A stretch of DNA of 64,000 bases from Minisyncoccia bacterium (GTDB lineage: Bacteria; Patescibacteriota; Minisyncoccia; UBA6257; 2-01-FULL-56-20). The notes beneath the pieces were generated by a model, which was not told the DNA's origin, made no database searches, and saw nothing but the letters and a program-made list of their open reading frames with translations. Numbering within the stretch: position 1 is the first letter of the stretch; each line of letters begins with the position of its first letter. Shown here piece after piece: positions 1 to 64,000 of the stretch. The stretch is taken from contig JBEKRC010000005.1 in NCBI GenBank assembly GCA_049997875.1, positions 1,679 to 65,678 on the forward strand, written 5' to 3'. The position numbers and the translations under genes were made by a program.

Positions 1-147
1 ATCCAGCACCATCTTAAAAAATGGTGCTGGATTGTTTTTTGGAGGGCTTTGTGATATAATATAATGGAAGTGCTGCTGGCGTTTGGTCTCCTCTGAGGAC
101 GAAGTCGGCAAAACGCCAGCAGTACTTCCTAAGCGTTATTTAAGGAG

Positions 148-1131
148 ATGTTCAAGAAACTAAAGCGTTATTTTATTCCGAACGAGGGAAACGATCACAG
201 GCCGCACATCCTGCGGCCGCAGGCGGTTGCTTTTGTGTGCCTTATCGCGATTGCCGCGGAGGGCGTTTTTCTCTTCGGTTCGTCATTCGTGATTCCGCGC
301 GTGAAGCTTTTCGGACTGATCATCGCGAATGCGCTCGTTGACAGTACGAACCAGGCGCGCGCTGCCGCTGATCTCCCTGCGCTTCGCGAAAGCGGGCTTT
401 TGGACGCGGCGGCGCAAGAGAAGGCGAACGACATGGTGACGAACAATTACTTTGCGCACACGAGCCCGTCTGGGCTCACGCCGTGGTATTGGTTTCAGAA
501 TGTAGGCTATCAGTTTGCCGTTGCAGGGGAGAATCTTGCGGTGGATTTTGCCGATTCGTCGGACGTGACGAATGCGTGGCTCAACTCCCCCGAGCACCGC
601 GCGAATATCATGAACGCCGGTTTCTCCGAGATCGGCATGGCGACGGCGCAAGGTGAATTTGAAGGCCATCCCGCAGTGTATGTGGTGGAACTCTTCGGTA
701 CGCCGCCGGTTTCGGTCATTCCTTCCGTGGCGGCTGCGCCGCTCCTCGTCGCAACAAACACAACAAATTCCGCTTCGCAGCAGAATCTTGCGGTGGTGAA
801 GGGTGCGCAAACAGAAGCGGTTTCCGCGACAACGGCCGGCACGGCGACGACCGCGGGAAGATCGCTCGCGTCTACACAAGCGCCCGCCCAGTCCCCATCG
901 CCGCAAACCAACCTCGTCCAGGGCGCCTTCGCCGATCCGCGCCGAACCGTGGATTATTTCTACTTCGGCATTGCGATCTTTTTTGCCATTGCCCTCTTCC
1001 TTAATATCTTTATCAAGATCCGCATTCAGCACCCGCAGCTCATTCTCGGAGGAATGTTGGTTATCCTCCTTGCGGGGCTTTTCATTGTTCTTAACCAGCA
1101 CTTCGGCACTTCGGGAGGCGTTATTGTATAG
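148..1131 (+). CDS. CAP/SCP (PR-1-like, YkwD-type) domain protein with N- and C-terminal hydrophobic segments
   Basis: Central CAP-domain signature NNYFAHTSPSG...NAWLNSPEHRANIMN...SEIGMA. A predicted TM helix lies near the N-terminus and another at the C-terminus. Confidence 0.6.
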   Translation: MFKKLKRYFIPNEGNDHRPHILRPQAVAFVCLIAIAAEGVFLFGSSFVIPRVKLFGLIIANALVDSTNQARAAADLPALRESGLLDAAAQEKANDMVTNNYFAHTSPSGLTPWYWFQNVGYQFAVAGENLAVDFADSSDVTNAWLNSPEHRANIMNAGFSEIGMATAQGEFEGHPAVYVVELFGTPPVSVIPSVAAAPLLVATNTTNSASQQNLAVVKGAQTEAVSATTAGTATTAGRSLASTQAPAQSPSPQTNLVQGAFADPRRTVDYFYFGIAIFFAIALFLNIFIKIRIQHPQLILGGMLVILLAGLFIVLNQHFGTSGGVIV

Positions 1132-1190
1132 TTTATCAGCTCCGCCCCATTGCGGGTCTATTTTTTTTGGCATAAGCTCAAAGCATAGCG

Positions 1191-2921
1191 ATGCCGTCGC
1201 CCACCACCGAACTCATCAAGAGCAAGCTGGACATTGTGGATTTCCTCCGCGGCTATTTGACGCTCACGCCCGCGGGAAAAAATTTCAAGGCGCTGTGCCC
1301 GTTCCATAAGGAGAAGACACCATCGTTCATGGTATCGCCCGAGCGGCAGTCGTGGCACTGCTTCGGGTGCGGCGTTGGCGGCGATATCTTTGGCTTCGTG
1401 ATGCGTTACGAGAACATGGAGTTCGGCGAAGCGCTCCGCCTGCTTGCGGAAAAAGCGGGTGTGGAACTGCGCCGCGAGAACCCCGCCGAGTACCGCTATG
1501 CGGGCTTGCTCTACGATCTGAACGACGCAGCAAAAAATTATTTCAGGAAGGCGCTTGCGGCGGCGCCCGTCGCAAAAAAATATCTGGCTGAGCGCGGCCT
1601 CACGCCGGAAACGGTTGAAGAATTTGAACTCGGCTGGGCGCCGAACGAACCGGAGGCGCTTTCCATGTTCCTCCTAAACTCCGGCAGCGCGCCGCAGGAC
1701 CTCATTCAGGCGGGACTCTCCATTAAAACCGAGCGAGGGCTCATGCTTGACCGCTTCCGCGGGCGCATCATGTTCCCGATCCATAATCATCAGGGCAAGG
1801 TGGTCGGCTTTACCGGGCGTATCCTGCCGCAGATAGAAAAAACACTCGCTGCAAACAAAGGCCAAGAGGTCGCGAAATATGTGAACAGTCCCGAGACGCC
1901 GATTTTCCAGAAATCGCGCCTGCTCTACGGATTTTGGAAAAGCAAGGATGCCATCCGCGAGGCGAAGTCGGCGTTCCTCGTGGAGGGCCAGATGGACTTT
2001 TTGATGAGTTGGCAATCCGGGGTGAAAAACGTGATTGCGAGCTCGGGCACCGCGTTGACCGCCGACCACCTGCGGTCGCTTCGCCGCCTCGCTGACGAAT
2101 TAATAGTGAGTTTTGACAACGATACTGCCGGTTCCGACGCTGCCGAGCGGGCGATTGACCTTGCCGAGGCAAACGACTTTGCGGTGAAAGTGGCCATCGT
2201 GAAAGATTTTAAAGATGCGGCCGATGCTGCGCAGGCGGACCCTCTGAATGTGCAAAGGGCGGTGAGCGGCGCCGTGGCCGCTCCGATTTTCTATTTTGAG
2301 AAATATCTTCCAAAAGATCCTGAAAAATTGAAAACGCGCGAAGGCCTGCGCGAGCTCCGCGTCGTGCTCGGAAAATTGAAGAACATCGCAAGTCCCGTGG
2401 AGCGCGGGTTTTGGCTGAAGGATCTTTCTGCACGAACGGGTATCGCGGAAAAGATATTGGAGGAAGAAGCAGCGAGGGCAAGCGCCACGGGCATTCTGGC
2501 CGCCGCGCCAAAAGAAGAAGCAGCGGCAAAGCGCGAAGTAGGACGCGCCGAGCTCATCGTTGAAGCGTTGCTTGCCGCCGCGCTCGCAAAAAATGATTTC
2601 ACACTATTTGATGACTGCGCGGCATTTTTGGATCCTGTCCAAAAAGAAATTCTCCGCATACTGAGGAGCGGAGAGACAAAGAGCGAAGACCCGTCGTTAG
2701 ACGAGACGATCGGACTCATCGTACTCCGCGCCCCGGGCGACATCGCGCCCGAAGAAATTGAGGCACTCAAGGCCGAGCTCTCAAAAGAATATTATAAAGA
2801 GCGCCGGAAAATCCTTTCGCTGGCGATAAAGAACGCCGAGGCTCGCGGCAATGAGGTGGAGCTCAAAGCGGCGCTTGAGGAATTGAAAAACCTGCCGGTG
2901 GCCTGGGCAGGGGAGTCCTAG
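1191..2921 (+). CDS. dnaG: DNA primase DnaG
   Basis: CHC2 zinc finger (CPFHKEKTPSF...WHCFGCGVGGD) followed by a TOPRIM region (EGQMDFL...SFDND). Length 576 aa is typical. Lies upstream of rpoD. Confidence 0.9.
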   Translation: MPSPTTELIKSKLDIVDFLRGYLTLTPAGKNFKALCPFHKEKTPSFMVSPERQSWHCFGCGVGGDIFGFVMRYENMEFGEALRLLAEKAGVELRRENPAEYRYAGLLYDLNDAAKNYFRKALAAAPVAKKYLAERGLTPETVEEFELGWAPNEPEALSMFLLNSGSAPQDLIQAGLSIKTERGLMLDRFRGRIMFPIHNHQGKVVGFTGRILPQIEKTLAANKGQEVAKYVNSPETPIFQKSRLLYGFWKSKDAIREAKSAFLVEGQMDFLMSWQSGVKNVIASSGTALTADHLRSLRRLADELIVSFDNDTAGSDAAERAIDLAEANDFAVKVAIVKDFKDAADAAQADPLNVQRAVSGAVAAPIFYFEKYLPKDPEKLKTREGLRELRVVLGKLKNIASPVERGFWLKDLSARTGIAEKILEEEAARASATGILAAAPKEEAAAKREVGRAELIVEALLAAALAKNDFTLFDDCAAFLDPVQKEILRILRSGETKSEDPSLDETIGLIVLRAPGDIAPEEIEALKAELSKEYYKERRKILSLAIKNAEARGNEVELKAALEELKNLPVAWAGES

Positions 2922-2982
2922 TTTTGAGTCGTTAGTTCCAATCCTTGTGCGCTACCAATGTTAATGTTGTATAATCATTATT

Positions 2983-3360
2983 ATGGATGGAGAGAAGAAA
3001 CTTGAATTTGGACATGTGGAATATCCGTATGAACAGAGGATAGACAATGGAGCTAGCCCCGTCCGGCTTCGCGTTGAAAGATTGGCCAGAAATCTTGAAT
3101 TCTGTGGCTTAGAACAAGCTTCCATTCTGAAGATAGTGAATGCAATAGCCGAGTTTTCTGCGGCGGTTTCTCGTGATCGTGCGAGAGGCATGCATCTTGG
3201 TTCTACCAACCCAGAAACCACTCTCATGGGCGAAATATTAAAAAACGACCCTTCCTACTATGGGCTGCAGACGCAGACAGAGTTGAGGTTAATAGCAAAA
3301 CTGATAGAAGCATCTTGTATAAACGAGAACGATATTAAAGAGCTGGCAGGGAATTTGTAG
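2983..3360 (+). CDS. hypothetical protein (low-GC islet between dnaG and rpoD)
   Basis: 125-aa ORF in an AT-rich segment with TATAAT roughly 15 nt upstream of the ATG. No recognisable motif. Confidence 0.4.
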   Translation: MDGEKKLEFGHVEYPYEQRIDNGASPVRLRVERLARNLEFCGLEQASILKIVNAIAEFSAAVSRDRARGMHLGSTNPETTLMGEILKNDPSYYGLQTQTELRLIAKLIEASCINENDIKELAGNL

Positions 3361-3531
3361 ATTTATATCTTGAGGATTATCCAAATCGGTGCGTTCTCGC
3401 AATCATTAAATTTTTATTAAATGATTCTTGACACTTTCGCCTTGGACGCTACACTGATAGCAGCGAAAGAGTTCAGTCTTTTGTGGAGTTGAAATGCAGG
3501 AAGGCTCTACTGCGGGGCGCTCCCGGGAGCG

Positions 3532-4026
3532 TTACGATGGAGGGTTAGCCGTCCTCCCGCTCCACAAAAGATTGAACTTTTTCAGATATCGCTCTCTTGT
3601 AAAAGATGCGGATACTATTTCTATGGAAGTATCTTCTTTATTAACCACTATTTCGACCGATATCAAATATGTTCTTTGATGTATGTTTTTGACGAGCAGA
3701 AAATCACCTCGTTTGTCGGGATTGTTGCGGTATATACGGTCGGGACGTTTTATTATATCCGTGAGATTCTCCAAAATCAGCAAAAAATCTTCCGGCGTAT
3801 GTTTATCAAAAATATGCCGATCGTAAACATGCTTCAGTGCTTTGGTGCTGATATAAACGCGTCGGTTCGTGCTTCTTTTCCGTCGGCGCATGATTTTTCC
3901 TGACGTTCGCCGTACGTTGCATAAATATAGTTTCTTAGTCGGTGTCAATGCCTTGGGTCCTGTATGCGCTATATATTTTTTGTAGAGATCGCGGATGGCA
4001 GACATGGCGCATTCACCATAGGACAA
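3532..4026 (-). CDS. hypothetical protein (low-GC islet); possible start at Met8
   Basis: 164-aa ORF convergent with the 2983 gene. It has a basic N-region and a conserved-looking ALKHVYDRH segment. Function unknown. Confidence 0.4.
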   Translation of the reverse strand: MSYGECAMSAIRDLYKKYIAHTGPKALTPTKKLYLCNVRRTSGKIMRRRKRSTNRRVYISTKALKHVYDRHIFDKHTPEDFLLILENLTDIIKRPDRIYRNNPDKRGDFLLVKNIHQRTYLISVEIVVNKEDTSIEIVSASFTRERYLKKFNLLWSGRTANPPS

Positions 4027-4100
4027 AGGGCATTAAAAAAAGCTAAAACGGGGCGCGCTTGCCAAACGGCGAAAAATAGTCAATAATAAAACATTCTCTG

Positions 4101-5327
4101 ATGCCCACCCATCGCAAGAAGCCCAAGAAGAGGCCGCAAAAAAAAGGCGGCATGAGGAAGCGCGCCCTCAAACGAAGGGCGGCGAAAACGAAAGCCGCGA
4201 AACGCCCAAAAGGCAAAAAAAAGCCGCTTTCAAAACTGGAGAAAGCCGTCAAGGCCAACGCGGCGGAGATAGAGGAGCTCATTGAACGCGGCCGGCCGCG
4301 CGGATTCGTGACGGACAACGAGATTCTTTACTATTTCCCGAAGATAGAGGACAGCGTGGAGTTGCTTGATGAGATTTACGATCGGCTGGAAAAAGCCGGT
4401 ATTAAAGTGATTGAAACGAGCGCGCTCATAGATTTCTCGAAGGACGAAGGAGAAAAGAACATTGACGAGTCGCTCGCGTTTGAAGGCGATGTGCCGGACG
4501 CCGTACAGATGTATTTGAAGGAAATAGGGAAAACGCCGCTTCTATCAAAAGACGAAGAACGCGAGCTCGCGAAGCGCGCGGAGAAAGGAGACGAGGAAGC
4601 GCGGCAGAAATTGATGAAGGCCAATTTACGGTTGGTGGTCTCCATCGCAAAGCGTTACGTGAACCGCACGCCGCACTTGAGCATTCTTGATCTCATCCAA
4701 GAGGGGAATATCGGCCTCTCTCGCGCGGTGGAAAAATTCGACTATCGGCGCGGGTTCAAATTCTCTACGTACGCAACGTGGTGGATCCGCCAAGCGATCA
4801 CGCGCGCGCTTGCCGACCAATCGCGCACCGTCCGCATTCCGGTGCACATGGTGGAGACAATTTCCAAATACACGCAGGTGCGTCGGCAGCTGATTCAGGA
4901 ATTGGGCCGCGATCCACTGGCCGAAGAGATCGCCGCGGAGATGGGAATAGACGTGGACAGGGTGCGCCACATCCAGAAGATTTCGCAGGAGGTGCTTTCC
5001 ATTGAGACGCCGATCGGCGACGAGGAGGACTCCACGCTTTCCGATTTCATTCCCGACGAGCGGAACGCGACGCCCTCGCAGCTTACGGCGCGCGCGATGC
5101 TCCGCGACCTCATCCGTGAGATCATGGTGGACCTCACCGAACGCGAACAGCAGATTTTAAAGATGCGGTTCGGCCTTGATGATGGCATCAGCCACACGCT
5201 TGAGGAAGTGGGGAGGGCCTTCGGCGTCACGCGCGAGCGCATCCGGCAGATTGAAGCGAAGGCGCTGGAGAAGATCCGCGAGCACGGCAAAGCGCCGGCG
5301 CTGGAGGGCTTTGAGAGCCTCACCTGA
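4101..5327 (+). CDS. rpoD: RNA polymerase sigma-70 factor RpoD with a Lys-rich N-terminal extension
   Basis: Region 1.2/2 ([15 protein letters not shown]...[11 protein letters not shown]...IQEGNIGL...[18 protein letters not shown]) and region 4 ([24 protein letters not shown]). Confidence 0.9.
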
Positions 5328-5479
5328 TCTTTTGTCCTGACCCGCTTCGGACTCGAGAAATGTAATTCGCTCACAACGAAAATGTGCCACCCTCTCGCCT
5401 TCGGCGGGGGTCCCGGCACATTTTCTGCTCGCTCAAACATTTCTTTCTCGTCCTTCGCTAGGTTGCGGACAAAAGATCA
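5325..5479. ncRNA. structured RNA-like element, copy A: core GAAAATGTGCC-ACCCTCTCGCC-UUCG-GCGGGGGTCC-GGCACATTTTC enclosed by a 13-bp long-range helix
   Basis: Perfect 13-bp inverted repeat tgatcttttgtcc (5325-5337) / ggacaaaagatca (5467-5479). The inner 11-bp stem has A/T tracts on both sides and encloses a UUCG-tetraloop hairpin. The same core recurs at 24773-24820 with compensatory g/c swaps. It may also act as the rpoD terminator. Confidence 0.4.
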
Positions 5480-5498
5480 GGTTCGGCCCTTGCTGAAT

Positions 5499-5533
5499 CA
5501 TTTAATAATTTTTTAATGTCCCGCGAGTATAAT
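5499..5533 (+). promoter_or_regulatory. AT-rich promoter motif TTTAATAATTTTTTAATG plus gagTATAAT; near-leaderless for the 5541 gene
   Basis: Motif at 5499-5518 and TATAAT at 5528-5533. The ATG follows 7 nt later. The motif recurs upstream of accessory genes across the window. Confidence 0.5.
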
Positions 5534-5540
5534 ATTCGTA

Positions 5541-6071
5541 ATGGACATTATAGGGATCTTGAATTATCTCGGCATAACGCACGACAGGGCGCTTCCTTTC
5601 GCCATACTTATAGTGGCGATGATTTATATTAGCTATGCTTTTACCGCGCCGATAAAACGATCTGTCTCAAAAATATCCAACGCGATATTGGAGATACAGA
5701 CGATATTTCACCAGGATGGCGTGGAATTGAAATGTCATCTTGCAGAAGGAACAGGCAGCCCGCTACAGCCCACTCATTATGGGAAACAGCTCATTGTGGA
5801 GAGCGGCTTGGAAACCATCCTGAATGATAAGAAGGATTTTTTGAGGACGGTGCTGGCCAAGAAACTTCCGGAGAACTATACAGAGTACGATGTGCAGGAA
5901 AAGGCCCGCGAGCTTTTGATTGGGTTGAAAAGAGATCAGTTGATGAATCCCGTCAAAACATACGCGTACGAAAATGGAAAAGATATAGATATTATTTTGC
6001 GGGTTGGAGGTCTGTGGCTGAGGGATGATTTTATCGGGCAGGAAAGAAAGATAGTGCCCGAAAAAGGGTAG
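5541..6071 (+). CDS. hypothetical protein (low-GC)
   Basis: 176-aa ORF with an N-terminal hydrophobic segment. No recognisable domain. Confidence 0.45.
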   Translation: MDIIGILNYLGITHDRALPFAILIVAMIYISYAFTAPIKRSVSKISNAILEIQTIFHQDGVELKCHLAEGTGSPLQPTHYGKQLIVESGLETILNDKKDFLRTVLAKKLPENYTEYDVQEKARELLIGLKRDQLMNPVKTYAYENGKDIDIILRVGGLWLRDDFIGQERKIVPEKG

Positions 6072-6076
6072 GGTTG

Positions 6077-6110
6077 TTTTAATAATTTTTTAATGCACGG
6101 TGAGTATAAT
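6077..6110 (+). promoter_or_regulatory. AT-rich promoter motif TTTTAATAATTTTTTAATG plus gagTATAAT upstream of hicB
   Basis: Motif at 6077-6095 and TATAAT at 6105-6110. Confidence 0.5.
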
Positions 6111-6147
6111 ACTTTGCAAAGGTCGCAAAGCAAGTATTGTTATTTTT

Positions 6148-6399
6148 ATGGAGATGCCTACAATGGAATCTGTGAAGACAAAGTATAAATTTCCGTACAT
6201 CATTGAGCCGGACGAAGGCGGGTTTTATGCTACCTGTCCGGCCCTCAAAGGGTGTTCCACGCAGGGCGATACGTACGAAGAGGCACTCGCAAATATCAAA
6301 GAAGCAATCGAGGGCTATTTAGAGTGTCTTAAAAATGACGGAGAAGAAATTCCAACATCATCACATCATGGCTTGCCTACGGTAGAGATCGCCATCTAA
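6148..6399 (+). CDS. hicB: HicB-family antitoxin (UPF0150)
   Basis: YATCPALKGCSTQGDTYEEALANIKEAIEGYLE matches the HicB/UPF0150 signature. Start chosen at an internal Met of ORF 6100. Confidence 0.6.
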   Translation: MEMPTMESVKTKYKFPYIIEPDEGGFYATCPALKGCSTQGDTYEEALANIKEAIEGYLECLKNDGEEIPTSSHHGLPTVEIAI

Positions 6400-6402
6400 T
6401 CT

Positions 6403-6609
6403 ATGCCAAAACTTCCACGCCTCACCGCACGACAAGTAGCGGCTCGGCTAGAAGCGTGCAAGTTTTCGCTTTCACATCAGCGCGGGAGCCATAGATTTTA
6501 TCGTAATGCCGTCGGAAGATTGGTGACGGTCCCATTCCATGGCTCGCGCATCATCTGCCCCAAAACCCTGAAAGACATCATGCGCCAGGCGGGGATTGCG
6601 GAGTGGTGA
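6403..6609 (+). CDS. hicA: HicA-family mRNA interferase toxin
   Basis: 68 aa. LTARQVAARLEACKFSLSHQRGSHRFY...VTVPFHG...KDIMRQAGI is the YcfA/HicA pattern. Lies 4 nt after hicB. Confidence 0.7.
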   Translation: MPKLPRLTARQVAARLEACKFSLSHQRGSHRFYRNAVGRLVTVPFHGSRIICPKTLKDIMRQAGIAEW

Positions 6610-6650
6610 CGCGTTGCAATTCAGCCGGTTTTATTTTAACTTTGAGATAC

Positions 6651-8396
6651 ATGGATTCGGCAGAAATTCGCAGGAGATTTCTAAAGTTTTTTGAGGAACG
6701 CGGGCACGCGATCGTGCCTTCTTCATCTTTGATTCCCGATGATCCGTCGGTGTTGCTCACAACTGCCGGCATGCAGCAGTTTAAGCAATACTACACAGGC
6801 GAGCTTGACGCGGTGAAAGATTTCGGGAGCAAGAACACGGCCTCCATCCAAAAGTCGTTCCGCACCTCCGACATTGATGAAATAGGCGACGAAACGCACA
6901 ACACGTTTTTTGAGATGCTCGGCAGTTTCAGTTTCGGCGGTTACTGGAAAAAGGAGGCGATCGCGTGGGCGCATGAGTTTCTGACAAACGAACTGGGGCT
7001 TTCCATCTCATACGTGGTTATTTTCAAAGGATCATCCCTGATACCAAAGGACGGAGAGTCGGAACGCATTTGGCACTCCCTCGGCGTCATGGATGTCAGA
7101 GAAGGGGGGATGGACGATGTGTTTTGGGGGCCCACCGGAACATCCGGTCCTTGCGGACCGACGACCGATATTTACTGCAAAGCCGGCGACGGAAGAGAAG
7201 TGGAAAACTGGAGCATCGTTTTCAACGAGTTCTTTTGTAGCGGTTCGCGCGAGGAATTGCGCGCGGGCAAGGCGGAGCTTACGCCGCTCAAAACACGGGG
7301 CATTGATACCGGCATGGGCTTGGAGCGGCTCGCCATGGTTGCGCAGAAGAAGGGAAACATTTTTGAAACGGACCTTTTCGCGCCGCTCGCCCGCGCATTG
7401 CCGGAGAATCTCAGCACAAGAACGAAGCGCATCGCGGTTGATCATGGGCGGGCAATGGCATTTTTGATCTCTGACGGCGTCCGTCCTTCTAATAAAGAGT
7501 CGGGATATATCTTGCGCCGCCTCATGCGTCGCACTATGGTGCACGAACATCTTTCGGGCACCCCCTTCATGGAAAATATTCTTAAAGAAGTTTGCAAACA
7601 TTACCGCGCTTACTATTCAGAACTGAATGTCGATCTTGTGACAGGGGAGTTTAATAAAGAAAAAGAACGGTTTCAGAAGACACTCGTTGCCGGCCTAAAG
7701 GAATTAAAGAAAATCCCGATCATTGATACTACAAGCGCCTTCCGGCTTTACGAGACATATGGCTTGCCCTACGAGATTATTACGGAGTTAGGCGGCACCA
7801 TAGATGACGGATTGACGCGCGAAGCATTTAATGCCGAGTTCAAAAAACATCAGGAACTCTCCCGCGCCGGAGCCACGAAGAAATTCGGCGGGCACGGGTT
7901 GGTTTTGGACACGGGCGAGCTTAAAGCGGGGAGCGAAGAAGAAATGCAAAAGGTGCTGCGCTTGCACACGGCGACGCACTTGCTGCAGCAGGCGCTCCGG
8001 GAGGTACTCGGGCCCGACGTGCATCAGATGGGATCGGATATCACGCCCGAGCGCACGCGCTTTGACTTTTCCTTCCCGCGCAAAATGACGCCTGAAGAGA
8101 TCAAAAAAGCAGAGGAGATTGTGAATCAAAAGATAGGAGAAAATCTGCTGGTGGGTTTCAGGGAAATGCCGAAAAGCGAGGCGGAAAAACTGGGCGCACT
8201 CCACTTCTTCAAAGAGAAATATCCCGAAAAGGTGAAAGTGTATTACGTGGGCAGCGACCTCGCGCACGCGTGGAGCAAGGAGTTCTGCGGCGGGCCGCAC
8301 GTTGCGCACACGGGGGAGATTGGCCATTTCAGAATTGCGAAGGAAGAAGCGGTGGGCTCGGGCATCCGGCGCATCCGCGGGATGTTGGATGATTGA
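6651..8396 (+). CDS. alaS: alanyl-tRNA synthetase, short form lacking the C-Ala domain
   Basis: N-terminus RRRFLKFFEERGHAIVPSSSLIP and catalytic core present. Editing-domain metal motifs HTATHLL...CGGPHV are present. Only 581 aa. Confidence 0.8.
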   Translation: MDSAEIRRRFLKFFEERGHAIVPSSSLIPDDPSVLLTTAGMQQFKQYYTGELDAVKDFGSKNTASIQKSFRTSDIDEIGDETHNTFFEMLGSFSFGGYWKKEAIAWAHEFLTNELGLSISYVVIFKGSSLIPKDGESERIWHSLGVMDVREGGMDDVFWGPTGTSGPCGPTTDIYCKAGDGREVENWSIVFNEFFCSGSREELRAGKAELTPLKTRGIDTGMGLERLAMVAQKKGNIFETDLFAPLARALPENLSTRTKRIAVDHGRAMAFLISDGVRPSNKESGYILRRLMRRTMVHEHLSGTPFMENILKEVCKHYRAYYSELNVDLVTGEFNKEKERFQKTLVAGLKELKKIPIIDTTSAFRLYETYGLPYEIITELGGTIDDGLTREAFNAEFKKHQELSRAGATKKFGGHGLVLDTGELKAGSEEEMQKVLRLHTATHLLQQALREVLGPDVHQMGSDITPERTRFDFSFPRKMTPEEIKKAEEIVNQKIGENLLVGFREMPKSEAEKLGALHFFKEKYPEKVKVYYVGSDLAHAWSKEFCGGPHVAHTGEIGHFRIAKEEAVGSGIRRIRGMLDD

Positions 8397-8449
8397 GATT
8401 ACAGGAAGCGTTGCTTAACAAGTTCCGGCTTGGGCGCTAAAATGAGAGC

Positions 8450-9643
8450 GTGAACTTGGATTTCTTCCGGCCGAGGGAAAAATTTTTGATATTGGAGATC
8501 ACGCCCAAAGGCACGAACGGATTGTTCTTAAGCGTGGACGAGGGCCGGAATGTCGTCACGGAAAAATTCGTGAGGCAGGACAATCCCAAAAAATTTTTGA
8601 GGACGCCCGCGCGGCGCGTTTCTGAAACAACATGGGAGGGGAAACACCTCTTTCGTTCGCGGCGGCGCGTGGTCGCGGTGGCGGATGCGGCGCTCGCGAC
8701 TACGATTCCCATTCCCCTTGCGCTTCCCCGCGAACGCGCGAACGCAAAGACAAAAATCACGATCGCGGAACTTGAGAATCTGATTGCGCAGGCGATGGCA
8801 AAGATTTTCAACGGCTGCCGGAGCGAGGCGGCGAAGCGGTTCGGGGCGGATGAGTTAAATGCGGTCCTCGTCGGCGCGCATGCGAAGCATTTCATGGTGG
8901 ACGGCAAAACGCATACAAGCCCTGTAGGCGCAACAGGAAAGAAAATCTCGCTGCTTTTGGAACTTACCTTTACGACGCGCGCGATTTTTGAGGACCTCAA
9001 ACCACTCTTCAACTCCCCGGAAGGATTTTTCTTCAGAGAAGCTCCGCAGACGCACCTCCGCGCGCTCGCGCGCATGCGCCCGTTGCCGCTCAACGTAATT
9101 GCGGCGGACGGCGAAGGCGCCTCGCTCTATGTGCTTGAAAGGCCAAAGGGGAATTATGCGGTGCTCTATCGCGAGAAGCTGGATTGGTCCTTTTCGTCGC
9201 TCATTAAAAAAGTGGCGGAGGCTCTCGCGGTGACGGAGGCAGCCGCGCAAGAGCTCTATTGCCGTTATCATCAAAAAGCAATGTCGGCGCATGCGGCGCG
9301 CGCATTCAAACGCATCGTGGAGTCCCCACTGCGCGATTTTCTGGAAACGATAGAAAAGCGAAGGATCAAAGGAGCGACATATGTGGAGATGCCGCATGCA
9401 TTACCGTTCACGTTGCCCCACAAACACGGCAAAGCGACACTCGCGGAATATCCCGTGGAAGAGTTGATGGAAAAATTCGGGTTCAATCTTTCTCTGGCAG
9501 CGCGGGGGAAGGTGCGGGAAGAGGGCGAAGGCGAACGTGCCATCCTCCGGTCGCTCTTCTACTTTGTAGAAGCTTATATTGACGAGGACCGATCTCTCAT
9601 CAACCAAAAGCTCCGCCGCCGGCTTCATTGGCTTGCGGAGTGA
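8450..9643 (+). CDS. hypothetical protein (GTG start)
   Basis: 397-aa ORF preceded by TTGCTT-17-GCTAAAAT. No confident domain. Confidence 0.4.
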   Translation: MNLDFFRPREKFLILEITPKGTNGLFLSVDEGRNVVTEKFVRQDNPKKFLRTPARRVSETTWEGKHLFRSRRRVVAVADAALATTIPIPLALPRERANAKTKITIAELENLIAQAMAKIFNGCRSEAAKRFGADELNAVLVGAHAKHFMVDGKTHTSPVGATGKKISLLLELTFTTRAIFEDLKPLFNSPEGFFFREAPQTHLRALARMRPLPLNVIAADGEGASLYVLERPKGNYAVLYREKLDWSFSSLIKKVAEALAVTEAAAQELYCRYHQKAMSAHAARAFKRIVESPLRDFLETIEKRRIKGATYVEMPHALPFTLPHKHGKATLAEYPVEELMEKFGFNLSLAARGKVREEGEGERAILRSLFYFVEAYIDEDRSLINQKLRRRLHWLAE

Positions 9644-9703
9644 CGCGATACAGGCATGGCGGCCTGCCGAGAATATGGTATACTTTTCGTAACGTGCGAC
9701 CAA

Positions 9704-11401
9704 ATGAAAAAAATAACCGTTCTTAAAGAGGAAGGCGTTGCGGAGGTCATTGACCGCGTCCTTGACGAACCAGACGAAGAGATTGTGCTTGTCGTCCCGA
9801 CCGGGTCCGTGCTCGGGCGTTCGGTGCGCAATTTCCACCTTTTGAAGCGCGAGGCCTCCGCGGAGGGAAAGACGGTGGTCGTAGAATCCGTAGATGAGAC
9901 AATTCTCGCCTTTGCGAAAGAAAGCGGTCTTGAAGGAAACCATCCGCTCTGGCGCGGCGTGCGTGGTGCAGGCGGCGTTTCGGATATCGTTCCTGTAGGC
10001 GAGGAAGCAGGAGAGACACGACCGCCGAAGAAGCACGGCAGGAAAAAGGCAGAGGGGACGAAGCTCGTCGTGCGCGGGGAGCCGCCCGTGGACGGGGGTG
10101 AGTCCGATGAGGGCGAGGTTGCAGAGGAAGCGGTCGCCATTGAGGAAGCGGAGCACAGGTTTTTCAGAAGAAGAAGCCCTGCGGAACTCGCGGAACCGTC
10201 CGGACGAGAAGAAGAGGAAGAAGAGGAAGAAGTGGAAAAGAGGGTCCACCGCTCAATGCCCCGCAAGTTCGTTGTTTGGGGTCCGGGCGTGGTTATCCTT
10301 GTGCTTATCATCCTTGGCGTGATGACGTGGTATTTCGGGCGCGTCACCATCGCCATTGATTTCCAAAAAACGCCGTGGACCTATAGCGGTGCCCTCATGG
10401 CAGATAAGTCTGTTACGACAACGACGCAGAAGGCGGGCGTGATCACGATTCCGGCACAGATATTCTCCGCGCAAAAGAACACCACTCAACTTTTCCCGGC
10501 ATCCGGCAGTGCGAACGTGTCGATCAGGGCGCAGGGAACCATCACGATCTACAACGCCTACAGCTCTTCAAAGCAGGATCTTGTGGCTACCACGCGCTTT
10601 GTGACGCCGGACGGAAAACTGTTCCGGCTCGTGAGCGGCGTCACCGTGCCGGGCGCGCAGGTGACGAACGGCGCGATCGTACCGTCATCCATTGATACGC
10701 AGGTCGTCGCCGACCAGCCGGGGGCCGATTATAACGTGGGCCCCGTAGACAAATTGACCATTCCCGGTTTCCAAGGTTCTCCAAAGTATAATGCGTTCTA
10801 CGGTCAGTTGAAGAATGGAACGAGTGGCGGTTTTGTGGGAGCAAAAGCAGTGCCTACCGCGGCGGACATCGCGAGTGCGAAAACGAAGGTGACGAGTCTC
10901 CTGCAGGCGAGTCTCGCGAGCAACATCGCGACGAGCTACCCCAGCAACTTCAAGATTCTGGATGGCGCAACGAACATTAGCGTGACAAAACTCACCGCGA
11001 ACACCTCAACGGACAGCAACGGCAACTTCAGCGTTTTCGGGGAGGCTTCGCTCCAGGCGATTGGCTTTGACGAATCGGCGCTCAAGGCATACTTCCTCGC
11101 GCAGGCAGAGACGCAGACGGCAAGTTTAACCTTCGGCTCGATCCCGTCGCTGCAGTACGGCGGCGTGCATGCGGATTTTACGAAAGGCACCGTAAGCTTC
11201 TCGGTCACGGGCGAGGGGTCGCTTGAGCCTGCGTTTGATGCGGATGCGTTCAAGGCAAGTATTGCGGGAAAGAGCATCAATGATGCCCGCCAAGCGATTG
11301 CGGCGCTTCCTGAGCTTGCGGACGGCAAGATTTCCGCGTGGCCCATGTGGCTCTGGAACATCCCTTCCGATCCCAATAAGATCCGGTTGACCGTAGATTG
11401 A
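9704..11401 (+). CDS. hypothetical membrane-anchored protein with acidic cytoplasmic region and a large extracytoplasmic domain
   Basis: Start MKKITVL. Glu run EEEEEEEE, one TM helix (VVWGPGVVILVLIILGVMTWYF), then roughly 350 aa rich in Thr/Ser/Gly. Confidence 0.5.
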   Translation: MKKITVLKEEGVAEVIDRVLDEPDEEIVLVVPTGSVLGRSVRNFHLLKREASAEGKTVVVESVDETILAFAKESGLEGNHPLWRGVRGAGGVSDIVPVGEEAGETRPPKKHGRKKAEGTKLVVRGEPPVDGGESDEGEVAEEAVAIEEAEHRFFRRRSPAELAEPSGREEEEEEEEVEKRVHRSMPRKFVVWGPGVVILVLIILGVMTWYFGRVTIAIDFQKTPWTYSGALMADKSVTTTTQKAGVITIPAQIFSAQKNTTQLFPASGSANVSIRAQGTITIYNAYSSSKQDLVATTRFVTPDGKLFRLVSGVTVPGAQVTNGAIVPSSIDTQVVADQPGADYNVGPVDKLTIPGFQGSPKYNAFYGQLKNGTSGGFVGAKAVPTAADIASAKTKVTSLLQASLASNIATSYPSNFKILDGATNISVTKLTANTSTDSNGNFSVFGEASLQAIGFDESALKAYFLAQAETQTASLTFGSIPSLQYGGVHADFTKGTVSFSVTGEGSLEPAFDADAFKASIAGKSINDARQAIAALPELADGKISAWPMWLWNIPSDPNKIRLTVD

Positions 11402-11405
11402 ATGG

Positions 11406-11435
11406 TTGACAAACAATGGGAAGGAGCGCTATAAT
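11406..11435 (+). promoter_or_regulatory. consensus sigma-70 promoter (TTGACA-18-TATAAT) for the infA-rpmJ-rpsM operon
   Basis: ttgaca at 11406-11411 and tataat at 11430-11435. Confidence 0.55.
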
Positions 11436-11476
11436 CGTTCGGTTGCTTCCATTATGAGCATGAGCTCGGTTTTTAT

Positions 11477-11689
11477 TTGGGAATGACGGAAGGCGCAAAG
11501 GAAGGAAGAGTCCTGGAGGCCTTGCCGAGCTTGACGTTCCGGGTACAGCTCCCGGGAAGCGAGGCGCCCGTTCTCGCGCACCTCGCGGGAAAGATGAAGA
11601 TACACAATATCCGGGTTCTTCCCGGAGATCGGGTGCTCGTCACGCTTTCTCCCGATGGCACGCGAGGGCGTATCGTACGCCGGCTCTAG
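11477..11689 (+). CDS. infA: translation initiation factor IF-1
   Basis: S1-like IF-1 signature [10 protein letters not shown]...[35 protein letters not shown]. Confidence 0.85.
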
Positions 11690-11720
11690 ACGGGGCACAG
11701 TACCAACGTGCACGCTATCC

Positions 11721-11834
11721 ATGAAAGTGCGAAGTTCGGTAAAAAAAATTTGTGCGAGTTGCCAGGTCGTCAAACGCCGCGGCAAAATTTATATTGTGTG
11801 TAAAAATCCGAAACATAAACAGCGGCAGGGTTAG
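11721..11834 (+). CDS. rpmJ: 50S ribosomal protein L36
   Basis: Hand-translated 37-aa [40 protein letters not shown], below the ORF-track length cutoff. Zinc-ribbon L36 signature. Confidence 0.85.
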
Positions 11835-11849
11835 TCCTTGCGTTTCCTC

Positions 11850-12233
11850 ATGCGCATTCTTGGCGTTAACATTCCAGACAATAAAAGAACGGAAATCGCG
11901 CTCACATACCTTTATGGCATCGGGCGGTCTTTGAGCGAGAAGACGCTTGCGGCAGCGAAGATAGACGGAGGGAAACGCGCGAAGGACCTTACTGCCGACG
12001 AGGTCGCGCGCATCCAGGGCTTCATAGAAAAGAATTTTGCGGTGGAGGGAACGCTTCGCCAGCGTATCAAGACCAACATCAGCCGGCTGAAAGATCTGCA
12101 GACCTATCGCGGCATGCGGCACCTCCGCCGCCTGCCCGTCCGCGGTCAGCGCACGCGCACGAATTCCCGCACTGTCCGCGGGAACGTAAGAAAGACCGCC
12201 GGCAGCGGCAAGAGAAAGGTTGAACTCAAGTAA
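11850..12233 (+). CDS. rpsM: 30S ribosomal protein S13
   Basis: MRILGVNIPDNKRTEIALTYLYGIG...GMRHLRRLPVRGQRTRTNSRT. Confidence 0.9.
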   Translation: MRILGVNIPDNKRTEIALTYLYGIGRSLSEKTLAAAKIDGGKRAKDLTADEVARIQGFIEKNFAVEGTLRQRIKTNISRLKDLQTYRGMRHLRRLPVRGQRTRTNSRTVRGNVRKTAGSGKRKVELK

Positions 12234-12238
12234 TATCC

Positions 12239-12694
12239 ATGGGAAAGAAAAAGATCACGACGCCGTCGGCGGAAGAAGCCCAGAAGACGCATGAAGGGGC
12301 GGATTCGGCTGCGGCAAAGGCGGCCGCTCCCGCGAAGCGCGCGAAGAAGGTCACGCAGGGGAGGGTATACATCAACGCTTCCTATAACAACACAACGATT
12401 ACGGTGACTGACGAGCGGGGCGACGTGCTCACATGGGCGTCGGCGGGTTCGCTTGGTTTCTCCGGACCGAAGAAGGCGACGCCGTTCGCTTCGTCAAAGG
12501 TGATCGCCGCGATCGCCGAGAAGATCCAAGCCACGGGTCCTACGGACATCAATGTGATCGTAAAGGGCATTGGCTCCGGCCGCGATTCGGCCATCCGATC
12601 GCTCATCAACCAAGGATTTAATATTCTCTCCATAAAAGATGCTACGCCGATCCCGCACAACGGGCCGCGGCCGCCGAAAGTTCGCCGTGTGTAA
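12239..12694 (+). CDS. rpsK: 30S ribosomal protein S11
   Basis: RVYINASYNNTTITVTDERGDVLTWASAGSLGFSGPKKATPFA. Confidence 0.9.
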   Translation: MGKKKITTPSAEEAQKTHEGADSAAAKAAAPAKRAKKVTQGRVYINASYNNTTITVTDERGDVLTWASAGSLGFSGPKKATPFASSKVIAAIAEKIQATGPTDINVIVKGIGSGRDSAIRSLINQGFNILSIKDATPIPHNGPRPPKVRRV

Positions 12695-12706
12695 CCAAAA
12701 ACCAAC

Positions 12707-13324
12707 ATGATCGGTCCCAAAGAAAAAAGAGAACGGGCGCTTGGCACTCACCTTGGACTGAAGGGCGAGCGCGGCATGTCGCCGAAATCGGCAGTTTTGC
12801 GGAAGCCGTACCGGCCGGGCGTACACGGTCCGAGGTCGCGCCAACGTCCGCTTTCGGAGTTCGGCCTCCAGCTCCGCGAGAAACGGAAGTTCAAGCTGAG
12901 CTACGGCGTTGACGAACGCGGCTTGAAGCGGCTTTTCAAGATGGCAGTAGCGGCCAAGGGCGCTTCCGGCGCGAAGATGTTGGAGTTCCTTGAGAGCCGC
13001 TTGGACAACGTGATATATCGCCTTGGTTTCGCCCCCACGCGGCTCGCCGCGCGGCAGCTCGTCGTCCACGGCCACATTGCCGTGAATAAAAAGAAGGTGC
13101 ACTCGCCGGGCTTCATGGTGAAGAGCGGGGACGTCGTCGCCGTGCGCGAAGGTTCCGAGACGAACATGGCGATCGCAAAGCGCAGGGAACTGCTTAAAAA
13201 ATTCGATCCGCCTTCCTGGCTTTCGCTCCACCCGGAGAAGATGGAAGGCACGGTGCTTTCCCCGCCCACGGACTCCGACATTCCCTTTGAAATAAACCTT
13301 TTGGTCGAATCATTCTCAAAATAA
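12707..13324 (+). CDS. rpsD: 30S ribosomal protein S4
   Basis: YRPGVHGPRSRQ...LSEFGLQLREKRK...RLDNVIYRLGFAPTRLAARQLVVHGHI. Confidence 0.9.
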   Translation: MIGPKEKRERALGTHLGLKGERGMSPKSAVLRKPYRPGVHGPRSRQRPLSEFGLQLREKRKFKLSYGVDERGLKRLFKMAVAAKGASGAKMLEFLESRLDNVIYRLGFAPTRLAARQLVVHGHIAVNKKKVHSPGFMVKSGDVVAVREGSETNMAIAKRRELLKKFDPPSWLSLHPEKMEGTVLSPPTDSDIPFEINLLVESFSK

Positions 13325-13329
13325 AAACT

Positions 13330-14106
13330 ATGGAATACGCATACTTAAGCTCAACAGTTTCCGTAAAGACCGTCTCCGAGGACGCGAAGAAAGGCGTGTT
13401 TGAAGTAGAGGGCCTTTTTGCCGGTTACGGGCTTACCATGGGGAACGCGCTGCGGCGGGTGCTTCTCTCCTCCCTTCCCGGCGCCGCAGTGACGGAGGTC
13501 AAAATCAAGGGCGTGCCGCACGAGTTCTCCACCCTGCCCGGCGTTAAGGAAGACATCGTGGAGCTCATGCTCAACTTTAAAAAACTCCGTTTTCGCCTGC
13601 ACGTGGACGAGCCCCAGATACTTGCCTTGAAGGTAAAAGGCGAGCGGGCGGTTACCGGAAACGACATTGCGCTGAATTCCAGCGTGGAATTGATGAATCC
13701 GGACGAGGCGCTTGCGATGCTCACCGCGGAGGATGCGGAGCTTGACATGGAAGTGAAAGTGGAACGCGGTCTCGGCTATGTGCCCGTGGAGGCCCGCAAA
13801 ACCGAAGGGCGCCTTGCCATCGGCACGATCGCGATAGATGCGATCTTCACGCCCGTCACGCGCGTGAACTACACGGTGGAAGACATGCGCGTGGGCGACC
13901 GGACGGACTACAACCGCCTGCGCCTTGAGATTGAAACCGACGGCACTATAAGTCCTTCTTCGGCGCTCCACAAAGCGGCGAACGTCCTGAGGGACCACTC
14001 TGAAAAAGTGGCGGCGGTCGCCGTCGCGGAGTTTGAAGCGCCGAAGGCCGCGGCGCATGCCGAACCGAAAAAGAAAAGTCGTTCAAAGAAAGCGAACGAA
14101 AAATAG
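13330..14106 (+). CDS. rpoA: DNA-directed RNA polymerase alpha subunit, short form (258 aa)
   Basis: Alpha N-terminal domain GYGLTMGNALRRVLLSSLPGAAVTEVKI...KEDIVELMLNFKKL. Conserved position between rpsD and rplQ. Confidence 0.85.
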   Translation: MEYAYLSSTVSVKTVSEDAKKGVFEVEGLFAGYGLTMGNALRRVLLSSLPGAAVTEVKIKGVPHEFSTLPGVKEDIVELMLNFKKLRFRLHVDEPQILALKVKGERAVTGNDIALNSSVELMNPDEALAMLTAEDAELDMEVKVERGLGYVPVEARKTEGRLAIGTIAIDAIFTPVTRVNYTVEDMRVGDRTDYNRLRLEIETDGTISPSSALHKAANVLRDHSEKVAAVAVAEFEAPKAAAHAEPKKKSRSKKANEK

Positions 14107-14118
14107 CCGGCGGATCCC

Positions 14119-14472
14119 ATGCGTCACTTGAAGAAAGGCAAAAAGTTCGGTCGTTTGCGCGGAGCGCGGATTTCCTTCATGCGTAATTTGGCGAACGACC
14201 TCATCCGCGCGGGCCGCATCACGACGACGGAGGCGCGCGCGAAGGCGATCCGCCCGCAGATGGAGCGTTTGGTCACGTTTGCGAAGAAACAGACGCTTGC
14301 CGCCCGCCGCGAACTTTTGAGCCGCGTGCACAACGAGAAGATCGTGAACAAGCTTTATTACGACATCGGTCCGCGCTACGCGGAGCGCCATGGCGGATAC
14401 CTGCGCATCACGAAGCTCGCGAAGAGCCGCAAACGGGACGGCGTACGCATGGCACGCATAGAATTTGTCTAA
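14119..14472 (+). CDS. rplQ: 50S ribosomal protein L17
   Basis: MRHLKKGKKFGRL...ITTTEARAKAIRPQMERLVT...GGYLRITKL. Confidence 0.9.
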   Translation: MRHLKKGKKFGRLRGARISFMRNLANDLIRAGRITTTEARAKAIRPQMERLVTFAKKQTLAARRELLSRVHNEKIVNKLYYDIGPRYAERHGGYLRITKLAKSRKRDGVRMARIEFV

Positions 14473-14484
14473 CGCGCAATTTTT

Positions 14485-14832
14485 ATGGACTACCACATTG
14501 ACGCAAAAAATAAAGTACTGGGACGCGTGGCATCGGAGATCGCACTCATGCTCCAGGGCAAGAAGAGCGCTTCGTACGCGCGGAACCGCGTTTCGGGCGA
14601 TAAGGTGTATGTGAAGAATTACAAGGACATCATGGTGACCGGCGCGAAGCGCACGCAAAAGATTTACTACCACCACACGGGCTACGTGGGACACTTGAAG
14701 GAACTCACGTTTGAGCAGAAGTTCGCGAAGGATCCGAAGTCGGTCCTCCGGCGCGCGGTCCGCAAAATGCTTCCCCGGAATTTCCTGACGCAGAAAAGGT
14801 TGAACAATTTGATATTTGTGGACGGCGAATAA
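14485..14832 (+). CDS. rplM: 50S ribosomal protein L13
   Basis: IDAKNKVLGRVASEIALMLQGK...YYHHTGYVGHLKE. Confidence 0.9.
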   Translation: MDYHIDAKNKVLGRVASEIALMLQGKKSASYARNRVSGDKVYVKNYKDIMVTGAKRTQKIYYHHTGYVGHLKELTFEQKFAKDPKSVLRRAVRKMLPRNFLTQKRLNNLIFVDGE

Positions 14833-14858
14833 TAACCCGCGCAAAAAGATCTAAAACC

Positions 14859-15398
14859 ATGCCTAGCGAAAAAGAAACCAAGCATACTCCAGTGCACACC
14901 GCGCCGCGCGCGCATCGGGTGCCTGCAGCGGCAGCGCGTACGGCCGTCCTGCACTCGGCGCACGCTGCTGCTGCCGAAGTGCATAGGCCCCGCCCAACAC
15001 GTGCCGCCCCAGAGGGGCGCTACAGCGAGGCCATCGGCCGCCGCAAGACCGCCGTTGCGCGCGTGCGGATCATGGCGGGCAAAGGAAAAGTGACCGTGAA
15101 CGGCAAAGAACCAACGCAATATTTCGTGCTGCCGCGGCTTCTTGCGATCGCGCTTGCTCCGCTTCGCGAACTGAAGCTTGATGACATTGACGTGAGTGTG
15201 AAGATCGGGGGCGGTGGCATAAGCGCCCAAGCCGAAGCCGTGCGCCACGGCATCTCCCGCGCGATCGTCGTCCGGACGTCCGAATGGAAACCGCGCCTTC
15301 GCGCGTTGGGCTACCTCACCCGCGACTCCCGCATGGTAGAGCGCAAGAAGTACGGCCTCAAAAAAGCGCGCAGGGCTCCACAATGGGCCAAGCGTTAG
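14859..15398 (+). CDS. rpsI: 30S ribosomal protein S9 with N-terminal extension
   Basis: C-terminal S9 signature GGGISAQAEAVRHGISRA...RDSRMVERKKYGLKKARRAPQWAKR. Confidence 0.85.
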   Translation: MPSEKETKHTPVHTAPRAHRVPAAAARTAVLHSAHAAAAEVHRPRPTRAAPEGRYSEAIGRRKTAVARVRIMAGKGKVTVNGKEPTQYFVLPRLLAIALAPLRELKLDDIDVSVKIGGGGISAQAEAVRHGISRAIVVRTSEWKPRLRALGYLTRDSRMVERKKYGLKKARRAPQWAKR

Positions 15399-15404
15399 AG
15401 AAAA

Positions 15405-15432
15405 TGAAAAACCCCAAAAGGGGTTTTTCATT
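15405..15432 (+). terminator. Rho-independent terminator after rpsI
   Basis: aaaaacccc-aaaa-ggggttttt hairpin followed by a T run. Confidence 0.7.
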
Positions 15433-15638
15433 TTCAGCTTAGCCCATTGTGGCGAAGGAGGGGTCGGGAGGAACGTTAGGTTCCTCCCGTGCGGGAGAGA
15501 GGTTGAGAACCGAGGGTTCTCAAGGAGCGAGCCGGTCTGACCGGCGAGCGACCCTCAGTGGGCGGAGCATTGAACCTGTACAGGTATCTATGAAAAGGTC
15601 GGCTTGGACAAGCACTCGTTATTCACGAGCTGACAATC
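15433..15638. ncRNA. candidate structured small RNA of unknown class
   Basis: About 200-nt GC-rich, ORF-poor segment with several perfect hairpins: gggaggaacgttaggttcctccc, gagaaccgagggttctc, gccggtctgaccggc. It is bounded on both sides by intrinsic terminators. Confidence 0.3.
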
Positions 15639-15666
15639 AAAAAAGCCCCCTCAGGGGCTTTTTTGA
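15639..15666. terminator. bidirectional Rho-independent terminator (A-tract / hairpin / T-tract)
   Basis: aaaaaagccccc-tca-gggggcttttttg between convergent transcription units. Confidence 0.7.
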
Positions 15667-15667
15667 T

Positions 15668-16873
15668 CTACAAGGCGTCGTAGCACATACGCCATGTTGC
15701 AGCAGCCTTCCCAAGCTTATTTGCATTTTGTGAGAAGTTTACTGCATCCTTGATTGCAGATGCCACATCGTGCTGTTTCTGTTTCCAGATGTTGAACGGA
15801 TTCTCCGTCCAAGACCAATCACCAGTGTGATTGATATACTTTCGGAATCCAGCGAGGATTGGATAGATGAAGCCGTCAGGATAGTCGTATTCTGTGGTTC
15901 CGTCAGTGAATCTGAGAGGTTCGGGTTCTCTATATTTTGAAACCCCCATGGTTTCCAAAGCGCCGAATTTGCCAGGAAGCTCGTTGTAAGCGCTTGGAAG
16001 GTCGCGATAGATCGCATCCCGGAGCTCAAGTATTTCCGGCAGAATCTTGCTGGCCCTGGCGAGCACATCCTTGCGGTCTCTGCCTCTGTCATCTTTGTTC
16101 GCATAGAAGTCCACAACGGCACCCTTAGAAGAATAGGCTTGGATAGGGTGCGTATTCTTGTTGAAGGATCCATCAAGACAGTAGACGTACGAAAGAATTT
16201 CACGAATTGAGATATCCTTCCGCCTATCATCGAGCCCAACCTCATATTCTGAGTACGCGATCCGGTCCCTATAGCGTGGATCAGTAAGCGCCCGCTTTAT
16301 CGGTTCGTAGGATTTGGCGAGATTTTCCAACGAGATTTCCTGAGCAGCGCGGGAGCGATTTCGTCCATCAACTATGTCGACAAGTTCGTCTGGGTCGAGT
16401 TCTCCGACAATACATTCCACTTTAATCTCTGCGTTCACGTTGGCCGTCCGGAGTACCTCTCGTATCGCGGAAAAAGTATGCCCGCCGTTCGCTATGCCAT
16501 GCTTGTTCTTATCGGAGAATGTCACGGTGACCATGTTCATCTTGTTGTCGAAGTCGATCGCTGGCGCCAGGATGGTGATGCCCAGATTTCGAAAGATCAT
16601 CTCACTGGGCTCATTCCTGAGGGTATCAAGAATGGCGTTGTAGACATCGCCGCGAACGTTGGTATCGCGGACGTTCACATCACGCCAGTCTTCCCACTCT
16701 GCCGGAATGTTGGCAATCGGGGCGGCGAAAACGCAGATTCGCCGACTATCTTCTGACTCGTACAGATTCCTAAATGAATCTACTTTAAATTTGAAGACCA
16801 TATAATTCTTACTTTTGTATCGCTTTTCGACTAAAAAAGCGCTTGTTGTAAGCGCTAACAGATACAACCCCAA
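15668..16873 (-). CDS. hypothetical protein, low-GC; possible abortive-infection/defense-type gene
   Basis: 401-aa ORF in a segment of about 47% GC. Flanked by terminators with no operon partners. Segments such as GIANGGHTFSAI were recognised, but no family could be assigned by eye. Confidence 0.5.
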   Translation of the reverse strand: MGLYLLALTTSAFLVEKRYKSKNYMVFKFKVDSFRNLYESEDSRRICVFAAPIANIPAEWEDWRDVNVRDTNVRGDVYNAILDTLRNEPSEMIFRNLGITILAPAIDFDNKMNMVTVTFSDKNKHGIANGGHTFSAIREVLRTANVNAEIKVECIVGELDPDELVDIVDGRNRSRAAQEISLENLAKSYEPIKRALTDPRYRDRIAYSEYEVGLDDRRKDISIREILSYVYCLDGSFNKNTHPIQAYSSKGAVVDFYANKDDRGRDRKDVLARASKILPEILELRDAIYRDLPSAYNELPGKFGALETMGVSKYREPEPLRFTDGTTEYDYPDGFIYPILAGFRKYINHTGDWSWTENPFNIWKQKQHDVASAIKDAVNFSQNANKLGKAAATWRMCYDAL

Positions 16874-17105
16874 AAGTTGTTGGTTGATTACGGAGTTTCG
16901 ACCCGTATCTGTCTGCGAGAGAGTATTTCATCCCGTCGCCCGCTAAAGCGGATTGGCAGCGCGCTTGGCTAACCAATACTTTAATTATAGATCTGCATAT
17001 ATAATCTTGTCAAGTGGAAATCGTGTAAAGTCGCGCTACGACCCTATTTCCCGTCCAGAAATAAGGCTGTTTTTATTCTCTGCGGTCCGTACTATACTTT
17101 GCTCA

Positions 17106-17969
17106 ATGGGAATGCCCGTTAAAAAACTTAAGAATGGTTTTGCGATGCCGGTGTTTGGCATAGGCACGTGGTATATGGGCGGCGGACTGGAGGCGGATAC
17201 CAGGAATGACGAGAAAGATATTCACGCCCTGCGCGCATCTATGGATGTGGGCATCACGCATATAGATTCGGCTGAACTCTATGGCCGCGGACACGCGGAG
17301 GAGCTGGTTGGTCAAGCCATTCAGGGACGCAATCGGTCTACGCTGTTTCTCGTGTCCAAGGTTTTTAAGGAACACCTGAAACATGAAGACGTCTTGGCCT
17401 CCTGCAGGGCATCCCTCGGACGTCTCGGGACGGAATATCTGGACCTTTATCTTGTCCATGCGCCAAATCCCGATATTCCCATCCGGGAAACTATGAAAGC
17501 ATTTGACGAGCTCAAGGAACAAGGGTTGATAAAAAACATAGGGGTGAGCAATTTTAATGTTGAGCAACTTGAAGCGGCGCGGGCCGCCACGAAGAATCCT
17601 ATCGTCGTTGACCAGCTTCATTACAGTCTCGCGTACAGGACATGGCAAGATGCGGTGGAATATTGCGAGGAGAACGATATCCTTATAACCGCATATCGTC
17701 CCGTTGAAAGAGGGGTTCTTACCACTCCCGGCGTGGCGATTCTCGACGCAATGTGCCGCAAGTACAAAAAGACGCCCGCACAAGTTGCTATACAATGGCT
17801 TATCTCTCAGGACAATGTCGTTACGATCGCAAAAATGAGCAGTGCCGACCATCTGAACGAAAACCTTGGAGCGCTTGGCTGGAACATGGACATAAGGGAC
17901 GTGGAGAAATTGAAGAAGGAATTCCCAGAGGTGGAACTCCCGCGCACAGTGGTCAAATTCGAAAAGTAG
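17106..17969 (+). CDS. aldo/keto reductase family oxidoreductase
   Basis: MPVFGIGTWYMGG...IHALRASMDVGITHIDSAELYGRGHAEELVGQA...LDLYLVHAPNP. Confidence 0.8.
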   Translation: MGMPVKKLKNGFAMPVFGIGTWYMGGGLEADTRNDEKDIHALRASMDVGITHIDSAELYGRGHAEELVGQAIQGRNRSTLFLVSKVFKEHLKHEDVLASCRASLGRLGTEYLDLYLVHAPNPDIPIRETMKAFDELKEQGLIKNIGVSNFNVEQLEAARAATKNPIVVDQLHYSLAYRTWQDAVEYCEENDILITAYRPVERGVLTTPGVAILDAMCRKYKKTPAQVAIQWLISQDNVVTIAKMSSADHLNENLGALGWNMDIRDVEKLKKEFPEVELPRTVVKFEK

Positions 17970-17987
17970 CAATATAATCTTTGCATC

Positions 17988-18869
17988 GTGGGAAAAGTTA
18001 AAAAAGAAAACGGCTATGAGAAGATCGGTCCTATGGCATGGGCCGTGGCGTATTTCCGGACATTCTCGGATATCAAATACGCCAAGGAGATCTTTGAAGA
18101 ACTTGACAGTGTAGTGAAGCCAGCCGATCCTGTTCGGCTGGAATATATGGAAAGCGCAAAGCGGTTCAATTTCGCGCCGCAATTTGAAGCCCGTTATAAA
18201 CTTATCAACCGGCTGCTGAAGGAAAACAAGACAAACCAAATCTTAGAACTCGCGGCGGGCCTTGCGGGACGGGGGCTCGCGATGGCAGAAGAAGATCCAT
18301 CGTTACAATATGTGGAGGTTGATCTTCCGGCAATGGCGGCGCATAAGAGGAGAATGCTTCAAAACCTGTTTGCAAAGGGCAAGGCGAAACCTCAAAGCAA
18401 CCTCCACGTGGAGGACGGGAATGCCCTGGATGAGAACTCTCTCTTCGCCGCCACTCGCTATTTCAAGGACGAGCCCATCTCGGTGGTTAATGAGGGGTTG
18501 TTGAGATACCTGACCCTTGATGAGAAGAAGATCGTGGCGGAGAATGTGTGCTCCTTGCTTCAGAAATTCGGCGGCGTATGGATTACTTCCGACATCACCA
18601 CCAAAAAGGTATTGGCGTATGAGGAGGAGAGAACAGACAACCTTGCGAGGGTGAAGGCGATGGCGGGAATTGACGTTGAAGCAAATCGCTTTGAGGATCA
18701 AGACGCGGCGCAGAAGTTCTTTGAAGACCTCGGGTTCAGTGTTGAACGGCACAGTTTCCTTGAGGCCGCGAACGAATTAGTTTCGCCTAAAAAATTAGGA
18801 CTTTCGGATCAAGAAGTGGAAAACATGATTAAACATGCTACGGTGTTTGTGATGAGGCTGCGGCAGTAA
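17988..18869 (+). CDS. putative class I SAM-dependent methyltransferase (LCM/TcmP-like)
   Basis: Motif-I-like ILELAAGLAGRGL, then acidic and aromatic residues at positions expected for SAM binding. Weak assignment. Confidence 0.4.
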   Translation: MGKVKKENGYEKIGPMAWAVAYFRTFSDIKYAKEIFEELDSVVKPADPVRLEYMESAKRFNFAPQFEARYKLINRLLKENKTNQILELAAGLAGRGLAMAEEDPSLQYVEVDLPAMAAHKRRMLQNLFAKGKAKPQSNLHVEDGNALDENSLFAATRYFKDEPISVVNEGLLRYLTLDEKKIVAENVCSLLQKFGGVWITSDITTKKVLAYEEERTDNLARVKAMAGIDVEANRFEDQDAAQKFFEDLGFSVERHSFLEAANELVSPKKLGLSDQEVENMIKHATVFVMRLRQ

Positions 18870-18902
18870 CCATTTTAGGGCGAAGCGGTATAATGAGAGA
18901 AA

Positions 18903-19340
18903 ATGCTCGATATACATATAAAGACTATTCCTCATAAGGAGCAGCGCTATCCGACGCTTGGAGATTATTGGCGCAACAATGAGGGAACACAGGAGATGCG
19001 TATATCCGAGATGGGGAATGACGATTATGCATTTATGATTGCCGTTCACGAGTTGATTGAGTGGTATCTTACGGAAAAACGCGGCATCAAGGAAGAAGAC
19101 ATCAAGGCTTTTGATGAAGCGTTTGAAAAAGAACGATTGCAAGGCCTCCATACTGAGAAAGATGAGGCGGGTTTTGACCCGCGGGCGCCATACATGAAAG
19201 AACACGCTTTCGCTACGAATATTGAGAAACAGCTTGCGAAAGAGCTCGGCGTGGATTGGAACAAATACGATGCGGAAATCAAGGCTCTTTTTGCACGGCT
19301 TGAGACATCGGGAGACACTAAAGCCGGAACGGGAGTATAA
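18903..19340 (+). CDS. hypothetical protein
   Basis: 145-aa ORF ending immediately before the SPFH gene. Confidence 0.35.
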   Translation: MLDIHIKTIPHKEQRYPTLGDYWRNNEGTQEMRISEMGNDDYAFMIAVHELIEWYLTEKRGIKEEDIKAFDEAFEKERLQGLHTEKDEAGFDPRAPYMKEHAFATNIEKQLAKELGVDWNKYDAEIKALFARLETSGDTKAGTGV

Positions 19341-19347
19341 TGGCCAT

Positions 19348-20112
19348 ATGGATTGGCTCACCTACATAGTGCTCGTCATTGTCATCGTTCTTCTCGCGGG
19401 GATCAAGGTGATAAAGGAATATCAGCGAGCGGTCGTATTCCGCTTGGGGCGCCTTGTGGGTGCGCGCGGCCCCGGCTTGATCTATGTCCTCCCTATCTTT
19501 GAAAAGATGGTGCGGGTCGGCCTTCGCACCGTCACCATGAACATCCCGTCGCAGAAGATCATCACGAAGGACAATGTTTCCATAGACATCGCGGCGGTGG
19601 CGTACTACCACGTGGTGGATGCGCAAAAATCCGTGGTCGCGATTGAGAACGTCCACGACGCGGTGAACCAGATCAGCCAGACGACGGTGAGGAACGTCGT
19701 GGGGCAGTTCATGCTTGACCAATTTTTGTCGCAGACGGTTGATATAAACGAAAAAATAAAAAATGTGATTGACGTCCATACGGAACCATGGGGCATCCAG
19801 GTGACCGCGGTTGAGATCAAGGACGTCATCCTGCCCGACAACATGCAACGGGCGATGGCGAAGGAGGCCGAGGCCGAACGCGAGCGGCGGGCGAAGATCG
19901 TCGCTGCACAAGGCGAATTCCAAGCGGCTGAAAAATTGGGGCAAGCGGCCGAGATCATTGCCGCACATCCCGTCGCCCTCCAACTTCGTACGCTCCAAAC
20001 GATGGCGGAGATCGCCACCGAAAAGAACTCCACGATCATCTTCCCGGCACAGTTCATGACGACGGTCAAAGAAGCCCTTGAGACGCTGCAGCTGGATAAG
20101 AAGAATAAGTGA
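19348..20112 (+). CDS. SPFH/band-7 (stomatin/prohibitin-like) membrane protein
   Basis: N-terminal TM helix followed by the SPFH core YQRAVVFRLGRLVGARGPGLIYVLPIFEK...GIQVTAVEIKDVILPDNMQRAMAKEAEAERERRAKI. Confidence 0.8.
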   Translation: MDWLTYIVLVIVIVLLAGIKVIKEYQRAVVFRLGRLVGARGPGLIYVLPIFEKMVRVGLRTVTMNIPSQKIITKDNVSIDIAAVAYYHVVDAQKSVVAIENVHDAVNQISQTTVRNVVGQFMLDQFLSQTVDINEKIKNVIDVHTEPWGIQVTAVEIKDVILPDNMQRAMAKEAEAERERRAKIVAAQGEFQAAEKLGQAAEIIAAHPVALQLRTLQTMAEIATEKNSTIIFPAQFMTTVKEALETLQLDKKNK

Positions 20113-20154
20113 GCGGGGTGGGCGAAGCGGTAGGGGTAGTGGTAGCGCCGCGCG

Positions 20155-20676
20155 CTACGAGCGCTTCTCCAGGCTGAGGTTTGAAAACGCCAAAAGTAGG
20201 GCGGGCATCATGAGGTCCTTCCTCGTGAGCGTTTTCCCGGAAAAGTATATGACGGGGTCTTCCTCTCCTGCGAGGCTTTGGGTAAGGGCGTCAATTTTGA
20301 TGTGGCTATCCTGTATTTCTTTGATCATCCACAGCGGCACGCGTATGCCGGGGGTGAAGCTTTCTGCGGTCCTGCCTTCCTTGGTCTTCACGGCGGTGCA
20401 GATCACGTAATACCATTCGTTCGCGTTGAAGATAAAAACAAGCGAATTTTCTATTCCCACGCCCACGTCTATGCCTGCGCGTCCGACCGCTTCCTCGGCG
20501 CAGGACCTCGCCCTTTTGAAGAGCTCTTCAAACCCGAATGTCTGCGCGGGGAGGGACGGACGGAAGGCGTTGTCGGCGGCGACGGTCGCTTCAATGCCGA
20601 GCCGCTTCACGGCCTCCTCCACTGCAGCTTTCTTGAAATCAAAATAACGCTTTGAGGTATAGAAACCGATGGTCAT
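20155..20676 (-). CDS. putative non-canonical purine NTP phosphatase (YjjX/DUF84-like)
   Basis: Pattern FGFEELFKRARSCAEEAVGRAGIDVGVGIE...GKTLTRKDLMMPALLLAF resembles inosine/xanthosine triphosphatases. Confidence 0.45.
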   Translation of the reverse strand: MTIGFYTSKRYFDFKKAAVEEAVKRLGIEATVAADNAFRPSLPAQTFGFEELFKRARSCAEEAVGRAGIDVGVGIENSLVFIFNANEWYYVICTAVKTKEGRTAESFTPGIRVPLWMIKEIQDSHIKIDALTQSLAGEEDPVIYFSGKTLTRKDLMMPALLLAFSNLSLEKRS

Positions 20677-20698
20677 TCGTCCTACCAGTATAACATTC

Positions 20699-22987
20699 CT
20701 ACGTTTTTACGGTCGCTTCGGCGGGAATGTCTTCTATCTCGCAGACGCCGCCCACGCACGCGAGTTCTTTTTTCACGTCGGTCGTATCTTCCCGTTCATA
20801 GAGGATGATCTGCGAGAAATCAAGCGCTGGCATTTTGGCGAGCATCTCCTCGTAGTGTTCCTTTGCGATTTCCTCGTAGGGCGCCAAGAGGTAGGCGTGG
20901 TCCTCGCGCGGAAGGAAGGAAACGCCGCCAATGATATCCCAGTTCTCGTAGACCCAATCCGCGACGCCGATCCATTCGTTCTCGCCCACGGAAATCGTGA
21001 CCGAAGGATTATGTTCGGTATAGTCCGTTTTCACTTTCTTCCAGTACTCAAGCTGATCGAGCGCCGTAAGGTCGTTTTTTGTCACCGCGCCCTCGGGGGC
21101 CTTCACGGGGAATTCCACCACATAGAGGTTCGCCGAGGAGAGCGACTGGCCCACCTCGGGGAAGTATTGCACCTTTTGGTCCTTCATCATCTGGAAAAGC
21201 GCGTCGGATGCCGCGATGCGCACGCGGCGGATGTAGTACTTTGCGTGGCGCGGGTGAAGCCCGGAAGAGGAATCCACCGTTTGTGAAAGATTGCCGGACG
21301 GCTTCACGCAGGTGATCGCCATGGAAGGATTGATGCCGAAGCGCTTGGCGTACTCGGCGTTCACCTGAATCGCGCAGTCGCGGAGTTTCCGGAACACATT
21401 CAGGTCGCGCACCGCGGCGCAATCCCACTGGCCGGTTACGGAAACGCCCAAGAGCCGCTCGCGGTCGCAATTTTGTTTCCATTCTTTGGAAAGATAGGGG
21501 AAATTGGTGAGCGTGGATTGGTAGGTGCCCAAGATGGTCGCGAGCCGCATCTTTTTCATTAAGGTTGCTTCGGTATCCTCGGCGCGGGCCACGACCTCGG
21601 AGAGATTGCAGAATTCCTTCGGCTGGAGGATGATCTCGCCGCACGGATTCGTGCCCAGCCGGTTGATCTCTTCCTTCAGGAATTTCTTGCGGCGCTCGGG
21701 GAGCTGAAAGGCCATGCCGCCGCGATTGAAGATGCCCCGCTCGCCCGTGCCGCTCTTTGCGAGCGAAAGCCATTCTTCAAGGAATTGCGTGGAATTTGGC
21801 CTCTCGGTATAGACCGCGGAGTTGTTCGCCATGGAACGCTGGGGTTCCGTCATCCAGAATTGCCCCGTCTTTGCTTGCCGCATTTCCGGGTCGTCGAGAT
21901 CGGAAAGGGAAATCGTGGCGCTCCGGCGCACGCCGCCCGCGACGACGATCTCGCCGATCTTGCAGCAGATGTCGTGCACGTCAATATTCGCAAGCCGCCG
22001 TCCCTGCTTCGCAAGAATTTTTCTCCGTGCGAAAGAGAGTAATGCACGCAGGGGTTCGGGCCCCGAACTTTTACCGCCCATTGTTTTCAAGCGTGCACCC
22101 GCGGGACGCAATTGCGAAAAATCAAACTCAATGTCCTTGCCGTCAAACCATGTTTTGAGGCCCAAGGTGAGCGCATCGCACCATCCTTCTTTGCTGTCCG
22201 CGATCATGTGCGCCGGCAACTTCTTCCCGGTCTGCCTTTTGATCTGCGGAAGTTTCTGGACGTTCTGGCTTTCCACGCTGAACCCCACACCCGTGCCGCA
22301 CATGGAGATGTACATCATCTCGGCGAAATCCTCCGGTTTCTGCGGAGCGAGATACGAGCAATTGAATGCCGAGACGTTCGTGGAACGGGCCGCGACGCCC
22401 GCGAACTGCAAGAGCCGCATGGACGGCATCGCTTCCTGTTTCAGGATCCCTTCGCGCACTTCCGCATATTCGGCGTCGGTGAGCTTCCCGCCGAGATTTT
22501 CTTTCATGAAATTCACATAACGGTCCACTGTCTCTATCCACGTTTCGCGGCGGCCCTCCTCGGGGATCCACTTGGAATACGTCCGGTAGTACACGAACTC
22601 GGCGAGCTGGTTCCTGAAATATTTTTTGCTCTCTTCGGCAAGCATACGCACGCGTTCCGGGATCTCGCGTTTCATTTCGCGGATTTGCGCGCGGTCGGCA
22701 CGGTACAAAATGTACGCCTTCGCGGTCTTTGAGTAGTCCATGAGGATCAGCTGCGTCTCCACGGTGTCCTGGATTTCCTCAATCGTGGGAATATGCTCCT
22801 TCGGGAGCTTTTTCTCAAGCGTAGCCACCACTTGTTCCGAAACTTTCTCCGCATCTTCCTTTGATTTGGCCTCCCCGGTCACGTTCATCGCTTTCGCGAT
22901 GGCGTTCGTGACCTTGTTCTGGTCAAATGGCACGATGCGACCGTCCCTTTTTCTTACCTCCGCGAAGTGGTGTTTCCCAAAAATCAT
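20699..22987 (-). CDS. nrdJ: class II (adenosylcobalamin-dependent) ribonucleotide reductase with N-terminal ATP-cone
   Basis: ATP-cone start MIFGKHHFAEVRKRDGRIVPFDQNKV. Active-site NPCGEI. C-terminal Cys pair CVGGVC. True start placed at Met19 of the ORF-track entry. Confidence 0.8.
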   Translation of the reverse strand: MIFGKHHFAEVRKRDGRIVPFDQNKVTNAIAKAMNVTGEAKSKEDAEKVSEQVVATLEKKLPKEHIPTIEEIQDTVETQLILMDYSKTAKAYILYRADRAQIREMKREIPERVRMLAEESKKYFRNQLAEFVYYRTYSKWIPEEGRRETWIETVDRYVNFMKENLGGKLTDAEYAEVREGILKQEAMPSMRLLQFAGVAARSTNVSAFNCSYLAPQKPEDFAEMMYISMCGTGVGFSVESQNVQKLPQIKRQTGKKLPAHMIADSKEGWCDALTLGLKTWFDGKDIEFDFSQLRPAGARLKTMGGKSSGPEPLRALLSFARRKILAKQGRRLANIDVHDICCKIGEIVVAGGVRRSATISLSDLDDPEMRQAKTGQFWMTEPQRSMANNSAVYTERPNSTQFLEEWLSLAKSGTGERGIFNRGGMAFQLPERRKKFLKEEINRLGTNPCGEIILQPKEFCNLSEVVARAEDTEATLMKKMRLATILGTYQSTLTNFPYLSKEWKQNCDRERLLGVSVTGQWDCAAVRDLNVFRKLRDCAIQVNAEYAKRFGINPSMAITCVKPSGNLSQTVDSSSGLHPRHAKYYIRRVRIAASDALFQMMKDQKVQYFPEVGQSLSSANLYVVEFPVKAPEGAVTKNDLTALDQLEYWKKVKTDYTEHNPSVTISVGENEWIGVADWVYENWDIIGGVSFLPREDHAYLLAPYEEIAKEHYEEMLAKMPALDFSQIILYEREDTTDVKKELACVGGVCEIEDIPAEATVKT

Positions 22988-23085
22988 GTTATGAAAAGTT
23001 AATGGATATTTAATTTCGACGTAAACCAATTGTACCACCACGCCTTGTCAAAAGGGAGGTGTGGATAGCAATTCTTTCATCAACT

Positions 23086-24399
23086 TTACGACGGAAAGTC
23101 AAACTGTGCGAGTTTGCTCACGGAATTTATGAGATAGAAAGTATTTTCCTGCGGTTTGTAAAGGGGAGAGGTCCCTTTTGCGACGGCGACAAAGTTGCGG
23201 AGGCCAAGGTCGTCAATGTCCAGGAAGGAAACGGAATCGGGATACGCGACAAAAAGATGATTCATATCCTTATACCAGATCGTGCGGACGGCGTCCTTTA
23301 CGTCGGGGAGGTTAAACCGGTGGTAGGTTTGCGCATCCGCGAGCGGGAGCACTTCCAAGCTCTTCTCTTCCAGAGCCGCGATCGCCGAACCGTCGTCCGC
23401 GACCGAAAATGTTTTCACGGAGTCAGCTAATTTTTGGAACGTTGCGGCGTTACTGTCGTAAAGGTACAGTGCGCCGTCATTTTGAAGGACGGCGAGAAGG
23501 CCGGGGGTTGCCCACGCGAGCGCGAGGGTCTTTCCCGGGACAGTCAACGCACTTTTCGTCATCGTTTTCGTGAATTTGTCGTAGAGGACGACGTTCGTGG
23601 TATCGGAAGCGTTTCTGAATCTTGTCCAGGCAATGAGGGCGGGGGAGGGCGCCGGCGGTGCGGTTCCCAAAACGGTGCCCACGGGCACCTGCTCAATCAT
23701 GGATGATGACGTGAGCGCCGTGTCAAAGATCCATATCCGCCGGTCGTCCGTGGCGACGACCTTGGTTGCGTCGGACGGATCAATCGCGATGCTCCTGATC
23801 GCGCCGGCGAAGAACGCCGAAAGATTAGTGGAGGTGCCAGCGTCAAAATCATAGAGGAGGTACGCGCCGGTTCTCGCGCTTTTGAAAATAATATTTTTAA
23901 AATTGCTGCTTTCGCTTACCAGGCCTCCGTGGCCGATCGTATTGCCGCGCCAGACGATGGCGTCGCTCGCCGTCTGCGAAATAAGTTCCCCCGACGCGAC
24001 GAAAAAATTTTTAAAGGAGGCCGCCGAAGTGGTCGCGGGCGCATCAGGAACGAGGACCGCATACTTGAGTGCGGCGACGAGCGAAGGAAGCACTTCGGCG
24101 TCCTCGTGCCAATCAAGATAGCCGTTCTCTTTGAGCGTCAACGAATAGTTGCGCGGGAAGAGTTCGGAAATGAGCGTGCCGTAGGAAAGAAATCCTGACT
24201 GGTTCGGGACCGGCTTGCCGTTCAAAAAAATGCTGGCATCGCGCGGAAAGGATTGCACGTAGATCGCCCCGACTTTTTTCGCGCGCCATAGGGCGAAATC
24301 GAATCGCCATCCTTGGGCATAGAGCACTACGCCCGCGCCGAGGACGACAAAGACCACGACAAGCGCGTAAAAGATGGCCCTTCTTGTCCTTTTTGTCAT
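23086..24399 (-). CDS. membrane-anchored protein with PEGA-like domain
   Basis: N-terminal TM helix (AIFYALVVVFVVLGAGVVLYA), then SFPRDASIFLNGKPV, which is PEGA-like. Otherwise unassigned. Confidence 0.5.
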   Translation of the reverse strand: MTKRTRRAIFYALVVVFVVLGAGVVLYAQGWRFDFALWRAKKVGAIYVQSFPRDASIFLNGKPVPNQSGFLSYGTLISELFPRNYSLTLKENGYLDWHEDAEVLPSLVAALKYAVLVPDAPATTSAASFKNFFVASGELISQTASDAIVWRGNTIGHGGLVSESSNFKNIIFKSARTGAYLLYDFDAGTSTNLSAFFAGAIRSIAIDPSDATKVVATDDRRIWIFDTALTSSSMIEQVPVGTVLGTAPPAPSPALIAWTRFRNASDTTNVVLYDKFTKTMTKSALTVPGKTLALAWATPGLLAVLQNDGALYLYDSNAATFQKLADSVKTFSVADDGSAIAALEEKSLEVLPLADAQTYHRFNLPDVKDAVRTIWYKDMNHLFVAYPDSVSFLDIDDLGLRNFVAVAKGTSPLYKPQENTFYLINSVSKLAQFDFPS

Positions 24400-24572
24400 G
24401 GGTGAGGTACGAGGTAGATTGTAGCACACGGCGGTTTGCGCATAAGGCCGTATACAGCTTGCGCCAAACCGTTCTCGGATGGGGTATATACGCTGCGCGT
24501 ATATACCTGGTTCGCTCGGTCAAAAGGAAAGCTTGCTTTCCTTTTTCCATCGCTGCCAGGTATAATGATAGT

Positions 24573-24715
24573 GTCCCGCCGCAGATCTCGGATCAAATAA
24601 TTATAAAAGGGAGGGCGAATCGCTGCGATCCGTGGATTGCAGCTGAGCCCACCCACTTGGCGTGAAGCCAGAGATCAGGCGGGATAGGCAAGGAGCCGGC
24701 AAACGCCGGCTTTTT
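24573..24715 (+). ncRNA. candidate small RNA: promoter-like TATAAT at 24561-24566 to intrinsic terminator gccggc-aaac-gccggc-TTTTT
   Basis: ORF-free segment with internal hairpin gctgcgatcc-gtg-gattgcagc. The terminator lies at 24695-24715. Confidence 0.3.
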
Positions 24716-24888
24716 GCGCCTTTGCCTTTCTTGAACCCGCTCGTGGCTTCGGAAAATCTAACGACCGCACGACGAAAATCTGCCACCCTCTCGCCTTCGG
24801 CGGGGGTCCCGGCAGATTTTCTGTTCGCTCGTTGATTTTCCTCGCCACTCCGCTAGGTTCTGCGAAAGCACAAAGGCGCAAAAAGCCG
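24707..24888. ncRNA. structured RNA-like element, copy B, sharing the UUCG-hairpin core with copy A
   Basis: Core 24773-24820 GAAAATCTGCC-ACCCTCTCGCC-UUCG-GCGGGGGTCC-GGCAGATTTTC. Enclosed by a perfect 18-bp inverted repeat, cggctttttgcgcctttg (24707-24724) / caaaggcgcaaaaagccg (24871-24888). This closing stem has a different sequence from copy A. Confidence 0.4.
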
Positions 24889-24922
24889 ACCTAAGCGTTG
24901 GTCGTTCTGATATAATTTAATT

Positions 24923-25294
24923 GTGATAGAAAATAAAGGGAAGTTCATTGTGGGTAAAATAGCTGACTTTGAAAAACGTAAAGGATGGTTCTTCGGTCGG
25001 TTCTCGGAACACCCGTTATTGCGATCTGATTTAGTAGAAGTCGCTTTTCAGGATATTTCTCAAAAAGAAGCATCTCCCAATGACAAACATCTGCACACGT
25101 CATCAATTGAGATTAATATTGTGTTGAGCGGAAAAGTTTCGCTAACTATCAATGGACAAAAATTTAAAGTCGGCGAAGGCGAATTTTATGTCGTATGGCC
25201 CGAGTCCGTCGTGGAAGATTTACGCACAACGGAAAATACAAAGTTAATTGTGATAAGAGCCCCGAGCGTGAACGACAAAAGGGCGATTGAGTAA
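24923..25294 (+). CDS. cupin-fold small protein (GTG start)
   Basis: 123 aa with double-stranded beta-helix-like motifs (HLHTSSIEINIVLSGKV...GEGEFYVVWP). TATAAT lies 7 nt upstream of the start. Confidence 0.5.
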   Translation: MIENKGKFIVGKIADFEKRKGWFFGRFSEHPLLRSDLVEVAFQDISQKEASPNDKHLHTSSIEINIVLSGKVSLTINGQKFKVGEGEFYVVWPESVVEDLRTTENTKLIVIRAPSVNDKRAIE

Positions 25295-25300
25295 AATCGA

Positions 25301-25624
25301 TCAGAGGAGAGCGTTGATCTTCGCCGCGAGGATGAAATCGTTTTCCGAGAGGCCGCCGATGGCGTGCGTCGTGAGTTCAAAACGGACGAGGTTATAGAAG
25401 ACGTAGATGTCGGGGTGATGCCCTTCGGATTCGGCGAGGTCGGCTACCTTATTCACGAACAACATCGCTTCTTTGAAATCTTTGAATTTGAATTCCTTCG
25501 TTATTTTCCTGCCGTCGGACGAGGTCCATCCGGGCGCGTACTTTAAATAATTCGGCACGCGTTCGGGGTCCAAAGGCGGCATGCCGCCTTCGCACGGGAT
25601 ACAATGTTTTTTCGTGAGGTCCAT
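25301..25624 (-). CDS. phhB: pterin-4a-carbinolamine dehydratase (PCD/DCoH)
   Basis: KFKDFKEAMLFVNKVADLAESEGHHPDIYVFYNLVRFELTTHAIGGLSENDFILAAKI. Start at an internal Met. The upstream extension in the ORF track overlaps a tRNA-like element. Confidence 0.75.
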   Translation of the reverse strand: MDLTKKHCIPCEGGMPPLDPERVPNYLKYAPGWTSSDGRKITKEFKFKDFKEAMLFVNKVADLAESEGHHPDIYVFYNLVRFELTTHAIGGLSENDFILAAKINALL

Positions 25625-25682
25625 GGTTATATTAATACAATATTTAAGTTGTAAATCAAATTTCTCGGTTTCCTGCGAACGG

Positions 25683-25751
25683 TGGAGGCTAGGGGAGTCG
25701 AACCCCTCGGATTCTGAATGTCGAATCAGCTCCGGCGACCGCGCAACCCCC
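25683..25751 (-). other. tRNA-like fragment: canonical T-arm and 3' acceptor strand with G3-U70, but a degenerate D/anticodon half
   Basis: Minus strand reads ...AGGGG-TTCGACT-CCCCT-AGCCTCC-A-CC. A 5' GGGGGTT can pair with the acceptor strand. The D-arm and an 8-nt anticodon loop are non-canonical. Confidence 0.3.
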
Positions 25752-25873
25752 ACCGCGCAAACATTGTAGCGAAGCGACATTAAATAATTCTTAAAAGAAG
25801 TTTGACAAAGTGTTTGAGTCGCTTATACTTTACAATAAGAATGTCGAGTCAGATCCGGTCTGCGTTCGGATTC

Positions 25874-25906
25874 GCAAAAGGCCCGAGTGATCGGGTCTTT
25901 TGCTTT
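25874..25906. terminator. bidirectional intrinsic terminator downstream of the VIT-family gene
   Basis: aaaaggcccga-gtga-tcgggtctttt. Confidence 0.6.
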
Positions 25907-25956
25907 TTGCGGAGTGCGGGAAGGACGTCGCAGAAGTGGATGCTTCCTTTTCTTAT

Positions 25957-26844
25957 CTAAAAACTCTGCGAGCCGATGTGGAATGTGGCGCCAACGACTT
26001 TTCCCAAAAGATAGGTTGCGAGTGCGGTGCCGAGCATGAGCGAAGCTGACTCGGCGAATTCGCGGACGAATTTCCGGTCAAAGATAATCGCGCCGTAGAA
26101 TGTGAATGCGGCGAGGAGAACGATGCCGACCGAGGCGGAGGTGACGAATGCCGCGAGCATCGTGTGGATGAGGAAATAGGGAAGTGCGAGGCAAATTACG
26201 GAGACCATGTAGGAGATGCCGGTGATGAACGCGGAAAGGACCGGTGATTTGTCCGGATCTTGCTTCGCTTGGAGGTATGCCGCCGAGCCCATGGAGATCG
26301 CGGCGGCGAATCCGACGATAACGCCCGAGATACCGGCAATGAGCGTGGAACCCGTGACGCCGAGGAATCCCGCATGCACGCCCGTGATCTCTACGATCGC
26401 GTCGGCGAGTCCGAGGGCCACAAACCCGACGTAAGCGACGCGTTTTTCCCTCAACTGTCCGATGAACAACTGCTCATGCGATTGTTCATCTTCAATGATT
26501 TTTTGCAAACGCTCTTTGTGCGGAGCGGGGAGGGCGGGGAGCATCGCTCGGTACGTCGCGGTTGAATTCTTTTCGTGCGATTCCATCCACTTTGCCGTAA
26601 AGGTGACGCCGAAGACGCTTGCAAGAAGCGGCGTGGCCCAGCGGCCGAACCAATGTGGCTTCGGATCAATGCCCGGCAGGAGCTCCTTCCAGAATTCGTA
26701 ATGTGTTTTTTCGTGCGCGGAAAGTTTTTGGAGCAGCGCCTTGTTTTCCGGTTTTTTCTCGCGTCGCGCAAGCGCATGATACACGTAATGTTCCGTGATC
26801 TCGTTCCGCGCGTGGGAGAGGTATTGTTCTTCGTCGTTGTTCAT
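25957..26844 (-). CDS. VIT1/CCC1-family iron/manganese transporter with N-terminal ferritin-like (rubrerythrin-type) domain
   Basis: N-terminal EHYVYHALA...HEKTHYEFW...EDEQSHEQLF motifs, which are ferritin-like. A C-terminal multi-TM VIT domain follows. Confidence 0.75.
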   Translation of the reverse strand: MNNDEEQYLSHARNEITEHYVYHALARREKKPENKALLQKLSAHEKTHYEFWKELLPGIDPKPHWFGRWATPLLASVFGVTFTAKWMESHEKNSTATYRAMLPALPAPHKERLQKIIEDEQSHEQLFIGQLREKRVAYVGFVALGLADAIVEITGVHAGFLGVTGSTLIAGISGVIVGFAAAISMGSAAYLQAKQDPDKSPVLSAFITGISYMVSVICLALPYFLIHTMLAAFVTSASVGIVLLAAFTFYGAIIFDRKFVREFAESASLMLGTALATYLLGKVVGATFHIGSQSF

Positions 26845-26846
26845 TG

Positions 26847-26917
26847 TCGGGCCGCCGGGAATTGAACCCGGTCTAAACGCACCCCATGCGCTTGTACTAC
26901 CGGTATACTACGGCCCG
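26847..26917 (-). tRNA. tRNA-Pro (anticodon GGG)
   Basis: Hand-folded 71-nt cloverleaf. Acceptor CGGGCCG/CGGCCCG, U8 A9, D-arm GTAT-ACCGGTA-GTAC, anticodon arm AGCGC-ATGGGGT-GCGTT, variable TAGA, T-arm CCGGG-TTCAATT-CCCGG, discriminator A. CCA is not encoded. Confidence 0.6.
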
Positions 26918-26948
26918 CCTTGAATGGAACTATTGTACCTCGTTGCGT

Positions 26949-27968
26949 TTACTGCTGTCGAGTTAGGGGTATTTTTTCTACTAGGCCGGATTTTTCTCCG
27001 AAACGGGCAGATTTTTCCAGAATCATTTGGTATATGATATCTTGCTTTGATTTCTCATCTAATTTATTGATGGCCGCTCCCTTCTCACTCATCACCCGAT
27101 AGATAACGGCGAGAACTTGCGCATACCTAGATGCCGCCTCGTATTTTTCCTTTGCTTGGGCATAGCGCAAGAACGATTCAAGTTGCACCTTGATCTCGGT
27201 AAGGAGTATGGCTTGGAAGGGATGCTCGGCGATTTCATCCCTCACTTTTGTGAATTCTTTAATCGCGCCCTGGACAGAAGCTGACCTTTCTTTTTCGCGA
27301 CGCCCCGCAGAGATAGTTTCTTTGAGACGTCGGAAGCGCAAAAGGAGCCCTGCAATGCTGTCAACTACCTCTTTGTCGGCGCCAACAACGACGCGGGGGA
27401 GCAGCGTGAGCGGTTCGCAGAGATTTTCTGACTTGAAGTATTTCACCGTCGAAAGCGATTCAGTGATGATAGAATTCGTCACGGCATCGAATTTTTCCTC
27501 CAAGTCCTTGTCGTTCCCCGTTGCGTCTATGCCCAGCGCGAGATGAAGAAATTTTCCCTCTTTCTCTTCCTCTTCTCTTTCAAATTCAACGATACCATCA
27601 ATGTGGTGGATGAAATCGTCGAAGCGAGAAGGAACAAAAAAATTTGCCCTCCCTCCCATCCAATCGCTCTCTGCAATCCCGTTGTTCACAATGGCTTCAA
27701 GGAGATCGTTCCGCTTTTTGGCAACGTGCATGGCTTCAGATCCACGTTCACGCGCAGCGAAGCGATCGGTCAATTTTTTGACAAGCGCTTTGTCATCGGT
27801 TATTTCGGATTGTTTATAGCCCGGAACGTTAAGAAAATCATCCAGGTTAACTGCCTTTGCCTTCATTTCCGGCACCAAAAAGTTATACAGCGCTTCTTGC
27901 ACGTCGCTCAGTGCTTCGCGGGATTCATTCCGAAAAAATACTTCTTCGGGGTTCTGGGGTTGTCTCAT
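26949..27968 (-). CDS. hypothetical protein, acidic
   Basis: About 340 aa. Start at Met15 (MRQPQNPEE) abuts the rpmB stop. Confidence 0.45.
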   Translation of the reverse strand: MRQPQNPEEVFFRNESREALSDVQEALYNFLVPEMKAKAVNLDDFLNVPGYKQSEITDDKALVKKLTDRFAARERGSEAMHVAKKRNDLLEAIVNNGIAESDWMGGRANFFVPSRFDDFIHHIDGIVEFEREEEEKEGKFLHLALGIDATGNDKDLEEKFDAVTNSIITESLSTVKYFKSENLCEPLTLLPRVVVGADKEVVDSIAGLLLRFRRLKETISAGRREKERSASVQGAIKEFTKVRDEIAEHPFQAILLTEIKVQLESFLRYAQAKEKYEAASRYAQVLAVIYRVMSEKGAAINKLDEKSKQDIIYQMILEKSARFGEKSGLVEKIPLTRQQ

Positions 27969-28162
27969 TTTGCCTTCGTCGCCTTGCCCTTGCTCTGCGT
28001 CTTCAGGCAATTTGTGCAGATGAGCTTCCGCACGCCGTTCACTTTGGCGTATTGCAAATTGGGGTACTTGCGGCTCCAGTTCACGGGGTTGTAGTGGCCG
28101 CGAAGCAGGCGGCGCGCGCCGCCCATTTGCGATCCTTTATGGCAGATGGCACATTGCCTCAT
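27965..28162 (-). CDS. rpmB: 50S ribosomal protein L28
   Basis: MRQCAICHKGSQMGGARRLLRGHYNPVNWSRKYPNLQYAKVNGVRKLICTNCLK. Zn-ribbon L28 pattern with the ...PNLQ... motif. Confidence 0.65.
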   Translation of the reverse strand: MRQCAICHKGSQMGGARRLLRGHYNPVNWSRKYPNLQYAKVNGVRKLICTNCLKTQSKGKATKAK

Positions 28163-28269
28163 GGCGATTATGATACGCGAAAATAGGACTTTTTGCAACT
28201 CCGCATTGTCGCTTGTTGGGCACCGCACGGGCACGGGGCGTAACGCAGGGAACCGGTCGTCGTCGCGCG

Positions 28270-28761
28270 CTACTCCGCCTTCACATTCAGTTTTTTTGAC
28301 TTCTTCTTGTTCACTTTTGGCAGGTGTACGGTGAGGATGCCGTTCTTGAAATTTACACTCGCGCCCTCCGGGTCAACTTCCTGGGGAAGGATGATGGAGC
28401 GCGTGAACCGGCCCCAGTAGCATTCTTGATACAGATAATCCTCGCTCTCGGCGCTTTGCACGCGCTCGCGCGTGCCGCGGATAGTAATGGAATCGGGCGT
28501 CGCGCTCACGTCAATATCCTCCGGTTTCACGCCCGCGATCGCGGATTCAACCACGATCTCCGAGGGCGTCTGATACACGTCTACGGTGAGCTGCCCTTCC
28601 GGTTCGTTCGCGGGCTCCGGTTTCGGCCGCGCCGTCTTTGGCCGCGCGGCAAGTACGCTCGCGTCGGCTTTTGCGAGCTCAACCTCGTAGCGCGCGTCGG
28701 CGTCCGACTTCGCGCCCGCAAGTGTTTCAAAAAATTTTTCGTCTTGTACGTCCATGATCAT
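28270..28761 (-). CDS. Hsp20/alpha-crystallin family small heat-shock protein
   Basis: Alpha-crystallin domain ...YWGRFTRSIILPQEVDPEGASVNFKNGILTVHLPK. Confidence 0.8.
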   Translation of the reverse strand: MIMDVQDEKFFETLAGAKSDADARYEVELAKADASVLAARPKTARPKPEPANEPEGQLTVDVYQTPSEIVVESAIAGVKPEDIDVSATPDSITIRGTRERVQSAESEDYLYQECYWGRFTRSIILPQEVDPEGASVNFKNGILTVHLPKVNKKKSKKLNVKAE

Positions 28762-29447
28762 GCGGGCAATACTTTCAGTTTCTCAAAATCGTTCAGTACG
28801 AAGAAGCCGACGATGAGAAGAAATACAACTACATACGTGATATCCCCGTAATTCAGTATAAGATAGTTGAAAAATGTGTGCAAGGCAGTAGCGATCACAA
28901 AACCAATCGTAAGATTCCGCCCCACCTTCTTCCGTGCAATGCCGAGTGCCCAGTGGTATCCCACGATGCCCGACGTGAGCGAGTGGAGAAGGGTGGCGCC
29001 TACGAACCGGAGCGAGGAAGCTTCAAAGAACGCACCAACAAACGCTGCCTGCGAAGTCATGAAAGAAGTATTGGAAATCGCGCCGATGTTTTCCAGCGTT
29101 GCGAATCCCATCGCGGCCACGACCATGTAGAGCATCCGCTCCACCGGTTCGTCAAGCAGGGGACTTTTTCCGACTGCGAAATACGCCGCGCCGAACTTCA
29201 TTACTTCTTCAATGAGCGCGAGTCCGGCGAGCGAAATGAGGGAAAGCCCCTCAATGCCCCATTGTCCTTCGGCGTGGCTGAACATCTGTTCGGTAACGAT
29301 CGCGAAGAATCCGAACGCGATGCCGCACACGAACGTAAGGACGATCAGGCGCTTAGGCTCGGGATGGGGCTCTTCGGTGAAATAAAACATGAGCCACGCG
29401 AATCCGGGCAGGAGTCCGAACACGAGTGTGGCGACGAGGAGGGGCAT
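28758..29447 (-). CDS. PrsW-family intramembrane metalloprotease
   Basis: Multi-TM protein with EEVMKF (E-E-x-x-K), FATLEN and HTFFNY motifs. Confidence 0.6.
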   Translation of the reverse strand: MPLLVATLVFGLLPGFAWLMFYFTEEPHPEPKRLIVLTFVCGIAFGFFAIVTEQMFSHAEGQWGIEGLSLISLAGLALIEEVMKFGAAYFAVGKSPLLDEPVERMLYMVVAAMGFATLENIGAISNTSFMTSQAAFVGAFFEASSLRFVGATLLHSLTSGIVGYHWALGIARKKVGRNLTIGFVIATALHTFFNYLILNYGDITYVVVFLLIVGFFVLNDFEKLKVLPA

Positions 29448-29456
29448 TATTTTATT

Positions 29457-32042
29457 TTACCACCTCGTGACCATCAGCATTTTCCCCGGGCAGAATATGT
29501 CGTAGATTTCTTCGGTGACGAACGGCATAAATGGGTGGAGTATTTTAAGAGATTCCAAAAGAAGATGTTCAAGAAGGGCGTAGCTTGCCGCTTTTTCTTC
29601 GGCGCTCCCGTCGCGGAGCTTATCCTTTTCTGCTTCCACGATCTTGTCCGCAAGCGTGTGCCAGACGTAGTGATAAAGCTTTTCGGCGGCGAGGTGGAAA
29701 TCAAAGTGCTCTAGGTGCGCCGTCACTTCTTTTTTGAGCGCGGCGAGCTCCTTTATTTCTTTGCGCTTCGCGAGTGCGGACTTATCCGCGCGCGCGGCGG
29801 CGCTCGCGGTGCCTATTTCCGCGGGTTTGTTCATATTGATAAACCGCGCGATGTTCCAGATTTTCGTGGAGAAGTTCCGGTAGCCCTTCACTTTTTGCTC
29901 GTCAAACGTGACGTCGTTGCCCGATGCCGCGCCCGCGACGAGTGCCATGCGCAGGGCATCCGCGCCGTATTTATCGGCGAGCTCCAGTGGGTCCACGCCG
30001 TTGCCGAGCGATTTGCTGAACTTGCGGCGTTGTTCGTCACGCACGATACCGTGGAGATAGACCGTCCGGAAGGGGATCTGCCCGAGGAGCGATCCGCTCA
30101 TCAAAATCATGCGTGCGACCCAGAGGAAGAGAATCTCATAGCCAGGTCCCATAAAAGAAGTGGGATGATATGTTTTGAGATCTTTGGTTTCCTCTGGCCA
30201 GCCAAGCGTGCTGAATGTCCACATTGCGGACGAGAACCACGTGTCAAACGTGTCTTCGTCCTGCACAAGCTTCACGCCGCCGCACGCCGGACATTTTTTC
30301 GGCGGCTCGTTGCCCGTGGAAATATTTCCACATCCCTCCGCCGCATCCTTTTTCGTGAACGGATGAAATTCGTATGCATACAGATATGCCGCTGATTTCG
30401 ATGTGACCGTTTTTTCCGGATTCCTCAATTTGAAGGCCGCTATTAATTCCTCAAGGCTCTCATAAGTTTTGTAATGGGTCTTGTCGCGGTAGTCAATTTT
30501 TTCCACCGTTGTTTTCTCCACTTCGGTTATGATGCCGTAGCCGAACAATGTCTTGGTCTCTGAGTTTTCAAAAAGGACTTTGTCTCCCGCCTTAAAGCCG
30601 TAATCTTTCAATCTATACGTTTTTGTTTTTCCGTCAAAAACCTGCGGCACTACCTCTTCGTGCCATCCCATTTTCGGCTGGTCCGCCCTCGCCGCACTGC
30701 CGCAGTACCATGCAGGGATGCGGTGTCCGAACCAGATTTGCCGCGAAACGCACCAGTCGCGGAGATTGTCTATCCAGTGGAAATAGATCTTCTCAAAGCG
30801 CTCTGGGAGAATCGTGATCTCGCCGCTCTGAACGACGTGCCGCATGATCTCTTTGAGCGTGGTGGTTGCGCAACTTTTTATTCCTTTCAGTTCCGAATGG
30901 GGGATTGTGAACTGCTTATTTGCCGCCACGAACCATTGCTTCAGGATCTGGGGCTCAATGATGCCGCCGCCGCGGCTGTTCGTCGCCACGCGGTGAACGT
31001 AGTGCTCGTCCACCTTCGCGAGAAGCCCCTTCTGCCGCAATTTTTCCACGATGAGCGGCCGCGCTTTTTTGATATGCATGCCGGCGAACTCGCCCGCGAT
31101 GGGAAGAAGCTTCCCGTGGAGATCAATGATCTGTTCCCTGTCCAGCCCGTGCCGCTCGGCGATGTCAAAGTCCACCGCGTCGTGCCATGGCGTGATCGTC
31201 ATCACGCCCGTGCCGAACGCCATGTCTATGGAAGGGTCCTTCACGACCGTCGCGGTAACCGGCCCGTTGATCCATTCCAGTTCCAGTTTCTCTCCGTGCC
31301 GGTACTTCGCGTAGCGCTTATCGTCCGGATGCATTACGACGTACTTGTCGCCGAATTTTGTTTCCGGCCGGGCCGTCGCGATCGCGAACGGGCCGTATTT
31401 AAGGTAATAGAAGGGCTCTGTCTTTTCCACCCATTCCACCTCGTCGTCGGAAACAGTTGTTTGAAGTTCAGGATCCCAGTTCACAATGCGTCCGCCGCGA
31501 TACACGAGCCCAAGATCGTACAATCGCTTAAACGCGGTGCGCACGGCAAGGTTCCTTGCTTCATCAAGCGTGTAGGCCTCGCGGCTCCAATCAAGCGACG
31601 CGCCCAACCGCTTCACCTGGCGGACGATCGTATCGTGGGAGGCCTTGGCGAACGCATCCACCCGCTTCAAAAATTCTTCACGCCCGAGGTCGTGACGCGT
31701 TTTTTTCTCTTTCTTATATATTTCTTTCTCTACCTTCGCCTGTGTTGCGATTGCGGCATGGTCTGTGCCGGGGATCCAAAGTGTCCGCTTTCCCTTCATC
31801 CGTTCGTAGCGGATAACGATGTCCTGAATGGTGTCCTCAAACGCGTGGCCGATGTGCAGCGTCCCCGTCACGTTCGGCGGCGGCAGGACCACGCAAAATG
31901 GCTCCGCGTCGTTTTTTGTAACGCCCTTCGCGACGCACTCATCCGGATTGAAATACCCGGACCTTTCCCAGCGCTCGTAAATTTTTGACTCAACTTCTTT
32001 TATGTCGTAGCGCGGTTCCATGGAGCTCAATAATCCCATCAT
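29457..32042 (-). CDS. valS: valyl-tRNA synthetase
   Basis: HIGH motif PPPNVTGTLHIGHAFED, KMSKS motif KFSKSLGN, and editing and anticodon-binding regions. 861 aa. Confidence 0.9.
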   Translation of the reverse strand: MMGLLSSMEPRYDIKEVESKIYERWERSGYFNPDECVAKGVTKNDAEPFCVVLPPPNVTGTLHIGHAFEDTIQDIVIRYERMKGKRTLWIPGTDHAAIATQAKVEKEIYKKEKKTRHDLGREEFLKRVDAFAKASHDTIVRQVKRLGASLDWSREAYTLDEARNLAVRTAFKRLYDLGLVYRGGRIVNWDPELQTTVSDDEVEWVEKTEPFYYLKYGPFAIATARPETKFGDKYVVMHPDDKRYAKYRHGEKLELEWINGPVTATVVKDPSIDMAFGTGVMTITPWHDAVDFDIAERHGLDREQIIDLHGKLLPIAGEFAGMHIKKARPLIVEKLRQKGLLAKVDEHYVHRVATNSRGGGIIEPQILKQWFVAANKQFTIPHSELKGIKSCATTTLKEIMRHVVQSGEITILPERFEKIYFHWIDNLRDWCVSRQIWFGHRIPAWYCGSAARADQPKMGWHEEVVPQVFDGKTKTYRLKDYGFKAGDKVLFENSETKTLFGYGIITEVEKTTVEKIDYRDKTHYKTYESLEELIAAFKLRNPEKTVTSKSAAYLYAYEFHPFTKKDAAEGCGNISTGNEPPKKCPACGGVKLVQDEDTFDTWFSSAMWTFSTLGWPEETKDLKTYHPTSFMGPGYEILFLWVARMILMSGSLLGQIPFRTVYLHGIVRDEQRRKFSKSLGNGVDPLELADKYGADALRMALVAGAASGNDVTFDEQKVKGYRNFSTKIWNIARFINMNKPAEIGTASAAARADKSALAKRKEIKELAALKKEVTAHLEHFDFHLAAEKLYHYVWHTLADKIVEAEKDKLRDGSAEEKAASYALLEHLLLESLKILHPFMPFVTEEIYDIFCPGKMLMVTRW

Positions 32043-32093
32043 ACGCGATTTTCTCCTGTTTTTGAAGGCATATATAGTGTTGCCGCCCGAACT

Positions 32094-32519
32094 CTATGGA
32101 GAGCCCGGGCGGGTGAATTTGCGGATGAATTTATCATGGACCACAAGCATGATCTTACCTATTCCTGCGCCCATAACTGCCCAGGTGCCGGTTTGTAGGT
32201 CTTGCCACAGGTACGACCAAAAAATAATAACCAGAAGCCACGCATTGCTGAGCACTCGGTCCGTTCCCCAATATTCTGAACTGACCGAAATAAACAGTGT
32301 CGTGAGTGCTACTGCGTCAGCCGGAAGTGTTCGCGACACGTTGAATAGTCGTAGTATCCAGACAAGTGGCCCGATTAGGCAGAGACTGGAGAGACCCAGT
32401 GCGGCACCCAGGGCCGAAAAGACCAAGAGATTAGACCATTCCTTGTGCCACCATTTCTGCAAACGATGGCTGGAAACGTGCAAGCGTCGGAAAGTCCGCC
32501 AACCCTTTTTCTTTTGCAT
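32094..32519 (-). CDS. hypothetical small membrane protein
   Basis: 141-aa ORF with about 4 hydrophobic helices in a lower-GC stretch upstream of valS. The coding strand is uncertain. Confidence 0.3.
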   Translation of the reverse strand: MQKKKGWRTFRRLHVSSHRLQKWWHKEWSNLLVFSALGAALGLSSLCLIGPLVWILRLFNVSRTLPADAVALTTLFISVSSEYWGTDRVLSNAWLLVIIFWSYLWQDLQTGTWAVMGAGIGKIMLVVHDKFIRKFTRPGSP

Positions 32520-32578
32520 AAATCCCCCTCTACCTGTTTTGTAAGCCAGGGTTTCAACATTGTCAATCTACCGCCGGC

Positions 32579-33712
32579 CTACCGCACTGATTGGAGATAT
32601 GCGACGAGTGAATTCCACGCGTCGTGCACGGCGGGGAAGAGTGCGACCGCAGTATAGATGAAGAGGACGAGGAAGATCAGCGTGAAGAGCCCGCTCTCAT
32701 GACGATGGTAGTAATAGCCGTGATGGGCATGGTAGCGAGCATCGTGGATGAGATGCCGGAAGGGGAGCGAGACGAGCCAGAAAAGCGCGATAAGAAACAC
32801 AACGGAAACCCAGAGCGGATGTCCGGCGCCCAAGGGATGTCCGAAGACCATACTGTGGAGAACGAGCGACCAGAGTGCGACAACGAATAGCACAAAGAAC
32901 GTAACGCTCACGATCGCTCCGATGAGCGTGCCGAATCCCCCGCCGCACGCATCGCAGCCGTGATGCTCCGCGTACGCTTCCTCGCGCCGCATTGCCCGTT
33001 CCTTCCGCCGTTCGTCCCGCCACGCATGGCGCTTCGCGCGCATCTCATATTTCCACGCCCGCACTTTTTGTTTCCATTCCTGCTTGCTCTCGTCCGGATT
33101 GGTTTTATATTTATCGTATTCCACCCGCGCCCGGTCAATAAAATCCTGCGCGGTAAGCGGCAGTTCGCCGTGCGCCTGTGCGATCTCATCTTCCGTGTGC
33201 GCGATAGGCATCACGAGCGCGAGGACAATATATGCGACGATCCACCCCCCGCCTGTAAATATAGCGAGCAGCACAAAAAGCACGCGGACGAGCGTAACGT
33301 CAATGTTAAAGTACGCCGCGAGGCCCGCGCAGACGCCTTTCAGCATTGATCCCTCAAAGATGCGATAGAGCCGCTTCGGCGCCGCGGATTTTTTTTGAGC
33401 GCCGGACGCGGCTGCGCCTGCGCCCGTACCCGTGCTTGCTCCCGCAGCGCCCGCGTGCGTTCCCGTGACGGGTCCCATCTTCGCGATAATCTCTTCAACC
33501 TCTTTTTCCGTGACTATGTTTTTCCCACCGCGCAAATAGCTTTCGCACTTGTCCGCAATCGCCTGTTCAAAATCCGCCACGATCTCATCCTTGTCCGGAT
33601 TGTCTTTAAGCGCCGTGGCAGCATGGTCAAGGTATTTCCGCAAAGCTTCATAACCCGCCTCTTCCAGCTGGTAGGCTCTTCCATTCAGATTAATTGTGAT
33701 CACTTTGTTCAT
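32579..33712 (-). CDS. PspC-domain membrane protein
   Basis: RLYRIFEGSMLKGVCAGLAAYFNIDVTLVRVLFVLLAIF is a PspC domain. Further TM helices follow. The start overlaps the padR stop by 4 nt. Confidence 0.65.
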   Translation of the reverse strand: MNKVITINLNGRAYQLEEAGYEALRKYLDHAATALKDNPDKDEIVADFEQAIADKCESYLRGGKNIVTEKEVEEIIAKMGPVTGTHAGAAGASTGTGAGAAASGAQKKSAAPKRLYRIFEGSMLKGVCAGLAAYFNIDVTLVRVLFVLLAIFTGGGWIVAYIVLALVMPIAHTEDEIAQAHGELPLTAQDFIDRARVEYDKYKTNPDESKQEWKQKVRAWKYEMRAKRHAWRDERRKERAMRREEAYAEHHGCDACGGGFGTLIGAIVSVTFFVLFVVALWSLVLHSMVFGHPLGAGHPLWVSVVFLIALFWLVSLPFRHLIHDARYHAHHGYYYHRHESGLFTLIFLVLFIYTAVALFPAVHDAWNSLVAYLQSVR

Positions 33713-34071
33713 TTTTTTGTTTTGATCTGTTTTGCGCCGACTTTTTTGATGAATTTGTCCAGGATTTCCCAATATGCTTCCAATTCCTCAAGCTGCTCCT
33801 TGCCCCCGTCCGTGAGGCGGTAATATTTTCGCGGCGGTCCCGCAGCGGATTCCACCCACTCGTAGTCCACGCTTCCTTCGCGCCGGAGCTCGCTCAAAAG
33901 GGGATAGAGCGTGCCCTCCTGCGTTTCAAACTCGGAGTCCGCGAGGAGCTGCAGAATATCCGCGGCATAGACCTTGTGCGCCCCGATGATCTTTAAGACC
34001 ACGAGTTCAAGAAGACCCTTCCGTATCGGAGTGAATTTGTCTTTAACTTTCGGCGCCTTTTCCGTCGGCAT
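33709..34071 (-). CDS. PadR-family transcriptional regulator
   Basis: LLELVVLKIIGAHKVYAADILQLLADSEFETQEGTLYPLLSELRREGSVDYEW. Confidence 0.8.
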   Translation of the reverse strand: MPTEKAPKVKDKFTPIRKGLLELVVLKIIGAHKVYAADILQLLADSEFETQEGTLYPLLSELRREGSVDYEWVESAAGPPRKYYRLTDGGKEQLEELEAYWEILDKFIKKVGAKQIKTKK

Positions 34072-34168
34072 AGTCCCATTGTAGCAAGCTACCTTGTTGT
34101 GTCAAGGTACTACCTGTGGATAGCACAGAGTGGGGCGTAGTGTGCTATACTCAACCCTACAACTGAAC

Positions 34169-34318
34169 AGATTATCTTGAGCGTGGCGAGGGAACTGGCC
34201 CAATGACCCACCGACAACCCCCGGCAATGCGCAATGGCGCGGCGACGAAAAGGTGTCACATCCAGCCCGCAAGGGAAAGATAAAGGTCGCAACGCTTTTC
34301 TTTCGGGAGGGGCGTTTT
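34169..34318 (+). promoter_or_regulatory. SAM-I (S-box) riboswitch with terminator-type expression platform, upstream of metK
   Basis: UUAUCUUGAGCGUGGCGAGGGAACUGGCCCAAUGACCCACCGACAACC...AAAAGGUGUCACAUCCAGC...AAGAUAA matches the S-box core (GAGGGA, UGGCCC, AUGA, GCAACC-like, AAGGUGC..AUCC.GC) and has a complementary P1 strand. A hairpin plus U-run follows at 34290-34318. An extended -10 TGcTATACT lies at 34142-34150. Confidence 0.6.
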
Positions 34319-34365
34319 TATTCTGTTCGGTTGAAAATAATTAAATAAAAATAAAATCAATAATA

Positions 34366-35349
34366 ATGAGCACGATCATAAAAACCGCAGAGTTCGTTTC
34401 GCCAAAACATCCGGACAAGGCCTGCGACCAGATCGCAGATGCGCTCCTGGACGCCTACCTCGCAGGCGACAAGCCGGGCAGACCGCGGAGCCGCGTGGCG
34501 GTTGAGGTGATGGGCGGCCACGGGCACATCACGATCTCGGGCGAGGTGACGAGCGGGACGCAGGTAGACATCCCGAAAGTGGTGAAGGGCCTCGTGGGAG
34601 AGGAATATGCCGTGCACCCGTACCTCACGAGGCAAAGCCCGCAGATCGCGCATGGCGTGGACACGGGCGGTGCGGGAGACCAGGGGATTATGATGGGCTA
34701 CGCGACGCGCGAAACGGAAAATTTCATGCCGGTGGAATACGAACTTGCGCGGAAATTGTGCCGGCAGATTTACGAAAAATATCCGTACGACGGGAAAACG
34801 CAGGTGACGGTGGAATGGCCGAACGGCGCGGGGAACGGAAAGCCAAAGGTGAGCACGGTCGTCGCGAGCTTCCAAAACACGAAATCGCCCGAGCTTGAAA
34901 AGTTCGTGCGTGGGATCGTTGCCGCGGACGAATATTTGATAAATCCCGCGGGCGAGTGGACGCTTGGCAGCTTTGATGCGGACTCTGGGCTTTCCGGCCG
35001 GAAGATCGTAATAGACAACTACGGGCCGGAGATTGGCGTGGGCGGCGGTTCGTTCTCAGGGAAGGATTACACGAAGGTGGACCGGTCGGGCGCGTACATG
35101 ACGCGGCGAATCGCGGTGGATTATCTAAAGAGCCATCCCGCGGCGAAGACCGCGCGCGCGAAGCTCGCCTACGCGATCGGAAAGGCTGAGCCCGTGATGG
35201 CGGTCGTAGAGGTGAATGGCGAAGAGTTCCCGATAGAAGGATACGATCTTACGCCGAAAGGAATTTTCGCGTTCCTGAAATTGAGCGAAGTGAAATGGAT
35301 AGAGACGGCCGCATGGGGCCACTTCGGGCGGGAATTCAGCTGGGGGTAG
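34366..35349 (+). CDS. metK: S-adenosylmethionine synthetase (short form)
   Basis: KHPDKACDQIADALLDAYL and GGAGDQGIMMGYA motifs. Confidence 0.85.
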   Translation: MSTIIKTAEFVSPKHPDKACDQIADALLDAYLAGDKPGRPRSRVAVEVMGGHGHITISGEVTSGTQVDIPKVVKGLVGEEYAVHPYLTRQSPQIAHGVDTGGAGDQGIMMGYATRETENFMPVEYELARKLCRQIYEKYPYDGKTQVTVEWPNGAGNGKPKVSTVVASFQNTKSPELEKFVRGIVAADEYLINPAGEWTLGSFDADSGLSGRKIVIDNYGPEIGVGGGSFSGKDYTKVDRSGAYMTRRIAVDYLKSHPAAKTARAKLAYAIGKAEPVMAVVEVNGEEFPIEGYDLTPKGIFAFLKLSEVKWIETAAWGHFGREFSWG

Positions 35350-35359
35350 GAACCGCGCG

Positions 35360-35836
35360 CTAGTTCAGCGTCCAGACGGCGTAATTCAGATATCCGGCAA
35401 AGCTGACCCAGAGGATATAGGGCAGAAGAAGATATGCGGCCGCGGGAGAGATTTTATAGAACGTAATAATAGTGGCGAGGATCGCGAGCCAGAGAAGAAC
35501 GATGTCCGCGAATGCACCCGCGGGATTGTGGGCGCCGAAAAATATCACTGACCACGCCACATTCAAGAGCAGTTGAATGCCGAAAATGATGAGCGCAGTC
35601 CGCACATCTTTTTGCGAAAGGCCCTTTCGCCACACAAGGAACGCCGCGATGCCCATTAAAAAATAGAGCGTTGTCCAGACGGGACCAAAGATCCAGTTCG
35701 GCGGATTGAGCGCGGGCTTTATAAGCCCCGCGTACCAGCCGGGAATGGCGGAGAGGGTGAAGAGCGCGCCCGCGCCGCCCGCGAGTTCGCAGATGATGAT
35801 TGCGAGAACCAAGAGGGGGATTTCGCTTGTTGCCAT
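35360..35836 (-). CDS. tspO: TspO/MBR family tryptophan-rich sensory protein
   Basis: PGWYAGLIKPALNPPNWIFGPVWTTLYFLMGIAAFLVW plus 5 TM helices. Confidence 0.7.
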   Translation of the reverse strand: MATSEIPLLVLAIIICELAGGAGALFTLSAIPGWYAGLIKPALNPPNWIFGPVWTTLYFLMGIAAFLVWRKGLSQKDVRTALIIFGIQLLLNVAWSVIFFGAHNPAGAFADIVLLWLAILATIITFYKISPAAAYLLLPYILWVSFAGYLNYAVWTLN

Positions 35837-35986
35837 ATCACAATTGTAATCCAAAGCCCGTTGGCCAGCATCTTTCTGGGCGGCAGCTTGACAATTTGAT
35901 GAAAATATAATACGATTCTGGTCGGAATTCAGCACTACAATTCAATTGTCTGGAGCCCTAAGCTCTGAGACCGAAAGGACGTACGT

Positions 35987-37225
35987 ATGAACTATGGTTA
36001 CCAGTGGTACAGTCTACCCCGCGATGATGACGCCGATGCCATCTATGGTGGGCTCTGCAGCTTGTTCCTCATCGCGGTGATTGCCAGCGCTGCCAAGTAT
36101 GGTCCGTGGCCCATGAATCTTGGGTGTGGGCTTTATTTAGCAGGGATGGTCGGCTACGTAGCGTTCGTAATGTGGATCGGGCCCCGCCGCGATCCGGAGA
36201 CCACCATGTTCCGGGAGTTCGCATATTTCTGGCGGAACGCGGGATTGTTGAAATTAACCGGTTGGCCGGCTTTTCTTCTCGGAGATTTGATTTCGCCGCA
36301 ATCCGAGCGGGGCGTTTTCATCTCGATGACCGCCAGTGGTTTGCGGAGAAAAAGCCACACCATCCACGCGAATACGGCATATGAAATCGGCTGCGACGAC
36401 GCACGGAGGTTCGACGGGCATTGCGATTCCGTCGCGCTCGCCGCGAATCGCATTTCCGACACCGCTGTGGATCTTTCCGCGGCGGCATGCCGGACGACGG
36501 CGCTCACTGCAGCCCTCGCCGGTGCCACGAATGCGGCGCTCGCGCAAACCCCTGGCGGCACCACGGTCGTTGTCACCACCAAGTTTCTGAACGGCTACGA
36601 CCGAAAGAACGACAACATGGTGCACGACGGCCCCGTGGTCCAATCGGACGTTCTCGTGACCTTCGGGAACGGCGCCTTCTTCGATCTCTGGGGTTCGACC
36701 GGCCTGGACTTCAGGCCGAACGGAGGAAGGGAGATCGATTGGACGGTCGGCTGGGGAGGAAAGCACATCTCCGCCGGGCTCACATACTTCGATCTCGCAC
36801 CGCTGTTCTCGCGCGGAGGGAACGGAGATATGTTCTTTCCGTTCTTCGAGACGAGAAAGAAGTATTCCTTCCGCGATTCGCACCACGCACTCACCCCGTT
36901 CTTCATCGCGGAGGGGGTAATACTAACAAAAGGCACGTCCCGCAACTCCGGCGCTTTCATCTCCGGCGGGTTACGCCACCGATGGACGATCTCAAAGCGG
37001 GTCGCGTTCGGCGAGGAGTGGAAGACGCTCCTTGATACGGGCGTATTCAGACGGAACCGCGGATTGGTGCCGAGCTGGTCCGCCAGCCTGGACGTGAAGC
37101 TCGGGAAGCGCATCACACTCACGCCGGCGAGTGTCCGGCTGATCGGTCCGGGACCCTGGATCCATGACCAACGAAAGTTTCATGCCGTACTTGGCTTCGG
37201 CATGAGCACCCGTTTTGGTCCCTAG
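35987..37225 (+). CDS. hypothetical protein; real coding status uncertain
   Basis: 412-aa ORF in a GC-rich segment with overlapping ORFs in other frames. The C-terminal half has alternating beta-strand-like pattern. Confidence 0.3.
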   Translation: MNYGYQWYSLPRDDDADAIYGGLCSLFLIAVIASAAKYGPWPMNLGCGLYLAGMVGYVAFVMWIGPRRDPETTMFREFAYFWRNAGLLKLTGWPAFLLGDLISPQSERGVFISMTASGLRRKSHTIHANTAYEIGCDDARRFDGHCDSVALAANRISDTAVDLSAAACRTTALTAALAGATNAALAQTPGGTTVVVTTKFLNGYDRKNDNMVHDGPVVQSDVLVTFGNGAFFDLWGSTGLDFRPNGGREIDWTVGWGGKHISAGLTYFDLAPLFSRGGNGDMFFPFFETRKKYSFRDSHHALTPFFIAEGVILTKGTSRNSGAFISGGLRHRWTISKRVAFGEEWKTLLDTGVFRRNRGLVPSWSASLDVKLGKRITLTPASVRLIGPGPWIHDQRKFHAVLGFGMSTRFGP

Positions 37226-37317
37226 CAGTTCGACACAGTACAAGCCAAAAGTGGAGGCCCAAGCTCAATTAATGCAAGCGAGCGAGGGCCTCTATATTTT
37301 TGTTGTATACTGACCAT

Positions 37318-38001
37318 ATGAAAAAGCTCGCCATTTTTGACATTGACGGGACGATCTTCCGGTCCAGTCTGCTCATTGAACTTGTGGACGCGTTGATTCA
37401 CGAGGGGATTTTCAAGCCAAGCGTGATGCGGATCTACGAGCGGGATAAACGCGCATGGCTTGACCGGAAGGGGGACTACGACGCCTATATTGAAAGCGTC
37501 ATCAGGGCGTTCCTCAAAAATATCAAAGGCGTGCCGTATGCCCGTTTCGCGCGCGTGGCGAAAAAAGTGGTCGCGCTCCACAAGAACCGCGTGTACCGCT
37601 ATACCCGCGATCTCGTTCGCGCTTTAAGGCGCAGGGGATATTGGCTCGTCGCGATCTCGCACTCGCCGCGCGGCGTTGTGGGACCGTTCGCCGCGCAGAT
37701 GGGATTCAATAAAGTGTACGGGCTGCTGTACGAACTCGGCCCCACGAGGCGGTTCAACGGGAAGGTGATGTTTGAGGATCTGATTTTTGACAAGGCGAAG
37801 ATCGTGGCGCGCGTGCTTGCGAAAGAGGGCGTCACGCTCAGCGGTTCCGTGGGCGTGGGGGATACGGAGAGCGACATTCCTTTTTTGAAGCTCGTCACCC
37901 GGGCGATCTGCTTCAATCCGAACGGAAAGCTTTACCGCGCGGCACGCCGCCACGGTTGGGAGATTGTCGTGGAGCGGAAGGACGTGGTGTATCGGATGTA
38001 G
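37318..38001 (+). CDS. HAD-superfamily hydrolase
   Basis: MKKLAIFDIDGTIF is HAD motif I. A downstream GVGDTESD segment is HAD motif IV. Confidence 0.7.
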   Translation: MKKLAIFDIDGTIFRSSLLIELVDALIHEGIFKPSVMRIYERDKRAWLDRKGDYDAYIESVIRAFLKNIKGVPYARFARVAKKVVALHKNRVYRYTRDLVRALRRRGYWLVAISHSPRGVVGPFAAQMGFNKVYGLLYELGPTRRFNGKVMFEDLIFDKAKIVARVLAKEGVTLSGSVGVGDTESDIPFLKLVTRAICFNPNGKLYRAARRHGWEIVVERKDVVYRM

Positions 38002-38009
38002 ATTTGATT

Positions 38010-38286
38010 TGGATTCTTAACGCTGGAAGCAACCAGGAGGACTGGGTTAAGGCCTTACCTGGAACTTAGCGCGGTGTGGTACTGCCCCTTTTTCGATTGT
38101 AAGTCGTGTAGGAGTTGCGCCTCGCACTCTCCCTCCTCCTGCCTCAGGCACTTGCCCGTCGGCTTAGACGGCGGCGTTTCAGCCACCGGCGTCAGGCGTT
38201 CGGAATCACCCTACTTGCCACGGGGGAGATGCTTTATCCCATACCACGAGGATTATTCAGCCACTACTTCCAGCGTTAAGAATCCA
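38010..38286. repeat. 277-bp element bounded by perfect 20-bp inverted repeats (MITE-like or long closing helix of a structured RNA)
   Basis: TGGATTCTTAACGCTGGAAG at 38010-38029 and its exact reverse complement at 38267-38286. The interior is GC-rich and ORF-poor with several hairpins. Confidence 0.4.
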
Positions 38287-38322
38287 ATAAAGATAACGGC
38301 GGCTCATTGCCGATGGTTACTA

Positions 38323-38360
38323 CTTTTTTAATATTTTTTTAATGCTCCGCGTGCAATGCT
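38323..38360 (+). promoter_or_regulatory. AT-rich promoter motif variant CTTTTTTAATATTTTTTTAATG upstream of paralog A
   Basis: Motif 38323-38344. Candidate -10 tgcaatgct at 38352-38360. Confidence 0.4.
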
Positions 38361-38366
38361 TGGCGG

Positions 38367-38792
38367 ATGGTACATCGTTATCGCGTGGATGAGAAAGGAG
38401 CAAAAAAGCTTTATAAGAAGATAGGAAGCGTATCTTGCAGTCTATTCGGCGGGGAGGCAGTATATTTCAATAGCATCGGATTTCGTCATCTTATTCTGAA
38501 GCATGGTGTCCAGAGGTCATCGCGTGAAATAAAAAGGCGCTTTGCCCTATTGCCTTACGTGGCGGAGATCGTCGAGAAATCGGGCAGGCTTATTTCTCGC
38601 AAGGAAAAAATCACGAATCGGCCAATCCATCGCCATGGAAAGCGGACCTATTCGCCTTCAAGAGCGACCTTCTGGACGCTTCGAGCAGGAGTGGACGGCA
38701 GGGACGTGACGGTAATTGTCCGGCAATTTCAAGGCGGCAAAAAACATTTTCTCAGCGTATACGATAAGAAAAACAAAAAACTCCCTTCGTAG
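38367..38792 (+). CDS. hypothetical small protein, paralog A of a two-member family in this window
   Basis: 141 aa. Shares VYFNSIGFRHLI...RRFALLPYV...FW...VIVRQ..GGKKHFLSVY with the 40346 gene (roughly 40% identity by eye). Confidence 0.5.
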   Translation: MVHRYRVDEKGAKKLYKKIGSVSCSLFGGEAVYFNSIGFRHLILKHGVQRSSREIKRRFALLPYVAEIVEKSGRLISRKEKITNRPIHRHGKRTYSPSRATFWTLRAGVDGRDVTVIVRQFQGGKKHFLSVYDKKNKKLPS

Positions 38793-38803
38793 GGGAGCTT
38801 TTT
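38781..38803 (+). terminator. intrinsic terminator overlapping the paralog A stop codon
   Basis: ctccc-ttcgtag-gggag followed by cttttt. Confidence 0.5.
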
Positions 38804-38804
38804 G

Positions 38805-38866
38805 ATATGCCCGCTTCAACGATATAGCCGAATGGGACTGACGCCCCGCGGGCATGGTTTTATTGT
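38805..38866 (+). other. conserved hairpin element, copy 1: outer stem atgcccgc/gcgggcat, core GCCGAATGGGAC-TGAC-GCCCC
   Basis: Family member. Compare 40737-40800 and the inverted copy at 40221-40270. The outer stems differ while the core is conserved. Confidence 0.45.
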
Positions 38867-38890
38867 GGGCGATTTTTCACACAAGTCAAG

Positions 38891-38913
38891 TTTCTTTTAA
38901 TAATTTTTTAATG
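38891..38913 (+). promoter_or_regulatory. AT-rich promoter motif TTTCTTTTAATAATTTTTTAATG upstream of xseA
   Basis: Exact motif copy. Confidence 0.45.
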
Positions 38914-39019
38914 TGTATGTTGTACCATGGATGCGGGCGTGATGCCTTTCACCATCGGCATGCCCCGAACTCCCGCAAGACCGCTCGCAAGAGCGGTTTT
39001 GTGCTGCTACAATAACCAT

Positions 39020-40168
39020 ATGAAGCCGCTGAACGCAGCCGACCATGTCTTCACGATTGGCGAATACATAGAGATCCTGAATACGTTCTTCAAGGCGCAG
39101 GCGGCGAGGATCAGGGGAGAGATCTCGGAGCTGCACCGTGACGCAAAGGGCCACGTCTACTTCGCGATTAAAGATAAAGATGACGGTAGTGTTTTAAGCT
39201 GCATCATCTGGAACCGCAATTACGATCTCTGCGGGGTAGTGCTTGAGGTGGGAATGGAGCTGATCCTCTCGGGGCACCCGAACATTTACGCGCCGAATGG
39301 GCGGCTGTCTTTCATTGCGGATACGGTGGAGCTCGTAGGCGAAGGAGCCTTGAAGAAAGCGTACGAAGCGCTTAAGCGAAAACTGGAAGCGGAGGGCGTG
39401 TTCGCGCCGGAGCGGAAGAGGCCGCTTCCGGAATATCCGACGCAGATCGGAGTTGTGACGTCCATGAAGGGCGCCGTGATCCACGATTTCCTGAATAACC
39501 TTGGGAAGTTCGGGTTCAGGGTGCGCGCGACGGATTCGCGCGTGGAGGGGCAGCAAGCGGTGGTACCTCTTTTGAACGCACTTGCCCTCATGCGGCGCGA
39601 GGCGCAGGCGGGGCGGCTGGACGTGCTCGTTTTGATCCGGGGCGGCGGGTCGCTCGAATCATTGCAGGCATTCAATAACGAAAAGCTTGTGCGCGAGATC
39701 GTGCATTTTCCGGTGCCCGTCGTCGCAGGGATCGGGCACGACAAGGATGTCCCCTTGTCGGCGCTCGCGGCGGATATTATGGTTTCCACGCCGACTGCCA
39801 CGGCGCATCTTTTGAGCAAGCCATGGGAGGAGGCGTACGCGAAAGTGAGGGAGGCGGCGTATCTTTTTTCCCGGGTGGAATCGCGATTTGAACGGATTCG
39901 CGCGGATCTGGACGCTGCGTGGAGTTCGGTGATTGACCACACGGCGCAGGGGATAGCGCATGCAAAGGAGATTTTTGCGAACGCCGAACGGCTGATTGCG
40001 CTCCATGATCCGCGCAGGCAGCTGCGACTCGGCTATGCGATCGTGCGGCACGGCGGCGAAGGAGGCGAGGCCGGTAAGCTCGTGCGGAGCATGCGGGATG
40101 TGGCCGCGGGAGATGTTTTGAACACGGAACTTGCGGACGGGGTGGTGAAGTCAAGGGTGGAGGAGTAG
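39020..40168 (+). CDS. xseA: exodeoxyribonuclease VII large subunit
   Basis: N-terminal OB-fold FTIGEYIEILNTFFKAQAARIRGEISELHRDAKGHVYFAIKD and catalytic core GGGSLESLQAFNNE...VAGIGHDKDVPLSALAAD. Confidence 0.8.
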   Translation: MKPLNAADHVFTIGEYIEILNTFFKAQAARIRGEISELHRDAKGHVYFAIKDKDDGSVLSCIIWNRNYDLCGVVLEVGMELILSGHPNIYAPNGRLSFIADTVELVGEGALKKAYEALKRKLEAEGVFAPERKRPLPEYPTQIGVVTSMKGAVIHDFLNNLGKFGFRVRATDSRVEGQQAVVPLLNALALMRREAQAGRLDVLVLIRGGGSLESLQAFNNEKLVREIVHFPVPVVAGIGHDKDVPLSALAADIMVSTPTATAHLLSKPWEEAYAKVREAAYLFSRVESRFERIRADLDAAWSSVIDHTAQGIAHAKEIFANAERLIALHDPRRQLRLGYAIVRHGGEGGEAGKLVRSMRDVAAGDVLNTELADGVVKSRVEE

Positions 40169-40180
40169 AAGTCAAATTTA

Positions 40181-40214
40181 TTTTAATAATTTTTTAATCT
40201 CTGCGTGCTATAAT
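40181..40214 (+). promoter_or_regulatory. AT-rich promoter motif TTTTAATAATTTTTTAAT plus gcTATAAT driving the small RNA at 40221
   Basis: Motif 40181-40198. TATAAT at 40209-40214. Confidence 0.5.
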
Positions 40215-40220
40215 AATCGT

Positions 40221-40299
40221 GTGCTTGGGGGACTAACGTCCCGTTCGGCCACCAAGCTGAGCCCAAGCACATCAAAGTCACCGCGCACGCGGTGTTTTT
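40221..40299 (+). ncRNA. candidate small RNA carrying an inverted copy of the hairpin family, with its own promoter and intrinsic terminator
   Basis: gtgcttggg-ggactaacgtcc-cgttcggcc-...-cccaagcac. Its reverse complement has GCCGAACGGGAC-GTTA-GTCCC. Ends with accgcg-cac-gcggtg plus a T run at 40280-40299. Confidence 0.4.
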
Positions 40300-40300
40300 G

Positions 40301-40338
40301 ATATTTTTTAAATATTTTTAATGCTCTTTTTTATATGA
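40301..40338 (+). promoter_or_regulatory. AT-rich promoter motif variant plus TTATATGAT -10; leaderless for paralog B
   Basis: atattttttaaatatttttaatg, then ttatatgat 7 nt before the ATG at 40346. Confidence 0.45.
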
Positions 40339-40345
40339 TGCGGCG

Positions 40346-40699
40346 ATGGGCTACCGCGAAACAAAAAAGAAGGCAAGAACGTTCTACTCAAATATGAAAC
40401 CAGCCATACCTCCCAGATTAGAGAAAACAGTTTTCTTCAACAACATAGGGTTTAGGCACCTCATTTGGAAAGGTGGAAAACATCGACCGAAAAGCGAGCA
40501 GACGAGGCGTTTCGCTCTGCTTCCTCACGTAGAAAAGATCATAAGCAATCCTGACGCAACGGTTCTTCGCAAGGTGAAGCACTACAGACCCGTCCGTGCG
40601 GAATTTTGGATCTTTAAAGAAAGGGTGGGGAAGATGATGATCACGGTGGTGATAAGGAGGATTGGGAACGGGAAAAGACATTTTTTCAGCGTTTATTAA
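40346..40699 (+). CDS. hypothetical small protein, paralog B
   Basis: 117 aa, VFFNNIGFRHLIW...RRFALLPHVEKII...FWIF...VVIRRIGNGKRHFFSVY. Inserted between xseA and xseB. Confidence 0.5.
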   Translation: MGYRETKKKARTFYSNMKPAIPPRLEKTVFFNNIGFRHLIWKGGKHRPKSEQTRRFALLPHVEKIISNPDATVLRKVKHYRPVRAEFWIFKERVGKMMITVVIRRIGNGKRHFFSVY

Positions 40700-40712
40700 G
40701 GGCATCAAAAAT

Positions 40713-40736
40713 CCGCTCAGGATTGAGCGGTTCTTT
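40713..40736 (+). terminator. intrinsic terminator after paralog B
   Basis: ccgctc-aggatt-gagcgg followed by ttcttt. Confidence 0.45.
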
Positions 40737-40800
40737 GATATGCCCGTTACCAGCCATGTAACGCCGATTAGGGACTTCCGTCCCACGGGCATACTCCCAT
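40737..40800 (+). other. conserved hairpin element, copy 3: outer stem atgcccg/cgggcat, core GCCGATTAGGGAC-TTCC-GTCCC
   Basis: Same architecture as copy 1. Confidence 0.45.
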
Positions 40801-40833
40801 TTTAGGGCAATCTATTCTTGAAAGTCAACTTTC

Positions 40834-40874
40834 TTTTAATGATTTTTTAATCTTTCGGCGATAAGGAGTATAAT
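40834..40874 (+). promoter_or_regulatory. AT-rich promoter motif TTTTAATGATTTTTTAATC plus gagTATAAT; leaderless for xseB
   Basis: TATAAT at 40869-40874. ATG at 40882. Confidence 0.5.
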
Positions 40875-40881
40875 AAACCCA

Positions 40882-41088
40882 ATGGCTGCGAAACCCGCGA
40901 AAGACGATTTCAAACATCATTTGGAGGAGATCGGAAAGATCCTTTCCTGGTTTGATGCGCAGGAGGAGCTGGATGTGGAAGCCGCGCTTCTGAAGATAAA
41001 AAAGGCGGCGGAGCTTATTAAGGCGAGCCGGAAGAGGCTTAAGGAGATTGAGAATGAATTTGAGGAGATAAAGGGGGAGACGGAGTAG
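40882..41088 (+). CDS. xseB: exodeoxyribonuclease VII small subunit
   Basis: 68-aa coiled-coil protein FKHHLEEIGKILSWFDAQEELDVEAALLKIKKAAELIKASRKRLKEIENEFEEI. Confidence 0.7.
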   Translation: MAAKPAKDDFKHHLEEIGKILSWFDAQEELDVEAALLKIKKAAELIKASRKRLKEIENEFEEIKGETE

Positions 41089-41094
41089 GGCGCA

Positions 41095-41382
41095 TTAACG
41101 GTCAACAAGCGCGATCTGCTTATTGAACACGTGCGCGATCCTGTACAGGGTTGCGAGAGATACGGGGTGTTTTCCAGATTCTATCCGCGCAACGACTGAT
41201 TGTGGCATAGATGCTTTCGCCGCCACTTGTTTCTGCGTCATGTTTTTCTTTTGCCGAAGCACCTTTATCTGATAGGCAAGGCGGAGGCGATTCACTTCTT
41301 CGGTGAACCCCTTTCTGAAGGCGGGGTTTTTAAGTTCTTCTTTTAGAACTTTCTCAAAGGGAATAAATTTCAGTTTTTCCAT
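41095..41382 (-). CDS. HTH XRE-family antitoxin (HigA-like)
   Basis: KNMTQKQVAAKASMPQSVVARIESGKHPVSLATLYRIAHVF is a helix-turn-helix. Overlaps the upstream toxin gene by 13 nt. Confidence 0.65.
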   Translation of the reverse strand: MEKLKFIPFEKVLKEELKNPAFRKGFTEEVNRLRLAYQIKVLRQKKNMTQKQVAAKASMPQSVVARIESGKHPVSLATLYRIAHVFNKQIALVDR

Positions 41383-41714
41383 GGCAGCTGTTTGAATGTT
41401 TTATATATTGCTTCCGCTTTTCTTATGATGCGGAGCGGTGTCTTTTGGGATTGTTTTTTGAACAAGGAGACAAAATAGATTGCCTCGCCGCTTTTGAAGA
41501 AAATCAGGCGATAGCGATGAACGATGAGTTCCTGAATGCCGCCACGGAGGGTTTTTATCGTAAGCGCCCCCACTTCTCCTTCTCGCAATAGTGTGAGATG
41601 CGCATAGATTTTGTCCTTCTCGTGCACGGGGAGGTCGGATAGTGCCCTGTAGAAATCATGAAGGAAATGAAGGGTGGTCATCAAGCGCCCTTCTCCCGGA
41701 TAGGAGTATAGCAA
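41370..41714 (-). CDS. RelE/ParE-superfamily toxin (HigB / phage Gp49-like); alternative start at Met12
   Basis: GIQELIVHRYRLIFFKSGEAIYFVSLFKKQSQKTP is the Gp49/HigB-like pattern. Toxin-first gene order with the XRE antitoxin. Confidence 0.6.
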   Translation of the reverse strand: MLYSYPGEGRLMTTLHFLHDFYRALSDLPVHEKDKIYAHLTLLREGEVGALTIKTLRGGIQELIVHRYRLIFFKSGEAIYFVSLFKKQSQKTPLRIIRKAEAIYKTFKQLPWKN

Positions 41715-41819
41715 AATTGCTATACCATTGTCAACGGTCCATTCAGAGAGGCCGGGCGTGGCTGCATGGTATCAAATAAGGGATTAAAACAATCTAAAGG
41801 CGCCTGCTATCAATGCGGC

Positions 41820-42401
41820 TTAAACCGCCTTCACCGTGAGCTCGTTGCGATAGGGCTCAAGGAGCTCAAGCCGGCCATCGGGCGCGATCCATTCCTTTTC
41901 CCTGCCCGGCGGAAGGATGGCGGGCATCCGGTCGTGGATGGGGGACATGGTCTTGTTCGCGGGCACGGTGATGATGGAGAAGAACGGCCGCATGGCGTCG
42001 GAAAGCGTTTTGGTCCTCCATTCGTAGATCCCTGCGAAGGCCATCGGGCGGTGTTCCAGCGTGAAGCGGTACTTCTCTCTCGCGCCGCCGGTCCTCTTCC
42101 ACTCGTAGAAGCCGTCCGCAAGGACAATGCAGCGATGGTTCTCCACGGCCTTGCGGAAGTAGGGCTTGCCGAGGATGCTTTCGGCCCTGATATTGATGAG
42201 CTCCTTCTTTCTGCCCTTGACCTCGGTGGGATAGCCCCAATGGCCGAGGATTATTTGGTTCGGCTCGCTCGCGAGCACGACGGGCAGGTTTTCGCTCGGG
42301 CGGGCGTCGTCCGTCACGAGATACGCCTCGTGGGGAGGGAGGACGCCGAAGTATTCGGCCAGATTCTTCACGGGGGTGGTGATGGCGTAGCGGCCGCACA
42401 T
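41820..42401 (-). CDS. yedK: SOS-response-associated peptidase (SRAP/YedK, abasic-site crosslinking protein)
   Basis: Starts MCGRYA, with the invariant Cys2. DUF159 pattern throughout. Confidence 0.8.
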   Translation of the reverse strand: MCGRYAITTPVKNLAEYFGVLPPHEAYLVTDDARPSENLPVVLASEPNQIILGHWGYPTEVKGRKKELINIRAESILGKPYFRKAVENHRCIVLADGFYEWKRTGGAREKYRFTLEHRPMAFAGIYEWRTKTLSDAMRPFFSIITVPANKTMSPIHDRMPAILPPGREKEWIAPDGRLELLEPYRNELTVKAV

Positions 42402-42676
42402 GAGGTAACTATAGCGCTCGCCATCAATTTCGCCATTTTCCTGCGCTCCTCTCTGACGTCCATGCACCAGGCGTGGCCTCTCACGGTGATCACAAGTTCA
42501 AGGAATTCGGGGAGGTTTTTCTTGAGAGTTTTGTGGGGAGATTTTTGGTAGAGGGCGAGCTTTTTCTTGGCGCGGTAGTATTCGTCGGGAGACATAGGGT
42601 GATCTTTGATCGGGAGGGGAGGGTGAGTCAAGGGGGTAAGGCCCCAATTGAACATTAAGGAGGAAAGAGGTAGGGT

Positions 42677-42706
42677 TTTAATAAAGATTTAATGATTTTT
42701 TAATCT
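42677..42706 (+). promoter_or_regulatory. AT-rich promoter motif variant TTTTAATAAAGATTTAATGATTTTTTAATC upstream of the NucS-like gene
   Basis: Shares the TTTAATAAAGATTTAATGA variant with the copy at 48041. Confidence 0.4.
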
Positions 42707-42710
42707 TTCC

Positions 42711-43700
42711 ATGGAAAAGGTGGGGCAGCCTATGAACCATTCTTTGTTTGTGCTTACCGCCAGTAATCCTGAAGCGTATCAGCACTATATCGATACGATT
42801 GAGCGTGGCTTTCCTATTAACGATATTAAGGAGTTTCTGAGTGAAGATCAGTATATTGCCCTAAGGAATCTTTGCGGGGAAGAGCATCTTAAGGCTTGGG
42901 GTGCTACCCCGGGGAAGGGTAATATTGCCACTTGGAACAAGATGAATATCGGCGACCCGATCCTTATTTATAGACAAGGTAATTTTGAATATTACGCTTT
43001 TATTGCATTCAAGTTGCATAATGTTGAAATAGCAAAAAAGTTATGGCGGACGAACATAAAGGGAGAAACATGGGAATATGTCTACTTTTTAGATAAGCTG
43101 ACAGAAATTTCGGTTCCGGTGAAAATATTTAACGAAAGCATTGGTTATAAAGACAACTTTACGCCACAGGGTTTTAGTTCTGTTGATAAGAAGAAAGTGG
43201 ATTATTTGAAGGAGAAATTTGGATCGATTGAATCATTTCTTAATTATCTGGCAGAAGGGAAATGGATAGAGAGGGAAACCGCATATCCAAGGGAGGTTAA
43301 GGAGACCATTATTCAAGAAAGAGTTTCTCGACAGCTTGGACGCACCTCTTTACTTGAAGCGAACCTCGAAAATTATTTAGCGGATCGTGTTGCCCAGATT
43401 GAACCCGGTTTGAAATTAATTGGTCGACAGTTGGATACAAAAGAAGTCGGGCGGTTGGATCTGCTTTGTGAAGATAAGGATAAAAATTTGGTGGTCGTTG
43501 AATTGAAGCGGGGAACCGCAGGTTCATCAATTATTGATCAGATTCAGCGATACATGGGTTGGATGATCGCTCATAAGGCTCAGCCGAATCAAAAGGTGAG
43601 AGGCATTGTTATTGTGGCGTCCAAAGATACTGCGCTTGAATATGCGGTCAAAGCTAACCCGATGGTGCAGATAAAGACGTTTAATATCAGCGTGCAATAA
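42711..43700 (+). CDS. NucS/EndoMS-like PD-(D/E)xK nuclease (DUF91) with a non-NucS N-terminal domain, possibly PUA/EVE-like; candidate modification-dependent or defense nuclease
   Basis: C-terminus IEPGLKLIGRQLDTKEVGRLDLLCEDKDKNLVVVELKRGTAGSSIIDQIQRYMGWM...KVRGIVIVAS matches the NucS C-terminal nuclease (IEPGFK...GIVDVLGRDSDGNIVVLELKRRRA...KVRGILVAPS). The N-terminal 190 aa (W..N.GDPILIYRQGN..YYAFIAF) differs from the NucS N-domain. GC is about 38%. Confidence 0.6.
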   Translation: MEKVGQPMNHSLFVLTASNPEAYQHYIDTIERGFPINDIKEFLSEDQYIALRNLCGEEHLKAWGATPGKGNIATWNKMNIGDPILIYRQGNFEYYAFIAFKLHNVEIAKKLWRTNIKGETWEYVYFLDKLTEISVPVKIFNESIGYKDNFTPQGFSSVDKKKVDYLKEKFGSIESFLNYLAEGKWIERETAYPREVKETIIQERVSRQLGRTSLLEANLENYLADRVAQIEPGLKLIGRQLDTKEVGRLDLLCEDKDKNLVVVELKRGTAGSSIIDQIQRYMGWMIAHKAQPNQKVRGIVIVASKDTALEYAVKANPMVQIKTFNISVQ

Positions 43701-43760
43701 GTTTCAGTAAGTGAAGCGTTAGGATGGTATTGTGAGTAAATAAAACCGTAGAAAGATAAG

Positions 43761-44081
43761 ATGATTCATAATAAAAATATTTCTTGGTTGCCTCTAACGA
43801 GTTTCATCTGTCTACTTAGTCTTGTGTTTAGTGTCGGCACAATAATGAACCCTTATATTGGCATTTTCTTTGGTGCGTCGTTTACTATATTAGGCGCCGC
43901 AACAGCAGTTTTCCCTAAAGAGATAGCAGAACTTGGAAGAATGTGGTCGCAAAATATCGAAAGAGAGACACATATTTTCCTTATTGCATTTTCTGTTGCC
44001 TGTGCATTAATATTCTTTTGGGCGCGGTATATCGAAGGCTGGAGAATAAAGATCTATAACATTAATTATTCAAATGAATAA
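43761..44081 (+). CDS. small membrane protein (2-3 TM)
   Basis: 106 aa, very AT-rich. Overlaps the next ORF by 8 nt. Confidence 0.4.
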   Translation: MIHNKNISWLPLTSFICLLSLVFSVGTIMNPYIGIFFGASFTILGAATAVFPKEIAELGRMWSQNIERETHIFLIAFSVACALIFFWARYIEGWRIKIYNINYSNE

Positions 44082-44757
44082 ATATTTAAAAGCAATCATT
44101 CAGGGATTATTTATATTAGGGATTGCTGCATTTGCGATATGGTTTCTCAATCTTTTTATTCCAAAGAACCAAGGTGCAGATGTAGCTAACCGAGTTGCTG
44201 ATCAAGTGAAGCAAATTATCTTAAAAAGGCCGACATGTGCTGGAACGTCCGCAGAATTTGAGCAGTTGAAAGAGCAGGGCGGTTATATCCCGCTTCTGCA
44301 GAGTTCAACTGGCATGTATGGAATAGCAGGCGGCGATTTCGTGAATGAGAAACAAGTTACCGTAAATCGTACAGGGAGTGGTTCAGAGGTTGCTTGTGGA
44401 TATTTATATATCAATGCTGGCGTGGGGAAGAGAGCGCTAGATAATGAAGATGTCTACATAGTTCCGGGGGGATTCGGCGGACATCTACAATCTAGCGCCG
44501 CGATTATTAATCAAATCGTAAATTCGAGTACGGAAATGATTTTTTCCTTGGATAACATACAATACCGCAGCAATAAAAACATGTATACTGCAAACTGGGC
44601 TGCGTTACTAAACGTGTCAAACGAAATTAATTTTGAAATTGCATTGAACACCACTGACCCAAGGGGTTTCATTAATGAGGTCGGAATTGCATACAAATGT
44701 TGGAATCCTCAAACTGGCGATGTAACGACGGACTGTCGCTTAAGTGCTCAGCAATAG
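44074..44757 (+). CDS. N-terminally anchored or secreted protein
   Basis: 227 aa. An N-terminal hydrophobic helix is followed by a Cys-containing domain. Confidence 0.4.
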   Translation: MNKYLKAIIQGLFILGIAAFAIWFLNLFIPKNQGADVANRVADQVKQIILKRPTCAGTSAEFEQLKEQGGYIPLLQSSTGMYGIAGGDFVNEKQVTVNRTGSGSEVACGYLYINAGVGKRALDNEDVYIVPGGFGGHLQSSAAIINQIVNSSTEMIFSLDNIQYRSNKNMYTANWAALLNVSNEINFEIALNTTDPRGFINEVGIAYKCWNPQTGDVTTDCRLSAQQ

Positions 44758-44777
44758 CATATTAAAAGATCTCGAGA

Positions 44778-44803
44778 AATCGTGGCTTTTGCACTTTTAC
44801 GAG
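44778..44803 (+). promoter_or_regulatory. promoter-like TTGCAC-14-gagTATAAT upstream of the large structured RNA
   Basis: ttgcac at 44778-44783 and tataat at 44798-44803. The gagTATAAT -10 form is shared with the cassette promoters. Confidence 0.35.
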
Positions 44804-44811
44804 GAGAGTAT

Positions 44812-45165
44812 AATGAAGCTCGTAGTAGTTCTTTAAAAGCTGGCGGAGAAAACCATCGGGGCCTTATTTAGTTATTCAGAGTTTTTCCCACTCCCCCTCG
44901 TTAGGGCGTTAGAGAGCTAGTGCCTTAACCGGGGGGGGTTGTAGTCGGAACTCTCCGAACAAATTAATCTAACCAACCCTAATGGTTACCTTAACTACGG
45001 GGCAGACGGTGGTTATTTCGGGCATCTACCAGGTGCGCGGAACCAACTACCAGGTTACTCTCTCGCGCGGAGATCGCGTGCCACCCTACAACGGGAGGGC
45101 AGCGACCTTCGTTCTGGTCGTTTCGGCCAGACACGAACAGTAATGTTCTGCCGTTCTTCGCCAGC
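44812..45165 (+). ncRNA. roughly 350-nt structured non-coding RNA of unknown class
   Basis: 435-nt ORF-free interval between convergent genes. GC is higher than the flanking genes. Perfect 12-bp long-range helix taaaagctggcg (44824-44835) / cgccagctttta (45149-45160). Many internal hairpins (tcgga-actct-ccga, aacca-accctaa-tggtt, tctgg-tcgtttcgg-ccaga, cgcg-gagat-cgcg) and repeated CTACCAGG segments. No RNase P, tmRNA or 6S hallmark motifs were found. Confidence 0.5.
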
Positions 45166-45192
45166 TTTTAGAGAGATACTTTGATAAAAGAG

Positions 45193-46092
45193 TCAGCCGA
45201 TCGGACTATTTTTCGGAGCTTCAATTTTTAACGACAACTCAGTCATCGCGTAGTGAACAAATTGTTGTCCGATGCCAGTTAATTCATATTGTTCCTCTTC
45301 GTCGAATGCAGATTTGGCAGTATGCGTCCCTGAACTTTTTGGTGTTCTCCCTGTAGCTCTTGATACAATTATATTTCCCGCATAATCTCTATCTTTATGT
45401 TGTCGAATTATGGCACCAGTGCTTAAGTCGCGGAAAAGAAGCTTGAACAAATCTGCTTCTGGGGAATCTTCTCTAACGGGTTGTTTGCCTAGCTGTCTCC
45501 AAACTTCTCCTCTGGTTATTCCATTTTTGTTATAAATTACTCCTATAACTTTGAAATGAAGTTCAGAATAATTTTTGAGCCAATCGAGAAAGAGCTTTAT
45601 GACATCATCGCTCACTAGCGCGGTTGCCGCGGCATTAGAAAGAATATTTCTTATTAATTTCCTTTTCTCTTCACTTTCAGCTCCGGACCATTCCCGAAAT
45701 GCTTTTTTAACAATGGACTGATATTCCGGACTCTTCATTCGTTCTCCGATCTTTGCATCGTGCATATCAAGGCGAGCCATGATCTCTACGATGGTTTGTT
45801 CTTTTTCCCGCATTTCATCAAAGAGCATTCGTAGCCAATGTTTAAAGAAGGCATTCGCTCTTTCCTGATCATGACCTTCCCACGCGCTCGCGGCCGCAGA
45901 GAAGATTCCGCCTATGACGGGAATTGCCCCTCCTGCAATTTCCATACCTGCTTGCAAGACTTTCTTGCCGAGTTTTGGTTTGTGGTCGGAAGCAATCGTC
46001 GCAATCACTTTGCCACAAAACGGACAATTTTCGGATAAGTAAGGTATTTCCTTGCCGCATTCGCCACACTTTATTGGTTCCATGTTTTCCAT
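45193..46092 (-). CDS. hypothetical protein with N-terminal zinc-ribbon
   Basis: KCGECGKEIPYLSENCPFCGK at the N-terminus, then a roughly 270-aa soluble domain of unknown function. Convergent with the ncRNA. Confidence 0.5.
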   Translation of the reverse strand: MENMEPIKCGECGKEIPYLSENCPFCGKVIATIASDHKPKLGKKVLQAGMEIAGGAIPVIGGIFSAAASAWEGHDQERANAFFKHWLRMLFDEMREKEQTIVEIMARLDMHDAKIGERMKSPEYQSIVKKAFREWSGAESEEKRKLIRNILSNAAATALVSDDVIKLFLDWLKNYSELHFKVIGVIYNKNGITRGEVWRQLGKQPVREDSPEADLFKLLFRDLSTGAIIRQHKDRDYAGNIIVSRATGRTPKSSGTHTAKSAFDEEEQYELTGIGQQFVHYAMTELSLKIEAPKNSPIG

Positions 46093-46162
46093 CCTATACC
46101 CCCGTCGGGGTTCGTCAATCCAAACGATTTACAAAACCGTTCTGAGGTGATACCATCCGGCC

Positions 46163-46642
46163 ATGAGCACAAAGGAGCTTGTCGCGGAAATAGAGAAACG
46201 CTTTGAGATTATATTGCCCATATCAATCTTTTTTCCAGTTCTGATGGCCACGTATTTTGATATTGTTGGTGGACCGGACAAAGATTATCATACCGCGTTC
46301 ATATTTTTTGCCCTGCCGGCGCTCTATATCGCAAGCTATGTTATCTTCGAGCTTCGTAAAATTTTACCACCTATCCCGCCGTTGGCGCTTCAAGTATTGG
46401 ACTGGAGCCTGTTGCTGAACATTCTTTGTTTCGCTGCACCCGTCATATTCGTTGTCATGGCATATGCTCATGTGACGCTCTCGCGGTGGACTTATTTGGT
46501 TGATCTGTGGACTTTCATCGGCTCAGGGTGGGGAGTAGTTACTTTGCCGTTTGCCATTTTCCTTTTTGTTATCGCGAGTGAAGCGATTGCTATAGCAGCG
46601 AAAGTTATAGGTAAACAGTGGGCAAATAAAAAGATTTTCTAA
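46163..46642 (+). CDS. hypothetical membrane protein (4 TM)
   Basis: 159 aa, hydrophobic. Confidence 0.45.
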   Translation: MSTKELVAEIEKRFEIILPISIFFPVLMATYFDIVGGPDKDYHTAFIFFALPALYIASYVIFELRKILPPIPPLALQVLDWSLLLNILCFAAPVIFVVMAYAHVTLSRWTYLVDLWTFIGSGWGVVTLPFAIFLFVIASEAIAIAAKVIGKQWANKKIF

Positions 46643-46669
46643 TTAAAGACAGGCTTGGACATGGATTCG

Positions 46670-46790
46670 TCGCGGGGCCGGTAAGACCGGCCCGCTCCTG
46701 CGGAACCTCTCGGTTCCGCACTGTGCCGCCGCAAAACGGTGCGAGCGGCACCTTCCTACACGGGGCACCTCCCGGTGCCCCGACCCCCTC
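46670..46790. other. cluster of four consecutive perfect GC-rich hairpins upstream of dinB
   Basis: gcgg(g)gccgg-taag-accggcccgc, gcggaacc-tctc-ggttccgc, gtgccgc-cgcaaaacggtgcga-gcggcac, ggggcacc-tccc-ggtgcccc. Possible outer pairing cgcgggg/ccccgcg. Confidence 0.3.
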
Positions 46791-46829
46791 CCCGCGTCTA
46801 GGTCTAGTGCGGTGTAGTATGGTTATGAG

Positions 46830-47939
46830 ATGAGAATTGTTGCGCACATAGACCTAGACGCTTTCTTTGCGGCGATAGAAGAAAGAGACAGAACGCGGTT
46901 GAGGGGGTTGCCGATTGTGGTGGGCGCGGATCCGGAGGAGGGGCGGGGACGGGGGGTTGTGTCTACGGCGAATTATAAGGCGCGGGAATATGGGATCCGG
47001 TCTGCTTTGCCGATCGCGACGGCGTGGCGATATTCGGAGGCGGCACGGAGGAAGGGGCTCGCGCCTGCGGTCTTTCTTGGGGTTGATATGGAAAAATATG
47101 CGGAGGAGTCGCGGCGCGTGATGGGGATCGTGCGCGAGGTTTTGGGGGCCACGGCGCTTGTGGAAGAGGCGTCGGTGGACGAGGCGTTTATTGATCTATC
47201 CTTTGCGGGTACCTACCTGCGCGCGGAGGCGGTGGCGCGTGAGGTGAAGCGCGCGATCAAAGAAAGAACGGGACTCACGGCATCCGTGGGCGTGGGGCCG
47301 AACAAGCTTATTGCGAAGATCGCCTCGGACCGGGAGAAGCCGGACGGGTTCACGCTCGTGCGCGAAGAGGATGCGGAAAAATTCCTTGAGCCCTTGCCGA
47401 TCCGCACGATCCCGGGCGTGGGACCGAAAACCGAGGCGCGGTTCAGGGAGCTCCGCGTGCGCACGGTGGGGGATGCAAAGCGCTTCTCGCGTGAGGAGCT
47501 TACGGAGATGCTGGGCAAGTGGGGCGCGGAACTTTATGAAAAACTGCGCGGGCGGGACGAGTCGCCGCTCGTTACGGAGTGGATCGCGAAGTCTGTGGGG
47601 GAGCAGGAGACCTTTCCGCACGACACGCACGATCCGAAGTTCCTGCGCGAGCGGCTGGCGGCGCTTGCGGCGGGGGTCTACGCGCGGTTCGCGGCCGAGG
47701 CCCGGGCGGGGCACTTTAAAAGCTTCCGCGGCGTCACGATCACCGTCCGCTTCGCGGATTTCACGACCGTCACGCGCGCGGCGACGCTTGATGAGCCCGT
47801 CGTGGCCCGCGACCCCGCGGCGCTTCAAACACTCCAGTTCCAGGCCTTGCGCCTCTTCATGCCCTTCCTTGACCGCCGCGAGAATCCCGCGCGCAAGGCC
47901 TTCCGGCTCCTCGGGGTGCGCGTGGAGAAGCTGGGTTAG
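46830..47939 (+). CDS. dinB: DNA polymerase IV (Y-family translesion polymerase)
   Basis: MRIVAHIDLDAFFAAIEERDRTRLRGLPIVVG...STANYKAREYGIRSALPIATA. Confidence 0.85.
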   Translation: MRIVAHIDLDAFFAAIEERDRTRLRGLPIVVGADPEEGRGRGVVSTANYKAREYGIRSALPIATAWRYSEAARRKGLAPAVFLGVDMEKYAEESRRVMGIVREVLGATALVEEASVDEAFIDLSFAGTYLRAEAVAREVKRAIKERTGLTASVGVGPNKLIAKIASDREKPDGFTLVREEDAEKFLEPLPIRTIPGVGPKTEARFRELRVRTVGDAKRFSREELTEMLGKWGAELYEKLRGRDESPLVTEWIAKSVGEQETFPHDTHDPKFLRERLAALAAGVYARFAAEARAGHFKSFRGVTITVRFADFTTVTRAATLDEPVVARDPAALQTLQFQALRLFMPFLDRRENPARKAFRLLGVRVEKLG

Positions 47940-48040
47940 GGTTGGTCCCAAAAATCGAAACCCCTCTCGGGGAGAGGGGTTTCTCGGAGGCCGAAGCCCA
48001 TTGTGATTCCAGTATAGCAGAAATGGAGCAACCGTCAAAT

Positions 48041-48078
48041 TTCTTTTAATAAAGATTTAATGACCGTTGTGCTATGGT
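48041..48078 (+). promoter_or_regulatory. AT-rich promoter motif variant TTCTTTTAATAAAGATTTAATG plus extended -10 TGcTATGGT
   Basis: Upstream of the 48097 gene pair. Confidence 0.4.
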
Positions 48079-48096
48079 TATTCGAGAAAATTATCC

Positions 48097-48429
48097 ATGC
48101 CCGACGATCATATCTTTGAAATTGTTGATTACAGAGGGAAAGCGGTGGTTTTTTCTAAAGCAAAATGGGAGGAAAAACGATCCCGTCATCCGGAGTTGAA
48201 TAATGCGGCTTTTCTGAAGCGTCTTCGGCGGGCAATCATTGACCCGGACGAGGTTTGGGAAGATTATGAAGATAGAGAAAACAGGGCGTGCTATTATAAG
48301 AAATATTCTGATGCTTCTTATGCAAAGATTGTCGTGTGGACGGGCGCTCGCGGTAGCAGGGTGGTGACGGCGTATGAAACCAGTCATATCAAGGAAGCGG
48401 AATATCCGGAGCTAAGGCGCATAAAATAA
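48097..48429 (+). CDS. small protein, possibly RelE-like toxin of a two-gene module (DUF4258-like?)
   Basis: 110 aa. Lies 4 nt from the next small gene. Confidence 0.3.
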   Translation: MPDDHIFEIVDYRGKAVVFSKAKWEEKRSRHPELNNAAFLKRLRRAIIDPDEVWEDYEDRENRACYYKKYSDASYAKIVVWTGARGSRVVTAYETSHIKEAEYPELRRIK

Positions 48430-48433
48430 TCGC

Positions 48434-48850
48434 ATGAAAAAAGTATTGAACAAAAAAAAGATATTACACTTCATTTCCCACTTTCCAGAGATCGCCCAGC
48501 GGGAACGTTGGGTATCCGATTACGATACCGACGACGATTCGCTTGCGATCCGGACGCCGAAGCTTTCCGTGGATTCGCGCAAGCGATACATAAGCGACGA
48601 TTTTGATTTTTATGTAAATCCCAAGAACGAGGTTGAAGGAGTGTTTATAGAATATTTTGTGAGCAATTTTGTTGCGCATCATGGGGATTTTAGGAAAATC
48701 GCACAAGGGCTGAGGCGTGAGCGATTGAAAGAAAAAAAAGGCCTGATCGCGCTCAATAAAAACGAGGTGAAAAAGATCGTACCTGAACTTCAGGAGGCAA
48801 TCGTCAATTCGCTCATCTCGGATAGGAGTGTTAAAAAGGCGATATCATAG
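48434..48850 (+). CDS. small protein with DUF2283-like YD.(D/E)D.L motif; putative cognate partner of 48097
   Basis: WVSDYDTDDDSLAIRTPK resembles the DUF2283 signature. Weak assignment. Confidence 0.3.
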   Translation: MKKVLNKKKILHFISHFPEIAQRERWVSDYDTDDDSLAIRTPKLSVDSRKRYISDDFDFYVNPKNEVEGVFIEYFVSNFVAHHGDFRKIAQGLRRERLKEKKGLIALNKNEVKKIVPELQEAIVNSLISDRSVKKAIS

Positions 48851-48884
48851 GCGCTTGGATTTTGCACGTAGAGAAAGCTACAAG

Positions 48885-49118
48885 ATGCGAATCTTTGTGA
48901 AGGCAAAACCGGGCGCGAAGGTGGCGCGGGTCACGCGCGTGGATGCGCTGGATGGTTCGGCGCACTTTTTGGTTGCGGTCAAGGAACCCGCCATAGACGG
49001 CCGCGCGAACCGTGCAATAGAAAAAGCGCTTGCAGAGTATTTTAAAGTGCCGCCGTCGCGCGTGCGGATCACGCGTGGCCATTCCGCGAAGCAAAAAGTG
49101 GTGGAGATTGCAGAGTAG
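48885..49118 (+). CDS. DUF167 (YggU-family) protein
   Basis: MRIFVKAKPGAKVARVTRVDA...FLVAVKEPAIDGRANRAIEKALAEYFKVPPSRVRITRGHSAKQKVVEI. Confidence 0.6.
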   Translation: MRIFVKAKPGAKVARVTRVDALDGSAHFLVAVKEPAIDGRANRAIEKALAEYFKVPPSRVRITRGHSAKQKVVEIAE

Positions 49119-49130
49119 GTTGCCCGAGCG

Positions 49131-50186
49131 TTACACGTCCAATGTCCCGTTTGCGCGGAGCGGGTAGCGCTTTTTACGGAGATGCGCCATGTAGCCTGCG
49201 GCGCCTATCATGGCGGCATTGTCCAAGTTGTATTTGAAGTCGGGGACGAAAAAATTGCAGCCGATGAGTCCCGCGGTGCGTGCGAGGGCGCGCCGTAAGT
49301 GCTTGTTCGCCGCGACGCCGCCGCAGAGGAGGATTGATTCCGCCGCGCACTCTTGCGCCGCGCGGCGCGTTTTCGCAACGAGGACGTCCACGACGGCTTG
49401 TTCAAATCCGGCGGCGACATCGGCTTTGTTCACTTTTTGTTTCGCAAGCTTGGCATCGCGCAAGTAATAAAGTACGGAAGTTTTGAGCCCGGAAAAGCTG
49501 AAGTCGTAATTTTTTTGGTCCAGCATGGGGCGCGGGAAGGTAATGGCGAAGGAATTGCCGCGTGCGGCAAGCTTTTCTATTTCCGGTCCGCCGGGATAGG
49601 GGAGGTCAAGCAAGCGCGCCACTTTGTCAAACGCCTCGCCCGCCGCGTCGTCGCGCGTTTCGCCGAGCCGCCGCCATTTCACGAACGATTCCATGCGGAG
49701 AAGGATCGTATGGCCGCCGGAGACGATGAGCGCCACGGCGGGGAATATTTTTTTAGGGAGCAAGGCCGACGCATAGGCCTTGGAAGACCGCGATGGCAAA
49801 AGAAAGCTGTAAAGATGCCCTTCCAGATGATTCGCGCCCACGAGCGGGACTTTATATTCCTTTGCGAGTTCTTTCGCGAAGCCGATGCCGGTCCAAAGCG
49901 CGGGCTCAAGGCCGGGGCCGACCGTGACTGCGATAAGGTCCGGTTTCAGGGCGTGGTGTTCCGCGCGCAGCGCTTTTTTTAGTCTTTCAAAAAGGATCGG
50001 CAGATTTTTCAAATGCTCGCGCTTCGCGAGGTTCGGCACGACGCCGCCGAACGGCCGGTGGATCGGGATCTGCGACGCGACGAGATTTTCAATAACCTCA
50101 AAGCGTGGTGCACGGAGGCCGCCGGTCACCCGGAGCAACGCGATCCCCGTTTCGTCGCACGAGGTTTCAATGGCAAGGATGTTCAT
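49131..50186 (-). CDS. tsaD: tRNA N6-adenosine threonylcarbamoyltransferase TsaD (Kae1/Gcp)
   Basis: MNILAIETSCDETGIALL plus HxEGH-type motifs. Confidence 0.9.
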   Translation of the reverse strand: MNILAIETSCDETGIALLRVTGGLRAPRFEVIENLVASQIPIHRPFGGVVPNLAKREHLKNLPILFERLKKALRAEHHALKPDLIAVTVGPGLEPALWTGIGFAKELAKEYKVPLVGANHLEGHLYSFLLPSRSSKAYASALLPKKIFPAVALIVSGGHTILLRMESFVKWRRLGETRDDAAGEAFDKVARLLDLPYPGGPEIEKLAARGNSFAITFPRPMLDQKNYDFSFSGLKTSVLYYLRDAKLAKQKVNKADVAAGFEQAVVDVLVAKTRRAAQECAAESILLCGGVAANKHLRRALARTAGLIGCNFFVPDFKYNLDNAAMIGAAGYMAHLRKKRYPLRANGTLDV

Positions 50187-50327
50187 GGCGCGTGGTTATA
50201 TCATGCGGCAGAAAGGCGGCTGACCGCAACCCGCGCCGCCCTGCACCAAGCGGCACTTGACAGCCGTACTATAATATAAGAATGGTTATCCAAAGGTCGT
50301 TGTTTTTCTAAAGATTCTACAAAGAAC

Positions 50328-50660
50328 ATGGACAATAAAGACAATCAAAGCGGTCACCCGGAGGGATGCAAGTGCTCTGCGTGCCGCTGCGAGCAGTGCA
50401 ATTGCGGGCAGTGCGGTTGCGGGCATTGGGGAGGCAGGTTTTCCTGGCTCCGGATCCTCATCGCGATTATCATCCTTATCTTCGTATTTGGGGTCGGTTT
50501 CAAGCTCGGCGAGCTCAAGGGTTCGCTTGGATACGGTCGGCACAACGGTTACTACATGATGGGAGCGCCGTACTACACGGGTTCTCCGGCCGGCATGATG
50601 GGAGGGCGCTACTATAACAATGTGGGCGGTACAGCCAGTTCAACGCCAGTCACGAAATAA
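50328..50660 (+). CDS. small Cys-rich membrane protein (metallothionein-like N-terminus, one TM helix, Gly/Tyr/Met-rich tail)
   Basis: HPEGCKCSACRCEQCNCGQCGCGHWGG, then the TM helix WLRILIAIIILIFVFGVGF, then GYYMMGAPYYTG...MMGGRYYNN. Confidence 0.4.
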   Translation: MDNKDNQSGHPEGCKCSACRCEQCNCGQCGCGHWGGRFSWLRILIAIIILIFVFGVGFKLGELKGSLGYGRHNGYYMMGAPYYTGSPAGMMGGRYYNNVGGTASSTPVTK

Positions 50661-50668
50661 GAGTTGGA

Positions 50669-51208
50669 ATGAAAATTTTAGGCATCGTAGGGAGTTTGCG
50701 GAAAGGGTCGCTGAACCGCATGCTCATGCAGGCTATCCAAGAGCTCGCGCCCGAGGGGATGACGGTTGAAATAGCAGAGATCGGAAACTTGCCGCTCTTC
50801 AATCAGGACCTTGAAGCGAGTTTTCCGAAGGAGGCAGAGGAGATGAAGGATAAGATCCGTGCGGCAGACGGCGTGATCATCGCGACACCGGAATATGACC
50901 GTTCCATTCCCGGCGTTTTGAAAAACGCGCTTGATTGGACCTCGCGGCCGTACGGCCAAAGCGCATGGCCGGGAAAGGTGGTCGCCGTCGTCGGCGCCTC
51001 GGGCGGCGCCATCGGCACCGCGGTCGCGCAGTCGCATTTGAAGCAGATCCTGCTTTATCTTGATGCCCGCGTGGTCGGCCAGCCGGAGTTCTACCTCGGC
51101 GGTGCCGTGGCAAAGTTTGATAAGGACGGGAAGCTCACCGACGAAGCGACGAAGGAACACATTGCGAAGCTCCTCGGCGTGCTCGGGGAGAAAATTCGTC
51201 AAAAGTAG
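50669..51208 (+). CDS. NAD(P)H-dependent FMN reductase (flavodoxin-like fold)
   Basis: MKILGIVGSLRKGSLNRML...ADGVIIATPEYDRSIPGVLKNALDW. Confidence 0.75.
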   Translation: MKILGIVGSLRKGSLNRMLMQAIQELAPEGMTVEIAEIGNLPLFNQDLEASFPKEAEEMKDKIRAADGVIIATPEYDRSIPGVLKNALDWTSRPYGQSAWPGKVVAVVGASGGAIGTAVAQSHLKQILLYLDARVVGQPEFYLGGAVAKFDKDGKLTDEATKEHIAKLLGVLGEKIRQK

Positions 51209-51227
51209 TGCGCTGGGCCGTGTAACC

Positions 51228-51272
51228 GTTTTTCCTTGCGGCGTTTTTCCTTGCGGCGTTTTCCTTGCAGGG
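51228..51272. repeat. 3 tandem copies of a 15-bp unit (CGTTTTTCCTTGCGG) in the rplY promoter region
   Basis: cgtttttccttgcgg / cgtttttccttgcgg / cgttttccttgcagg. The rplY ATG follows at 51292. Confidence 0.5.
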
Positions 51273-51291
51273 GTGGCTTGGTTCTGCTAGT

Positions 51292-52041
51292 ATGACCCCT
51301 ATGGATTTGTTGGTGCAAAAAAGGGAAAAATTCGGGAAGCAGGTGAAGGCACTCCGGAGGGAGGGCCTTATTCCCGCCGAGCTCTACGGTCACGGCCTTG
51401 CGAACGTCCATCTTGCAGTGCCGGCGCGGGACTTTGGAAAAGCGTTCAAGGAGGCGGGTACAAATACGGTGATCACGCTCGTTATTGATAAGGAGAAAAA
51501 ACCGGCGCTCATTTATGACGTTGTACGCGACGCGTTGACGGACGAGGTGGCGCACGTTGATTTTTATCAGGTGAGGATGGATGAGAAAATTAAGGCGAAG
51601 GTGCCGCTTACGTTTGTGGGTGAGTCGGCGGCGGTGAAGGAGAAGGGGGCGATTCTCAACAAATCAGTGTCCGAAATTGAGGTGGAGGCGCTGCCGCAGG
51701 ATCTGCCACACAGTTTTGCTGTCAACCTTTCGCTCCTTGATGATATCGGGAAGAGCGTGTACGTGCGCGACCTTGCAGTGCCGGAAACAGTGAAGCTTCT
51801 TATTGACGGGAATATGGCGATCGCGACGGCGACGCCGCCCGCGCCGAAGGAGGAGGAAAAAGTGGTGGAGGAAGTGGTGCCGGACGTGTCTGAGGTGAAG
51901 GTGGAGACGGAGGAGAAAAAAGCGGAACGGGTTGCGGAGAAGGGGGAGAAAACGGAGAAGTCGGAGAAAGCCGAAAAGGCGGAAAAGGCAGGCAAAGAAG
52001 GAAAAACCGAAGTGAAAACGGGGAAGCCCGATACCAAATAG
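51292..52041 (+). CDS. rplY: 50S ribosomal protein L25 / general stress protein Ctc with Lys/Glu-rich C-terminal tail
   Basis: REGLIPAELYGHGLANVHLAVPARDF...EVAHVDFYQV and a C-terminal EKxEK repeat tail. Confidence 0.8.
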   Translation: MTPMDLLVQKREKFGKQVKALRREGLIPAELYGHGLANVHLAVPARDFGKAFKEAGTNTVITLVIDKEKKPALIYDVVRDALTDEVAHVDFYQVRMDEKIKAKVPLTFVGESAAVKEKGAILNKSVSEIEVEALPQDLPHSFAVNLSLLDDIGKSVYVRDLAVPETVKLLIDGNMAIATATPPAPKEEEKVVEEVVPDVSEVKVETEEKKAERVAEKGEKTEKSEKAEKAEKAGKEGKTEVKTGKPDTK

Positions 52042-52064
52042 CCCCCGTTTCCGTTATAATGTGA

Positions 52065-53537
52065 ATGATGCAAAGACCTTTGCGGCCAAGAGTTTTAGGT
52101 GACGTTACGCCGCGGCAGGGAACGCGCGGAGGGCGATGGAACGCATTCGCCGGGGTGCCCGCGCGGATCAATTTGTCTTACAAAAAGACGCTGCAGCTTC
52201 CCGTCGTGAAACTGTTCAAAACGGCGGTCATTTTCTGCGGGGCGATTTTTCTGGTCGTGGGATCGGTCGTGGCGCCCGCTATTTTCACCCGTGCCTCGGG
52301 CGACGCGGCGACAACGACTGACACAACGGCGGAGCGCGCCCAGCTGCAGGACCAGCTTCAGCAGCTTGAGTCGCAGATCAACCAATATGAGGGACAGATT
52401 CAGAGTTACGAGAAGCAGGGGAATACGCTGAACGGCGAGATCGCCACATTGAACGCCAAAATCGCGAAATTAAATTTACAAATCCAGGCGACCAACCTGA
52501 CCATCTCCCAATTGAACGGTCAGATCGCGAACACCCAAACGCAGATTGCGACTACGCAGGCGGACATCGTGGGCAAGAAAACGGCGATCGGAGGGCTCAT
52601 GCAAGGTTTGTACGAGAACGACCAGGTGAACCTGCTCCAAATGTTTTTAAAGAACCCGCACCTTTCGGATTTTTGGAACGACACCGAGAATATCACGCTT
52701 GCGCAGGATAGTCTGCGCGTGACCGTGCAGCAGATTACGGATCTTCAAAGCCAACTGCAAGACCAAGAGCAGCAATTCCAAGCGTCCAAGGCGGACGCGG
52801 CGAGCGCGGCGGCGTACCAGCAGGCGCAGGCGAGCGAAGTGGCGGGTACGAAGAGTGAGAAGTCGGAGCTTCTCGCGGAAACCAAAGGACAGGAATCAAA
52901 ATATCAGACGCTCCTCGCGCAAACGAAGGCCACGGCGGCGGATATCAGGAACCGGATCTTCCAATTGCTGGGCGGGGGACAGCTTACCTTTGAGCAGGCG
53001 TATCAGTACGCCAAGCTTGCCTCAAGCGCGACGGGGATAGATCCCGCTTTTATCCTTGCGATTTTGGACCGCGAGTCGGCGTTGGGCGAGAACGTGGGGA
53101 AATGCAGTTACCAGACGGCGATGCGGCCCTCGGACATTCCCATTTTTCTTCAAATTACCCAGTCGCTCAATCTTGACCCGAATACAATGACGGTATCCTG
53201 CCCGAACGCGGATGGTGCGTACGGCGGCGCCATGGGACCGGCGCAATTCGTCCCTTCCACGTGGATGTTGTATACGAACGAGGTGCAGAGTATCACGAAC
53301 GACAATCCTCCGTCGCCGTGGAACAATGCGGATGCGTTCGCGGCGACCGCGCTCTACTTGCAGGATGCGATGACCGGCTGCAAATCGGTCTACAGTTCCG
53401 CCGTGAGCCAGGAGCGGTGCACGGCGGCGAAGTATTACGCGGGGAGCCGCTGGAAGAACTATTTATGGACTTATGGTGAGGCCGTCGTGGAGCGCGCGCA
53501 GAGCTTCGCGGGCGACATTCAGACGATCACGTCATGA
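52065..53537 (+). CDS. membrane-anchored coiled-coil protein with C-terminal lytic-transglycosylase (SLT)-like domain
   Basis: N-terminal TM helix, a Q/L-rich coiled coil, then ILAILDRESALGE...GAMGPAQFVPSTW, an SLT-like E-S...GAxGxxQFxPST pattern. Confidence 0.5.
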   Translation: MMQRPLRPRVLGDVTPRQGTRGGRWNAFAGVPARINLSYKKTLQLPVVKLFKTAVIFCGAIFLVVGSVVAPAIFTRASGDAATTTDTTAERAQLQDQLQQLESQINQYEGQIQSYEKQGNTLNGEIATLNAKIAKLNLQIQATNLTISQLNGQIANTQTQIATTQADIVGKKTAIGGLMQGLYENDQVNLLQMFLKNPHLSDFWNDTENITLAQDSLRVTVQQITDLQSQLQDQEQQFQASKADAASAAAYQQAQASEVAGTKSEKSELLAETKGQESKYQTLLAQTKATAADIRNRIFQLLGGGQLTFEQAYQYAKLASSATGIDPAFILAILDRESALGENVGKCSYQTAMRPSDIPIFLQITQSLNLDPNTMTVSCPNADGAYGGAMGPAQFVPSTWMLYTNEVQSITNDNPPSPWNNADAFAATALYLQDAMTGCKSVYSSAVSQERCTAAKYYAGSRWKNYLWTYGEAVVERAQSFAGDIQTITS

Positions 53538-54811
53538 GGCCCGCGAAAAAGATCGTTCTTAAAAACGGTTTGCGCCTGATCCTTGTGCCGCAGCCCTCGG
53601 GGCTCGCGGCAAGCGTTTTGATACTGGTCACCGCCGGGTCGGAATACGAGACGAAAGACAAGAACGGCATCTCGCATTTTTTGGAGCATATGACCTTTAA
53701 GGGTACGGCTCGCCGGCCGCAGCCCGGGATGATCGCCGAGGAAATTGCGGCCTTGGGCGCCCAGGCCAATGCGTTTACGACACAGGAGTTCACGGGCTAT
53801 TGGGCAAAAGCGGAAGCGCGGAAGCTCCCCCAAATTTTTGACATCGTGACCGATCTCTATTTGCATCCGCTTTTTTCGCCTCCGGAGATAGAGAAAGAAC
53901 GGGGAGTGATCATTGAGGAAATGAACATGTATGAGGATATACCCATGCGGAGGGTAGAGGATGTGCTGCGCTCCCTCCTCTATGGCGACCAGCCGGCCGG
54001 ATGGAAGGTGGATGGCGAGAAGGAAATTGTGAAAAAGCTTTCGCGGGAAGATTTTGTCGCGTACCGCAACGAACGATACGTAATGCCGGGAACGGTGGTG
54101 GTCGTTGCCGGAAAGTTCAACGAGAAGAAGGTGGTGGGCGATGTGCGCCGCGCGTTCGGCGGGACTCCGCGGCACCACGTTCGGAGGAAAACGGAGACCC
54201 GCGAGCGCCAATCGGGGCCGCGGCTTGCGGTGAAGTTCAAAAAATCCGACCAGGGGCACCTTGCGTTCGGGTTCCGGGCGTTCAATATCTACGACCCACG
54301 GCGCTACGCGCTCCAGGTGCTCGCGGACGTTCTTGGAGGGGGTACGAGCTCGCGGCTTTGGAAGCGCGTGCGCGAGGAGCTTGGCGCGGCGTATTACGTG
54401 CAGGCAGAGGCCGATCTTTCCCTTGACCACGGCATGCTCGGAATATCCGCCGGCGCGGATCGCACGAGAATCGGGGCCGTCGTAGAAGCCATTCTTGCGG
54501 AATGCCGGAAACTCGCCAGGGAATCGATTCCCAAAAAAGAACTTCAGAAATCAAAAGACCATCTTATAGGGAGCCTTATCCTTGGCCTTGAGACCTCGGA
54601 TGAGCTCGGCAGCTTTTACGGGGGGCAGGAGATCCTCACGAAGGCCCTTTTGCCGCCGGAGCGGATTATAGATAGAATAAAGGCGACGACGGCGGAGGAA
54701 GTGCGGGCGGTCGCCCGGACCATCTTCAAAAATCAAGGGCTCAATCTTGCCGTCATCGGTCCCTACCGCAACCGGGCCATGTTCAAAAAAATTCTCACGT
54801 TACCACGATGA
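53534..54811 (+). CDS. M16-family zinc peptidase (insulinase-like)
   Basis: Inverted zinc motif GISHFLEHMTFKGT. Confidence 0.8.
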   Translation: MRPAKKIVLKNGLRLILVPQPSGLAASVLILVTAGSEYETKDKNGISHFLEHMTFKGTARRPQPGMIAEEIAALGAQANAFTTQEFTGYWAKAEARKLPQIFDIVTDLYLHPLFSPPEIEKERGVIIEEMNMYEDIPMRRVEDVLRSLLYGDQPAGWKVDGEKEIVKKLSREDFVAYRNERYVMPGTVVVVAGKFNEKKVVGDVRRAFGGTPRHHVRRKTETRERQSGPRLAVKFKKSDQGHLAFGFRAFNIYDPRRYALQVLADVLGGGTSSRLWKRVREELGAAYYVQAEADLSLDHGMLGISAGADRTRIGAVVEAILAECRKLARESIPKKELQKSKDHLIGSLILGLETSDELGSFYGGQEILTKALLPPERIIDRIKATTAEEVRAVARTIFKNQGLNLAVIGPYRNRAMFKKILTLPR

Positions 54812-55821
54812 TGGAAAACCGCCTCTCTGAAATTTCCTGGGCAAGCTTGTGGCGGATACTTCTCTTCGTCGTTTTAATCGCGATTTTGTACGAGGGAAGG
54901 CAGATCGTCCTCGGGCTTTTCCTTGCCATCATCATTTCATCCGGCCTTGAGTGGTTCGTGGACCTCTTAGAGCGAGTAGGGCTCCCGCGCAGCGTGGGGG
55001 TAATCCTCATATTTCTCGCTGCGGTATTTCTGCTTGTCTTTATCATTTATTCCCTTGCGCCCGTCATCATCGTGGAATTGAACACGATTTTCTCCGGCAG
55101 CGGGCAGGGGGCGGCTGGCAGCTGGGGGACGCTCATAAGTTTAAAGGCATCGCAGTCCGTGAGCGGATTTGTGAGCAAGTTTTCCTCATCGCTCTTTTCG
55201 GGCAGTGCCTCGCCCTTGGATCTCTTTTCCAATGCCGTAGGGAGCGTAGGGCTCGTCGTGGCCGTCATTCTCTGCTCGTTTTATCTGAGTTTGAGCAAAG
55301 ACGGGGTGGAGCGTTTCCTCCGGGTGGTCGTTCCGCCGACGTATGAGGCAACGGCCCTCACCATCTACGAACGCTCGCGAAAGCTCATCAGTAACTGGTT
55401 CCGCATGCAGATCCTTTTGAGCTTCATCTTCGGATTTACGGTATGGGCCGGCCTCGCCCTCCTCGGCGTGAAGTATAGTTTCCTTATCGCATTCCTCGCG
55501 GGCATTTTTGAGCTCGTGCCGTTCGTGGGGCCGTTTCTTTCCGGCGCGCTTGCCGTGATCTCGGCGCTCTCCACGTCTACGACGCTCGCGATCTACACGC
55601 TGATATTCTTCGTCATTGCCGAACAGTTTGAGGCAAACGTTCTTGTGCCGCTCCTGAACCAGCAGATCGTGGGCATCCATCCGGTCATCGTGATCGTCGC
55701 GTTGCTCATCGGCGCCGAGGTGGGCGGCATTTTGGGCATCATCATTTCGGTTCCTGCCGCAGGCATCTTCCAAGAGGTCATTCGGGAGTGGTCAACCAAG
55801 CGGCGCAGCGTGGCGACATAG
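54808..55821 (+). CDS. AI-2E family transporter (PerM/UPF0118)
   Basis: Multi-TM protein with ...FELVPFVGPFLSGALAVISAL.... Confidence 0.75.
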   Translation: MMENRLSEISWASLWRILLFVVLIAILYEGRQIVLGLFLAIIISSGLEWFVDLLERVGLPRSVGVILIFLAAVFLLVFIIYSLAPVIIVELNTIFSGSGQGAAGSWGTLISLKASQSVSGFVSKFSSSLFSGSASPLDLFSNAVGSVGLVVAVILCSFYLSLSKDGVERFLRVVVPPTYEATALTIYERSRKLISNWFRMQILLSFIFGFTVWAGLALLGVKYSFLIAFLAGIFELVPFVGPFLSGALAVISALSTSTTLAIYTLIFFVIAEQFEANVLVPLLNQQIVGIHPVIVIVALLIGAEVGGILGIIISVPAAGIFQEVIREWSTKRRSVAT

Positions 55822-55822
55822 C

Positions 55823-57271
55823 ATGGACCGATTTTACGTTACGACCCCAATTTACTATGTGAACGACAAACCGCATATTGGCACTGCGTATACGACGATC
55901 GTCGCGGACATGCTTGCGCGATGGCGGCGTACGTACGACGAGGATGTGCGCTTCCTTACCGGCACCGACGAGTTCGCGCAGAAGACCGTAGATGCGGCGA
56001 AGAAGGCAGGAGAAGAAACGCAGGCGTACGCCGACCGGATGGCCGCAGTATGGCGCTCCACGTGGAAAAAACTCGGCATCTCCAATACGGATTTCATCCG
56101 CACGACCGAGCCGAGGCACATTGAGGTCGTGCAAGAGATTTGGAGGCGCGTGCAGGCGGCCGGGGATATCTACAAAGGGCAATACCAAGGGCTCTATTGC
56201 GAAGGCTGCGAGGCTTTCAAGAACGAGGACGAATTGGTGAATGGCCTCTGTCCGGATCACAAAACAAAACCGGAATTCGTATCCGAAGAGAATTATTTTT
56301 TCAGACTTTCCAATTATCAAAAGAGACTTTTGGATTTCTACGATACGCAGAGCGATTTCGTGGTTCCCTCATATCGCTTGAATGAGGTGAAGAGTTTCGT
56401 TGCGGCGGGCCTTGAGGATATCAGTATTTCCCGCGCGAAACGCTCGTGGGGGATCCCGGTGCCGGACGATCCGGGACAAGTGATCTACGTTTGGTTTGAC
56501 GCACTCGTCAATTACATTTCGGCGGTCGGCATTGAGGGATGGGAAGCGCATCCGGCTGACGTCCACGTGATGGCAAAAGATATCATCCGATTCCACGCAG
56601 TCATATGGCCCGCGATGCTCATGTCTGCAGGGCTGCCGCTTCCGGGACAAATCGTCGCGCACGGGTTCCTTACCATGAATGGCGTGAAGATTTCCAAATC
56701 GCTGGGCAACGTGATCAATCCTTTGGACATCACGGAAAAATATGGCGTGGACGCCCTCCGCTATTTCCTGCTCCGTGAGATACCGTTCGGAGAGGACGGT
56801 GATTTTTCGGAAGCGAAGGCGGGGGAGCGATATCGAAGCGACCTTGCGAACGGGCTGGGCAATTTTGCCGCGCGCGTGCTCACGCTCGCGGAAAAGGAGA
56901 AGGAACTCGCCTGCGCGTTGCCGAGCCACGAATTTGAGCAGCGGATCGCGGAGATGAAGCGCCTCGTGCACGAAAAGATGGGCGAGTACAAGTTTTCGGA
57001 GGCGCTTGCGGCCGTTTGGGCGGCGGTCGCGTTCGGCGACCGCTACATGGAAGAAAAGAAGGCCTGGGGGATAAAGGACGAGGCGAAGCGGAGGCTGGTG
57101 CTCTGCAATCTCACGCTCCTCCTGGAGGGCGTTGCCGAGGCGCTCGTGCCGTTCCTGCCGGACGCGGCCGCAAAGATACGCCAGGCGATCGTGCGGGAGG
57201 GGGAGGTTCTCAACGTGAAGAAGACGGAGATCCTTTTTCCGCGGCTCAAAATCCCGCAGCTCAAAAAATAG
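55823..57271 (+). CDS. metG: methionyl-tRNA synthetase, minimal form without C-terminal tRNA-binding domain
   Basis: PIYYVNDKPHIGTAYTTIVADMLAR is the HIGH region. KISKS. Zn knuckle CEGCEAF...CPDH. Confidence 0.9.
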   Translation: MDRFYVTTPIYYVNDKPHIGTAYTTIVADMLARWRRTYDEDVRFLTGTDEFAQKTVDAAKKAGEETQAYADRMAAVWRSTWKKLGISNTDFIRTTEPRHIEVVQEIWRRVQAAGDIYKGQYQGLYCEGCEAFKNEDELVNGLCPDHKTKPEFVSEENYFFRLSNYQKRLLDFYDTQSDFVVPSYRLNEVKSFVAAGLEDISISRAKRSWGIPVPDDPGQVIYVWFDALVNYISAVGIEGWEAHPADVHVMAKDIIRFHAVIWPAMLMSAGLPLPGQIVAHGFLTMNGVKISKSLGNVINPLDITEKYGVDALRYFLLREIPFGEDGDFSEAKAGERYRSDLANGLGNFAARVLTLAEKEKELACALPSHEFEQRIAEMKRLVHEKMGEYKFSEALAAVWAAVAFGDRYMEEKKAWGIKDEAKRRLVLCNLTLLLEGVAEALVPFLPDAAAKIRQAIVREGEVLNVKKTEILFPRLKIPQLKK

Positions 57272-57272
57272 C

Positions 57273-58148
57273 ATGGAGTTCTTTGACGCGCATGCGCATA
57301 CGCAGTTTTCCGCTTACGACGCCGACCGCGAGGCGGTGATCCGTCGCGCGGAGGATGCCAGTGTTCGCGTGGTAAACGTGGGCACCCAGCGCGACACCTC
57401 CGCGCGCGCCGTCGCACTTGCGGAACAGCACGCCGGTTTCTATGCCGCCGTAGGACTTCATCCTATTCATACGAGCAGGTCCTATCATGATACGGACGAG
57501 CTTGGCGGAGGAGAAACGGCGAAGGGCTTCGTTTCTCGCGACGAGGTGTTTGATCCCGACCGTTACAAAGCGCTCGCCCTCCATCCAAAGACCGTTGCGA
57601 TCGGGGAATGCGGACTGGATTACTTCCGCTTCAACAAGGACGAGAGCCGCGAGGAGCAAATAGAAAGGCAGAAAGCGGCGTTCCTCGCGCAGATAGCATT
57701 CGCGCGCGAAGTGAAAAAACCGCTCATGATCCACTGCCGCGACGCCTTCGCGGACCTCATTCAATTATTGAAAGAGAATACATTTGGATTTCCCGCCGGC
57801 GGCCCCGGCGTCATCCACTTTTTTACCGGTACCGCCGTGGACGCAAAACAACTGCTTGACCTCGGATTTTATTTCACATTCGGCGGCGCGGTCACATTTC
57901 CGCCGCGGAAAGGAAAAACCGAAGGCGACTACGATGCGATCGTAAAAATGATTCCGGCGGACCGCTTGCTTTCTGAGACCGACGCGCCCTATGTCGCGCC
58001 CGCGCCCTATCGCGGCAAGCGCAACGAGCCCGCGTACGTCGTGGAAGTGGTGAAAAAACTCGCCGAGCTGAAAAATGTTTCGCCCGATGCGATGAAAGAA
58101 CGTATTTATCAAAACGCAGTGAAAGTGTTCAATCTATTGCAAAATTAG
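57273..58148 (+). CDS. tatD: TatD-family metal-dependent hydrolase
   Basis: FDAHAHTQF...IGECGLDY.... Confidence 0.85.
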   Translation: MEFFDAHAHTQFSAYDADREAVIRRAEDASVRVVNVGTQRDTSARAVALAEQHAGFYAAVGLHPIHTSRSYHDTDELGGGETAKGFVSRDEVFDPDRYKALALHPKTVAIGECGLDYFRFNKDESREEQIERQKAAFLAQIAFAREVKKPLMIHCRDAFADLIQLLKENTFGFPAGGPGVIHFFTGTAVDAKQLLDLGFYFTFGGAVTFPPRKGKTEGDYDAIVKMIPADRLLSETDAPYVAPAPYRGKRNEPAYVVEVVKKLAELKNVSPDAMKERIYQNAVKVFNLLQN

Positions 58149-58173
58149 AGCTGATCCAGTAGGCTATCCTTGG

Positions 58174-58908
58174 TTGTTAATCCGTCGCGAAGGGGTTACG
58201 ATGAGACCACTATTAGTAGGGCTTGAAAGGATAGCGGAGAAGGAACTTGTAGCAAAGGCGCAGCAGGGCGATGAACGAGCATTCGAAGAACTGCACGCCC
58301 TGTATGGTGCGCGTATCTATTGTCTCTGCTACAGGATGGTGAAGAACCGTCATGATGCAGAAGACCTTACTCAAGAAGTCTTTCTGCTACTTCACAGAAG
58401 GGTCAAAACCTTTCGTGGCAAGTCGGCTTTCGGGACGTGGTTCTACCGGCTCGCGGCGAATGTGGCACTGATGTGCCTTCGCGAAAAGCGTAGGCGGGAG
58501 AGAATATTGCCCACGTCGTCGCTGGACGAATTCATGGCCGGGGATGACGGCGACGAATTTTCGCACAAGATCGGAGCACCTGACCCTCGGCTGAAGTTTG
58601 TTGGAGAGCGCCTCGACCTTCGGGAGGCGGTTGCGCAACTCCCGCCTGGATATCGTGCCGCTTTTTACTTGCGGTACGTAGAAGGGTACAAATACAGAGA
58701 GGTCGCCAAGATTCTCGGCGTCACCGTGGGCACTGTCAAATCCCAATCGCACAGGGCGAGACTGAGACTCCGTGAAAAACTCTCGCAATCAAAAAAACGG
58801 AGGGAACAGAAAGGGGAACGGTTCGTGATGGGGCGTGCAGGTCAACGCTACGTTGATCACCTGTACGCCCCATTTGTCTTTTGGGAAATATGTCATTCAT
58901 CAGGTTGA
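58174..58908 (+). CDS. ECF-type sigma-70 family sigma factor with C-terminal extension; possible start at Met10 (58201)
   Basis: Region 2 EELHALYGARIYCLCYRMVKNRHDAEDLTQEVFLLLHRRVKTF and region 4 YREVAKILGVTVGTVKSQSHRARLRLRE. Confidence 0.7.
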   Translation: MLIRREGVTMRPLLVGLERIAEKELVAKAQQGDERAFEELHALYGARIYCLCYRMVKNRHDAEDLTQEVFLLLHRRVKTFRGKSAFGTWFYRLAANVALMCLREKRRRERILPTSSLDEFMAGDDGDEFSHKIGAPDPRLKFVGERLDLREAVAQLPPGYRAAFYLRYVEGYKYREVAKILGVTVGTVKSQSHRARLRLREKLSQSKKRREQKGERFVMGRAGQRYVDHLYAPFVFWEICHSSG

Positions 58909-58948
58909 GAAAACGCGGAAATCGCCTTAGAATGGGAATATCTATACT

Positions 58949-61936
58949 ATGCCTGCATATGACCATAATGAGGTTGAGGCGAAGTGGCAGAAGAAATGGC
59001 GTGAAGAGGGAATTTACGAACCAGATTTAGACAGGGCGAAAAAACCGTTCTACAACTTGATGATGTTCCCGTACCCCTCGGCGGAGGGGTTGCACGTGGG
59101 GAACATGTACGCGTTCACGGGTGCGGACATCTACGGGCGGATGAAGCGCATGCAGGGCAACGACGTGTTTGAGCCGATCGGCCTGGACGGCTTCGGCATC
59201 CACTCGGAAAATTATGCGTTGAAGATCGGCGCGCATCCGATGGACCGGGCAAAGGTTTCGGAGGAGCGTTTTTACAAGCAGCTCGCCGCCATCGGCAACG
59301 GGTTCGCGTGGAACGAGCGATTGGAGACCTATGACCCCGAATACTACCGCTGGACGCAGTGGATTTTCGTCCAAATGTGGAAACACGGCCTTGCGTACCG
59401 AAAGAAACAGTCAGTCAATTGGTGTCCGAAAGATCAAACCGTGCTTGCTGATGAGCAAGTGGTCGCGGGCGCGTGCGAGCGTTGCGGGACGCAGGTTATT
59501 CAAAAGGACCTTGAGCAGTGGTTTTTCAAAATTACCGAGTATGCCGACCATCTGCTCAAGAATCTGGAAACGTTGGATTGGTCGGAAAAGGTGAAGATCG
59601 CGCAGAAGAATTGGATTGGAAAATCGGAGGGGGCACTCCTCAAATTCCCGATTTCTCATGAAAGAATTTCTAATGACAAGTTGTCCATCGAGGTGTTTAC
59701 AACGCGGCCGGATACGCTCTTCGGCGCGACCTACATGGTGCTCGCGCCCGAGCATCCGCTTGTGAAAGAACTCGAACCGCGCATTACAAATTTCACGGAA
59801 GTAAAAAAGTATCAAAAAAGCGCGAAGGATAAAACCGACGCCGAGCGCATCGCGGAAGGAAAGGAGAAAACTGGCGTTGAGTTGAAAGGCATCAAGGCCA
59901 TCAATCCTGCCACTAAAGAAGAAATACCGATTTGGGTCGCCGATTACGTTTTGGCGAGCTACGGCACCGGCGCCATCATGGCCGTCCCGGCGCACGACGA
60001 GCGCGACTTTGAGTTCGCAAAGAAATTCAAGCTGCCCATGAGGGAGGTGGTGGCGCAGGAAACCGGAGTTGCGCATCCCGGCGAAGAGCGCCGCGACGGC
60101 GGATGCGGCGTGATATTTGATCCGGAAGCCCAGCGCTATGCAGTCGCGCTTCATACCGACGATATTGTGCGCCTGTTTGCCGGAGGCGTGGAGGACGGCG
60201 AGGATCAGGAACAAGGCGTGCTCCGCGAGATCACGGAAGAAAGCGGTCTCTATGATTTCGGCCACACAGAAAAGGTGAAAACATGTTCCGCGCATTATTA
60301 CAACCGAAGAAAGAAAATATACCGGTCGGCGCTCGCGAGCTGCTTCCTTGTGGTGCTCAAAAGCAGGAAAGAGAAAGAAAGAAAATTGGAACCGCACGAG
60401 GCAAACCTGCGTCTCGCGTGGATGACGCCGAAGGAGATCATTGGGAATTGGGAGGCGCAGAACAAGGATGGGGGATTGAGCCATTGGCTTATCTTCCTGC
60501 GAGAGGCCGTTGCGCGGGCGATTGAACTTGGTCACGACACGACGAACGATCGCGGTCAGTTCCTCTCGTCAGCATACAGCGGCGAAGGGATTTTGATTGA
60601 TTCGGCTAGGTTCAGCGGCACGGACTCCGAGAAGGCGAAATGGGAAATCACGAAATTCGTGGGCGGCGAGCGGGTGACAAAGTTCCGATTACGCGACTGG
60701 CTCATCTCGCGCCAGCGCTATTGGGGGCCGCCGATCCCGATGGTGCACTGCGAAGTGTGCGCGCGTGCGAAAAAAGGCGAGCATGCGGATATGCCCGGCT
60801 GGTATGCCGTGCCGGAGGAAGAATTGCCTGTGAAACTTCCCTATGTGAAAGATTTCCGCCCAACGGGGACCGGCGTTTCGCCTCTCGCCGCGGTAAAGGA
60901 ATTTTATGAAACCAAGTGTCCGGCGTGCGGCGGCACGGCACGTCGGGAGACGGATGTCTCGGATACATTTCTGGATTCGGCGTGGTACTATCTCCGCTAT
61001 CTTGATCCGCAGAATACAAAAGGGGCGTTCAATCACAAACGATTGGAGAAATGGTTGCCCGTAGAAAAAGAAACTACCACGCGGCTCTACACGGGCGGCG
61101 CGGAGCACTCGGTCCTTCACTTGCTCTATGTCCGGTTCGTGGCAATGGCGCTCTCGGAATGGGGATTCGTCGTCTCGCCGGAACCGTTCAAAAAATTCCG
61201 CGCGCACGGGTTGCTCATTAAAGAAGGCGCCAAAATGTCCAAATCCAAGGGCAACGTCATCAATCCTGACGAATATATCCAGAAGTTCGGCGCGGACACG
61301 CTACGGATGTATCTCATGTTCCTTGCGCCGTTTGAGGACGGCGGCGATTTCCGGGACCAGGCGATCCCCGGCATCCTCCGCTTTTTGGAACGCGTTTGGA
61401 AACTGGGCGAGGTGGTCTCCTCCGGGAAACGGACAGAAGGCATCCCCGCGAACGCAAAAAGAAAAGGAAGCAGGGCGGTCGCCATTGCAGTGAAAAAAGT
61501 GTCCGAGGACATTGAGCGGCTGCACTATAATACCGCCGTGAGCGCGCTCATGGTGTGCCTGCGCGCGCTTGAGGAGGAACGCGAGGAGGGACGTGTCGCC
61601 CGCGGGGATTTCGCAACATTCCTGAAACTGATCGCGCCGTTCGCGCCGTACATCACGGAGGAACTTTGGCGCAGCGCCTTCGGCGAGGTTGCCTCAATCC
61701 ATCGCGCCGCATGGCCCACATACGATCCGGCGCTCATTGCCGAGGAAACGATCACGCTCGTGATCCAAGTGAACGGCAAGGTGCGCGACGTGATTGCGAC
61801 GGACGCGTCCCTCACCGAGGCAGTCGCGAAGGAACTCGCGCTCCGGAGCAAAAAGGTGCAAAATGTTCTGGGGGGCCGGACGCCCGCAAAGGTCATCTAT
61901 GTAGATAAAAAACTGGTGAATATCGTACTTCCATAA
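58949..61936 (+). CDS. leuS: leucyl-tRNA synthetase carrying an internal Nudix-hydrolase-like insertion
   Basis: HIGH-region PYPSAEGLHVGNMYAF. CP1 TTRPDTLFGATYMVLAPEHP...GTGAIMAVPAHDERDFEFA. KMSKS. The roughly 160-aa insertion at nt 60055-60560 contains a perfect Nudix box GGVEDGEDQEQGVLREITEESGL. Confidence 0.9.
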   Translation: MPAYDHNEVEAKWQKKWREEGIYEPDLDRAKKPFYNLMMFPYPSAEGLHVGNMYAFTGADIYGRMKRMQGNDVFEPIGLDGFGIHSENYALKIGAHPMDRAKVSEERFYKQLAAIGNGFAWNERLETYDPEYYRWTQWIFVQMWKHGLAYRKKQSVNWCPKDQTVLADEQVVAGACERCGTQVIQKDLEQWFFKITEYADHLLKNLETLDWSEKVKIAQKNWIGKSEGALLKFPISHERISNDKLSIEVFTTRPDTLFGATYMVLAPEHPLVKELEPRITNFTEVKKYQKSAKDKTDAERIAEGKEKTGVELKGIKAINPATKEEIPIWVADYVLASYGTGAIMAVPAHDERDFEFAKKFKLPMREVVAQETGVAHPGEERRDGGCGVIFDPEAQRYAVALHTDDIVRLFAGGVEDGEDQEQGVLREITEESGLYDFGHTEKVKTCSAHYYNRRKKIYRSALASCFLVVLKSRKEKERKLEPHEANLRLAWMTPKEIIGNWEAQNKDGGLSHWLIFLREAVARAIELGHDTTNDRGQFLSSAYSGEGILIDSARFSGTDSEKAKWEITKFVGGERVTKFRLRDWLISRQRYWGPPIPMVHCEVCARAKKGEHADMPGWYAVPEEELPVKLPYVKDFRPTGTGVSPLAAVKEFYETKCPACGGTARRETDVSDTFLDSAWYYLRYLDPQNTKGAFNHKRLEKWLPVEKETTTRLYTGGAEHSVLHLLYVRFVAMALSEWGFVVSPEPFKKFRAHGLLIKEGAKMSKSKGNVINPDEYIQKFGADTLRMYLMFLAPFEDGGDFRDQAIPGILRFLERVWKLGEVVSSGKRTEGIPANAKRKGSRAVAIAVKKVSEDIERLHYNTAVSALMVCLRALEEEREEGRVARGDFATFLKLIAPFAPYITEELWRSAFGEVASIHRAAWPTYDPALIAEETITLVIQVNGKVRDVIATDASLTEAVAKELALRSKKVQNVLGGRTPAKVIYVDKKLVNIVLP

Positions 61937-62835
61937 TGACGCGCGTTATCTTTGTGGTAGTGGCCATCTTCATCCTCGGCGCATTAGTCTATGTCTTCAG
62001 CACGAGCCATACCAACTTCAAGCTGTTCCCTCTTCTTCCTCCGGCGCCTTCGTCTTCATACCAAGCCGCTTCTTCGACGCAGTCGTACGCGGTTTCCAAT
62101 CCCGCTTCCACCACCATAACGGCGACGCCCACTTCCTCTTCTTATCAGGGGAACGTTCCCGCAGGGTTTACGGCGGACGAACTCTCGCCGTACTATGGGC
62201 AAGTTAGCTTCGGCGGCGTATCCCCCGCGTATTCTTATTACGACGGTTCCTACGGTGAGATTTCGCTCGATGCGTATTCTAACGACCAGTCATCAAGCAT
62301 TGACGTGACGGGATGGGAGATCAAAGGGAACGAGGGCGGCGAATACATTCCCCAAGCCGTCAATATTTACGACCCGCTGGGGTTAAATCCCTCCACGGAC
62401 ATTTTTTTGAAGAGCGGCGACTATCTGAATCTTTACTCGGGCTCCGCGCCAGTGAATCTCCGGCTCAACGAATGTGTCGGCTATCTTCCGAATCAGAGCC
62501 AGTTCAATCCAGCGTTGCCAGAGAATTGTCCCTCCATTGACCAGTCGGAGATCCAGACGTTCAGCGGCGCATGCCAGAATTACATTCTTTCGCTCGGCAG
62601 CTGTGAGAGCCCCGACTTCAACAGTTTTTCCATTCCGCAAAACGATTCTGCCTGCCTGAATTATTTAAATACCCACTTCAACTATCTTTCGTGCTTCAAC
62701 GCGCACTACAGCGATTCCAACTTTCTTTCCAATGAAGTGCGCGTATGGATGGGGTCCAGCCCCATTGACCAGTTCCACGACCGCGTGGAGCTATTGGATA
62801 GGAACGGCCTCCTCGTGGACCTTTACACCTACTAA
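61936..62835 (+). CDS. membrane-anchored secreted protein with Ser/Thr-rich linker and Cys-rich C-terminal domain
   Basis: N-terminal TM helix, STQSYAVSNPASTTITATPTSSS linker, then a domain with 8 or more Cys. Confidence 0.4.
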   Translation: MTRVIFVVVAIFILGALVYVFSTSHTNFKLFPLLPPAPSSSYQAASSTQSYAVSNPASTTITATPTSSSYQGNVPAGFTADELSPYYGQVSFGGVSPAYSYYDGSYGEISLDAYSNDQSSSIDVTGWEIKGNEGGEYIPQAVNIYDPLGLNPSTDIFLKSGDYLNLYSGSAPVNLRLNECVGYLPNQSQFNPALPENCPSIDQSEIQTFSGACQNYILSLGSCESPDFNSFSIPQNDSACLNYLNTHFNYLSCFNAHYSDSNFLSNEVRVWMGSSPIDQFHDRVELLDRNGLLVDLYTY

Positions 62836-62850
62836 CGAGGCCTCCTGTCG

Positions 62851-63900
62851 TTATTTTCTTTCCGCAAGCGAGACCTTCGTCACGAGTTCCTTACCGTCGC
62901 GGAGTATGGCGAGCGTCACCTCGTCGCCCACGTTCAAATTTTCCAGAAAGTCCTGGATGGGGTGGTCGCGGTCAAGTTTTGCGCCGTTCAAAGTGAGCAC
63001 GATGTCTTTTTCTTTAAGGCCCGCCTTTTCCGCAGGGCTTTCGGGGACCACGGCGCTATCGTGCTCGCTCTCGCGCACAACAAGTGCGCCGTAGTTCACG
63101 GGCAGGTTCATTTTCGCCTTCGTGTCGTCGTCAATCATCATATAGCGGAGACCGAGAAGCGGCCGGCGGATGCGGCCATATTTTTTGATGTCGTCCAGGT
63201 CCCGCTTCGCAGCGTTCACGGGGATTGCAAATCCGATGCTCTGCGCGCCCGAGACGATCGCGGCATTCACGGCGACGACGTTCCCATCCGCGTCTACGAG
63301 CGGTCCGCCGGAATTACCCGGATTGATCGCGGCGTCGGTCTGGATAAGGCCCCGCATCTCCTGTGGCGGCGCATCCGGCTCCGCCTGTGCGGTGATCGCG
63401 CGCGAGAGGCCGGAAACGATGCCTACCGATACCGTGTTTTTGAAAACGCCGAGCGCGTTCCCGATCGCGATCAAGCTCTGGCCGAGCTGTAACTTCGTCG
63501 CATCGCCAAGTTTCAGACAGGGGAGCCCCTCCGCTTTTATTTTCAAAATCGCGACGTCATTGATCGGGTCGCGGCTCAAAATCTCCGAGGGGAAACGCCG
63601 CCCGTCGTTCAGGATCACCGTGTATTCCGCTTTCGGGTCGCTTATCACATGCTTGTTCGTAAGGATAAGACCATTCGCGTCCACGATAAATCCCGATCCG
63701 CCGCCCACCTGCACCATGCCACGCTTGTCAATCAAATCCTCTGGGATCTGCAGCTTCTCGCCGCTCGGACTGCTCGGAATGAACGGATACAACTCTTTCG
63801 GCAGCTCTTTCTCTAAATCCTCCAGATGCTTCGCAATAGCGATGGAGACCACCGCCGGCATCACCTTCTTCACCGTCGCAATCACGCGCTTGTCGTCCAT
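62851..63900 (-). CDS. htrA: HtrA/DegP-family serine protease with PDZ domain
   Basis: GSGFIVDANGLILTNKHV contains the catalytic His, and GNSGGPL the catalytic Ser. A C-terminal PDZ domain follows. Confidence 0.85.
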   Translation of the reverse strand: MDDKRVIATVKKVMPAVVSIAIAKHLEDLEKELPKELYPFIPSSPSGEKLQIPEDLIDKRGMVQVGGGSGFIVDANGLILTNKHVISDPKAEYTVILNDGRRFPSEILSRDPINDVAILKIKAEGLPCLKLGDATKLQLGQSLIAIGNALGVFKNTVSVGIVSGLSRAITAQAEPDAPPQEMRGLIQTDAAINPGNSGGPLVDADGNVVAVNAAIVSGAQSIGFAIPVNAAKRDLDDIKKYGRIRRPLLGLRYMMIDDDTKAKMNLPVNYGALVVRESEHDSAVVPESPAEKAGLKEKDIVLTLNGAKLDRDHPIQDFLENLNVGDEVTLAILRDGKELVTKVSLAERK

Positions 63901-64000
63901 GGGTTTATTGTAACACGCTGGCGGAAGCGGGAGGATTCCGTCGCTCGCTGCGCTCGCTCCTAGAACCTTACGCGCCGCCCCGACCCCCGTTTCGGAAACC

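Follow-up and report, generated by a model that had tools for sequence, protein, structure and literature searches.

Toxin genes, nucleases, small paralogous genes and small RNAs lie in the window, the whole 64,000-nucleotide stretch analysed here, which comes from a metagenome-assembled genome of the Minisyncoccia (Paceibacteria, CPR). In front of them recurs a 19-base, all-A/T box in which two TTTAAT units are set one turn of the DNA apart.

The box and its copies in the window

The box has a direct repeat as its core, TTTAAT-N5-TTTAAT-(G/C), in 11-bp phase. Allowing up to 3 mismatches, TTTTAATAATTTTTTAATG had 10 matches in the window, compared with 0.00 in 100 dinucleotide shuffles, and the relaxed core TTTAAT-N5-TTTAAT, with up to 1 mismatch, had 13, against a mean of 0.25 by chance; the overall chance expectation for copies in the window is thus 0 to 0.25. 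All 13 copies are intergenic, 10 on the plus strand and 3 on the minus strand (Table 1), and more than 40 further TTTAAT-N5-TTTAAT instances were found outside the window. The nine copies listed in the earlier note all exist, with offsets of 0 to 4 nt, although the one at 40305 is a weak variant (19.5 bits, versus at least 28 for the others) and the three minus-strand copies had been missed. The hexamers vary in a base-specific manner (TTTAAG, TTTAAC, TTTTAG) and not by A/T swaps. The sub-variant TTTAATAAAGATTTAATG, said to be common to the copies at 42676 and 48044, is indeed present in both; it recurs in other genomes, in L054 and, in similar forms, in L086 and L087.

Table 1. Box copies in the window and the promoter elements around them (Nx, spacer of x nt; the plus-strand 19-mers start at the first position given for each box)
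Location	Strand	Box	Promoter elements	Downstream feature
3404-3455	-	ATTTAATAAAAATTTAATG 3422-3404, AAAAA-spacer sub-variant	no same-strand -10	
3404-3455	+	as above, other side	N5, TTGACA 3428-3433, N16, TACACT 3450-3455	
4015-4087	-	GTTTTAGCTTTTTTTAATG 4049-4031, TTTTAG distal variant	N10, TATGGT 4020-4015	ATG about 4005, PBECR3 toxin-like gene
4015-4087	+	as above, other side	N9, TTGCCA 4059-4064, N17, AATAAT 4082-4087	rpoD ATG 4101
5500	+	ATTTAATAATTTTTTAATG 5500-5518	N9, TATAAT 5528-5533	leaderless ATG 5541, 176-aa protein
6077	+	TTTTAATAATTTTTTAATG at 6077	N9, TATAAT 6105-6110	hicB-hicA promoter; leader begins with inverted repeat CTTTGCaaaggtcGCAAAG
25763-25829, bidirectional	-	25796-25778	N9, TACAAT 25768-25763	tRNA-like RNA
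25763-25829, bidirectional	+	as above, other side	TTGACA 25802-25807, N16, TATACT 25824-25829	
38326	+	TTTTAATATTTTTTTAATG at 38326	TGCAAT 38352-38357	ATG 38367, 141-aa LPD3-like paralogue
38883-38928	+	38895-38913	GTCAA 38885-38889, N5, box, N9, TACCAT 38923-38928	xseA promoter
40169-40214	+	40181-40199	GTCAA, N5, box, N9, TGc-TATAAT 40209-40214	structured-RNA promoter
40305	+	TTTTTAAATATTTTTAATG at 40305, weak	N10, TATGAT 40334-40339	ATG 40346, 117-aa LPD3-like paralogue
40790-40874, bidirectional	+	40834-40852	N16, TATAAT 40869-40874	xseB ATG 40882
40790-40874, bidirectional	-	as above, other side	TTGACT 40828-40823, N18, TAAAAT 40804-40799	
42676-42710	+	starts 42676/42687; TTTAAT at 42677, 42688, 42699	11-bp phase	ATG 42711, NucS_C-domain nuclease
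48011-48078, bidirectional	+	48044-48062	N10, TGc-TATGGT 48073-48078	PBECR2 toxin-like gene pair
48011-48078, bidirectional	-	as above, other side	TTGACG 48038-48033, N16, TATACT 48016-48011	

Several of these sites have counterparts in relatives. The 5500 promoter and its gene are also present in L016 (96% aa identity), and at the hicBA promoter the box, the -10 and the inverted repeat are conserved in L016 and L037. The RNA driven from the 40181 box, about 80 nt long, structured and ending in an intrinsic terminator (about 40220-40302), has its equivalent at 2666 in L087, with the same box, -10 and RNA 5' end; the L087 homologue of the 40346 gene (2781-3212, inverted) likewise has a box promoter. 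The earlier note had also placed the box in front of xseA, which is correct for this genome but not for two close relatives, in which xseA is operonic and lacks it.

At 38326 the box and the preceding gene's stop codon overlap, and the 42676/42687 site, with three hexamers in 11-bp phase (42676-42705), is divergent to a minus-strand operon of a 95-aa ORF and SRAP. The tRNA-like RNA (about 25756-25681) lies upstream of a pterin-4a-carbinolamine dehydratase gene, and the 3404 box is located between convergent genes, where the plus-strand transcript would be antisense to the PBECR3 toxin gene. Simple ORF rules appear to have miscalled the starts of xseA and of the PBECR3-like toxin gene (3532-4026, minus strand).

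Two promoter layouts

In the main layout the box is followed after 9-10 nt by a TAnnnT -10 hexamer, and the start codon comes 6-9 nt later, as seen at 5541, 38367, 40346, 40882 and about 4005 (minus strand), in agreement with the near-leaderless mRNAs proposed before. There is no -35 element: the box itself occupies about -40 to -22, and the hexamer at the -35 position, ATAATT, matches TTGACA at 2 of 6 bases. The box is a promoter-associated element with a fixed relation to the -10, as had been claimed. The 9-10 nt spacing to TAnnnT is found in 8 of the 13 copies, a count that includes 38326 (CAATGC at 9 nt or TGCAAT at 7). Deviating from it in the window are 40834 (16 nt), 3422 (no -10) and the 42676/42687 array, in which the last TTTAAT is itself 6 nt before the ATG. 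Among the non-redundant metagenome matches with a GC content of at least 0.44 (n=19), the spacing was 9 nt in 14, 10 nt in four and 8 nt in one; the AT-rich, chance-like matches had a flat distribution (10:9:11). Atypical spacings occur elsewhere, of 27 nt in L088 and 3 nt in L037.

In the second layout, the box is reverse-complemented and stands a fixed 5 nt from the TTGACn -35 of a divergent promoter of canonical type, where it covers about -41 to -59. Of 54 instances, 14 have GTCAA exactly 6 nt before their distal TTTAAT, and in 11 of these 14 a TAnnnT follows 16-18 bp further on, on the other strand. The box then ends in a AAAAGAAAG-like proximal subsite, with an A-tract beside the TTGAC -35.

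Box promoters coexist in the window with TTGACA-N17/18-TATAAT promoters; infA (PF01176) uses TTGACA-N18-TATAAT, as previously described. Many further promoters of this genome are also -10-only and leaderless. The sigma-A encoded in the window has canonical regions 4.2 and 2.4, so sigma itself should not read the box. This RpoD also carries a 45-residue Lys/Arg-rich N-terminal extension.

Related genomes and a candidate regulator

Comparison with relatives, as the earlier note had suggested, revealed the box, with unchanged spacing, in related small genomes as well, where it is found at the promoters of MetAP, RseP, FtsX, ComEC and a response regulator. Box-like matches with the same spacing are also present in Saccharibacteria, Gracilibacteria and Dojkabacteria MAGs. 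Box density is high in a hypervariable island (HAD..dinB), an interval completely different among three close relatives, and low in the relatives' conserved regions (about 1 per 20 kb). Most housekeeping promoters are without the box. Its exclusion from such promoters, asserted earlier, holds inside the window but not in the relatives, and in the window itself the rpoD -35 is preceded, at a distance of 9 nt, by a copy in reverse complement. Similarly, the bias in the window towards TA toxins, nucleases, small paralogous genes and small RNAs fits the proposed accessory/stress regulon, but MetAP, RseP, FtsX and ComEC do not.

The response regulator is a 223-aa OmpR-family protein (Response_reg plus Trans_reg_C), and its own promoter has the box in 10 of the 11 orthologues examined, in two synteny contexts: FKBP-RR in nine (L012, L017, L049, L069, L082, L085, L086, L089 and L090) and FtsX-RR-HK-RadC in L091. 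In L082 and L085 this is the only box in 20 kb. A comparison of seven orthologous response-regulator promoters, whose proteins share about 65-86% identity, found nothing conserved but the box and the -10. The regulator family is widespread in Paceibacterota. With tblastn no regulator gene was found in the 64-kb window; the gene is present in the close relatives L082 (898-kb contig) and L085 (829-kb contig). Note that P0134 (L083/L084), one related lineage of the regulator, lacks the box both at its promoter and in the surrounding 14-18 kb. The closest solved relatives of the regulator's DNA-binding domain are PcoR, DrrD and PhoP; BasR ranks well below.

Known systems and the possible reader of the box

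The sites of PhoB are tandem repeats in 11-bp phase that lie 10 bp before the -10, and PhoB's own two-component genes belong to its regulon (PMC1906773). As occurs with the class II pho box of E. coli, here 11-bp-phased direct repeats replace the -35, the final base of the repeat lies 10 bp away from the -10 and the candidate regulator's own promoter is included. The differences are the half-site (TTTAAT, versus CTGTCAT-type for PhoB), the leaderless transcripts and the second, inverted class-I-like layout with its fixed 5-nt gap to the divergent -35. Membership of the Pho regulon is contradicted by the half-site together with the lack of phosphate-acquisition targets, no pst or pho gene being found among about 35 downstream genes examined.

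In half-site and spacing the box is essentially identical to the PmrA/BasR box (YTTAAK-N5-YTTAAK): the sequence bound by PmrA of A. baumannii is TTTAAG-N5-TTTAAG, with HTTAAD-N5-HTTAAD as its generalised form (PMC10927774), which TTTAAT-N5-TTTAAT fits. We nevertheless rejected membership of that regulon, since the candidate is no PmrA orthologue, with a DNA-binding domain nearer PcoR, DrrD and PhoP, and the targets, in another phylum, are TA genes, nucleases, small RNAs and others and not LPS-modification genes. PhoP sites occur in both orientations relative to the gene (PMC2681069). PhoP/WalR-type hexamer-N5-hexamer boxes have a different half-site, and the box described here is unusually invariant and frequent.

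The direct-repeat half-sites at 10-11 bp phasing, the replacement of the -35 and the boxed regulator promoter are all as in OmpR/PhoB class II systems. We propose, at about an even chance of being right, that the box is the operator of an autoregulated OmpR/PhoB-family response regulator in this Paceibacteria lineage, used from class II and class I positions. Of the three alternatives raised before, a site for a dedicated regulator fits best, but the candidate is this OmpR-family gene outside the window and not the neighbouring XRE, PadR or ECF factors. We infer that the OmpR-family protein binds the box and activates rather than represses. Two winged-helix domains would sit head-to-tail on the two TTTAAT hexamers, 11 bp or one helical turn apart. 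The position of the main-layout box, from -40 to -22 and ending 10 bp before the -10 hexamer in place of the missing -35, suggests that the bound regulator would make contact with sigma region 4 or alpha of RNA polymerase, like PhoB at pho boxes, and switch on sigma-A-type, mostly leaderless transcripts. Because the same box, inverted 5 nt upstream of a TTGACn -35, also occupies a class I position, one bound dimer could serve two divergent promoters. The regulator would control its own gene through its own box, within a large regulon of roughly one box per 5-20 kb that would comprise TA/toxin genes, small paralogous accessory genes, nucleases (ExoVII subunits, NucS-like) and small RNAs, with ComEC, MetAP, RseP and FtsX added in relatives. 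For a single response regulator such a regulon is very large, amounting to some 100 sites in a 0.9-Mb genome.

The regulator gene could also be one more target of another factor. Some other DNA-binding protein, such as a global repressor or silencer acting on accessory genes, may then use the box as its operator, a reading that we consider rather unlikely. The box overlaps the polymerase footprint and could occlude it, and since many promoters of this genome are -10-only and leaderless, and such promoters appear sufficient here, an activator is not logically required and repression by occlusion is possible. The enrichment in a hypervariable island with toxins and nucleases, and the one regulator lineage without the box, are in line with this. 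However, polymerase-contacting activators, and not occluding repressors, typically keep such strict distances to the -10 and to the divergent -35, the direct-repeat hexamer-N5-hexamer is an OmpR/PhoB family signature, and the box stays with the regulator gene across the two synteny contexts.

The UP element is an A/T-rich alpha-CTD site at -40 to -60, upstream of the -35 hexamer. That the box belongs to polymerase itself, as an UP-like element or -35 substitute marking a strong constitutive class with no dedicated regulator, and read for instance by the alpha-CTDs or by the very basic sigma-A N-terminal tail, seems to us unlikely. The all-A/T composition and the T-tracts phased at 11 bp are expected of an RNAP-contact or curvature element too; the distance to core promoter elements is fixed in both layouts, the box is very frequent and precedes unrelated genes, and the RpoD extension could supply the contact. 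The UP-element likeness noted earlier holds for the inverted layout only (14 of 54 instances), in which the box lies directly upstream of the TTGAC -35 with its proximal subsite adjoining; in the main layout it is downstream of the place where alpha-CTD binds. Against this reading also stand the canonical sigma regions, the coexisting TTGACA-N17/18-TATAAT promoters, the absence from most housekeeping promoters and the hexamer- and base-specific conservation, unlike that of natural UP elements or minor-groove A/T readers.

A broader version, in which the box is a lineage-specific promoter grammar of Patescibacteria, a compact, portable, bidirectional, -35-less module read directly by polymerase and exchanged with accessory cassettes across CPR classes, appears doubtful to us; contact would be made, for example, through the sigma-A extension or an altered alpha-CTD.

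Finally, small mobile gene cassettes might have the box as their conserved end or recombination site, or might carry it along as a portable promoter spread by their mobility. This idea is highly improbable: the boxed LPD3-like paralogues (38367, 40346), inverted at the same locus in L087, and the wholly different HAD..dinB intervals speak for it, but similarity from copy to copy extends over no more than about 32 nt, the repeat is direct, with no inverted-repeat or att-like (attC) structure, the strict pattern had 0 matches in 2.9 million viral contigs, the fixed relation to the -10 shows promoter function, and orthologous core promoters (regulator, hicB) have retained the box while their flanks fully diverged.

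To our knowledge, almost nothing is known about gene regulation in the ultra-small, largely uncultured CPR/Patescibacteria, and our literature search turned up no description of this motif, or of promoter motifs in CPR. This high-information box would point to a candidate master regulator and give a testable regulon of toxins, nucleases, ExoVII, ComEC, small RNAs and the regulator itself. It would also allow promoter-based correction of start codons, as for xseA and the PBECR3-like toxin gene, and would offer emerging CPR genetics a set of compact, leaderless and possibly bidirectional promoter parts of about 45 bp.

Copies and anatomy of the box

The A/T promoter box is a genuine feature, statistically overwhelming and conserved across a CPR lineage. 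In the window, the 19-mer TTTTAATAATTTTTTAATG occurs 10 times at ≤3 mismatches vs 0 in 100 dinucleotide-preserving shuffles, and the relaxed core TTTAAT-N5-TTTAAT (≤1 mismatch) is present 13 times, compared to the 0.25 expected. A position-weight scan together with direct reading of the window produced the 13 copies tabulated below. They include all nine copies reported in the earlier note, at positions differing by ≤4 nt, although that list had overlooked three copies on the minus strand. In the window, 13/13 copies are intergenic or abut a stop codon. Their strictly intergenic position, their orientation and their link to a -10 led us to discard a DNA-uptake sequence or a terminator.

What is conserved at the core is two TTTAAT hexamers in direct repeat across an A/T-rich spacer of 5 bp (11-bp phasing), and the base after them is mostly G or C. 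Of the two hexamers, conservation is stronger in the promoter-proximal one, and hexamer variation is base-specific (TTTAAG, TTTAAC, TTTTAG). Three hexamers lie in phase at 42676-42705. Mutual similarity between copies stops at about 32-34 nt; thus, they are not copies of a longer repeat, and the suggestion of the earlier note that the box could be the end of mobile cassettes is not supported. That it serves as a recombination site is very improbable.

Box copies and other features of the window
Position	Strand	Feature	Gene or RNA preceded, or description
5500	+	box	176-aa protein without assigned function
6077	+	box	hicB-hicA
38326	+	box	LPD3-like small protein, 38% identical to its paralogue after box 40305
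38895	+	box	xseA
40181	+	box	roughly 80-nt RNA, strongly structured, with terminator
40305	+	box (weak)	LPD3-like small protein
40834	+	box, layout 2	xseB
42676, 42687	+	boxes	NucS_C-domain nuclease; divergent 95-aa ORF and SRAP operon
48044	+	box, layout 2	PBECR2 toxin-like pair
25796	-	box, layout 2	tRNA-like RNA, 5' of the pterin-4a-carbinolamine dehydratase gene
4049	-	box	PBECR3 toxin-like gene
3422	-	box, layout 2	
3428-3531	+	promoter	consensus-like TTGACA-N16-TACACT between two convergent genes
4101-4240	+	RpoD extension	roughly 45 residues, Lys/Arg/Pro-rich, before region 1.1; histone-H1/AT-hook-like composition
5353-5434, 24749-24830	+	82-nt repeat pair	85% identical; first copy just past the rpoD stop codon
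6111-6135	+	hicBA leader	inverted repeat CTTTGCaaaggtcGCAAAG straight after the -10
25681-25756	-	tRNA-like cloverleaf	directly after box 25796; GGTTCGA T-loop, extended acceptor stem
about 25631-25637		apparent -10	the dehydratase gene's own
34169-34286	+	SAM (S-box) riboswitch	51.7 bits, 5' of a 327-aa ORF (34366-35349)
38000-48100		hypervariable island	between the HAD hydrolase gene and dinB; TA modules, SRAP, NucS-like nuclease; low-GC genes (43-46% GC) at 42-46 kb
about 40220-40302	+	RNA of box 40181	two nested hairpins and intrinsic terminator
58949-61936	+	leucyl-tRNA synthetase	995 aa; behind its editing domain, an inserted NUDIX domain (residues about 409-511)

Also encoded in the window are dnaG, rpoD, aminoacyl-tRNA synthetases and numerous proteins that match no Pfam family. 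The window's proteins are on record under 'Minisyncoccia bacterium' MAGs, and peat and soil metagenomes are the source of the contigs. Boxes occur about once per 5 kb here, compared with about once per 7-20 kb in the sampled conserved regions, so the box is enriched at accessory genes. In two close relatives (L087 and L088, whose DinB belongs to the same 90%-identity cluster as that of the window), the interval from the HAD hydrolase gene to dinB differs wholly in content from the window and from each other, with a restriction-modification system and an IS481 transposase in L087 and an ABC transporter in L088. Their xseA is operonic and carries no box; L087 has an LPD3-like homologue that lies in inverted orientation behind a box promoter of its own. 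Box promoters may travel together with accessory genes.

The RNA of box 40181 has an MFE of -45.8 kcal/mol (z = -6.3), and its promoter and 5' end are kept 3' of xseA in L087 (about 2666-2780). ARAGORN calls the cloverleaf after box 25796 a tRNA, its anticodon loop 8 nt long (cgac), only once the threshold is lowered, and the cloverleaf did not match the Rfam tRNA model. Rfam reported only the SAM riboswitch and tRNA-Pro, with no match for the RNAs after boxes. The L088 counterpart of the ORF behind this riboswitch is annotated S-adenosylmethionine synthetase. The hicBA inverted repeat, which is kept in three genomes (this one, L016 and L037), may serve HicB as an operator or stabilise the 5' end as a hairpin. 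The 82-nt repeat folds as a long hairpin (GAAAATGTGCC...GGCACATTTTC) enclosing a GC-rich inner stem (z = -3.3); it could be a terminator or a structured element of another kind. Transcripts from the promoter at 3428 would be antisense to the PBECR3 toxin-like gene (3532-4026, minus strand) in its 3' part; because no immunity gene is evident, an antisense RNA antitoxin is possible.

Two promoter layouts

In layout 1, a same-strand TAnnnT -10 (TATAAT, TACAAT, TATGGT or similar), extended by TGn in about one third of cases, lies 9-10 nt after the box. The box thereby covers about -40 to -22, with ATAATT, which is unlike TTGACA, at the -35 position. Start codons follow 6-9 nt past the -10 at five box promoters (5541, 38367, 40346, 40882 and, on the minus strand, about 4005), and the mRNAs are therefore leaderless, in agreement with the near-leaderless transcripts proposed in the earlier note.

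In layout 2, GTCAA lies exactly 6 nt 5' of the distal TTTAAT (14/54 instances, window and related loci). Because an opposite-strand TAnnnT follows 16-18 bp beyond it in 11/14, we read GTCAA as the TTGAC -35 that belongs to a canonical promoter running divergently. The 11-bp phase would also fit GTCAA as a third half-site, but the divergent -35 explains it better. Relative to the divergent promoter, the box is at about -41 to -59, and the same-strand -10 is missing in some instances. A reverse-complement copy also lies 9 nt 5' of the rpoD promoter (TTGCCA-N17-AATAAT). Housekeeping promoters of the window are either -10-only and leaderless or of the type TTGACA-N17/18-TATAAT, the latter seen at infA, as previously noted.

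An UP-like element recognised by RNA polymerase itself would suit layout 2 and the A/T composition, but it misfits layout 1 and the base-specific conservation, and we consider it unlikely. Since the -35 and -10 recognition regions (4.2 and 2.4) of the window's sigma-A are canonical, recognition of the box by sigma itself is not expected, which also dismisses the box as a novel -35 for a divergent sigma-A. An SOS/LexA-type regulon, suggested by xseA, xseB, SRAP and dinB, was rejected: the box is a direct repeat and not a palindrome, dinB has its own promoter without a box, and uvrA, uvrB, uvrC and xseA of relatives lack it.

Distribution and the OmpR-family regulator

The strict 33-nt pattern (box, N8, S, TAnnAT) had zero matches in 2.9 M viral contigs, and we rejected a phage origin on this ground. 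Among GTDB species-representative genomes it gave 21 single matches, one per genome, a scan that found relatives but no regulon. Five of the 21 belong to named Patescibacteria lineages (Saccharibacteria twice, Gracilibacteria, Dojkabacteria and 'Patescibacteria group'), and six are MAGs of 46-59% GC sharing the leaderless layout; in several of the six the chromosome or contig measures 0.83-0.91 Mb. A metagenome scan added 57 loci. In non-redundant metagenome matches with GC ≥ 0.44, the box-to-(-10) spacing was 9 in 14, 10 in 4 and 8 in 1, vs a flat 10:9:11, as by chance, in AT-rich matches. L016 is syntenic with window 5500-6100, keeping both promoters, and its 176-aa protein is 96% identical.

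Elsewhere the genes preceded by the box include hicB (three more times), ComEC, MetAP, RseP, FtsX, ArsR, NYN, an HNH-like protein and an alpha/beta hydrolase. At L089 1239-1420 and L011 about 5551 (both plus strand), a variant of the box promoter (TTTAATTGTGTTTTAATG-N10-TATACT) lies before a conserved transcript of roughly 140 nt between gtrA and murB, with 5' end GAGTATGGAGTCGGCTAGAGAGCACTC, a 3' terminator and no Rfam match.

A recurrent gene after the box encodes an OmpR-family response regulator (223 aa, Response_reg and Trans_reg_C domains), very conserved in Paceibacterota (>120 clusters at ≥63% identity). It is not encoded in the window, where tblastn found no copy. The pattern scan placed its gene after a box in four loci (L012, L017, L049, L069). 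Further orthologues were picked by protein, independently of the motif, from five loci with FKBP-RR synteny (RR, the regulator; L082, L085, L086, L089, L090) and one with FtsX-RR-HK-RadC synteny (L091). In 6/6 the regulator promoter carries a box 9-10 nt 5' of the -10, and in L082 and L085 this is the sole box in 20 kb. Only in the P0134 regulator lineage (L083/L084) was the box absent from this promoter. Alignment of seven regulator promoters revealed that flanks and spacer have fully diverged while box and -10 are conserved.

A putative response-regulator box

Similar boxes are known. PhoB reads tandem repeats in 11-bp phase, placed 10 bp before the -10, and has its own two-component genes in its regulon (PMC1906773), PhoP recognises hexamers 5 bp apart in either orientation (PMC2681069), and Acinetobacter baumannii PmrA binds TTTAAG-N5-TTTAAG, generalised as HTTAAD-N5-HTTAAD (PMC10927774). 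The window box shares the architecture of the OmpR/PhoB-family boxes and fits the PmrA consensus. However, its half-site is not CTGTCAT, and it targets neither phosphate nor LPS genes. In its DNA-binding domain, the regulator resembles PcoR, DrrD and PhoP more than BasR, so that a PmrA orthologue is unsupported. The box works like the pho and PmrA boxes but belongs to neither regulon, since half-site, targets and DNA-binding domain differ.

Given the OmpR/PhoB-type architecture and the canonical sigma-A regions, we favour an autoregulated response regulator; another transcription factor or a silencer at this site is unlikely. We give an even chance to the box being a previously undescribed response-regulator box with pho-box-like anatomy, the binding itself being deduced from sequence. 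The regulator would bind as a head-to-tail dimer and contact RNA polymerase, its position being class II in layout 1 and class I in layout 2. It would presumably sense a signal. That the spacings are fixed speaks for activation, but the regulator might instead repress by occlusion, given that a -10 alone seems to suffice for promoters of this genome. Literature searches turned up neither this motif nor any account of promoter motifs in CPR. The box is of moderate to good interest, since it opens a first way into the control of transcription in Paceibacteria.

Follow-up and report, generated by a model that had tools for sequence, protein, structure and literature searches.

The par locus of plasmid pAD1 (Fst RNA I/RNA II), a type I toxin-antitoxin system, has convergent promoters that read towards a common bidirectional terminator, which gives its two transcripts complementarity (PMC7472228). 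As a small, self-contained unit, it is found dispersed over chromosomes and plasmids alike. Its product, Fst, is a hydrophobic membrane peptide of ~33 aa, and RNA II additionally pairs with direct repeats in the 5' region of the mRNA. Type III systems (ToxIN, CptIN, TenpIN) combine an RNA-acting protein effector with a structured non-coding RNA. Their antitoxins form tandem repeat arrays upstream of the toxin gene in the same operon and are processed by a ToxN-type endoRNase, with a Rho-independent terminator setting the RNA:protein ratio (PMC5086642). Also relevant is the LPD3 domain (PF18798) of the polyvalent proteins of phages and conjugative elements, which has no assigned function and for which Iyer et al. 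mentioned solo versions near type IV secretion genes (PMC5512222). Integron cassettes consist of promoterless ORFs and imperfect-palindrome attC sites, arrayed beside an integrase.

Patescibacteria, the candidate phyla radiation (CPR), have tiny genomes with many unannotated genes, and to our knowledge the structured RNAs described from them are few. The host of the locus studied here, a Minisyncoccia bacterium, is a CPR bacterium; the window, i.e. the whole stretch of its DNA that was analyzed, comprises 64,000 nt. The original prediction placed in it two mobile cassettes around xseA and xseB, each with a small-protein ORF followed by a structured site. The evidence supports well that these are copies of a roving two-gene unit, composed of a gene for a small basic protein and an oppositely transcribed gene for a Y-shaped RNA (Table 1). 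Our analysis defines a conserved small RNA family with its promoter and terminator, and an obligatory-looking partnership of this RNA with a protein family of more than 1000 clusters. The module looks most like a new RNA-protein toxin-antitoxin-type unit, which is its putative function.

Table 1. Features of the two module copies, the additional Y RNA and the flanking host genes (positions in the window).
Feature	Position	Strand	Evidence
AT-rich promoter motif (putative) of paralog 1	38323..38349	+	motif match
Paralog 1, 141-aa small basic LPD3-like protein	38367..38792	+	family HMM, E 7.4e-40
Bidirectional intrinsic terminator of paralog 1 and H1	38774..38804	.	called on both strands
Y RNA H1, three-way junction core	38807..38855	-	covariance model, 64.8 bits, E 8e-18
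Promoter of H1	38862..38912	-	promoter scan; geometry as in 14/15 tabulated Y RNAs
xseA, exonuclease VII large subunit	39020..40168	+	Pfam Exonuc_VII_L, 2.6e-56
Promoter of H3	40169..40214	+	32-nt motif copy, then extended -10
Y RNA H3	40221..40272	+	covariance model, 56.3 bits, E 4.5e-15
Terminator of H3	40279..40300	.	called on both strands
AT-rich motif and -10 of paralog 2	40304..40339	+	layout kept in L002, L003, L004
Paralog 2, 117-aa LPD3-like protein	40346..40699	+	AlphaFold2 model, pLDDT 94.6
Bidirectional terminator of paralog 2 and H2	40713..40730	.	called on both strands
Y RNA H2, three-way junction core	40740..40792	-	covariance model, 74.4 bits, E 6.5e-21
Promoter of H2	40799..40851	-	consensus match 10/12
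xseB, exonuclease VII small subunit	40882..41088	+	74% identical to the L002 gene directly after xseA

The exonuclease VII genes are flanking host genes and lie outside the module, which has been inserted ahead of xseA and again in the interval that separates it from xseB, the latter gene having only a weak Pfam match (E 0.006). In the related locus L002, xseA (60% identical) and xseB (74% identical) are 28 nt apart and free of any insert, which bears out the proposal that insertion has split the two genes. L002 nevertheless possesses a copy of the small protein together with the same downstream element at another site, between the genes for a Band_7 protein and a UvrD-like helicase, indicating that the unit inserts and moves as a block. 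Homologues in other genomes lie in unrelated contexts, such as after metK, beside type IV secretion genes (L004) or between secY and adk. The module is thus mobile, with several copies residing stably beside housekeeping genes; since the insert was 100% identical in 18 of 18 contigs of a population check, recent movement was not observed.

The two small proteins are indeed paralogs, identical at 38% of 129 aligned positions (E 1e-25), close to the ~40% originally claimed. They are part of a large patescibacterial family (1114 clusters at 50% identity) that is annotated as hypothetical throughout. The protein of the module is basic and soluble, with conserved Arg and His residues and an alpha/beta fold in which three helices precede a four-stranded sheet. 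In both sequence and fold it is LPD3-like, a free-standing relative of this domain of phage polyvalent proteins. Paralog 2 matches PF18798 over the full model length at 20.6 bits (E 5.5e-4), under the Pfam gathering cut-off of 27 bits, and the Pfam scan returned no LPD3 match for paralog 1; at the level of the family, E≤0.01 was reached by 39 of 77 members, with a best value of 3e-7, and five relatives carry a precomputed PF18798 hit. Among viral models, Foldseek placed annotated LPD3 domains at ranks 1 and 3 (TM 0.58 and 0.60; probability 1.00 and 0.98). The solo copy near type IV secretion genes in L004 is a further similarity to LPD3, whereas the proteins described here, unlike the domain in polyvalent proteins, are encoded separately and on chromosomes, are found mostly in CPR bacteria and have a small RNA as partner. 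Foldseek of the paralog model against the PDB gave no significant match, PDB sequence searches with two profiles gave no meaningful one, and the PADLOC (defence), PHROGs (phage) and NCBIfam models yielded zero matches. No relatives were detected in GenBank phages or IMG/VR, and these collections therefore provide no evidence of a phage-borne module.

The C-terminal tails of the paralogs had been likened to those of RelE/YoeB-superfamily toxins. Membership in this group is not borne out: hhalign gave probabilities of 0.3% for a RelE and 0.3% for a YoeB query sequence, and 1.8% for the window's own Gp49/HigB-like protein. PBECR3 was matched only at E 0.0015-0.044, under its cut-off, and the structural signal for BECR/RNase folds was weak and surrounded by beta-sheet noise, with scores in the noise range. 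No sequence relation to ToxN-type proteins emerged from the Pfam scan. Unlike RelE/YoeB and other BECR-fold RNase toxins, the family thus has no profile-level kinship with this fold and no adjacent protein antitoxin gene; a conserved second ORF was absent from all 13 contexts of family genes, and the conserved partner is an RNA.

This RNA corresponds to the elements initially described as two covarying hairpins of about 60 nt. They are structured and do covary, as seen in the outer stem, which has C-G in one and U-A in the other of the elements at ~38807-38855 and ~40740-40792, but they are three-way junctions of ~52 nt rather than simple hairpins, and there are three of them, with no further convincing copy found in the window by the covariance model. 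The Y-shaped junction contains an outer stem of 8 bp, a first hairpin of 5 bp, in most cases with a GNRA/GNNA tetraloop at its tip, and a second hairpin of 6 bp in which G-U pairs are conserved. An intrinsic terminator follows, giving a predicted RNA of ~90 nt. In an alignment of 17 Y RNA sequences, 95.6% of the cells hold standard pairs and 9 of 19 pairs show both-sided changes; all 500 shuffles stayed below these figures, and controls made by sliding gave 26-46% paired. Good folding of H1 and H2 is restricted to the minus strand (z -3.3 vs +0.09 on the plus strand for H1; -6.4 for H2), opposite the protein genes on which they converge. H3 (z -5.9, plus strand), whose outer stem can be extended to 40219, sits between xseA and paralog 2 and has no cognate protein gene of its own. 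Consistent with the proposed sense, the loop of hairpin 1 reads GNNA in 13 of 18 cases. The Y RNA is a conserved small RNA family without a match in Rfam 15, which contained nothing relevant at gathering thresholds for the window or at E≤10 for positions 37900-41000; an inverted-repeat element at 38009-38287 likewise matched no Rfam family at gathering and permissive thresholds.

Several other identities of the Y RNA were considered. It begins with AUG, but a coding leaderless ORF starting there was rejected, as its length varies (13, 24, 65 and 124 codons), and the long antisense ORFs are artefacts. A tRNA mimic is not supported, given hairpin-2 loops without a consistent anticodon-like sequence and the missing CCA end, and a self-cleaving ribozyme was rejected because of the near-absence of an unpaired conserved core at the junction.

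The signals surrounding the two genes argue strongly that both are transcribed. Y RNAs are preceded by a sigma-70-type promoter (TTGACn, 16-18 nt, TAnnnT, ~6 nt to the first base) with an AT-rich tract upstream of the -35 box, and this geometry, ending 5-8 nt (mostly 6) before the first base, is shared by 14 of the 15 copies tabulated from different genomes. For H1, the -10 box is CACAAT (38867-38862), the -35 box TTGACT (38889-38884) and the AT-rich tract 38895-38912; H2 has TAAAAT (40804-40799), TTGACT (40828-40823), a spacer of 18 and a tract at 40834-40851. H3 has an extended -10 element, TGcTATAAT (40206-40214), whose TATAAT is separated from the first model position by 6 nt. An independent scan of the window called both minus-strand promoters as well as the bidirectional terminators, the terminator-like hairpin of H3 spanning 40279-40294. 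As had been noted, one of the latter overlaps the stop codon of paralog 1, which lies within its hairpin, and another follows paralog 2. With this common hairpin read both ways, the predicted H1 and H2 transcripts (38855 to about 38768 and 40792 to about 40704, respectively) overlap the protein transcripts by ~30-35 nt at the 3' ends. The suspicion that the elements are more than terminators was therefore justified, as they constitute separate three-way-junction RNA genes with their own promoter and terminator.

The repeated AT-rich motif is also real. At ≤2 mismatches, TTTTAATNATTTTTTAAT has 8 matches in the 64 kb, compared with 0.03 expected, four of them within 38326-40851, where an additional degenerate copy starts at 40304. 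There are three copies of a 32-nt repeat, AAGTCAAnTTTnTTTTAATnATTTTTTAAT (38883, 40169 and 40822; 91% identity), in which AAGTCAA is the reverse complement of a -35 box. The motif ahead of xseA and xseB exists as proposed, but it is largely the Y RNA promoter read backwards (the -35 box TTGACT and the AT-rich tract upstream of it), and its role as a driver of these two genes is putative; in L004 the same downstream motif is directed at a convergent gene, towards its 3' end. Similarly, the copy after xseA, once assigned to paralog 2, starts H3. The AT-rich motif should hence not be read only as the promoter of a downstream housekeeping gene. Upstream of the protein genes, its position suggests that it acts as a promoter: paralog 1 has a -10-like TGCAAT (38352-38357) with the ATG 9 nt further on, paralog 2 has TATGAT (40334-40339) with the ATG only 6 nt on, which predicts a leaderless mRNA, and the layout TTTTAATG-N10-12-(-10)-N6-ATG recurs upstream of the homologues in L001-L004.

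The association of protein and RNA extends to related genomes. A convergent Y-shaped RNA lies downstream of 13 of 13 distinct family genes (the two in the window and those of L001-5, L007, L009 and L035-L038). The RNA model matches strongly at ten of them (52-78 bits) and weakly at L009 (20 bits) and L037 (14.5 bits, partial), whereas the Y RNA of L038 was identified by its fold alone. In the converse approach, metagenomes were scanned with a pattern for the RNA only, which fixes part of the sequence; this returned seven real loci, six of them distinct, with seven distinct Y RNAs. The loci sampled from both sides are few. An intact convergent protein gene was present at three distinct loci (L019=L024, L022 and L030); it was partly decayed in L027, reduced to a 24-aa C-terminal remnant in L014 (E 1.5e-7) and absent from L033. 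Likewise without a gene of their own are H3, the second of the Y RNAs in L022 and, in L002, a degenerate copy. An intact protein gene without a Y RNA was not seen among the 13 family genes, and this asymmetry is the one expected of an antitoxin. A scan of a genome collection with a narrow alignment returned a single locus.

We tentatively favor, at slightly less than even confidence, the idea that the module is a mobile protein/RNA pair with toxin-antitoxin-like logic. Its first gene would produce the basic LPD3-like protein of 117-141 aa, probably from a leaderless mRNA initiated at the AT-rich promoter, and its second gene the convergent ~90-nt Y RNA, transcribed from the opposite strand and ending at the common terminator. 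The protein may be an RNA-targeting effector, and the pair could behave as an addiction module in which an abundant, structured Y RNA restrains it, mainly by binding it as in type III systems and possibly also through the antisense 3' overlap as in the type I par locus. We infer toxicity and neutralization from this arrangement. The convergent promoters, common bidirectional terminator and scattered distribution are shared with par; however, the protein is a soluble basic alpha/beta protein rather than a membrane peptide, and the conserved three-way junction would be unnecessary for simple antisense pairing. Unlike in RNA II, no specific complementarity was found by RNAduplex between the Y core and the 5' region of the cognate mRNA (-24.5 vs -23.2 +/- 4.4 kcal/mol for non-cognate pairs), so that antisense control would depend solely on the terminator overlap. 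A pairing of the core with its mRNA through a 26-nt similarity (40399-40424/40749-40774) was discarded, as the similarity is not kept in L003 and the cognate energies equal the non-cognate ones. With type III systems, the module would share an RNA-acting effector and a structured RNA that putatively neutralizes it by binding. The succession of H3, terminator and paralog 2 superficially resembles their antitoxin-terminator-toxin order, H3 being the only Y RNA that precedes a family gene and is co-directional with it. Yet the Y RNA stands as a single copy, in most cases downstream of the protein gene and convergent with it, and is equipped with a promoter of its own, and the protein is unrelated to ToxN, CptN and TenpN.

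If the module is a toxin-antitoxin system or an RNA-gated effector, its architecture would be intermediate between types I and III, the LPD3 domains injected by phages and plasmids might act on RNA, and the module could serve as a marker for mobile DNA in genomes whose mobile elements are hard to recognize. A broader notion, which we regard as possible but doubtful, is that Y RNA and LPD3-like protein represent an unrecognized CPR-wide class of this kind, in which a three-way-junction RNA, present as one copy and made from its own convergent promoter, would bind and silence a BECR-like RNase. Such a class would assign the LPD3 domain of phage and plasmid polyvalent proteins a function for the first time, and no RNA-antitoxin system typical of ultra-small Patescibacteria would have been described before it.

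Addiction may also play no role, with the Y RNA serving as the scaffold, cofactor or substrate of a non-toxic ribonucleoprotein that acts as a defence sensor or RNA-processing factor. The linkage, covariation and conserved G-U pairs are equally expected of any protein-binding RNA, and the basic protein, with its conserved Arg and His residues, and the lack of an assigned LPD3 function (PMC5512222) suit this explanation. However, Y RNAs persist where the protein gene is decayed or absent, whereas an obligate ribonucleoprotein would tend to lose both components, and a convergent layout with a common terminator is typical of antisense-regulated toxins. We therefore consider a ribonucleoprotein unlikely, albeit still a serious contender to the toxin-antitoxin-like pair.

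That the small Y RNA gene stands on its own, and that the protein gene merely inserts beside it or uses it as an attachment site, is improbable. Each Y RNA does have a complete promoter and terminator, and some (H3, L033 and the second copy in L022) lack a protein gene. Nevertheless, RNA and protein gene move jointly to different contexts in close relatives, the Y RNA is multi-copy and diverges in step with the neighboring gene, and in L014, which has no intact gene, it adjoins a pseudogene remnant. Quite improbable, too, is a free-standing selfish nuclease that, like a homing endonuclease, cuts intergenic DNA and copies itself, with the RNA as its regulator. Precise insertion between conserved neighbors (xseA/xseB, secY/adk in two genomes and, for a remnant, murA/mreB) and the conserved His and Arg residues would fit this scenario, but the fold differs from known homing endonuclease classes, its nearest counterparts being RNA-directed toxins and LPD3, and, apart from the promoter motifs, neither conserved ends nor a target-site duplication could be identified.

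Very little speaks for integron-like cassettes, in which each ORF would precede a recombination site of structured single-stranded DNA. ORF and structured element do recur as units, and 32-nt direct repeats (40169 and 40822) bracket one of them. In contrast to integron cassettes, however, the ORFs have their own promoter motif, and the elements, mostly on the opposite strand, are separate RNA genes with a positioned promoter and terminator and GNRA-type loops in the RNA sense, found in either orientation. The units are scattered singly rather than arrayed at one platform, no integrase lies near them in the window, 12 of 13 contexts lack a linked one, and no recombinase is consistently associated with the unit. 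Ordinary operon punctuation, with hairpins as mere terminators or insulators, motifs as mere promoters and a functionless structured element, is hardly credible: terminators and promoters are really present, and unrelated genes (at 5500, 6077, 25779 and 42687) have the AT-rich motif ahead of them too, but beyond the terminator lies a separate three-way junction that distant genomes have kept through compensatory changes and that accompanies one protein family as it moves.

Our results show that the small LPD3-like proteins encoded beside the exonuclease VII genes of this Minisyncoccia (Patescibacteria/CPR) metagenome-assembled genome and a structured small RNA constitute a conserved, linked and relocating gene pair. 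In the window, a HAD hydrolase gene is followed by a 21-bp inverted repeat, paralog 1, xseA, paralog 2 and xseB, and then by a HigB/HigA-like pair, an SRAP protein and a NucS-like nuclease (see the table). The original prediction had described mobile gene cassettes, each made of a small-protein gene and a hairpin site; the features described there are real and of more interest than ordinary operon structure, but three details give them another meaning, and the anatomy differs from the one proposed. The two small proteins are indeed true paralogs, as judged from their 38% identity (E 1e-25). The hairpin elements are present as well, but they are Y-shaped RNAs and occur in three copies. H1 and H2 adopt a three-way junction fold on the minus strand (z -3.3 and -6.4), in which an outer stem leads to two hairpins, one of 5 bp capped by a tetraloop and one of 6 bp; read on the plus strand, the H1 segment has an unremarkable fold (z +0.09). 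The third copy, H3, located between xseA and paralog 2, has the same architecture (z -5.9), and an A-rich linker followed by an intrinsic terminator lies 3' of each copy. H1, H2 and H3 score 64.8, 74.4 and 56.3 bits against a covariance model, which revealed no further convincing copy in the window, and the RNA matches no family in Rfam 15. Across 17 Y RNA sequences, standard pairs occupy 95.6% of the cells and both partners vary in 9 of the 19 pairs, values reached by none of 500 shuffles; sliding the partner columns by 1-3 positions reduced pairing to 26-46%. A GNNA loop closes the first hairpin in 13 of 18 copies, 8 of them with GNRA, a feature that is meaningful in the proposed RNA sense only.

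Features of the window and of other contigs (L handles), with positions in the sequence named
Feature	Sequence	Position (strand)	Context
Membrane-like 176-aa ORF	window	5541-6071	behind AT-motif promoter; identity by eye from translation
HicB/HicA-like pair	window	about 6149-6399 and 6403-6609	identity by eye from translation
tRNA-like small RNA	window	~25683-25752 (-)	AT-motif promoter 25779-25796 (-)
SAM riboswitch	window	34169-34286 (+)	upstream of 412-aa ORF region
HAD hydrolase gene	window	37300-38001	
Inverted-repeat element	window	38009-38287	perfect arms 38009-38029 / 38267-38287 closing a 237-nt GC-rich stretch; between HAD gene and paralog 1 promoter
Paralog 1	window	38367-38792 (+)	
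Antisense ORF, 65 aa	window	38658-38855 (-)	
Y RNA H1	window	38807-38855 (-)	
xseA	window	39020-40168 (+)	
Y RNA H3	window	40219-40272 (+)	
Paralog 2	window	40346-40699 (+)	
Antisense ORF, 124 aa	window	40418-40792 (-)	
Y RNA H2	window	40740-40792 (-)	
xseB	window	40882-41088 (+)	TATAAT at 40866-40871
HigB (Gp49)/HigA-like toxin-antitoxin pair	window	within 41095-43700 (-)	directly 3' of xseB
SRAP protein	window	41820-42467 (-)	
NucS_C/PD-(D/E)XK nuclease-like gene	window	42711-43700	own AT-motif promoter
71%-identical homologue	L002		between Band_7 and UvrD-like helicase
78%-identical homologue	L003		after metK
63%-identical homologue	L004		beside TraC-like/PrgI type IV secretion genes
More distant homologue, module	L007	4001-4652	between secY and adk
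More distant homologue, module	L036	3001-3542	between secY and adk
More distant homologue			beside rplT
More distant homologue	L035		beside serine recombinase and rve integrase
Additional ~90-nt structured element	L007	4385-4475	between Y RNA and terminator
Y variant with further hairpins	L038	3384-3590	

The protein genes and the minus-strand Y RNAs converge on bidirectional terminators common to both; the terminators predicted at both paralogs were recovered as hairpins 3' of the genes that are called on both strands. The promoters of H1 and H2 (TTGACT-16-CACAAT and TTGACT-18-TAAAAT) end 6 nt before the first base of the RNA (the A of AUGCCCG), and of 15 copies taken from different genomes, 14 share this geometry (TTGACn, 16-18 nt, TAnnnT, then 5-8 nt, mostly 6). 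We strongly infer that this promoter directs synthesis of the Y RNA from the strand opposite the protein gene, with the transcript ending at the common terminator, and the two transcripts should overlap at their 3' ends by a predicted ~30-35 nt. The AT-rich motif TTTTAATNATTTTTTAAT, thought at the outset to drive the next gene, does recur (8 occurrences per 64 kb compared with 0.03 expected; four copies and a degenerate one in the module region), but its role differs. H3 starts 6 nt downstream of a TGcTATAAT in the motif 3' of xseA, which therefore drives an RNA and not paralog 2; the latter is preceded by a separate motif, with TATGAT as the -10 box 6 nt upstream of its ATG, and its mRNA is predicted to be leaderless. 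Since copies of the motif likewise stand before a 176-aa ORF, a HicB/HicA-like pair, a tRNA-like RNA and the NucS-like gene, it is a promoter element of general use in this genome, where it mostly precedes accessory genes and seems to mark these and small RNA genes. Beside the Y RNAs of other genomes, it is kept even at L004, whose downstream gene is convergent, so that its constant role there lies within the Y RNA promoter, where it takes the position expected of an UP-like element. A TATAAT box lies 10 nt upstream of the xseB ATG, and the motif may in addition act outwards on xseA and xseB. Two antisense ORFs, which gene callers might annotate, begin exactly at the AUG of the Y RNA and pass through the terminator into the antisense strand of the protein genes; they are probably artefacts, because their length varies between loci (13 and 24 codons elsewhere).

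The protein family is large, with 1114 cluster representatives at E<=1e-3 in an exhaustive profile search (576 at E<=1e-10). Its members are, almost without exception, stand-alone proteins of 115-150 aa, which are always named "hypothetical protein" and, where the source gives an organism, always belong to Patescibacteria. Y14, F31, G35, H38, R47, R104, H112, F113 and S115 are invariant in a 92-sequence alignment. Paralog 2 matches Pfam LPD3 below threshold (20.6 bits, cut-off 27), and LPD3 matches are found in 39 of 77 relatives, a few of them surpassing the cut-off. A confident AlphaFold2 model (pLDDT 94.6) comprises three helices followed by four strands, and among viral structures it is best matched by domains of phage polyvalent proteins that carry the LPD3 annotation (TM 0.58-0.60). 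In prophage proteins of Helicobacter, LPD3 has been noted together with PBECR RNase and RelA/SpoT domains, and some of the LPD domains stand alone close to type IV secretion genes (Iyer et al., PMC5512222). The suggested resemblance to the RelE/YoeB superfamily was not supported at the profile level: comparisons of the family with RelE, with YoeB and with the HigB-like protein encoded nearby were negative.

The module has copies in other genomes, with distant homologues also in contexts beyond those tabulated. On the contigs encoding homologues, with 13 distinct genes including the two in the window, a convergent Y-shaped RNA lies 3' of the family gene in every case. The intervening terminator is evident in all except L035, the contig with recombinase and integrase genes. 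Ten of these 13 RNAs fit the model at 52-78 bits; those of contigs L009 and L037 match weakly (20 bits and, partially, 14.5 bits) and have a longer, bulged first hairpin, and that of L038 gave no model match and was assigned from its fold. The RNA partner is diversifying, with variants at L007, L038, L009 and L037. At L007 and L036, from two different genomes, the module lies within a conserved ribosomal-protein/secY-adk string, with the protein gene running against the operon and the Y RNA in the direction of secY.

A metagenome scan with a pattern derived solely from the Y RNA yielded 24 loci, 17 of which match by chance, being GC-rich and lacking the fold; the seven real ones include an identical pair (L019 and L024), leaving six distinct loci with seven distinct Y RNAs. 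An intact convergent family gene is present at three of them (L019/L024, L030 and L022, where one gene is flanked by two Y RNAs). At L027 the gene is decaying, at L014, between murA and mreB, a 24-aa C-terminal remnant is all that is left of it, and at L033 the Y RNA occurs without it; L002 also carries a second, degenerate Y RNA copy. The RNA thus persists where the protein gene has been lost, and the reverse, a protein gene without a Y RNA, was not seen among the loci examined.

Comparison with an insert-free relative, as had been proposed, reveals an insertion at the xseA-xseB junction. In L002, the two genes (60% and 74% identical to their counterparts in the window) are only 28 nt apart, which identifies a ~710-bp insertion between them in the window, bracketed by 32-nt repeats at 40169 and 40822 (91% identical). 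The AAGTCAA of the repeat (plus strand) is the Y RNA -35 box in reverse. This heptamer also falls within the last xseA codons (window 40146-40177; L002 ~2338-2346), where it might have served as micro-homology for insertion or may be a coincidence.

As a hypothesis for the function, we infer a toxin-antitoxin-like logic, in which the RNA would restrain an RNA-directed protein, because of the convergent layout with a common terminator, which the type I par locus also shows (PMC7472228), the asymmetric decay, the multi-copy, patchy distribution in unrelated contexts, the abundance of other toxin-antitoxin and nuclease genes nearby and the faint BECR-like features. Since the Y core is no more complementary to its cognate mRNA than to others, direct RNA-protein binding, a feature of type III systems (PMC5086642), seems more likely than pure antisense control. 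The module lacks the peptide toxin that defines type I, the upstream tandem repeats that define type III and both the homology and the protein antitoxin of RelE-type systems, and is therefore likened to these systems rather than assigned to them. That protein and Y RNA instead form a non-toxic RNP is unlikely, albeit the most credible alternative. We consider it improbable that the Y RNA is a small RNA in its own right that serves as a site of insertion, and slightly more so that the protein gene is a selfish, homing-endonuclease-like gene. The evidence from promoters, terminators and covariation fits poorly with integron-like cassettes or with plain punctuation. In the resources searched, no earlier description was apparent of the RNA family or of its pairing with LPD3-like proteins.

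Several further features of the window deserve mention. The region at 41095-43700 looks like an accessory island, and GC content falls to 0.39-0.45 at 43-46 kb. The inverted-repeat element folds with unusual stability on both strands (z -4.6 and -4.9); it has neither an Rfam match nor a plausible ORF, its arm has no further copy in the window, and it could be a structured RNA of a new type or a miniature inverted-repeat element. AT-motif promoters at 5500 and 6077 are each followed by TATAAT, and an ORF resembling alaS (by eye from its translation) lies directly downstream of the HicB/HicA-like pair. The tRNA-like RNA, which starts a few bases past a TACAAT box, has a T-arm and an acceptor-like 3' end (...GGTTCGACTCCCCTAGCCTCCACC); it was not called by ARAGORN and gives sub-threshold matches to tRNA-Sec (20.8 bits) and mascRNA (20.3 bits). 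The SAM riboswitch, which is unrelated to the module, scores 51.7 bits, above its gathering score.

What the first reader, a model, noticed from the sequence alone, without database searches (positions are those of the whole stretch)
38805..40800. Three-member hairpin-element family with compensatory stem changes, one copy inverted and independently transcribed
Copy 1 (38805-38866) and copy 3 (40737-40800) share outer stem atgcccg / cgggcat. Their conserved cores are GCCGAATGGGAC-TGAC-GCCCC and GCCGATTAGGGAC-TTCC-GTCCC.
Copy 2 (40221-40270) is the reverse complement. Its outer stem is entirely different (gtgcttggg / cccaagcac), but the core is the same: GCCGAACGGGAC-GTTA-GTCCC.
The tetraloop sequence varies while the GGGAC/GTCCC helix is kept. 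That points to selection on structure, RNA or cruciform DNA, rather than on sequence.
Copy 2 is in antisense orientation relative to its promoter motif plus TATAAT at 40181-40214 and its terminator at 40280-40299. So either the element functions in both orientations, as a DNA site, or an antisense RNA of the family is expressed.
Basis: seen in the sequence. Interest (0 to 1): 0.55.

Follow-up and report, generated by a model that had tools for sequence, protein, structure and literature searches.

The report
New small-RNA genes paired with toxin-like protein
The three "hairpin elements" are genes for a previously undescribed, roughly 85-nucleotide folded RNA of ultra-small (CPR) bacteria; it always travels with a small, basic, RNase-like protein gene as a portable two-gene cassette that looks like a toxin/RNA-antitoxin pair.

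Summary

**What the copies are.** All three copies are small-RNA (sRNA) genes. Each has a promoter whose predicted start is the first base of the outer stem. Each RNA has a three-way junction (P1, P2, P3), an A-rich linker and an intrinsic terminator.
- Copy 2 lies on the + strand.
- Copies 1 and 3 lie on the − strand, each with its own TTGACT promoter.

**Evidence for the RNA strand.**
- In 17 sequences from 14 loci plus the window, 92.9% of cells pair, and 11 of 19 pairs show compensatory changes.
- G·U pairs favour this strand 36 to 8.
- It folds 7–11 kcal/mol better than the opposite strand.

**Gene partner.** Copies 1 and 3 converge on two paralogous ORFs (141 and 117 aa) and share a bidirectional terminator with them. 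The same ORF→terminator←sRNA cassette was found next to all 17 homologous ORFs examined, in unrelated CPR contigs. It often sits between housekeeping genes.

**The protein.** It belongs to a large unnamed family (>1000 clusters). It is very basic, has an LPD3-like fold, and carries a His/Ser pattern like BECR RNases.

**The RNA** has no Rfam match.

**Best reading (function inferred, not shown).** The RNA binds and neutralises the RNase-like protein, as in a type III-like toxin–antitoxin module. Copy 2 is an orphan RNA gene.

The parts
38772..38855 (-). sRNA gene, copy 1 (about 84 nt). The 5' end is at 38855 and the three-way-junction core spans 38807-38855. An A-rich linker covers 38798-38806. 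The terminator hairpin is at 38781-38797, followed by a U-tract (the A-run 38768-38780 on the + strand).
   Evidence: Covariance-model hit of 55.2 bits on the minus strand. Fold energy -42.4 kcal/mol, z -6.1, against -31.3 on the + strand. A minus-strand terminator was found by the scan.
38862..38912 (-). Promoter of sRNA copy 1. The -35 TTGACT is at 38889-38884 and the -10 CACAAT ends at 38862. An A/T-rich UP-like block (ATTAAAAAATTATTAAAAGAAAC) spans 38890-38912.
   Evidence: Promoter scan. The same layout is present in 17 of 20 copies. The block motif occurs only three times in the window.
38367..38792 (+). ORF141, a small basic LPD3-like protein and the partner of sRNA copy 1. Its stop codon lies inside the shared terminator loop. 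Its A/T-rich promoter block is at 38324-38347.
   Evidence: It is 38% identical to ORF117. Family HMM E = 7.6e-43. It matches protein P0161 of a Minisyncoccia genome.
40170..40220 (+). Promoter of sRNA copy 2. It comprises the AGTCAA/AT-rich block 40170-40198, the extended -10 TGcTATAAT at 40206-40214, and a 6-nt discriminator.
   Evidence: Sequence. The same promoter lies in front of the near-identical sRNA in L013, and L023a has the same type.
40221..40300 (+). sRNA gene, copy 2 (about 80 nt), an orphan with no convergent ORF. The core spans 40221-40270, the linker 40271-40278 and the terminator hairpin 40279-40294, followed by a U-tract.
   Evidence: Covariance-model hit of 54.6 bits on the + strand. 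Fold energy -42.8 kcal/mol, z -5.7. A terminator was found by the scan. In L013 the near-identical RNA is the convergent partner of a 143-aa family member.
40346..40699 (+). ORF117, a small basic LPD3-like / BECR-like protein and the partner of sRNA copy 3. Its promoter block is at 40303-40326 and a -10-like TATGAT lies at 40334-40339, 6 nt before the ATG.
   Evidence: Weak Pfam hits to LPD3 (E = 5.5e-4) and PBECR3 (E = 0.044). AlphaFold2 model with pLDDT 95.6. Fold match to LPD3-annotated phage proteins with TM 0.58-0.61. More than 1000 family clusters.
40705..40792 (-). sRNA gene, copy 3 (about 88 nt). The 5' end is at 40792 and the core spans 40740-40792. The linker covers 40731-40739. The terminator hairpin at 40713-40730 is shared with ORF117, and is followed by a U-tract.
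   Evidence: Covariance-model hit of 70.1 bits on the minus strand. Fold energy -45.7 kcal/mol, z -7.2. Terminators on both strands were found by the scan.
40799..40851 (-). Promoter of sRNA copy 3. The -35 TTGACT is at 40828-40823, followed by an 18-nt spacer and the -10 TAAAAT at 40804-40799. The A/T-rich block spans 40829-40851.
   Evidence: Promoter scan, 10 of 12 consensus positions matched. Position table.

Best explanation
**Shown or strongly supported.** The three elements are paralogous genes for a structured sRNA of about 80-88 nt.
- Transcription starts at the first base of helix P1.
- The RNA folds into a tight three-way junction: P1 of 7-9 bp; P2, a 5-bp hairpin with a tetraloop; and P3, (A)UCGGC/GCUGR(U), which is rich in G·U pairs.
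- An A-rich linker and an intrinsic terminator follow.
- The RNA gene is one half of a compact, portable two-gene cassette. The other half is a convergently transcribed gene for a very basic protein of 115-145 aa, of the LPD3 / BECR-like kind. The two genes share a bidirectional terminator.

**Inferred.** The cassette is a toxin-antitoxin-like module of the RNA-protein (type III-like) sort.
- The strongly promoted sRNA binds the predicted metal-independent RNase and keeps it inactive. Loss or decay of the RNA frees the protein.
- Copy 2 is an orphan antitoxin-type RNA. It was left behind when its minus-strand ORF was replaced by the ORF117 + copy 3 cassette. The older state is still visible in the related genome L013.
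For: **It is an RNA gene on the strand opposite the ORF.**
- TTGAC lies at -32 to -41 and a TAnnnT hexamer lies 6 nt before P1 in 17 of 20 copies, while the spacers between them are not conserved. The other three copies use a TTTAAT..N7..TATAAT promoter.
- An independent scan finds the window's promoters and terminators.

**Structure.**
- 92.9% of cells pair, against 36-50% when the partners are slid.
- 11 of 19 pairs change on both sides, and 0 of 500 shuffles reach the observed score.
- L033 adds a further compensatory pair.

**Strand.**
- G·U cells number 36 on this strand against 8 on the other.
- This strand is more stable in 17 of 20 copies.
- For the window copies it is more stable by 7-11 kcal/mol.
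- The model scores 55-70 bits on this strand against 13-16 on the other.

**Not coding.** Core lengths of 47, 49, 50, 51 and 53 nt differ by amounts that are not multiples of 3.

**Linkage.**
- All 17 distinct family ORFs with downstream sequence have the convergent sRNA. Fifteen were found by the model and L010 and L016 by eye.
- The cassettes sit in unrelated contexts: secY|adk, xseA|xseB, beside rpsO, metK and T4SS genes.

**Protein.**
- The family is large.
- Median pI is 9.96.
- H38, K42, R47, R55, R104, H112 and S115 are invariant or nearly so.
- It has an LPD3-like fold.
- It has the His-in-helix plus C-terminal Ser pattern described for PBECR RNases (PMC5512222).

**Asymmetry typical of toxin-antitoxin systems.** Orphan RNA genes exist (W_c2, L023a, L001a, and the second copy in L016), but no ORF lacks an RNA.

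**No protein antitoxin candidate** is present in the cassette.

**Precedent.** A single structured RNA neutralises a toxic protein by direct binding in AbiF/RCd22 (bioRxiv 10.1101/2025.04.15.648962).
Against: - There is no experimental or expression data. Toxicity, RNase activity and RNA-protein binding are all untested.
- The Pfam LPD3 and PBECR3 hits fall below the gathering thresholds.
- There is no PADLOC or PHROGs hit and no solved-structure relative, so 'RNase' rests on a residue pattern and a fold class.
- Known type III systems use tandem-repeat RNAs placed upstream of the toxin and transcribed in the same direction. Here the RNA is a single unit, convergent, and has its own promoter (no tandem repeats).
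- Only 17 of more than 1000 protein clusters were sampled for their genomic context.
Confidence: 0.45

Rival explanations
1. The RNA and the protein form a working ribonucleoprotein rather than a toxin-antitoxin pair. The sRNA would be the scaffold, cofactor or natural substrate of the basic LPD3-like protein. The cassette's function could be, for example, defence, counter-defence or RNA processing.
For: - Linkage is strict, 17 of 17.
- The conserved three-dimensional fold shows covariation, as expected for an RNA recognised by shape.
- The protein is very basic.
- LPD3 domains occur in effector ('polyvalent') proteins of phages and conjugative elements.
- Some cassettes sit in T4SS or toxin-antitoxin/Abi neighbourhoods.
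Against: - Orphan RNA genes with intact promoters and structure occur without an ORF (W_c2, L023a). This is easier to explain for an antidote than for a cofactor.
- No segment of the RNA is variable in the way a guide would be.
- The variable parts are either loops or covarying stems.
Confidence: 0.25
2. Control is of the type I kind, by cis-antisense or convergent transcription. The sRNA would regulate the ORF through the roughly 30-nt 3' overlap at the shared terminator or through transcriptional interference. This would resemble the convergent txpA/RatA or bsrG/SR4 pairs.
For: - The arrangement is convergent, with a shared bidirectional terminator, in every cassette.
- The sRNA promoter is near consensus and has an UP-like block.
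- The ORF promoter is weak.
Against: - The overlap is only the terminator hairpin.
- The covarying three-way junction lies outside the overlap and would serve no purpose in this model.
- There is no cognate-specific duplex with the mRNA 5' region or coding sequence: cognate -28.4 against non-cognate -27.5 ± 7.5 kcal/mol.
- The protein is a soluble 117-145-aa globular protein, not a short hydrophobic peptide.
- Orphan copy 2 lies upstream of and in the same direction as ORF117, where it cannot act in cis.
Confidence: 0.15
3. The element is a DNA-level site, as in the first reader's alternative. It would be a folded single-strand or cruciform recombination site, of the attC or REP kind, that moves the cassette and works in either orientation.
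For: - The cassettes are clearly mobile and carry no recombinase.
- Structure is conserved more than sequence.
- A/T-rich blocks flank the cassettes as direct repeats.
Against: - A -35/-10 promoter is placed so that the predicted start is exactly the first stem base, and a terminator follows, in 20 of 20 copies.
- The strand asymmetry is strong.
- There are no attC R/L boxes.
- The orientation relative to the ORF is fixed, 17 of 17 convergent, rather than free.
Confidence: 0.05
4. The elements are ordinary intrinsic terminators or chance hairpins with no function of their own.
For: Each copy is adjacent to a genuine terminator hairpin.
Against: - The three-way-junction core is separate from the terminator and has no U-tract.
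- It is conserved with covariation across distant genomes.
- It has its own promoter.
Confidence: 0.02

Closest known systems
Type III toxin-antitoxin systems (ToxIN, CptIN, TenpIN) and the AbiF/RCd22 RNA-protein pair
   Same: - A small structured non-coding RNA is encoded beside a (predicted) endoribonuclease, with a terminator between the two.
- There is no protein antitoxin.
- The modules are selfish or mobile.
- AbiF/RCd22 shows that a non-repeat structured RNA can neutralise a toxic protein by direct binding.
   Different: - The RNA is a single three-way junction, not tandem repeats.
- It is convergent and has its own consensus promoter, rather than lying upstream and being co-transcribed.
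- The protein has an LPD3 / BECR-like fold, not ToxN/AbiQ or Abi_2.
- Function is untested.
Convergent type I toxin-antitoxin pairs (txpA/RatA, bsrG/SR4; from general knowledge)
   Same: - The sRNA has its own promoter.
- It is transcribed towards the toxin gene.
- It overlaps the toxin gene's 3' end.
   Different: - The overlap is limited to the shared terminator.
- The protein is a 117-145-aa basic globular protein, not a hydrophobic peptide.
- The conserved part of the RNA lies outside the overlap.
LPD3 (PF18798) and PBECR domains of phage and conjugative-element polyvalent proteins (Iyer et al. 2017, PMC5512222)
   Same: - The fold matches LPD3-annotated phage proteins: TM 0.58-0.61, probability at least 0.99.
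- There are weak full-length LPD3 and PBECR3 profile hits.
- It has the His-in-N-terminal-helix plus C-terminal Ser pattern of PBECR RNases.
   Different: - It is a stand-alone chromosomal protein of CPR bacteria.
- It is always paired with an sRNA gene.
- Sequence scores fall below the Pfam thresholds.
- LPD3 itself has no assigned function.
HEARO / OMEGA (IscB, TnpB with omega-RNA) cassettes (from general knowledge)
   Same: A structured RNA gene travels with a small nuclease-like ORF as a mobile unit.
   Different: - There is no RuvC, HNH or transposase domain.
- The RNA has no guide-like variable segment.
- The RNA is convergent and has its own promoter.
- It is far smaller, at about 85 nt.
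Type III hammerhead ribozyme
   Same: - It is a three-way junction with an open outer helix.
- On the ORF strand a CCGAUKA stretch superficially resembles the CUGAUGA core.
   Different: - The GAAA core and the cleavage-site context are absent.
- There is no Rfam hit even at E <= 10.
- Strand evidence points to the other strand.

Membership tests
Any Rfam 15 RNA family | A covariance-model match at or near the family's gathering score | tested here: not met
   A gathering-threshold scan of the whole window finds only a SAM riboswitch and a tRNA. An E <= 10 scan of 37800-41200 gives only sub-threshold chance hits: mir-2, rimP and Phe leader matches on the terminators.
Type III toxin-antitoxin (ToxIN/CptIN/TenpIN) | The antitoxin is an array of tandem direct repeats upstream of the toxin gene, transcribed in the same direction | tested here: not met
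   There are no tandem repeats in 37900-41100. The RNA is a single unit and is convergent in 17 of 17 cassettes.
Type III toxin-antitoxin (ToxIN/CptIN/TenpIN) | The toxin belongs to the ToxN/AbiQ, CptN or TenpN endoRNase families | tested here: not met
   There are no PADLOC hits at E <= 1. The only Pfam hits are weak ones to LPD3 and PBECR3.
Type III toxin-antitoxin (ToxIN/CptIN/TenpIN) | The RNA binds the toxin protein directly and inhibits it | not testable with these tools
   This needs toxicity-rescue and binding experiments.
Type I toxin-antitoxin (convergent antisense class) | The toxin is a short hydrophobic, membrane-active peptide | tested here: not met
   The proteins are 117-145 aa, with pI 9.1-11.4. 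The AlphaFold2 model is a confident globular alpha+beta fold.
Type I toxin-antitoxin (convergent antisense class) | There is extended antisense complementarity between the RNA and the toxin mRNA | tested here: inconclusive
   Complementarity exists only over the shared terminator, about 30 nt. There is no cognate-specific pairing elsewhere.
LPD3 (PF18798) | A Pfam profile match above the gathering score | tested here: inconclusive
   ORF117 scores 20.6 bits against a cut-off of 27, over the full length (3-112 of 114). ORF141 has no hit. Three homologues carry a precomputed PF18798 assignment.
LPD3 (PF18798) | The same three-dimensional fold | tested here: met
   Foldseek against BFVD gives two LPD3-annotated phage proteins at TMq 0.58-0.61, probability 0.99-1.0. 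These are predicted structures on both sides.
BECR / PBECR metal-independent endoRNases | An N-terminal helix followed by a 4-5-stranded sheet, with a catalytic His (or Arg) in the helix and a C-terminal Ser/Thr | tested here: inconclusive
   The topology is helices followed by 4 strands. H38 is invariant in a helix and S115 is invariant in the last strand, which matches the description in PMC5512222. PBECR3 scores only E = 0.044. There is no PDB fold match. Catalysis is untested.
Hammerhead ribozyme (type III) | The conserved CUGAUGA...GAAA core and a cleavage site around three helices | tested here: not met
   The junction between P2 and P1 is 0-2 nt, so there is no GAAA. There is no Rfam hammerhead hit at E <= 10.
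Integron attC site | R''-L''...L'-R' boxes (GTTRRRY), a promoterless cassette, and folding of one DNA strand | tested here: not met
   The sequences contain no GTTRRRY or RYYYAAC boxes. The element has its own promoter and terminator, and the ORF has its own promoter.

The most novel reading that the evidence does not exclude
This would be a new class of RNA-protein addiction or defence cassette, widespread in CPR/Patescibacteria. An LPD3 / BECR-like RNase toxin is held in check by a dedicated three-way-junction sRNA with its own strong promoter. The roughly 650-bp two-gene unit has no recombinase. It spreads into, and turns over at, intergenic sites inside housekeeping operons (xseA|xseB, secY|adk). 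It carries outward-facing A/T-rich promoter blocks that keep the downstream host genes expressed. It would also give the first functional handle on the LPD3 domain of phage polyvalent proteins.
Probability: 0.3. Interest if true: 0.75.

Novelty: new variant of a known kind. Interest (0 to 1): 0.6.

Why it matters
- CPR bacteria have tiny genomes, very few characterised regulatory RNAs, and a large share of unnamed proteins.
- Here a protein family of more than 1000 clusters with no function acquires an obligate RNA partner that has clear covariation and defined transcript ends. That turns it into a directly testable system through toxicity rescue, EMSA and RNA-seq.
- If the toxin-antitoxin reading holds, RNA-antitoxin systems would extend to a new toxin fold and a new gene layout. 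It would also suggest a role for the LPD3 domains injected by phages and plasmids.
- The cassette's habit of sitting inside conserved operons is a useful marker for genome plasticity in CPR.
- Gene callers currently annotate spurious antisense ORFs that start at the sRNA's AUG.

Tried and rejected
1. **Known RNA family.** Rfam scans at the gathering threshold and at E <= 10 found nothing. ARAGORN found only tRNA-Pro, elsewhere in the window.
2. **Hammerhead-like core on the ORF strand.** Rejected: there is no GAAA, no Rfam hit, and it is the wrong strand.
3. **Short leaderless peptide starting at the AUG/GUG of P1.** Rejected.
   - Core lengths differ by amounts that are not multiples of 3.
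   - P1 covaries.
   - Some copies start with AUAA rather than a start codon.
4. **Trans-antisense pairing of the sRNA with the cognate mRNA's 5' end or coding sequence.** Cognate and non-cognate duplex energies are indistinguishable.
5. **Genome-wide promoter motif.** The AGTCAA...TTTTTTAAT block occurs only three times in 64 kb, always beside a copy.
6. **More copies in the window.** There are none: for the RNA, and for the protein, which finds only the two ORFs.
7. **Phage origin.** A DNA-pattern scan of viral contigs gave only spurious GC-rich hits. The protein alignment was too diverse for the viral protein scan.
9. **Population microdiversity.** Five other assemblies of this locus are 100% identical, so they carry no information.
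10. **MAFFT alignment A5/A6.** It misplaced P3 by one column in four sequences. The covariation counts were therefore made on the model-based realignment A8, which leans towards the model.
Full report
**1. Observation**

The three copies are present at 38807-38855, 40221-40270 (inverted) and 40740-40792, with the stems and the GGGAC-NNNN-GYCCC hairpin as described.
- GGGACNNNNGYCCC is found only there in 64 kb, against 0.19 expected by chance.
- A covariance model run without filters over the window finds exactly three copies.
- The window comes from a Minisyncoccia (CPR/Patescibacteria) genome.

**2.

Aligning the copies with their flanks shows that each one is joined to a GC hairpin of variable sequence plus (C)TTTGAT.
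- Copies 1 and 3 lie immediately 3' of two paralogous ORFs: 38367-38792 (141 aa) and 40346-40699 (117 aa), which are 38% identical.
- A 29-nt AGTCAAnTTTnTTTTAATnATTTTTTAAT block occurs only three times in the window, once next to each copy.

**3. Related loci**

Homologues of the ORFs were located in other CPR contigs through.
- All 17 distinct ORFs with enough downstream sequence show the same order: ORF, hairpin, element, about 25 nt, GTCAA, A/T-rich block.
- The covariance model recovers 15 of these ORF-linked copies, including ones not used to build it: L019, L007, L012 and L033. It also recovers two copies that are not ORF-linked and were likewise not used to build it, L023a and L001a.
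- L010 and L016 are recognisable by eye.
- The contexts are unrelated. Cassettes sit between secY and adk, between xseA and xseB, next to rpsO or rplT, after metK, and within T4SS or toxin-antitoxin/Abi neighbourhoods.

**4. It is an RNA gene on the strand opposite the ORF**

*Promoter and terminator.* Anchoring on the first base of the outer stem, read on the strand antisense to the ORF, gives a consistent layout.
- 17 of 20 copies have TTGAC at -32 to -41.
- A TAnnnT hexamer ends 6 nt before the stem.
- The spacers between them are not conserved.
- An ATTAAA-N5-ATTAAA, UP-like block lies upstream.
- Copy 2, its L013 twin and L023a instead use TTTAAT-N-TGnTATAAT-type promoters.
- All copies are followed by an A-rich linker, a GC hairpin and a U-tract.
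- The generic scan independently reports the minus-strand promoters 40828→40799 (10 of 12) and 38889→38862. It also reports terminators on the appropriate strands.

*Structure.* On this strand a third helix forms, P3: (A)UCGGC/GCUGR(U). This gives a tight three-way junction.

*Covariation.* On 17 sequences, 92.9% of cells are paired, against 36-50% for slid partners. 11 of 19 pairs change on both sides, and 0 of 500 shuffles reach the observed score. Examples:
- P1: AUGCCCG/CGGGCAU changing to GUGCUUG/CAAGCAC, GUGUCUG/CAGACAC and AUGUCCG/CGGACAU.
- P2: GGGAC/GUCCC changing to GGGGC/GCCCC and GAGG/CCUC.
- P3: UCGGC/GCUGA changing to UCAAC/GUUGA and UCCGC/GCGGA.

*Strand choice.*
- There are 36 G·U cells on this strand against 8 on the other.
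- This strand is the more stable in 17 of 20 copies.
- For the full-length window RNAs the energies are -42.4, -42.8 and -45.7 kcal/mol (z -6.1, -5.7, -7.2). The opposite strand gives -31.3, -35.5 and -34.4.
- The model scores 55-70 bits on this strand against 13-16 on the other.

*Not coding.* Core lengths of 47 to 53 nt rule out a peptide.

*Consequence.* Copy 2 is therefore in the sense orientation for its promoter. Copies 1 and 3 are minus-strand genes that converge on the ORFs and share a bidirectional terminator with them.

**5. History of the locus**

- In L013, a related genome, xseA and xseB are separated by a 143-aa family member. Its convergent sRNA is almost identical to the window's copy 2, promoter included.
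- In the window that ORF is gone. The ORF117 + copy 3 cassette begins right after copy 2's terminator.
- L001 has xseA and xseB adjacent to each other, which is an empty site.
- L023 shows the same 'upstream co-directional orphan sRNA plus complete cassette' layout.
- L016 has two sRNA genes in tandem.
- L001 has a degenerate remnant.
- Cassettes therefore turn over at the same sites, and orphan RNA genes persist.

**6. The protein**

- A profile search finds 1060 clusters at 50% identity. Nearly all are stand-alone proteins of 115-150 aa, and all are unnamed.
- Pfam gives only weak LPD3 (E = 5.5e-4) and PBECR3 (E = 0.044) hits.
- PADLOC and PHROGs give nothing.
- The AlphaFold2 model is confident (pLDDT 95.6) and consists of four helices followed by a four-stranded meander.
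- It has no PDB relative. It does match LPD3-annotated phage proteins at TM 0.58-0.61.
- The family is very basic, with median pI 9.96. Y14, H38, R47, R55 and S115 are invariant, and K42, R104 and H112 nearly so.
- A His in an N-terminal helix plus a C-terminal Ser/Thr on a helix-then-sheet core is how Iyer et al. describe PBECR endoRNases (PMC5512222). 'RNase' is therefore a reasoned prediction, not a demonstrated activity.

**7. Mechanism**

*Shown:* an sRNA gene with a covarying three-way junction, obligately linked to this protein gene in a mobile cassette.

*Inferred:* the RNA is the antidote of an RNase-like toxin and acts by direct binding, in a type III-like manner. The reasons are:
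- the cassette contains no protein antitoxin;
- the RNA promoter is near consensus with an UP-like block, while the ORF promoter is weak;
- the conserved part of the RNA is a shape lying outside the region that overlaps the mRNA;
- orphan RNAs exist, but no orphan ORF was found;
- the distribution is that of a selfish element.

AbiF/RCd22 is a precedent for a single structured RNA neutralising a toxic protein.

*Rivals:*
- A functional ribonucleoprotein.
- Type I-like 3'-overlap control. This is weakened by the lack of cognate-specific pairing and by the size and solubility of the protein.
- A DNA-level site. This is weakened by the promoters and the strand asymmetry.
- Plain terminators, which is contradicted.

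**8. Comparison and novelty**

- There is no Rfam family.
- The literature searches turned up no description.
- It fails the defining layout of known type III systems: tandem repeats and a ToxN-type toxin.
- It also fails the definition of type I systems, which need a hydrophobic peptide toxin.
- It may nevertheless work like a type III system.
- I rate it a new variant of a known kind: a new sRNA family together with a new RNA-protein cassette architecture.

**9. Verdict**

Confidence is about 0.9 that these are sRNA genes partnered with the LPD3-like ORFs. Confidence is about 0.45 for the full toxin-antitoxin-like mechanism.

Noticed in passing
window 38011-38285: Perfect 19-nt inverted repeats (GGATTCTTAACGCTGGAAG) at 38011-38029 and 38267-38285 flank about 240 bp between the HAD hydrolase gene and the ORF141 cassette. 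The region folds with z -4.3 on the + strand and -4.9 on the - strand. It has no Rfam hit and is absent from the HAD-xseA junction in L013. It could be a MITE-like insertion or a large structured RNA. A diverged single arm lies at 29090-29108.
   Followed up: partly
window 38926-39003 (+): Downstream of the A/T block of copy 1, and of a TACCAT -10-like hexamer, lies a stem-loop followed by a strong terminator-like hairpin (ACCGCUCGCAAGAGCGGUUUU). The region folds with z -4.5. It sits just before xseA's own TACAAT. It may be another short transcript or an attenuator. The sRNA model does not match it.
   Followed up: partly
window 38324-38347, 38890-38912, 40176-40198, 40303-40326, 40829-40851: A/T-rich TTTAAT-N5-TTTAAT-type blocks lie on the same strand at both borders of each cassette. 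As a result xseA itself is bracketed by two of them. They may be outward-facing promoters that restore expression of the downstream host gene, or recombination sites for cassette exchange.
   Followed up: partly
window 40334-40348, 39010-39022, 40869-40884: -10-like hexamers (TATGAT, TACAAT, TATAAT) sit only 6-7 nt upstream of the ATG of ORF117, xseA and xseB, with no Shine-Dalgarno sequence. This suggests leaderless mRNAs in this organism.
   Followed up: no
window 38658-38855 (-), 40418-40792 (-); L002 1883-2077 (-); L019 2380-2550 (-): Open reading frames that start at the sRNA's 5' AUG and run antisense through the protein gene are listed or called as genes in public annotations. They are most likely artefacts of the sRNA gene.
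   Followed up: partly
window 38768-38792: ORF141 has lost the usual stop after ...HFLSVY. It reads on through the A-tract into the terminator loop, giving the extension DKKNKKLPS, and its stop codon lies inside the hairpin.
   Followed up: no
window 34169-34286 (+): A SAM-I riboswitch (Rfam RF00162, 51.7 bits, full length).
   Followed up: no
window 26846-26917 (-): tRNA-Pro (GGG), the only tRNA in the window.
   Followed up: no
window 41095-41714 (-): Just downstream of xseB lies a pair of genes: an HTH_31/HTH_3 protein (95 aa) and a Gp49 (HigB-like) protein. This is a type II toxin-antitoxin-like pair according to the precomputed Pfam hits for the identical locus L028. The xse region is therefore a small island of selfish modules.
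   Followed up: no
L016 2400-2710; L016 1422-1871 and 3932-4414: Two sRNA genes of a longer-P2 subtype lie in tandem after one family ORF. Their RNAs begin with an AUAA leader. PemK and AbiEii genes flank the region.
   Followed up: partly
L033 1501-2031: A family ORF with several frameshifts lies next to an intact sRNA gene (53 bits). This is either toxin decay with the antidote retained, or homopolymer errors in a long-read assembly.
   Followed up: partly
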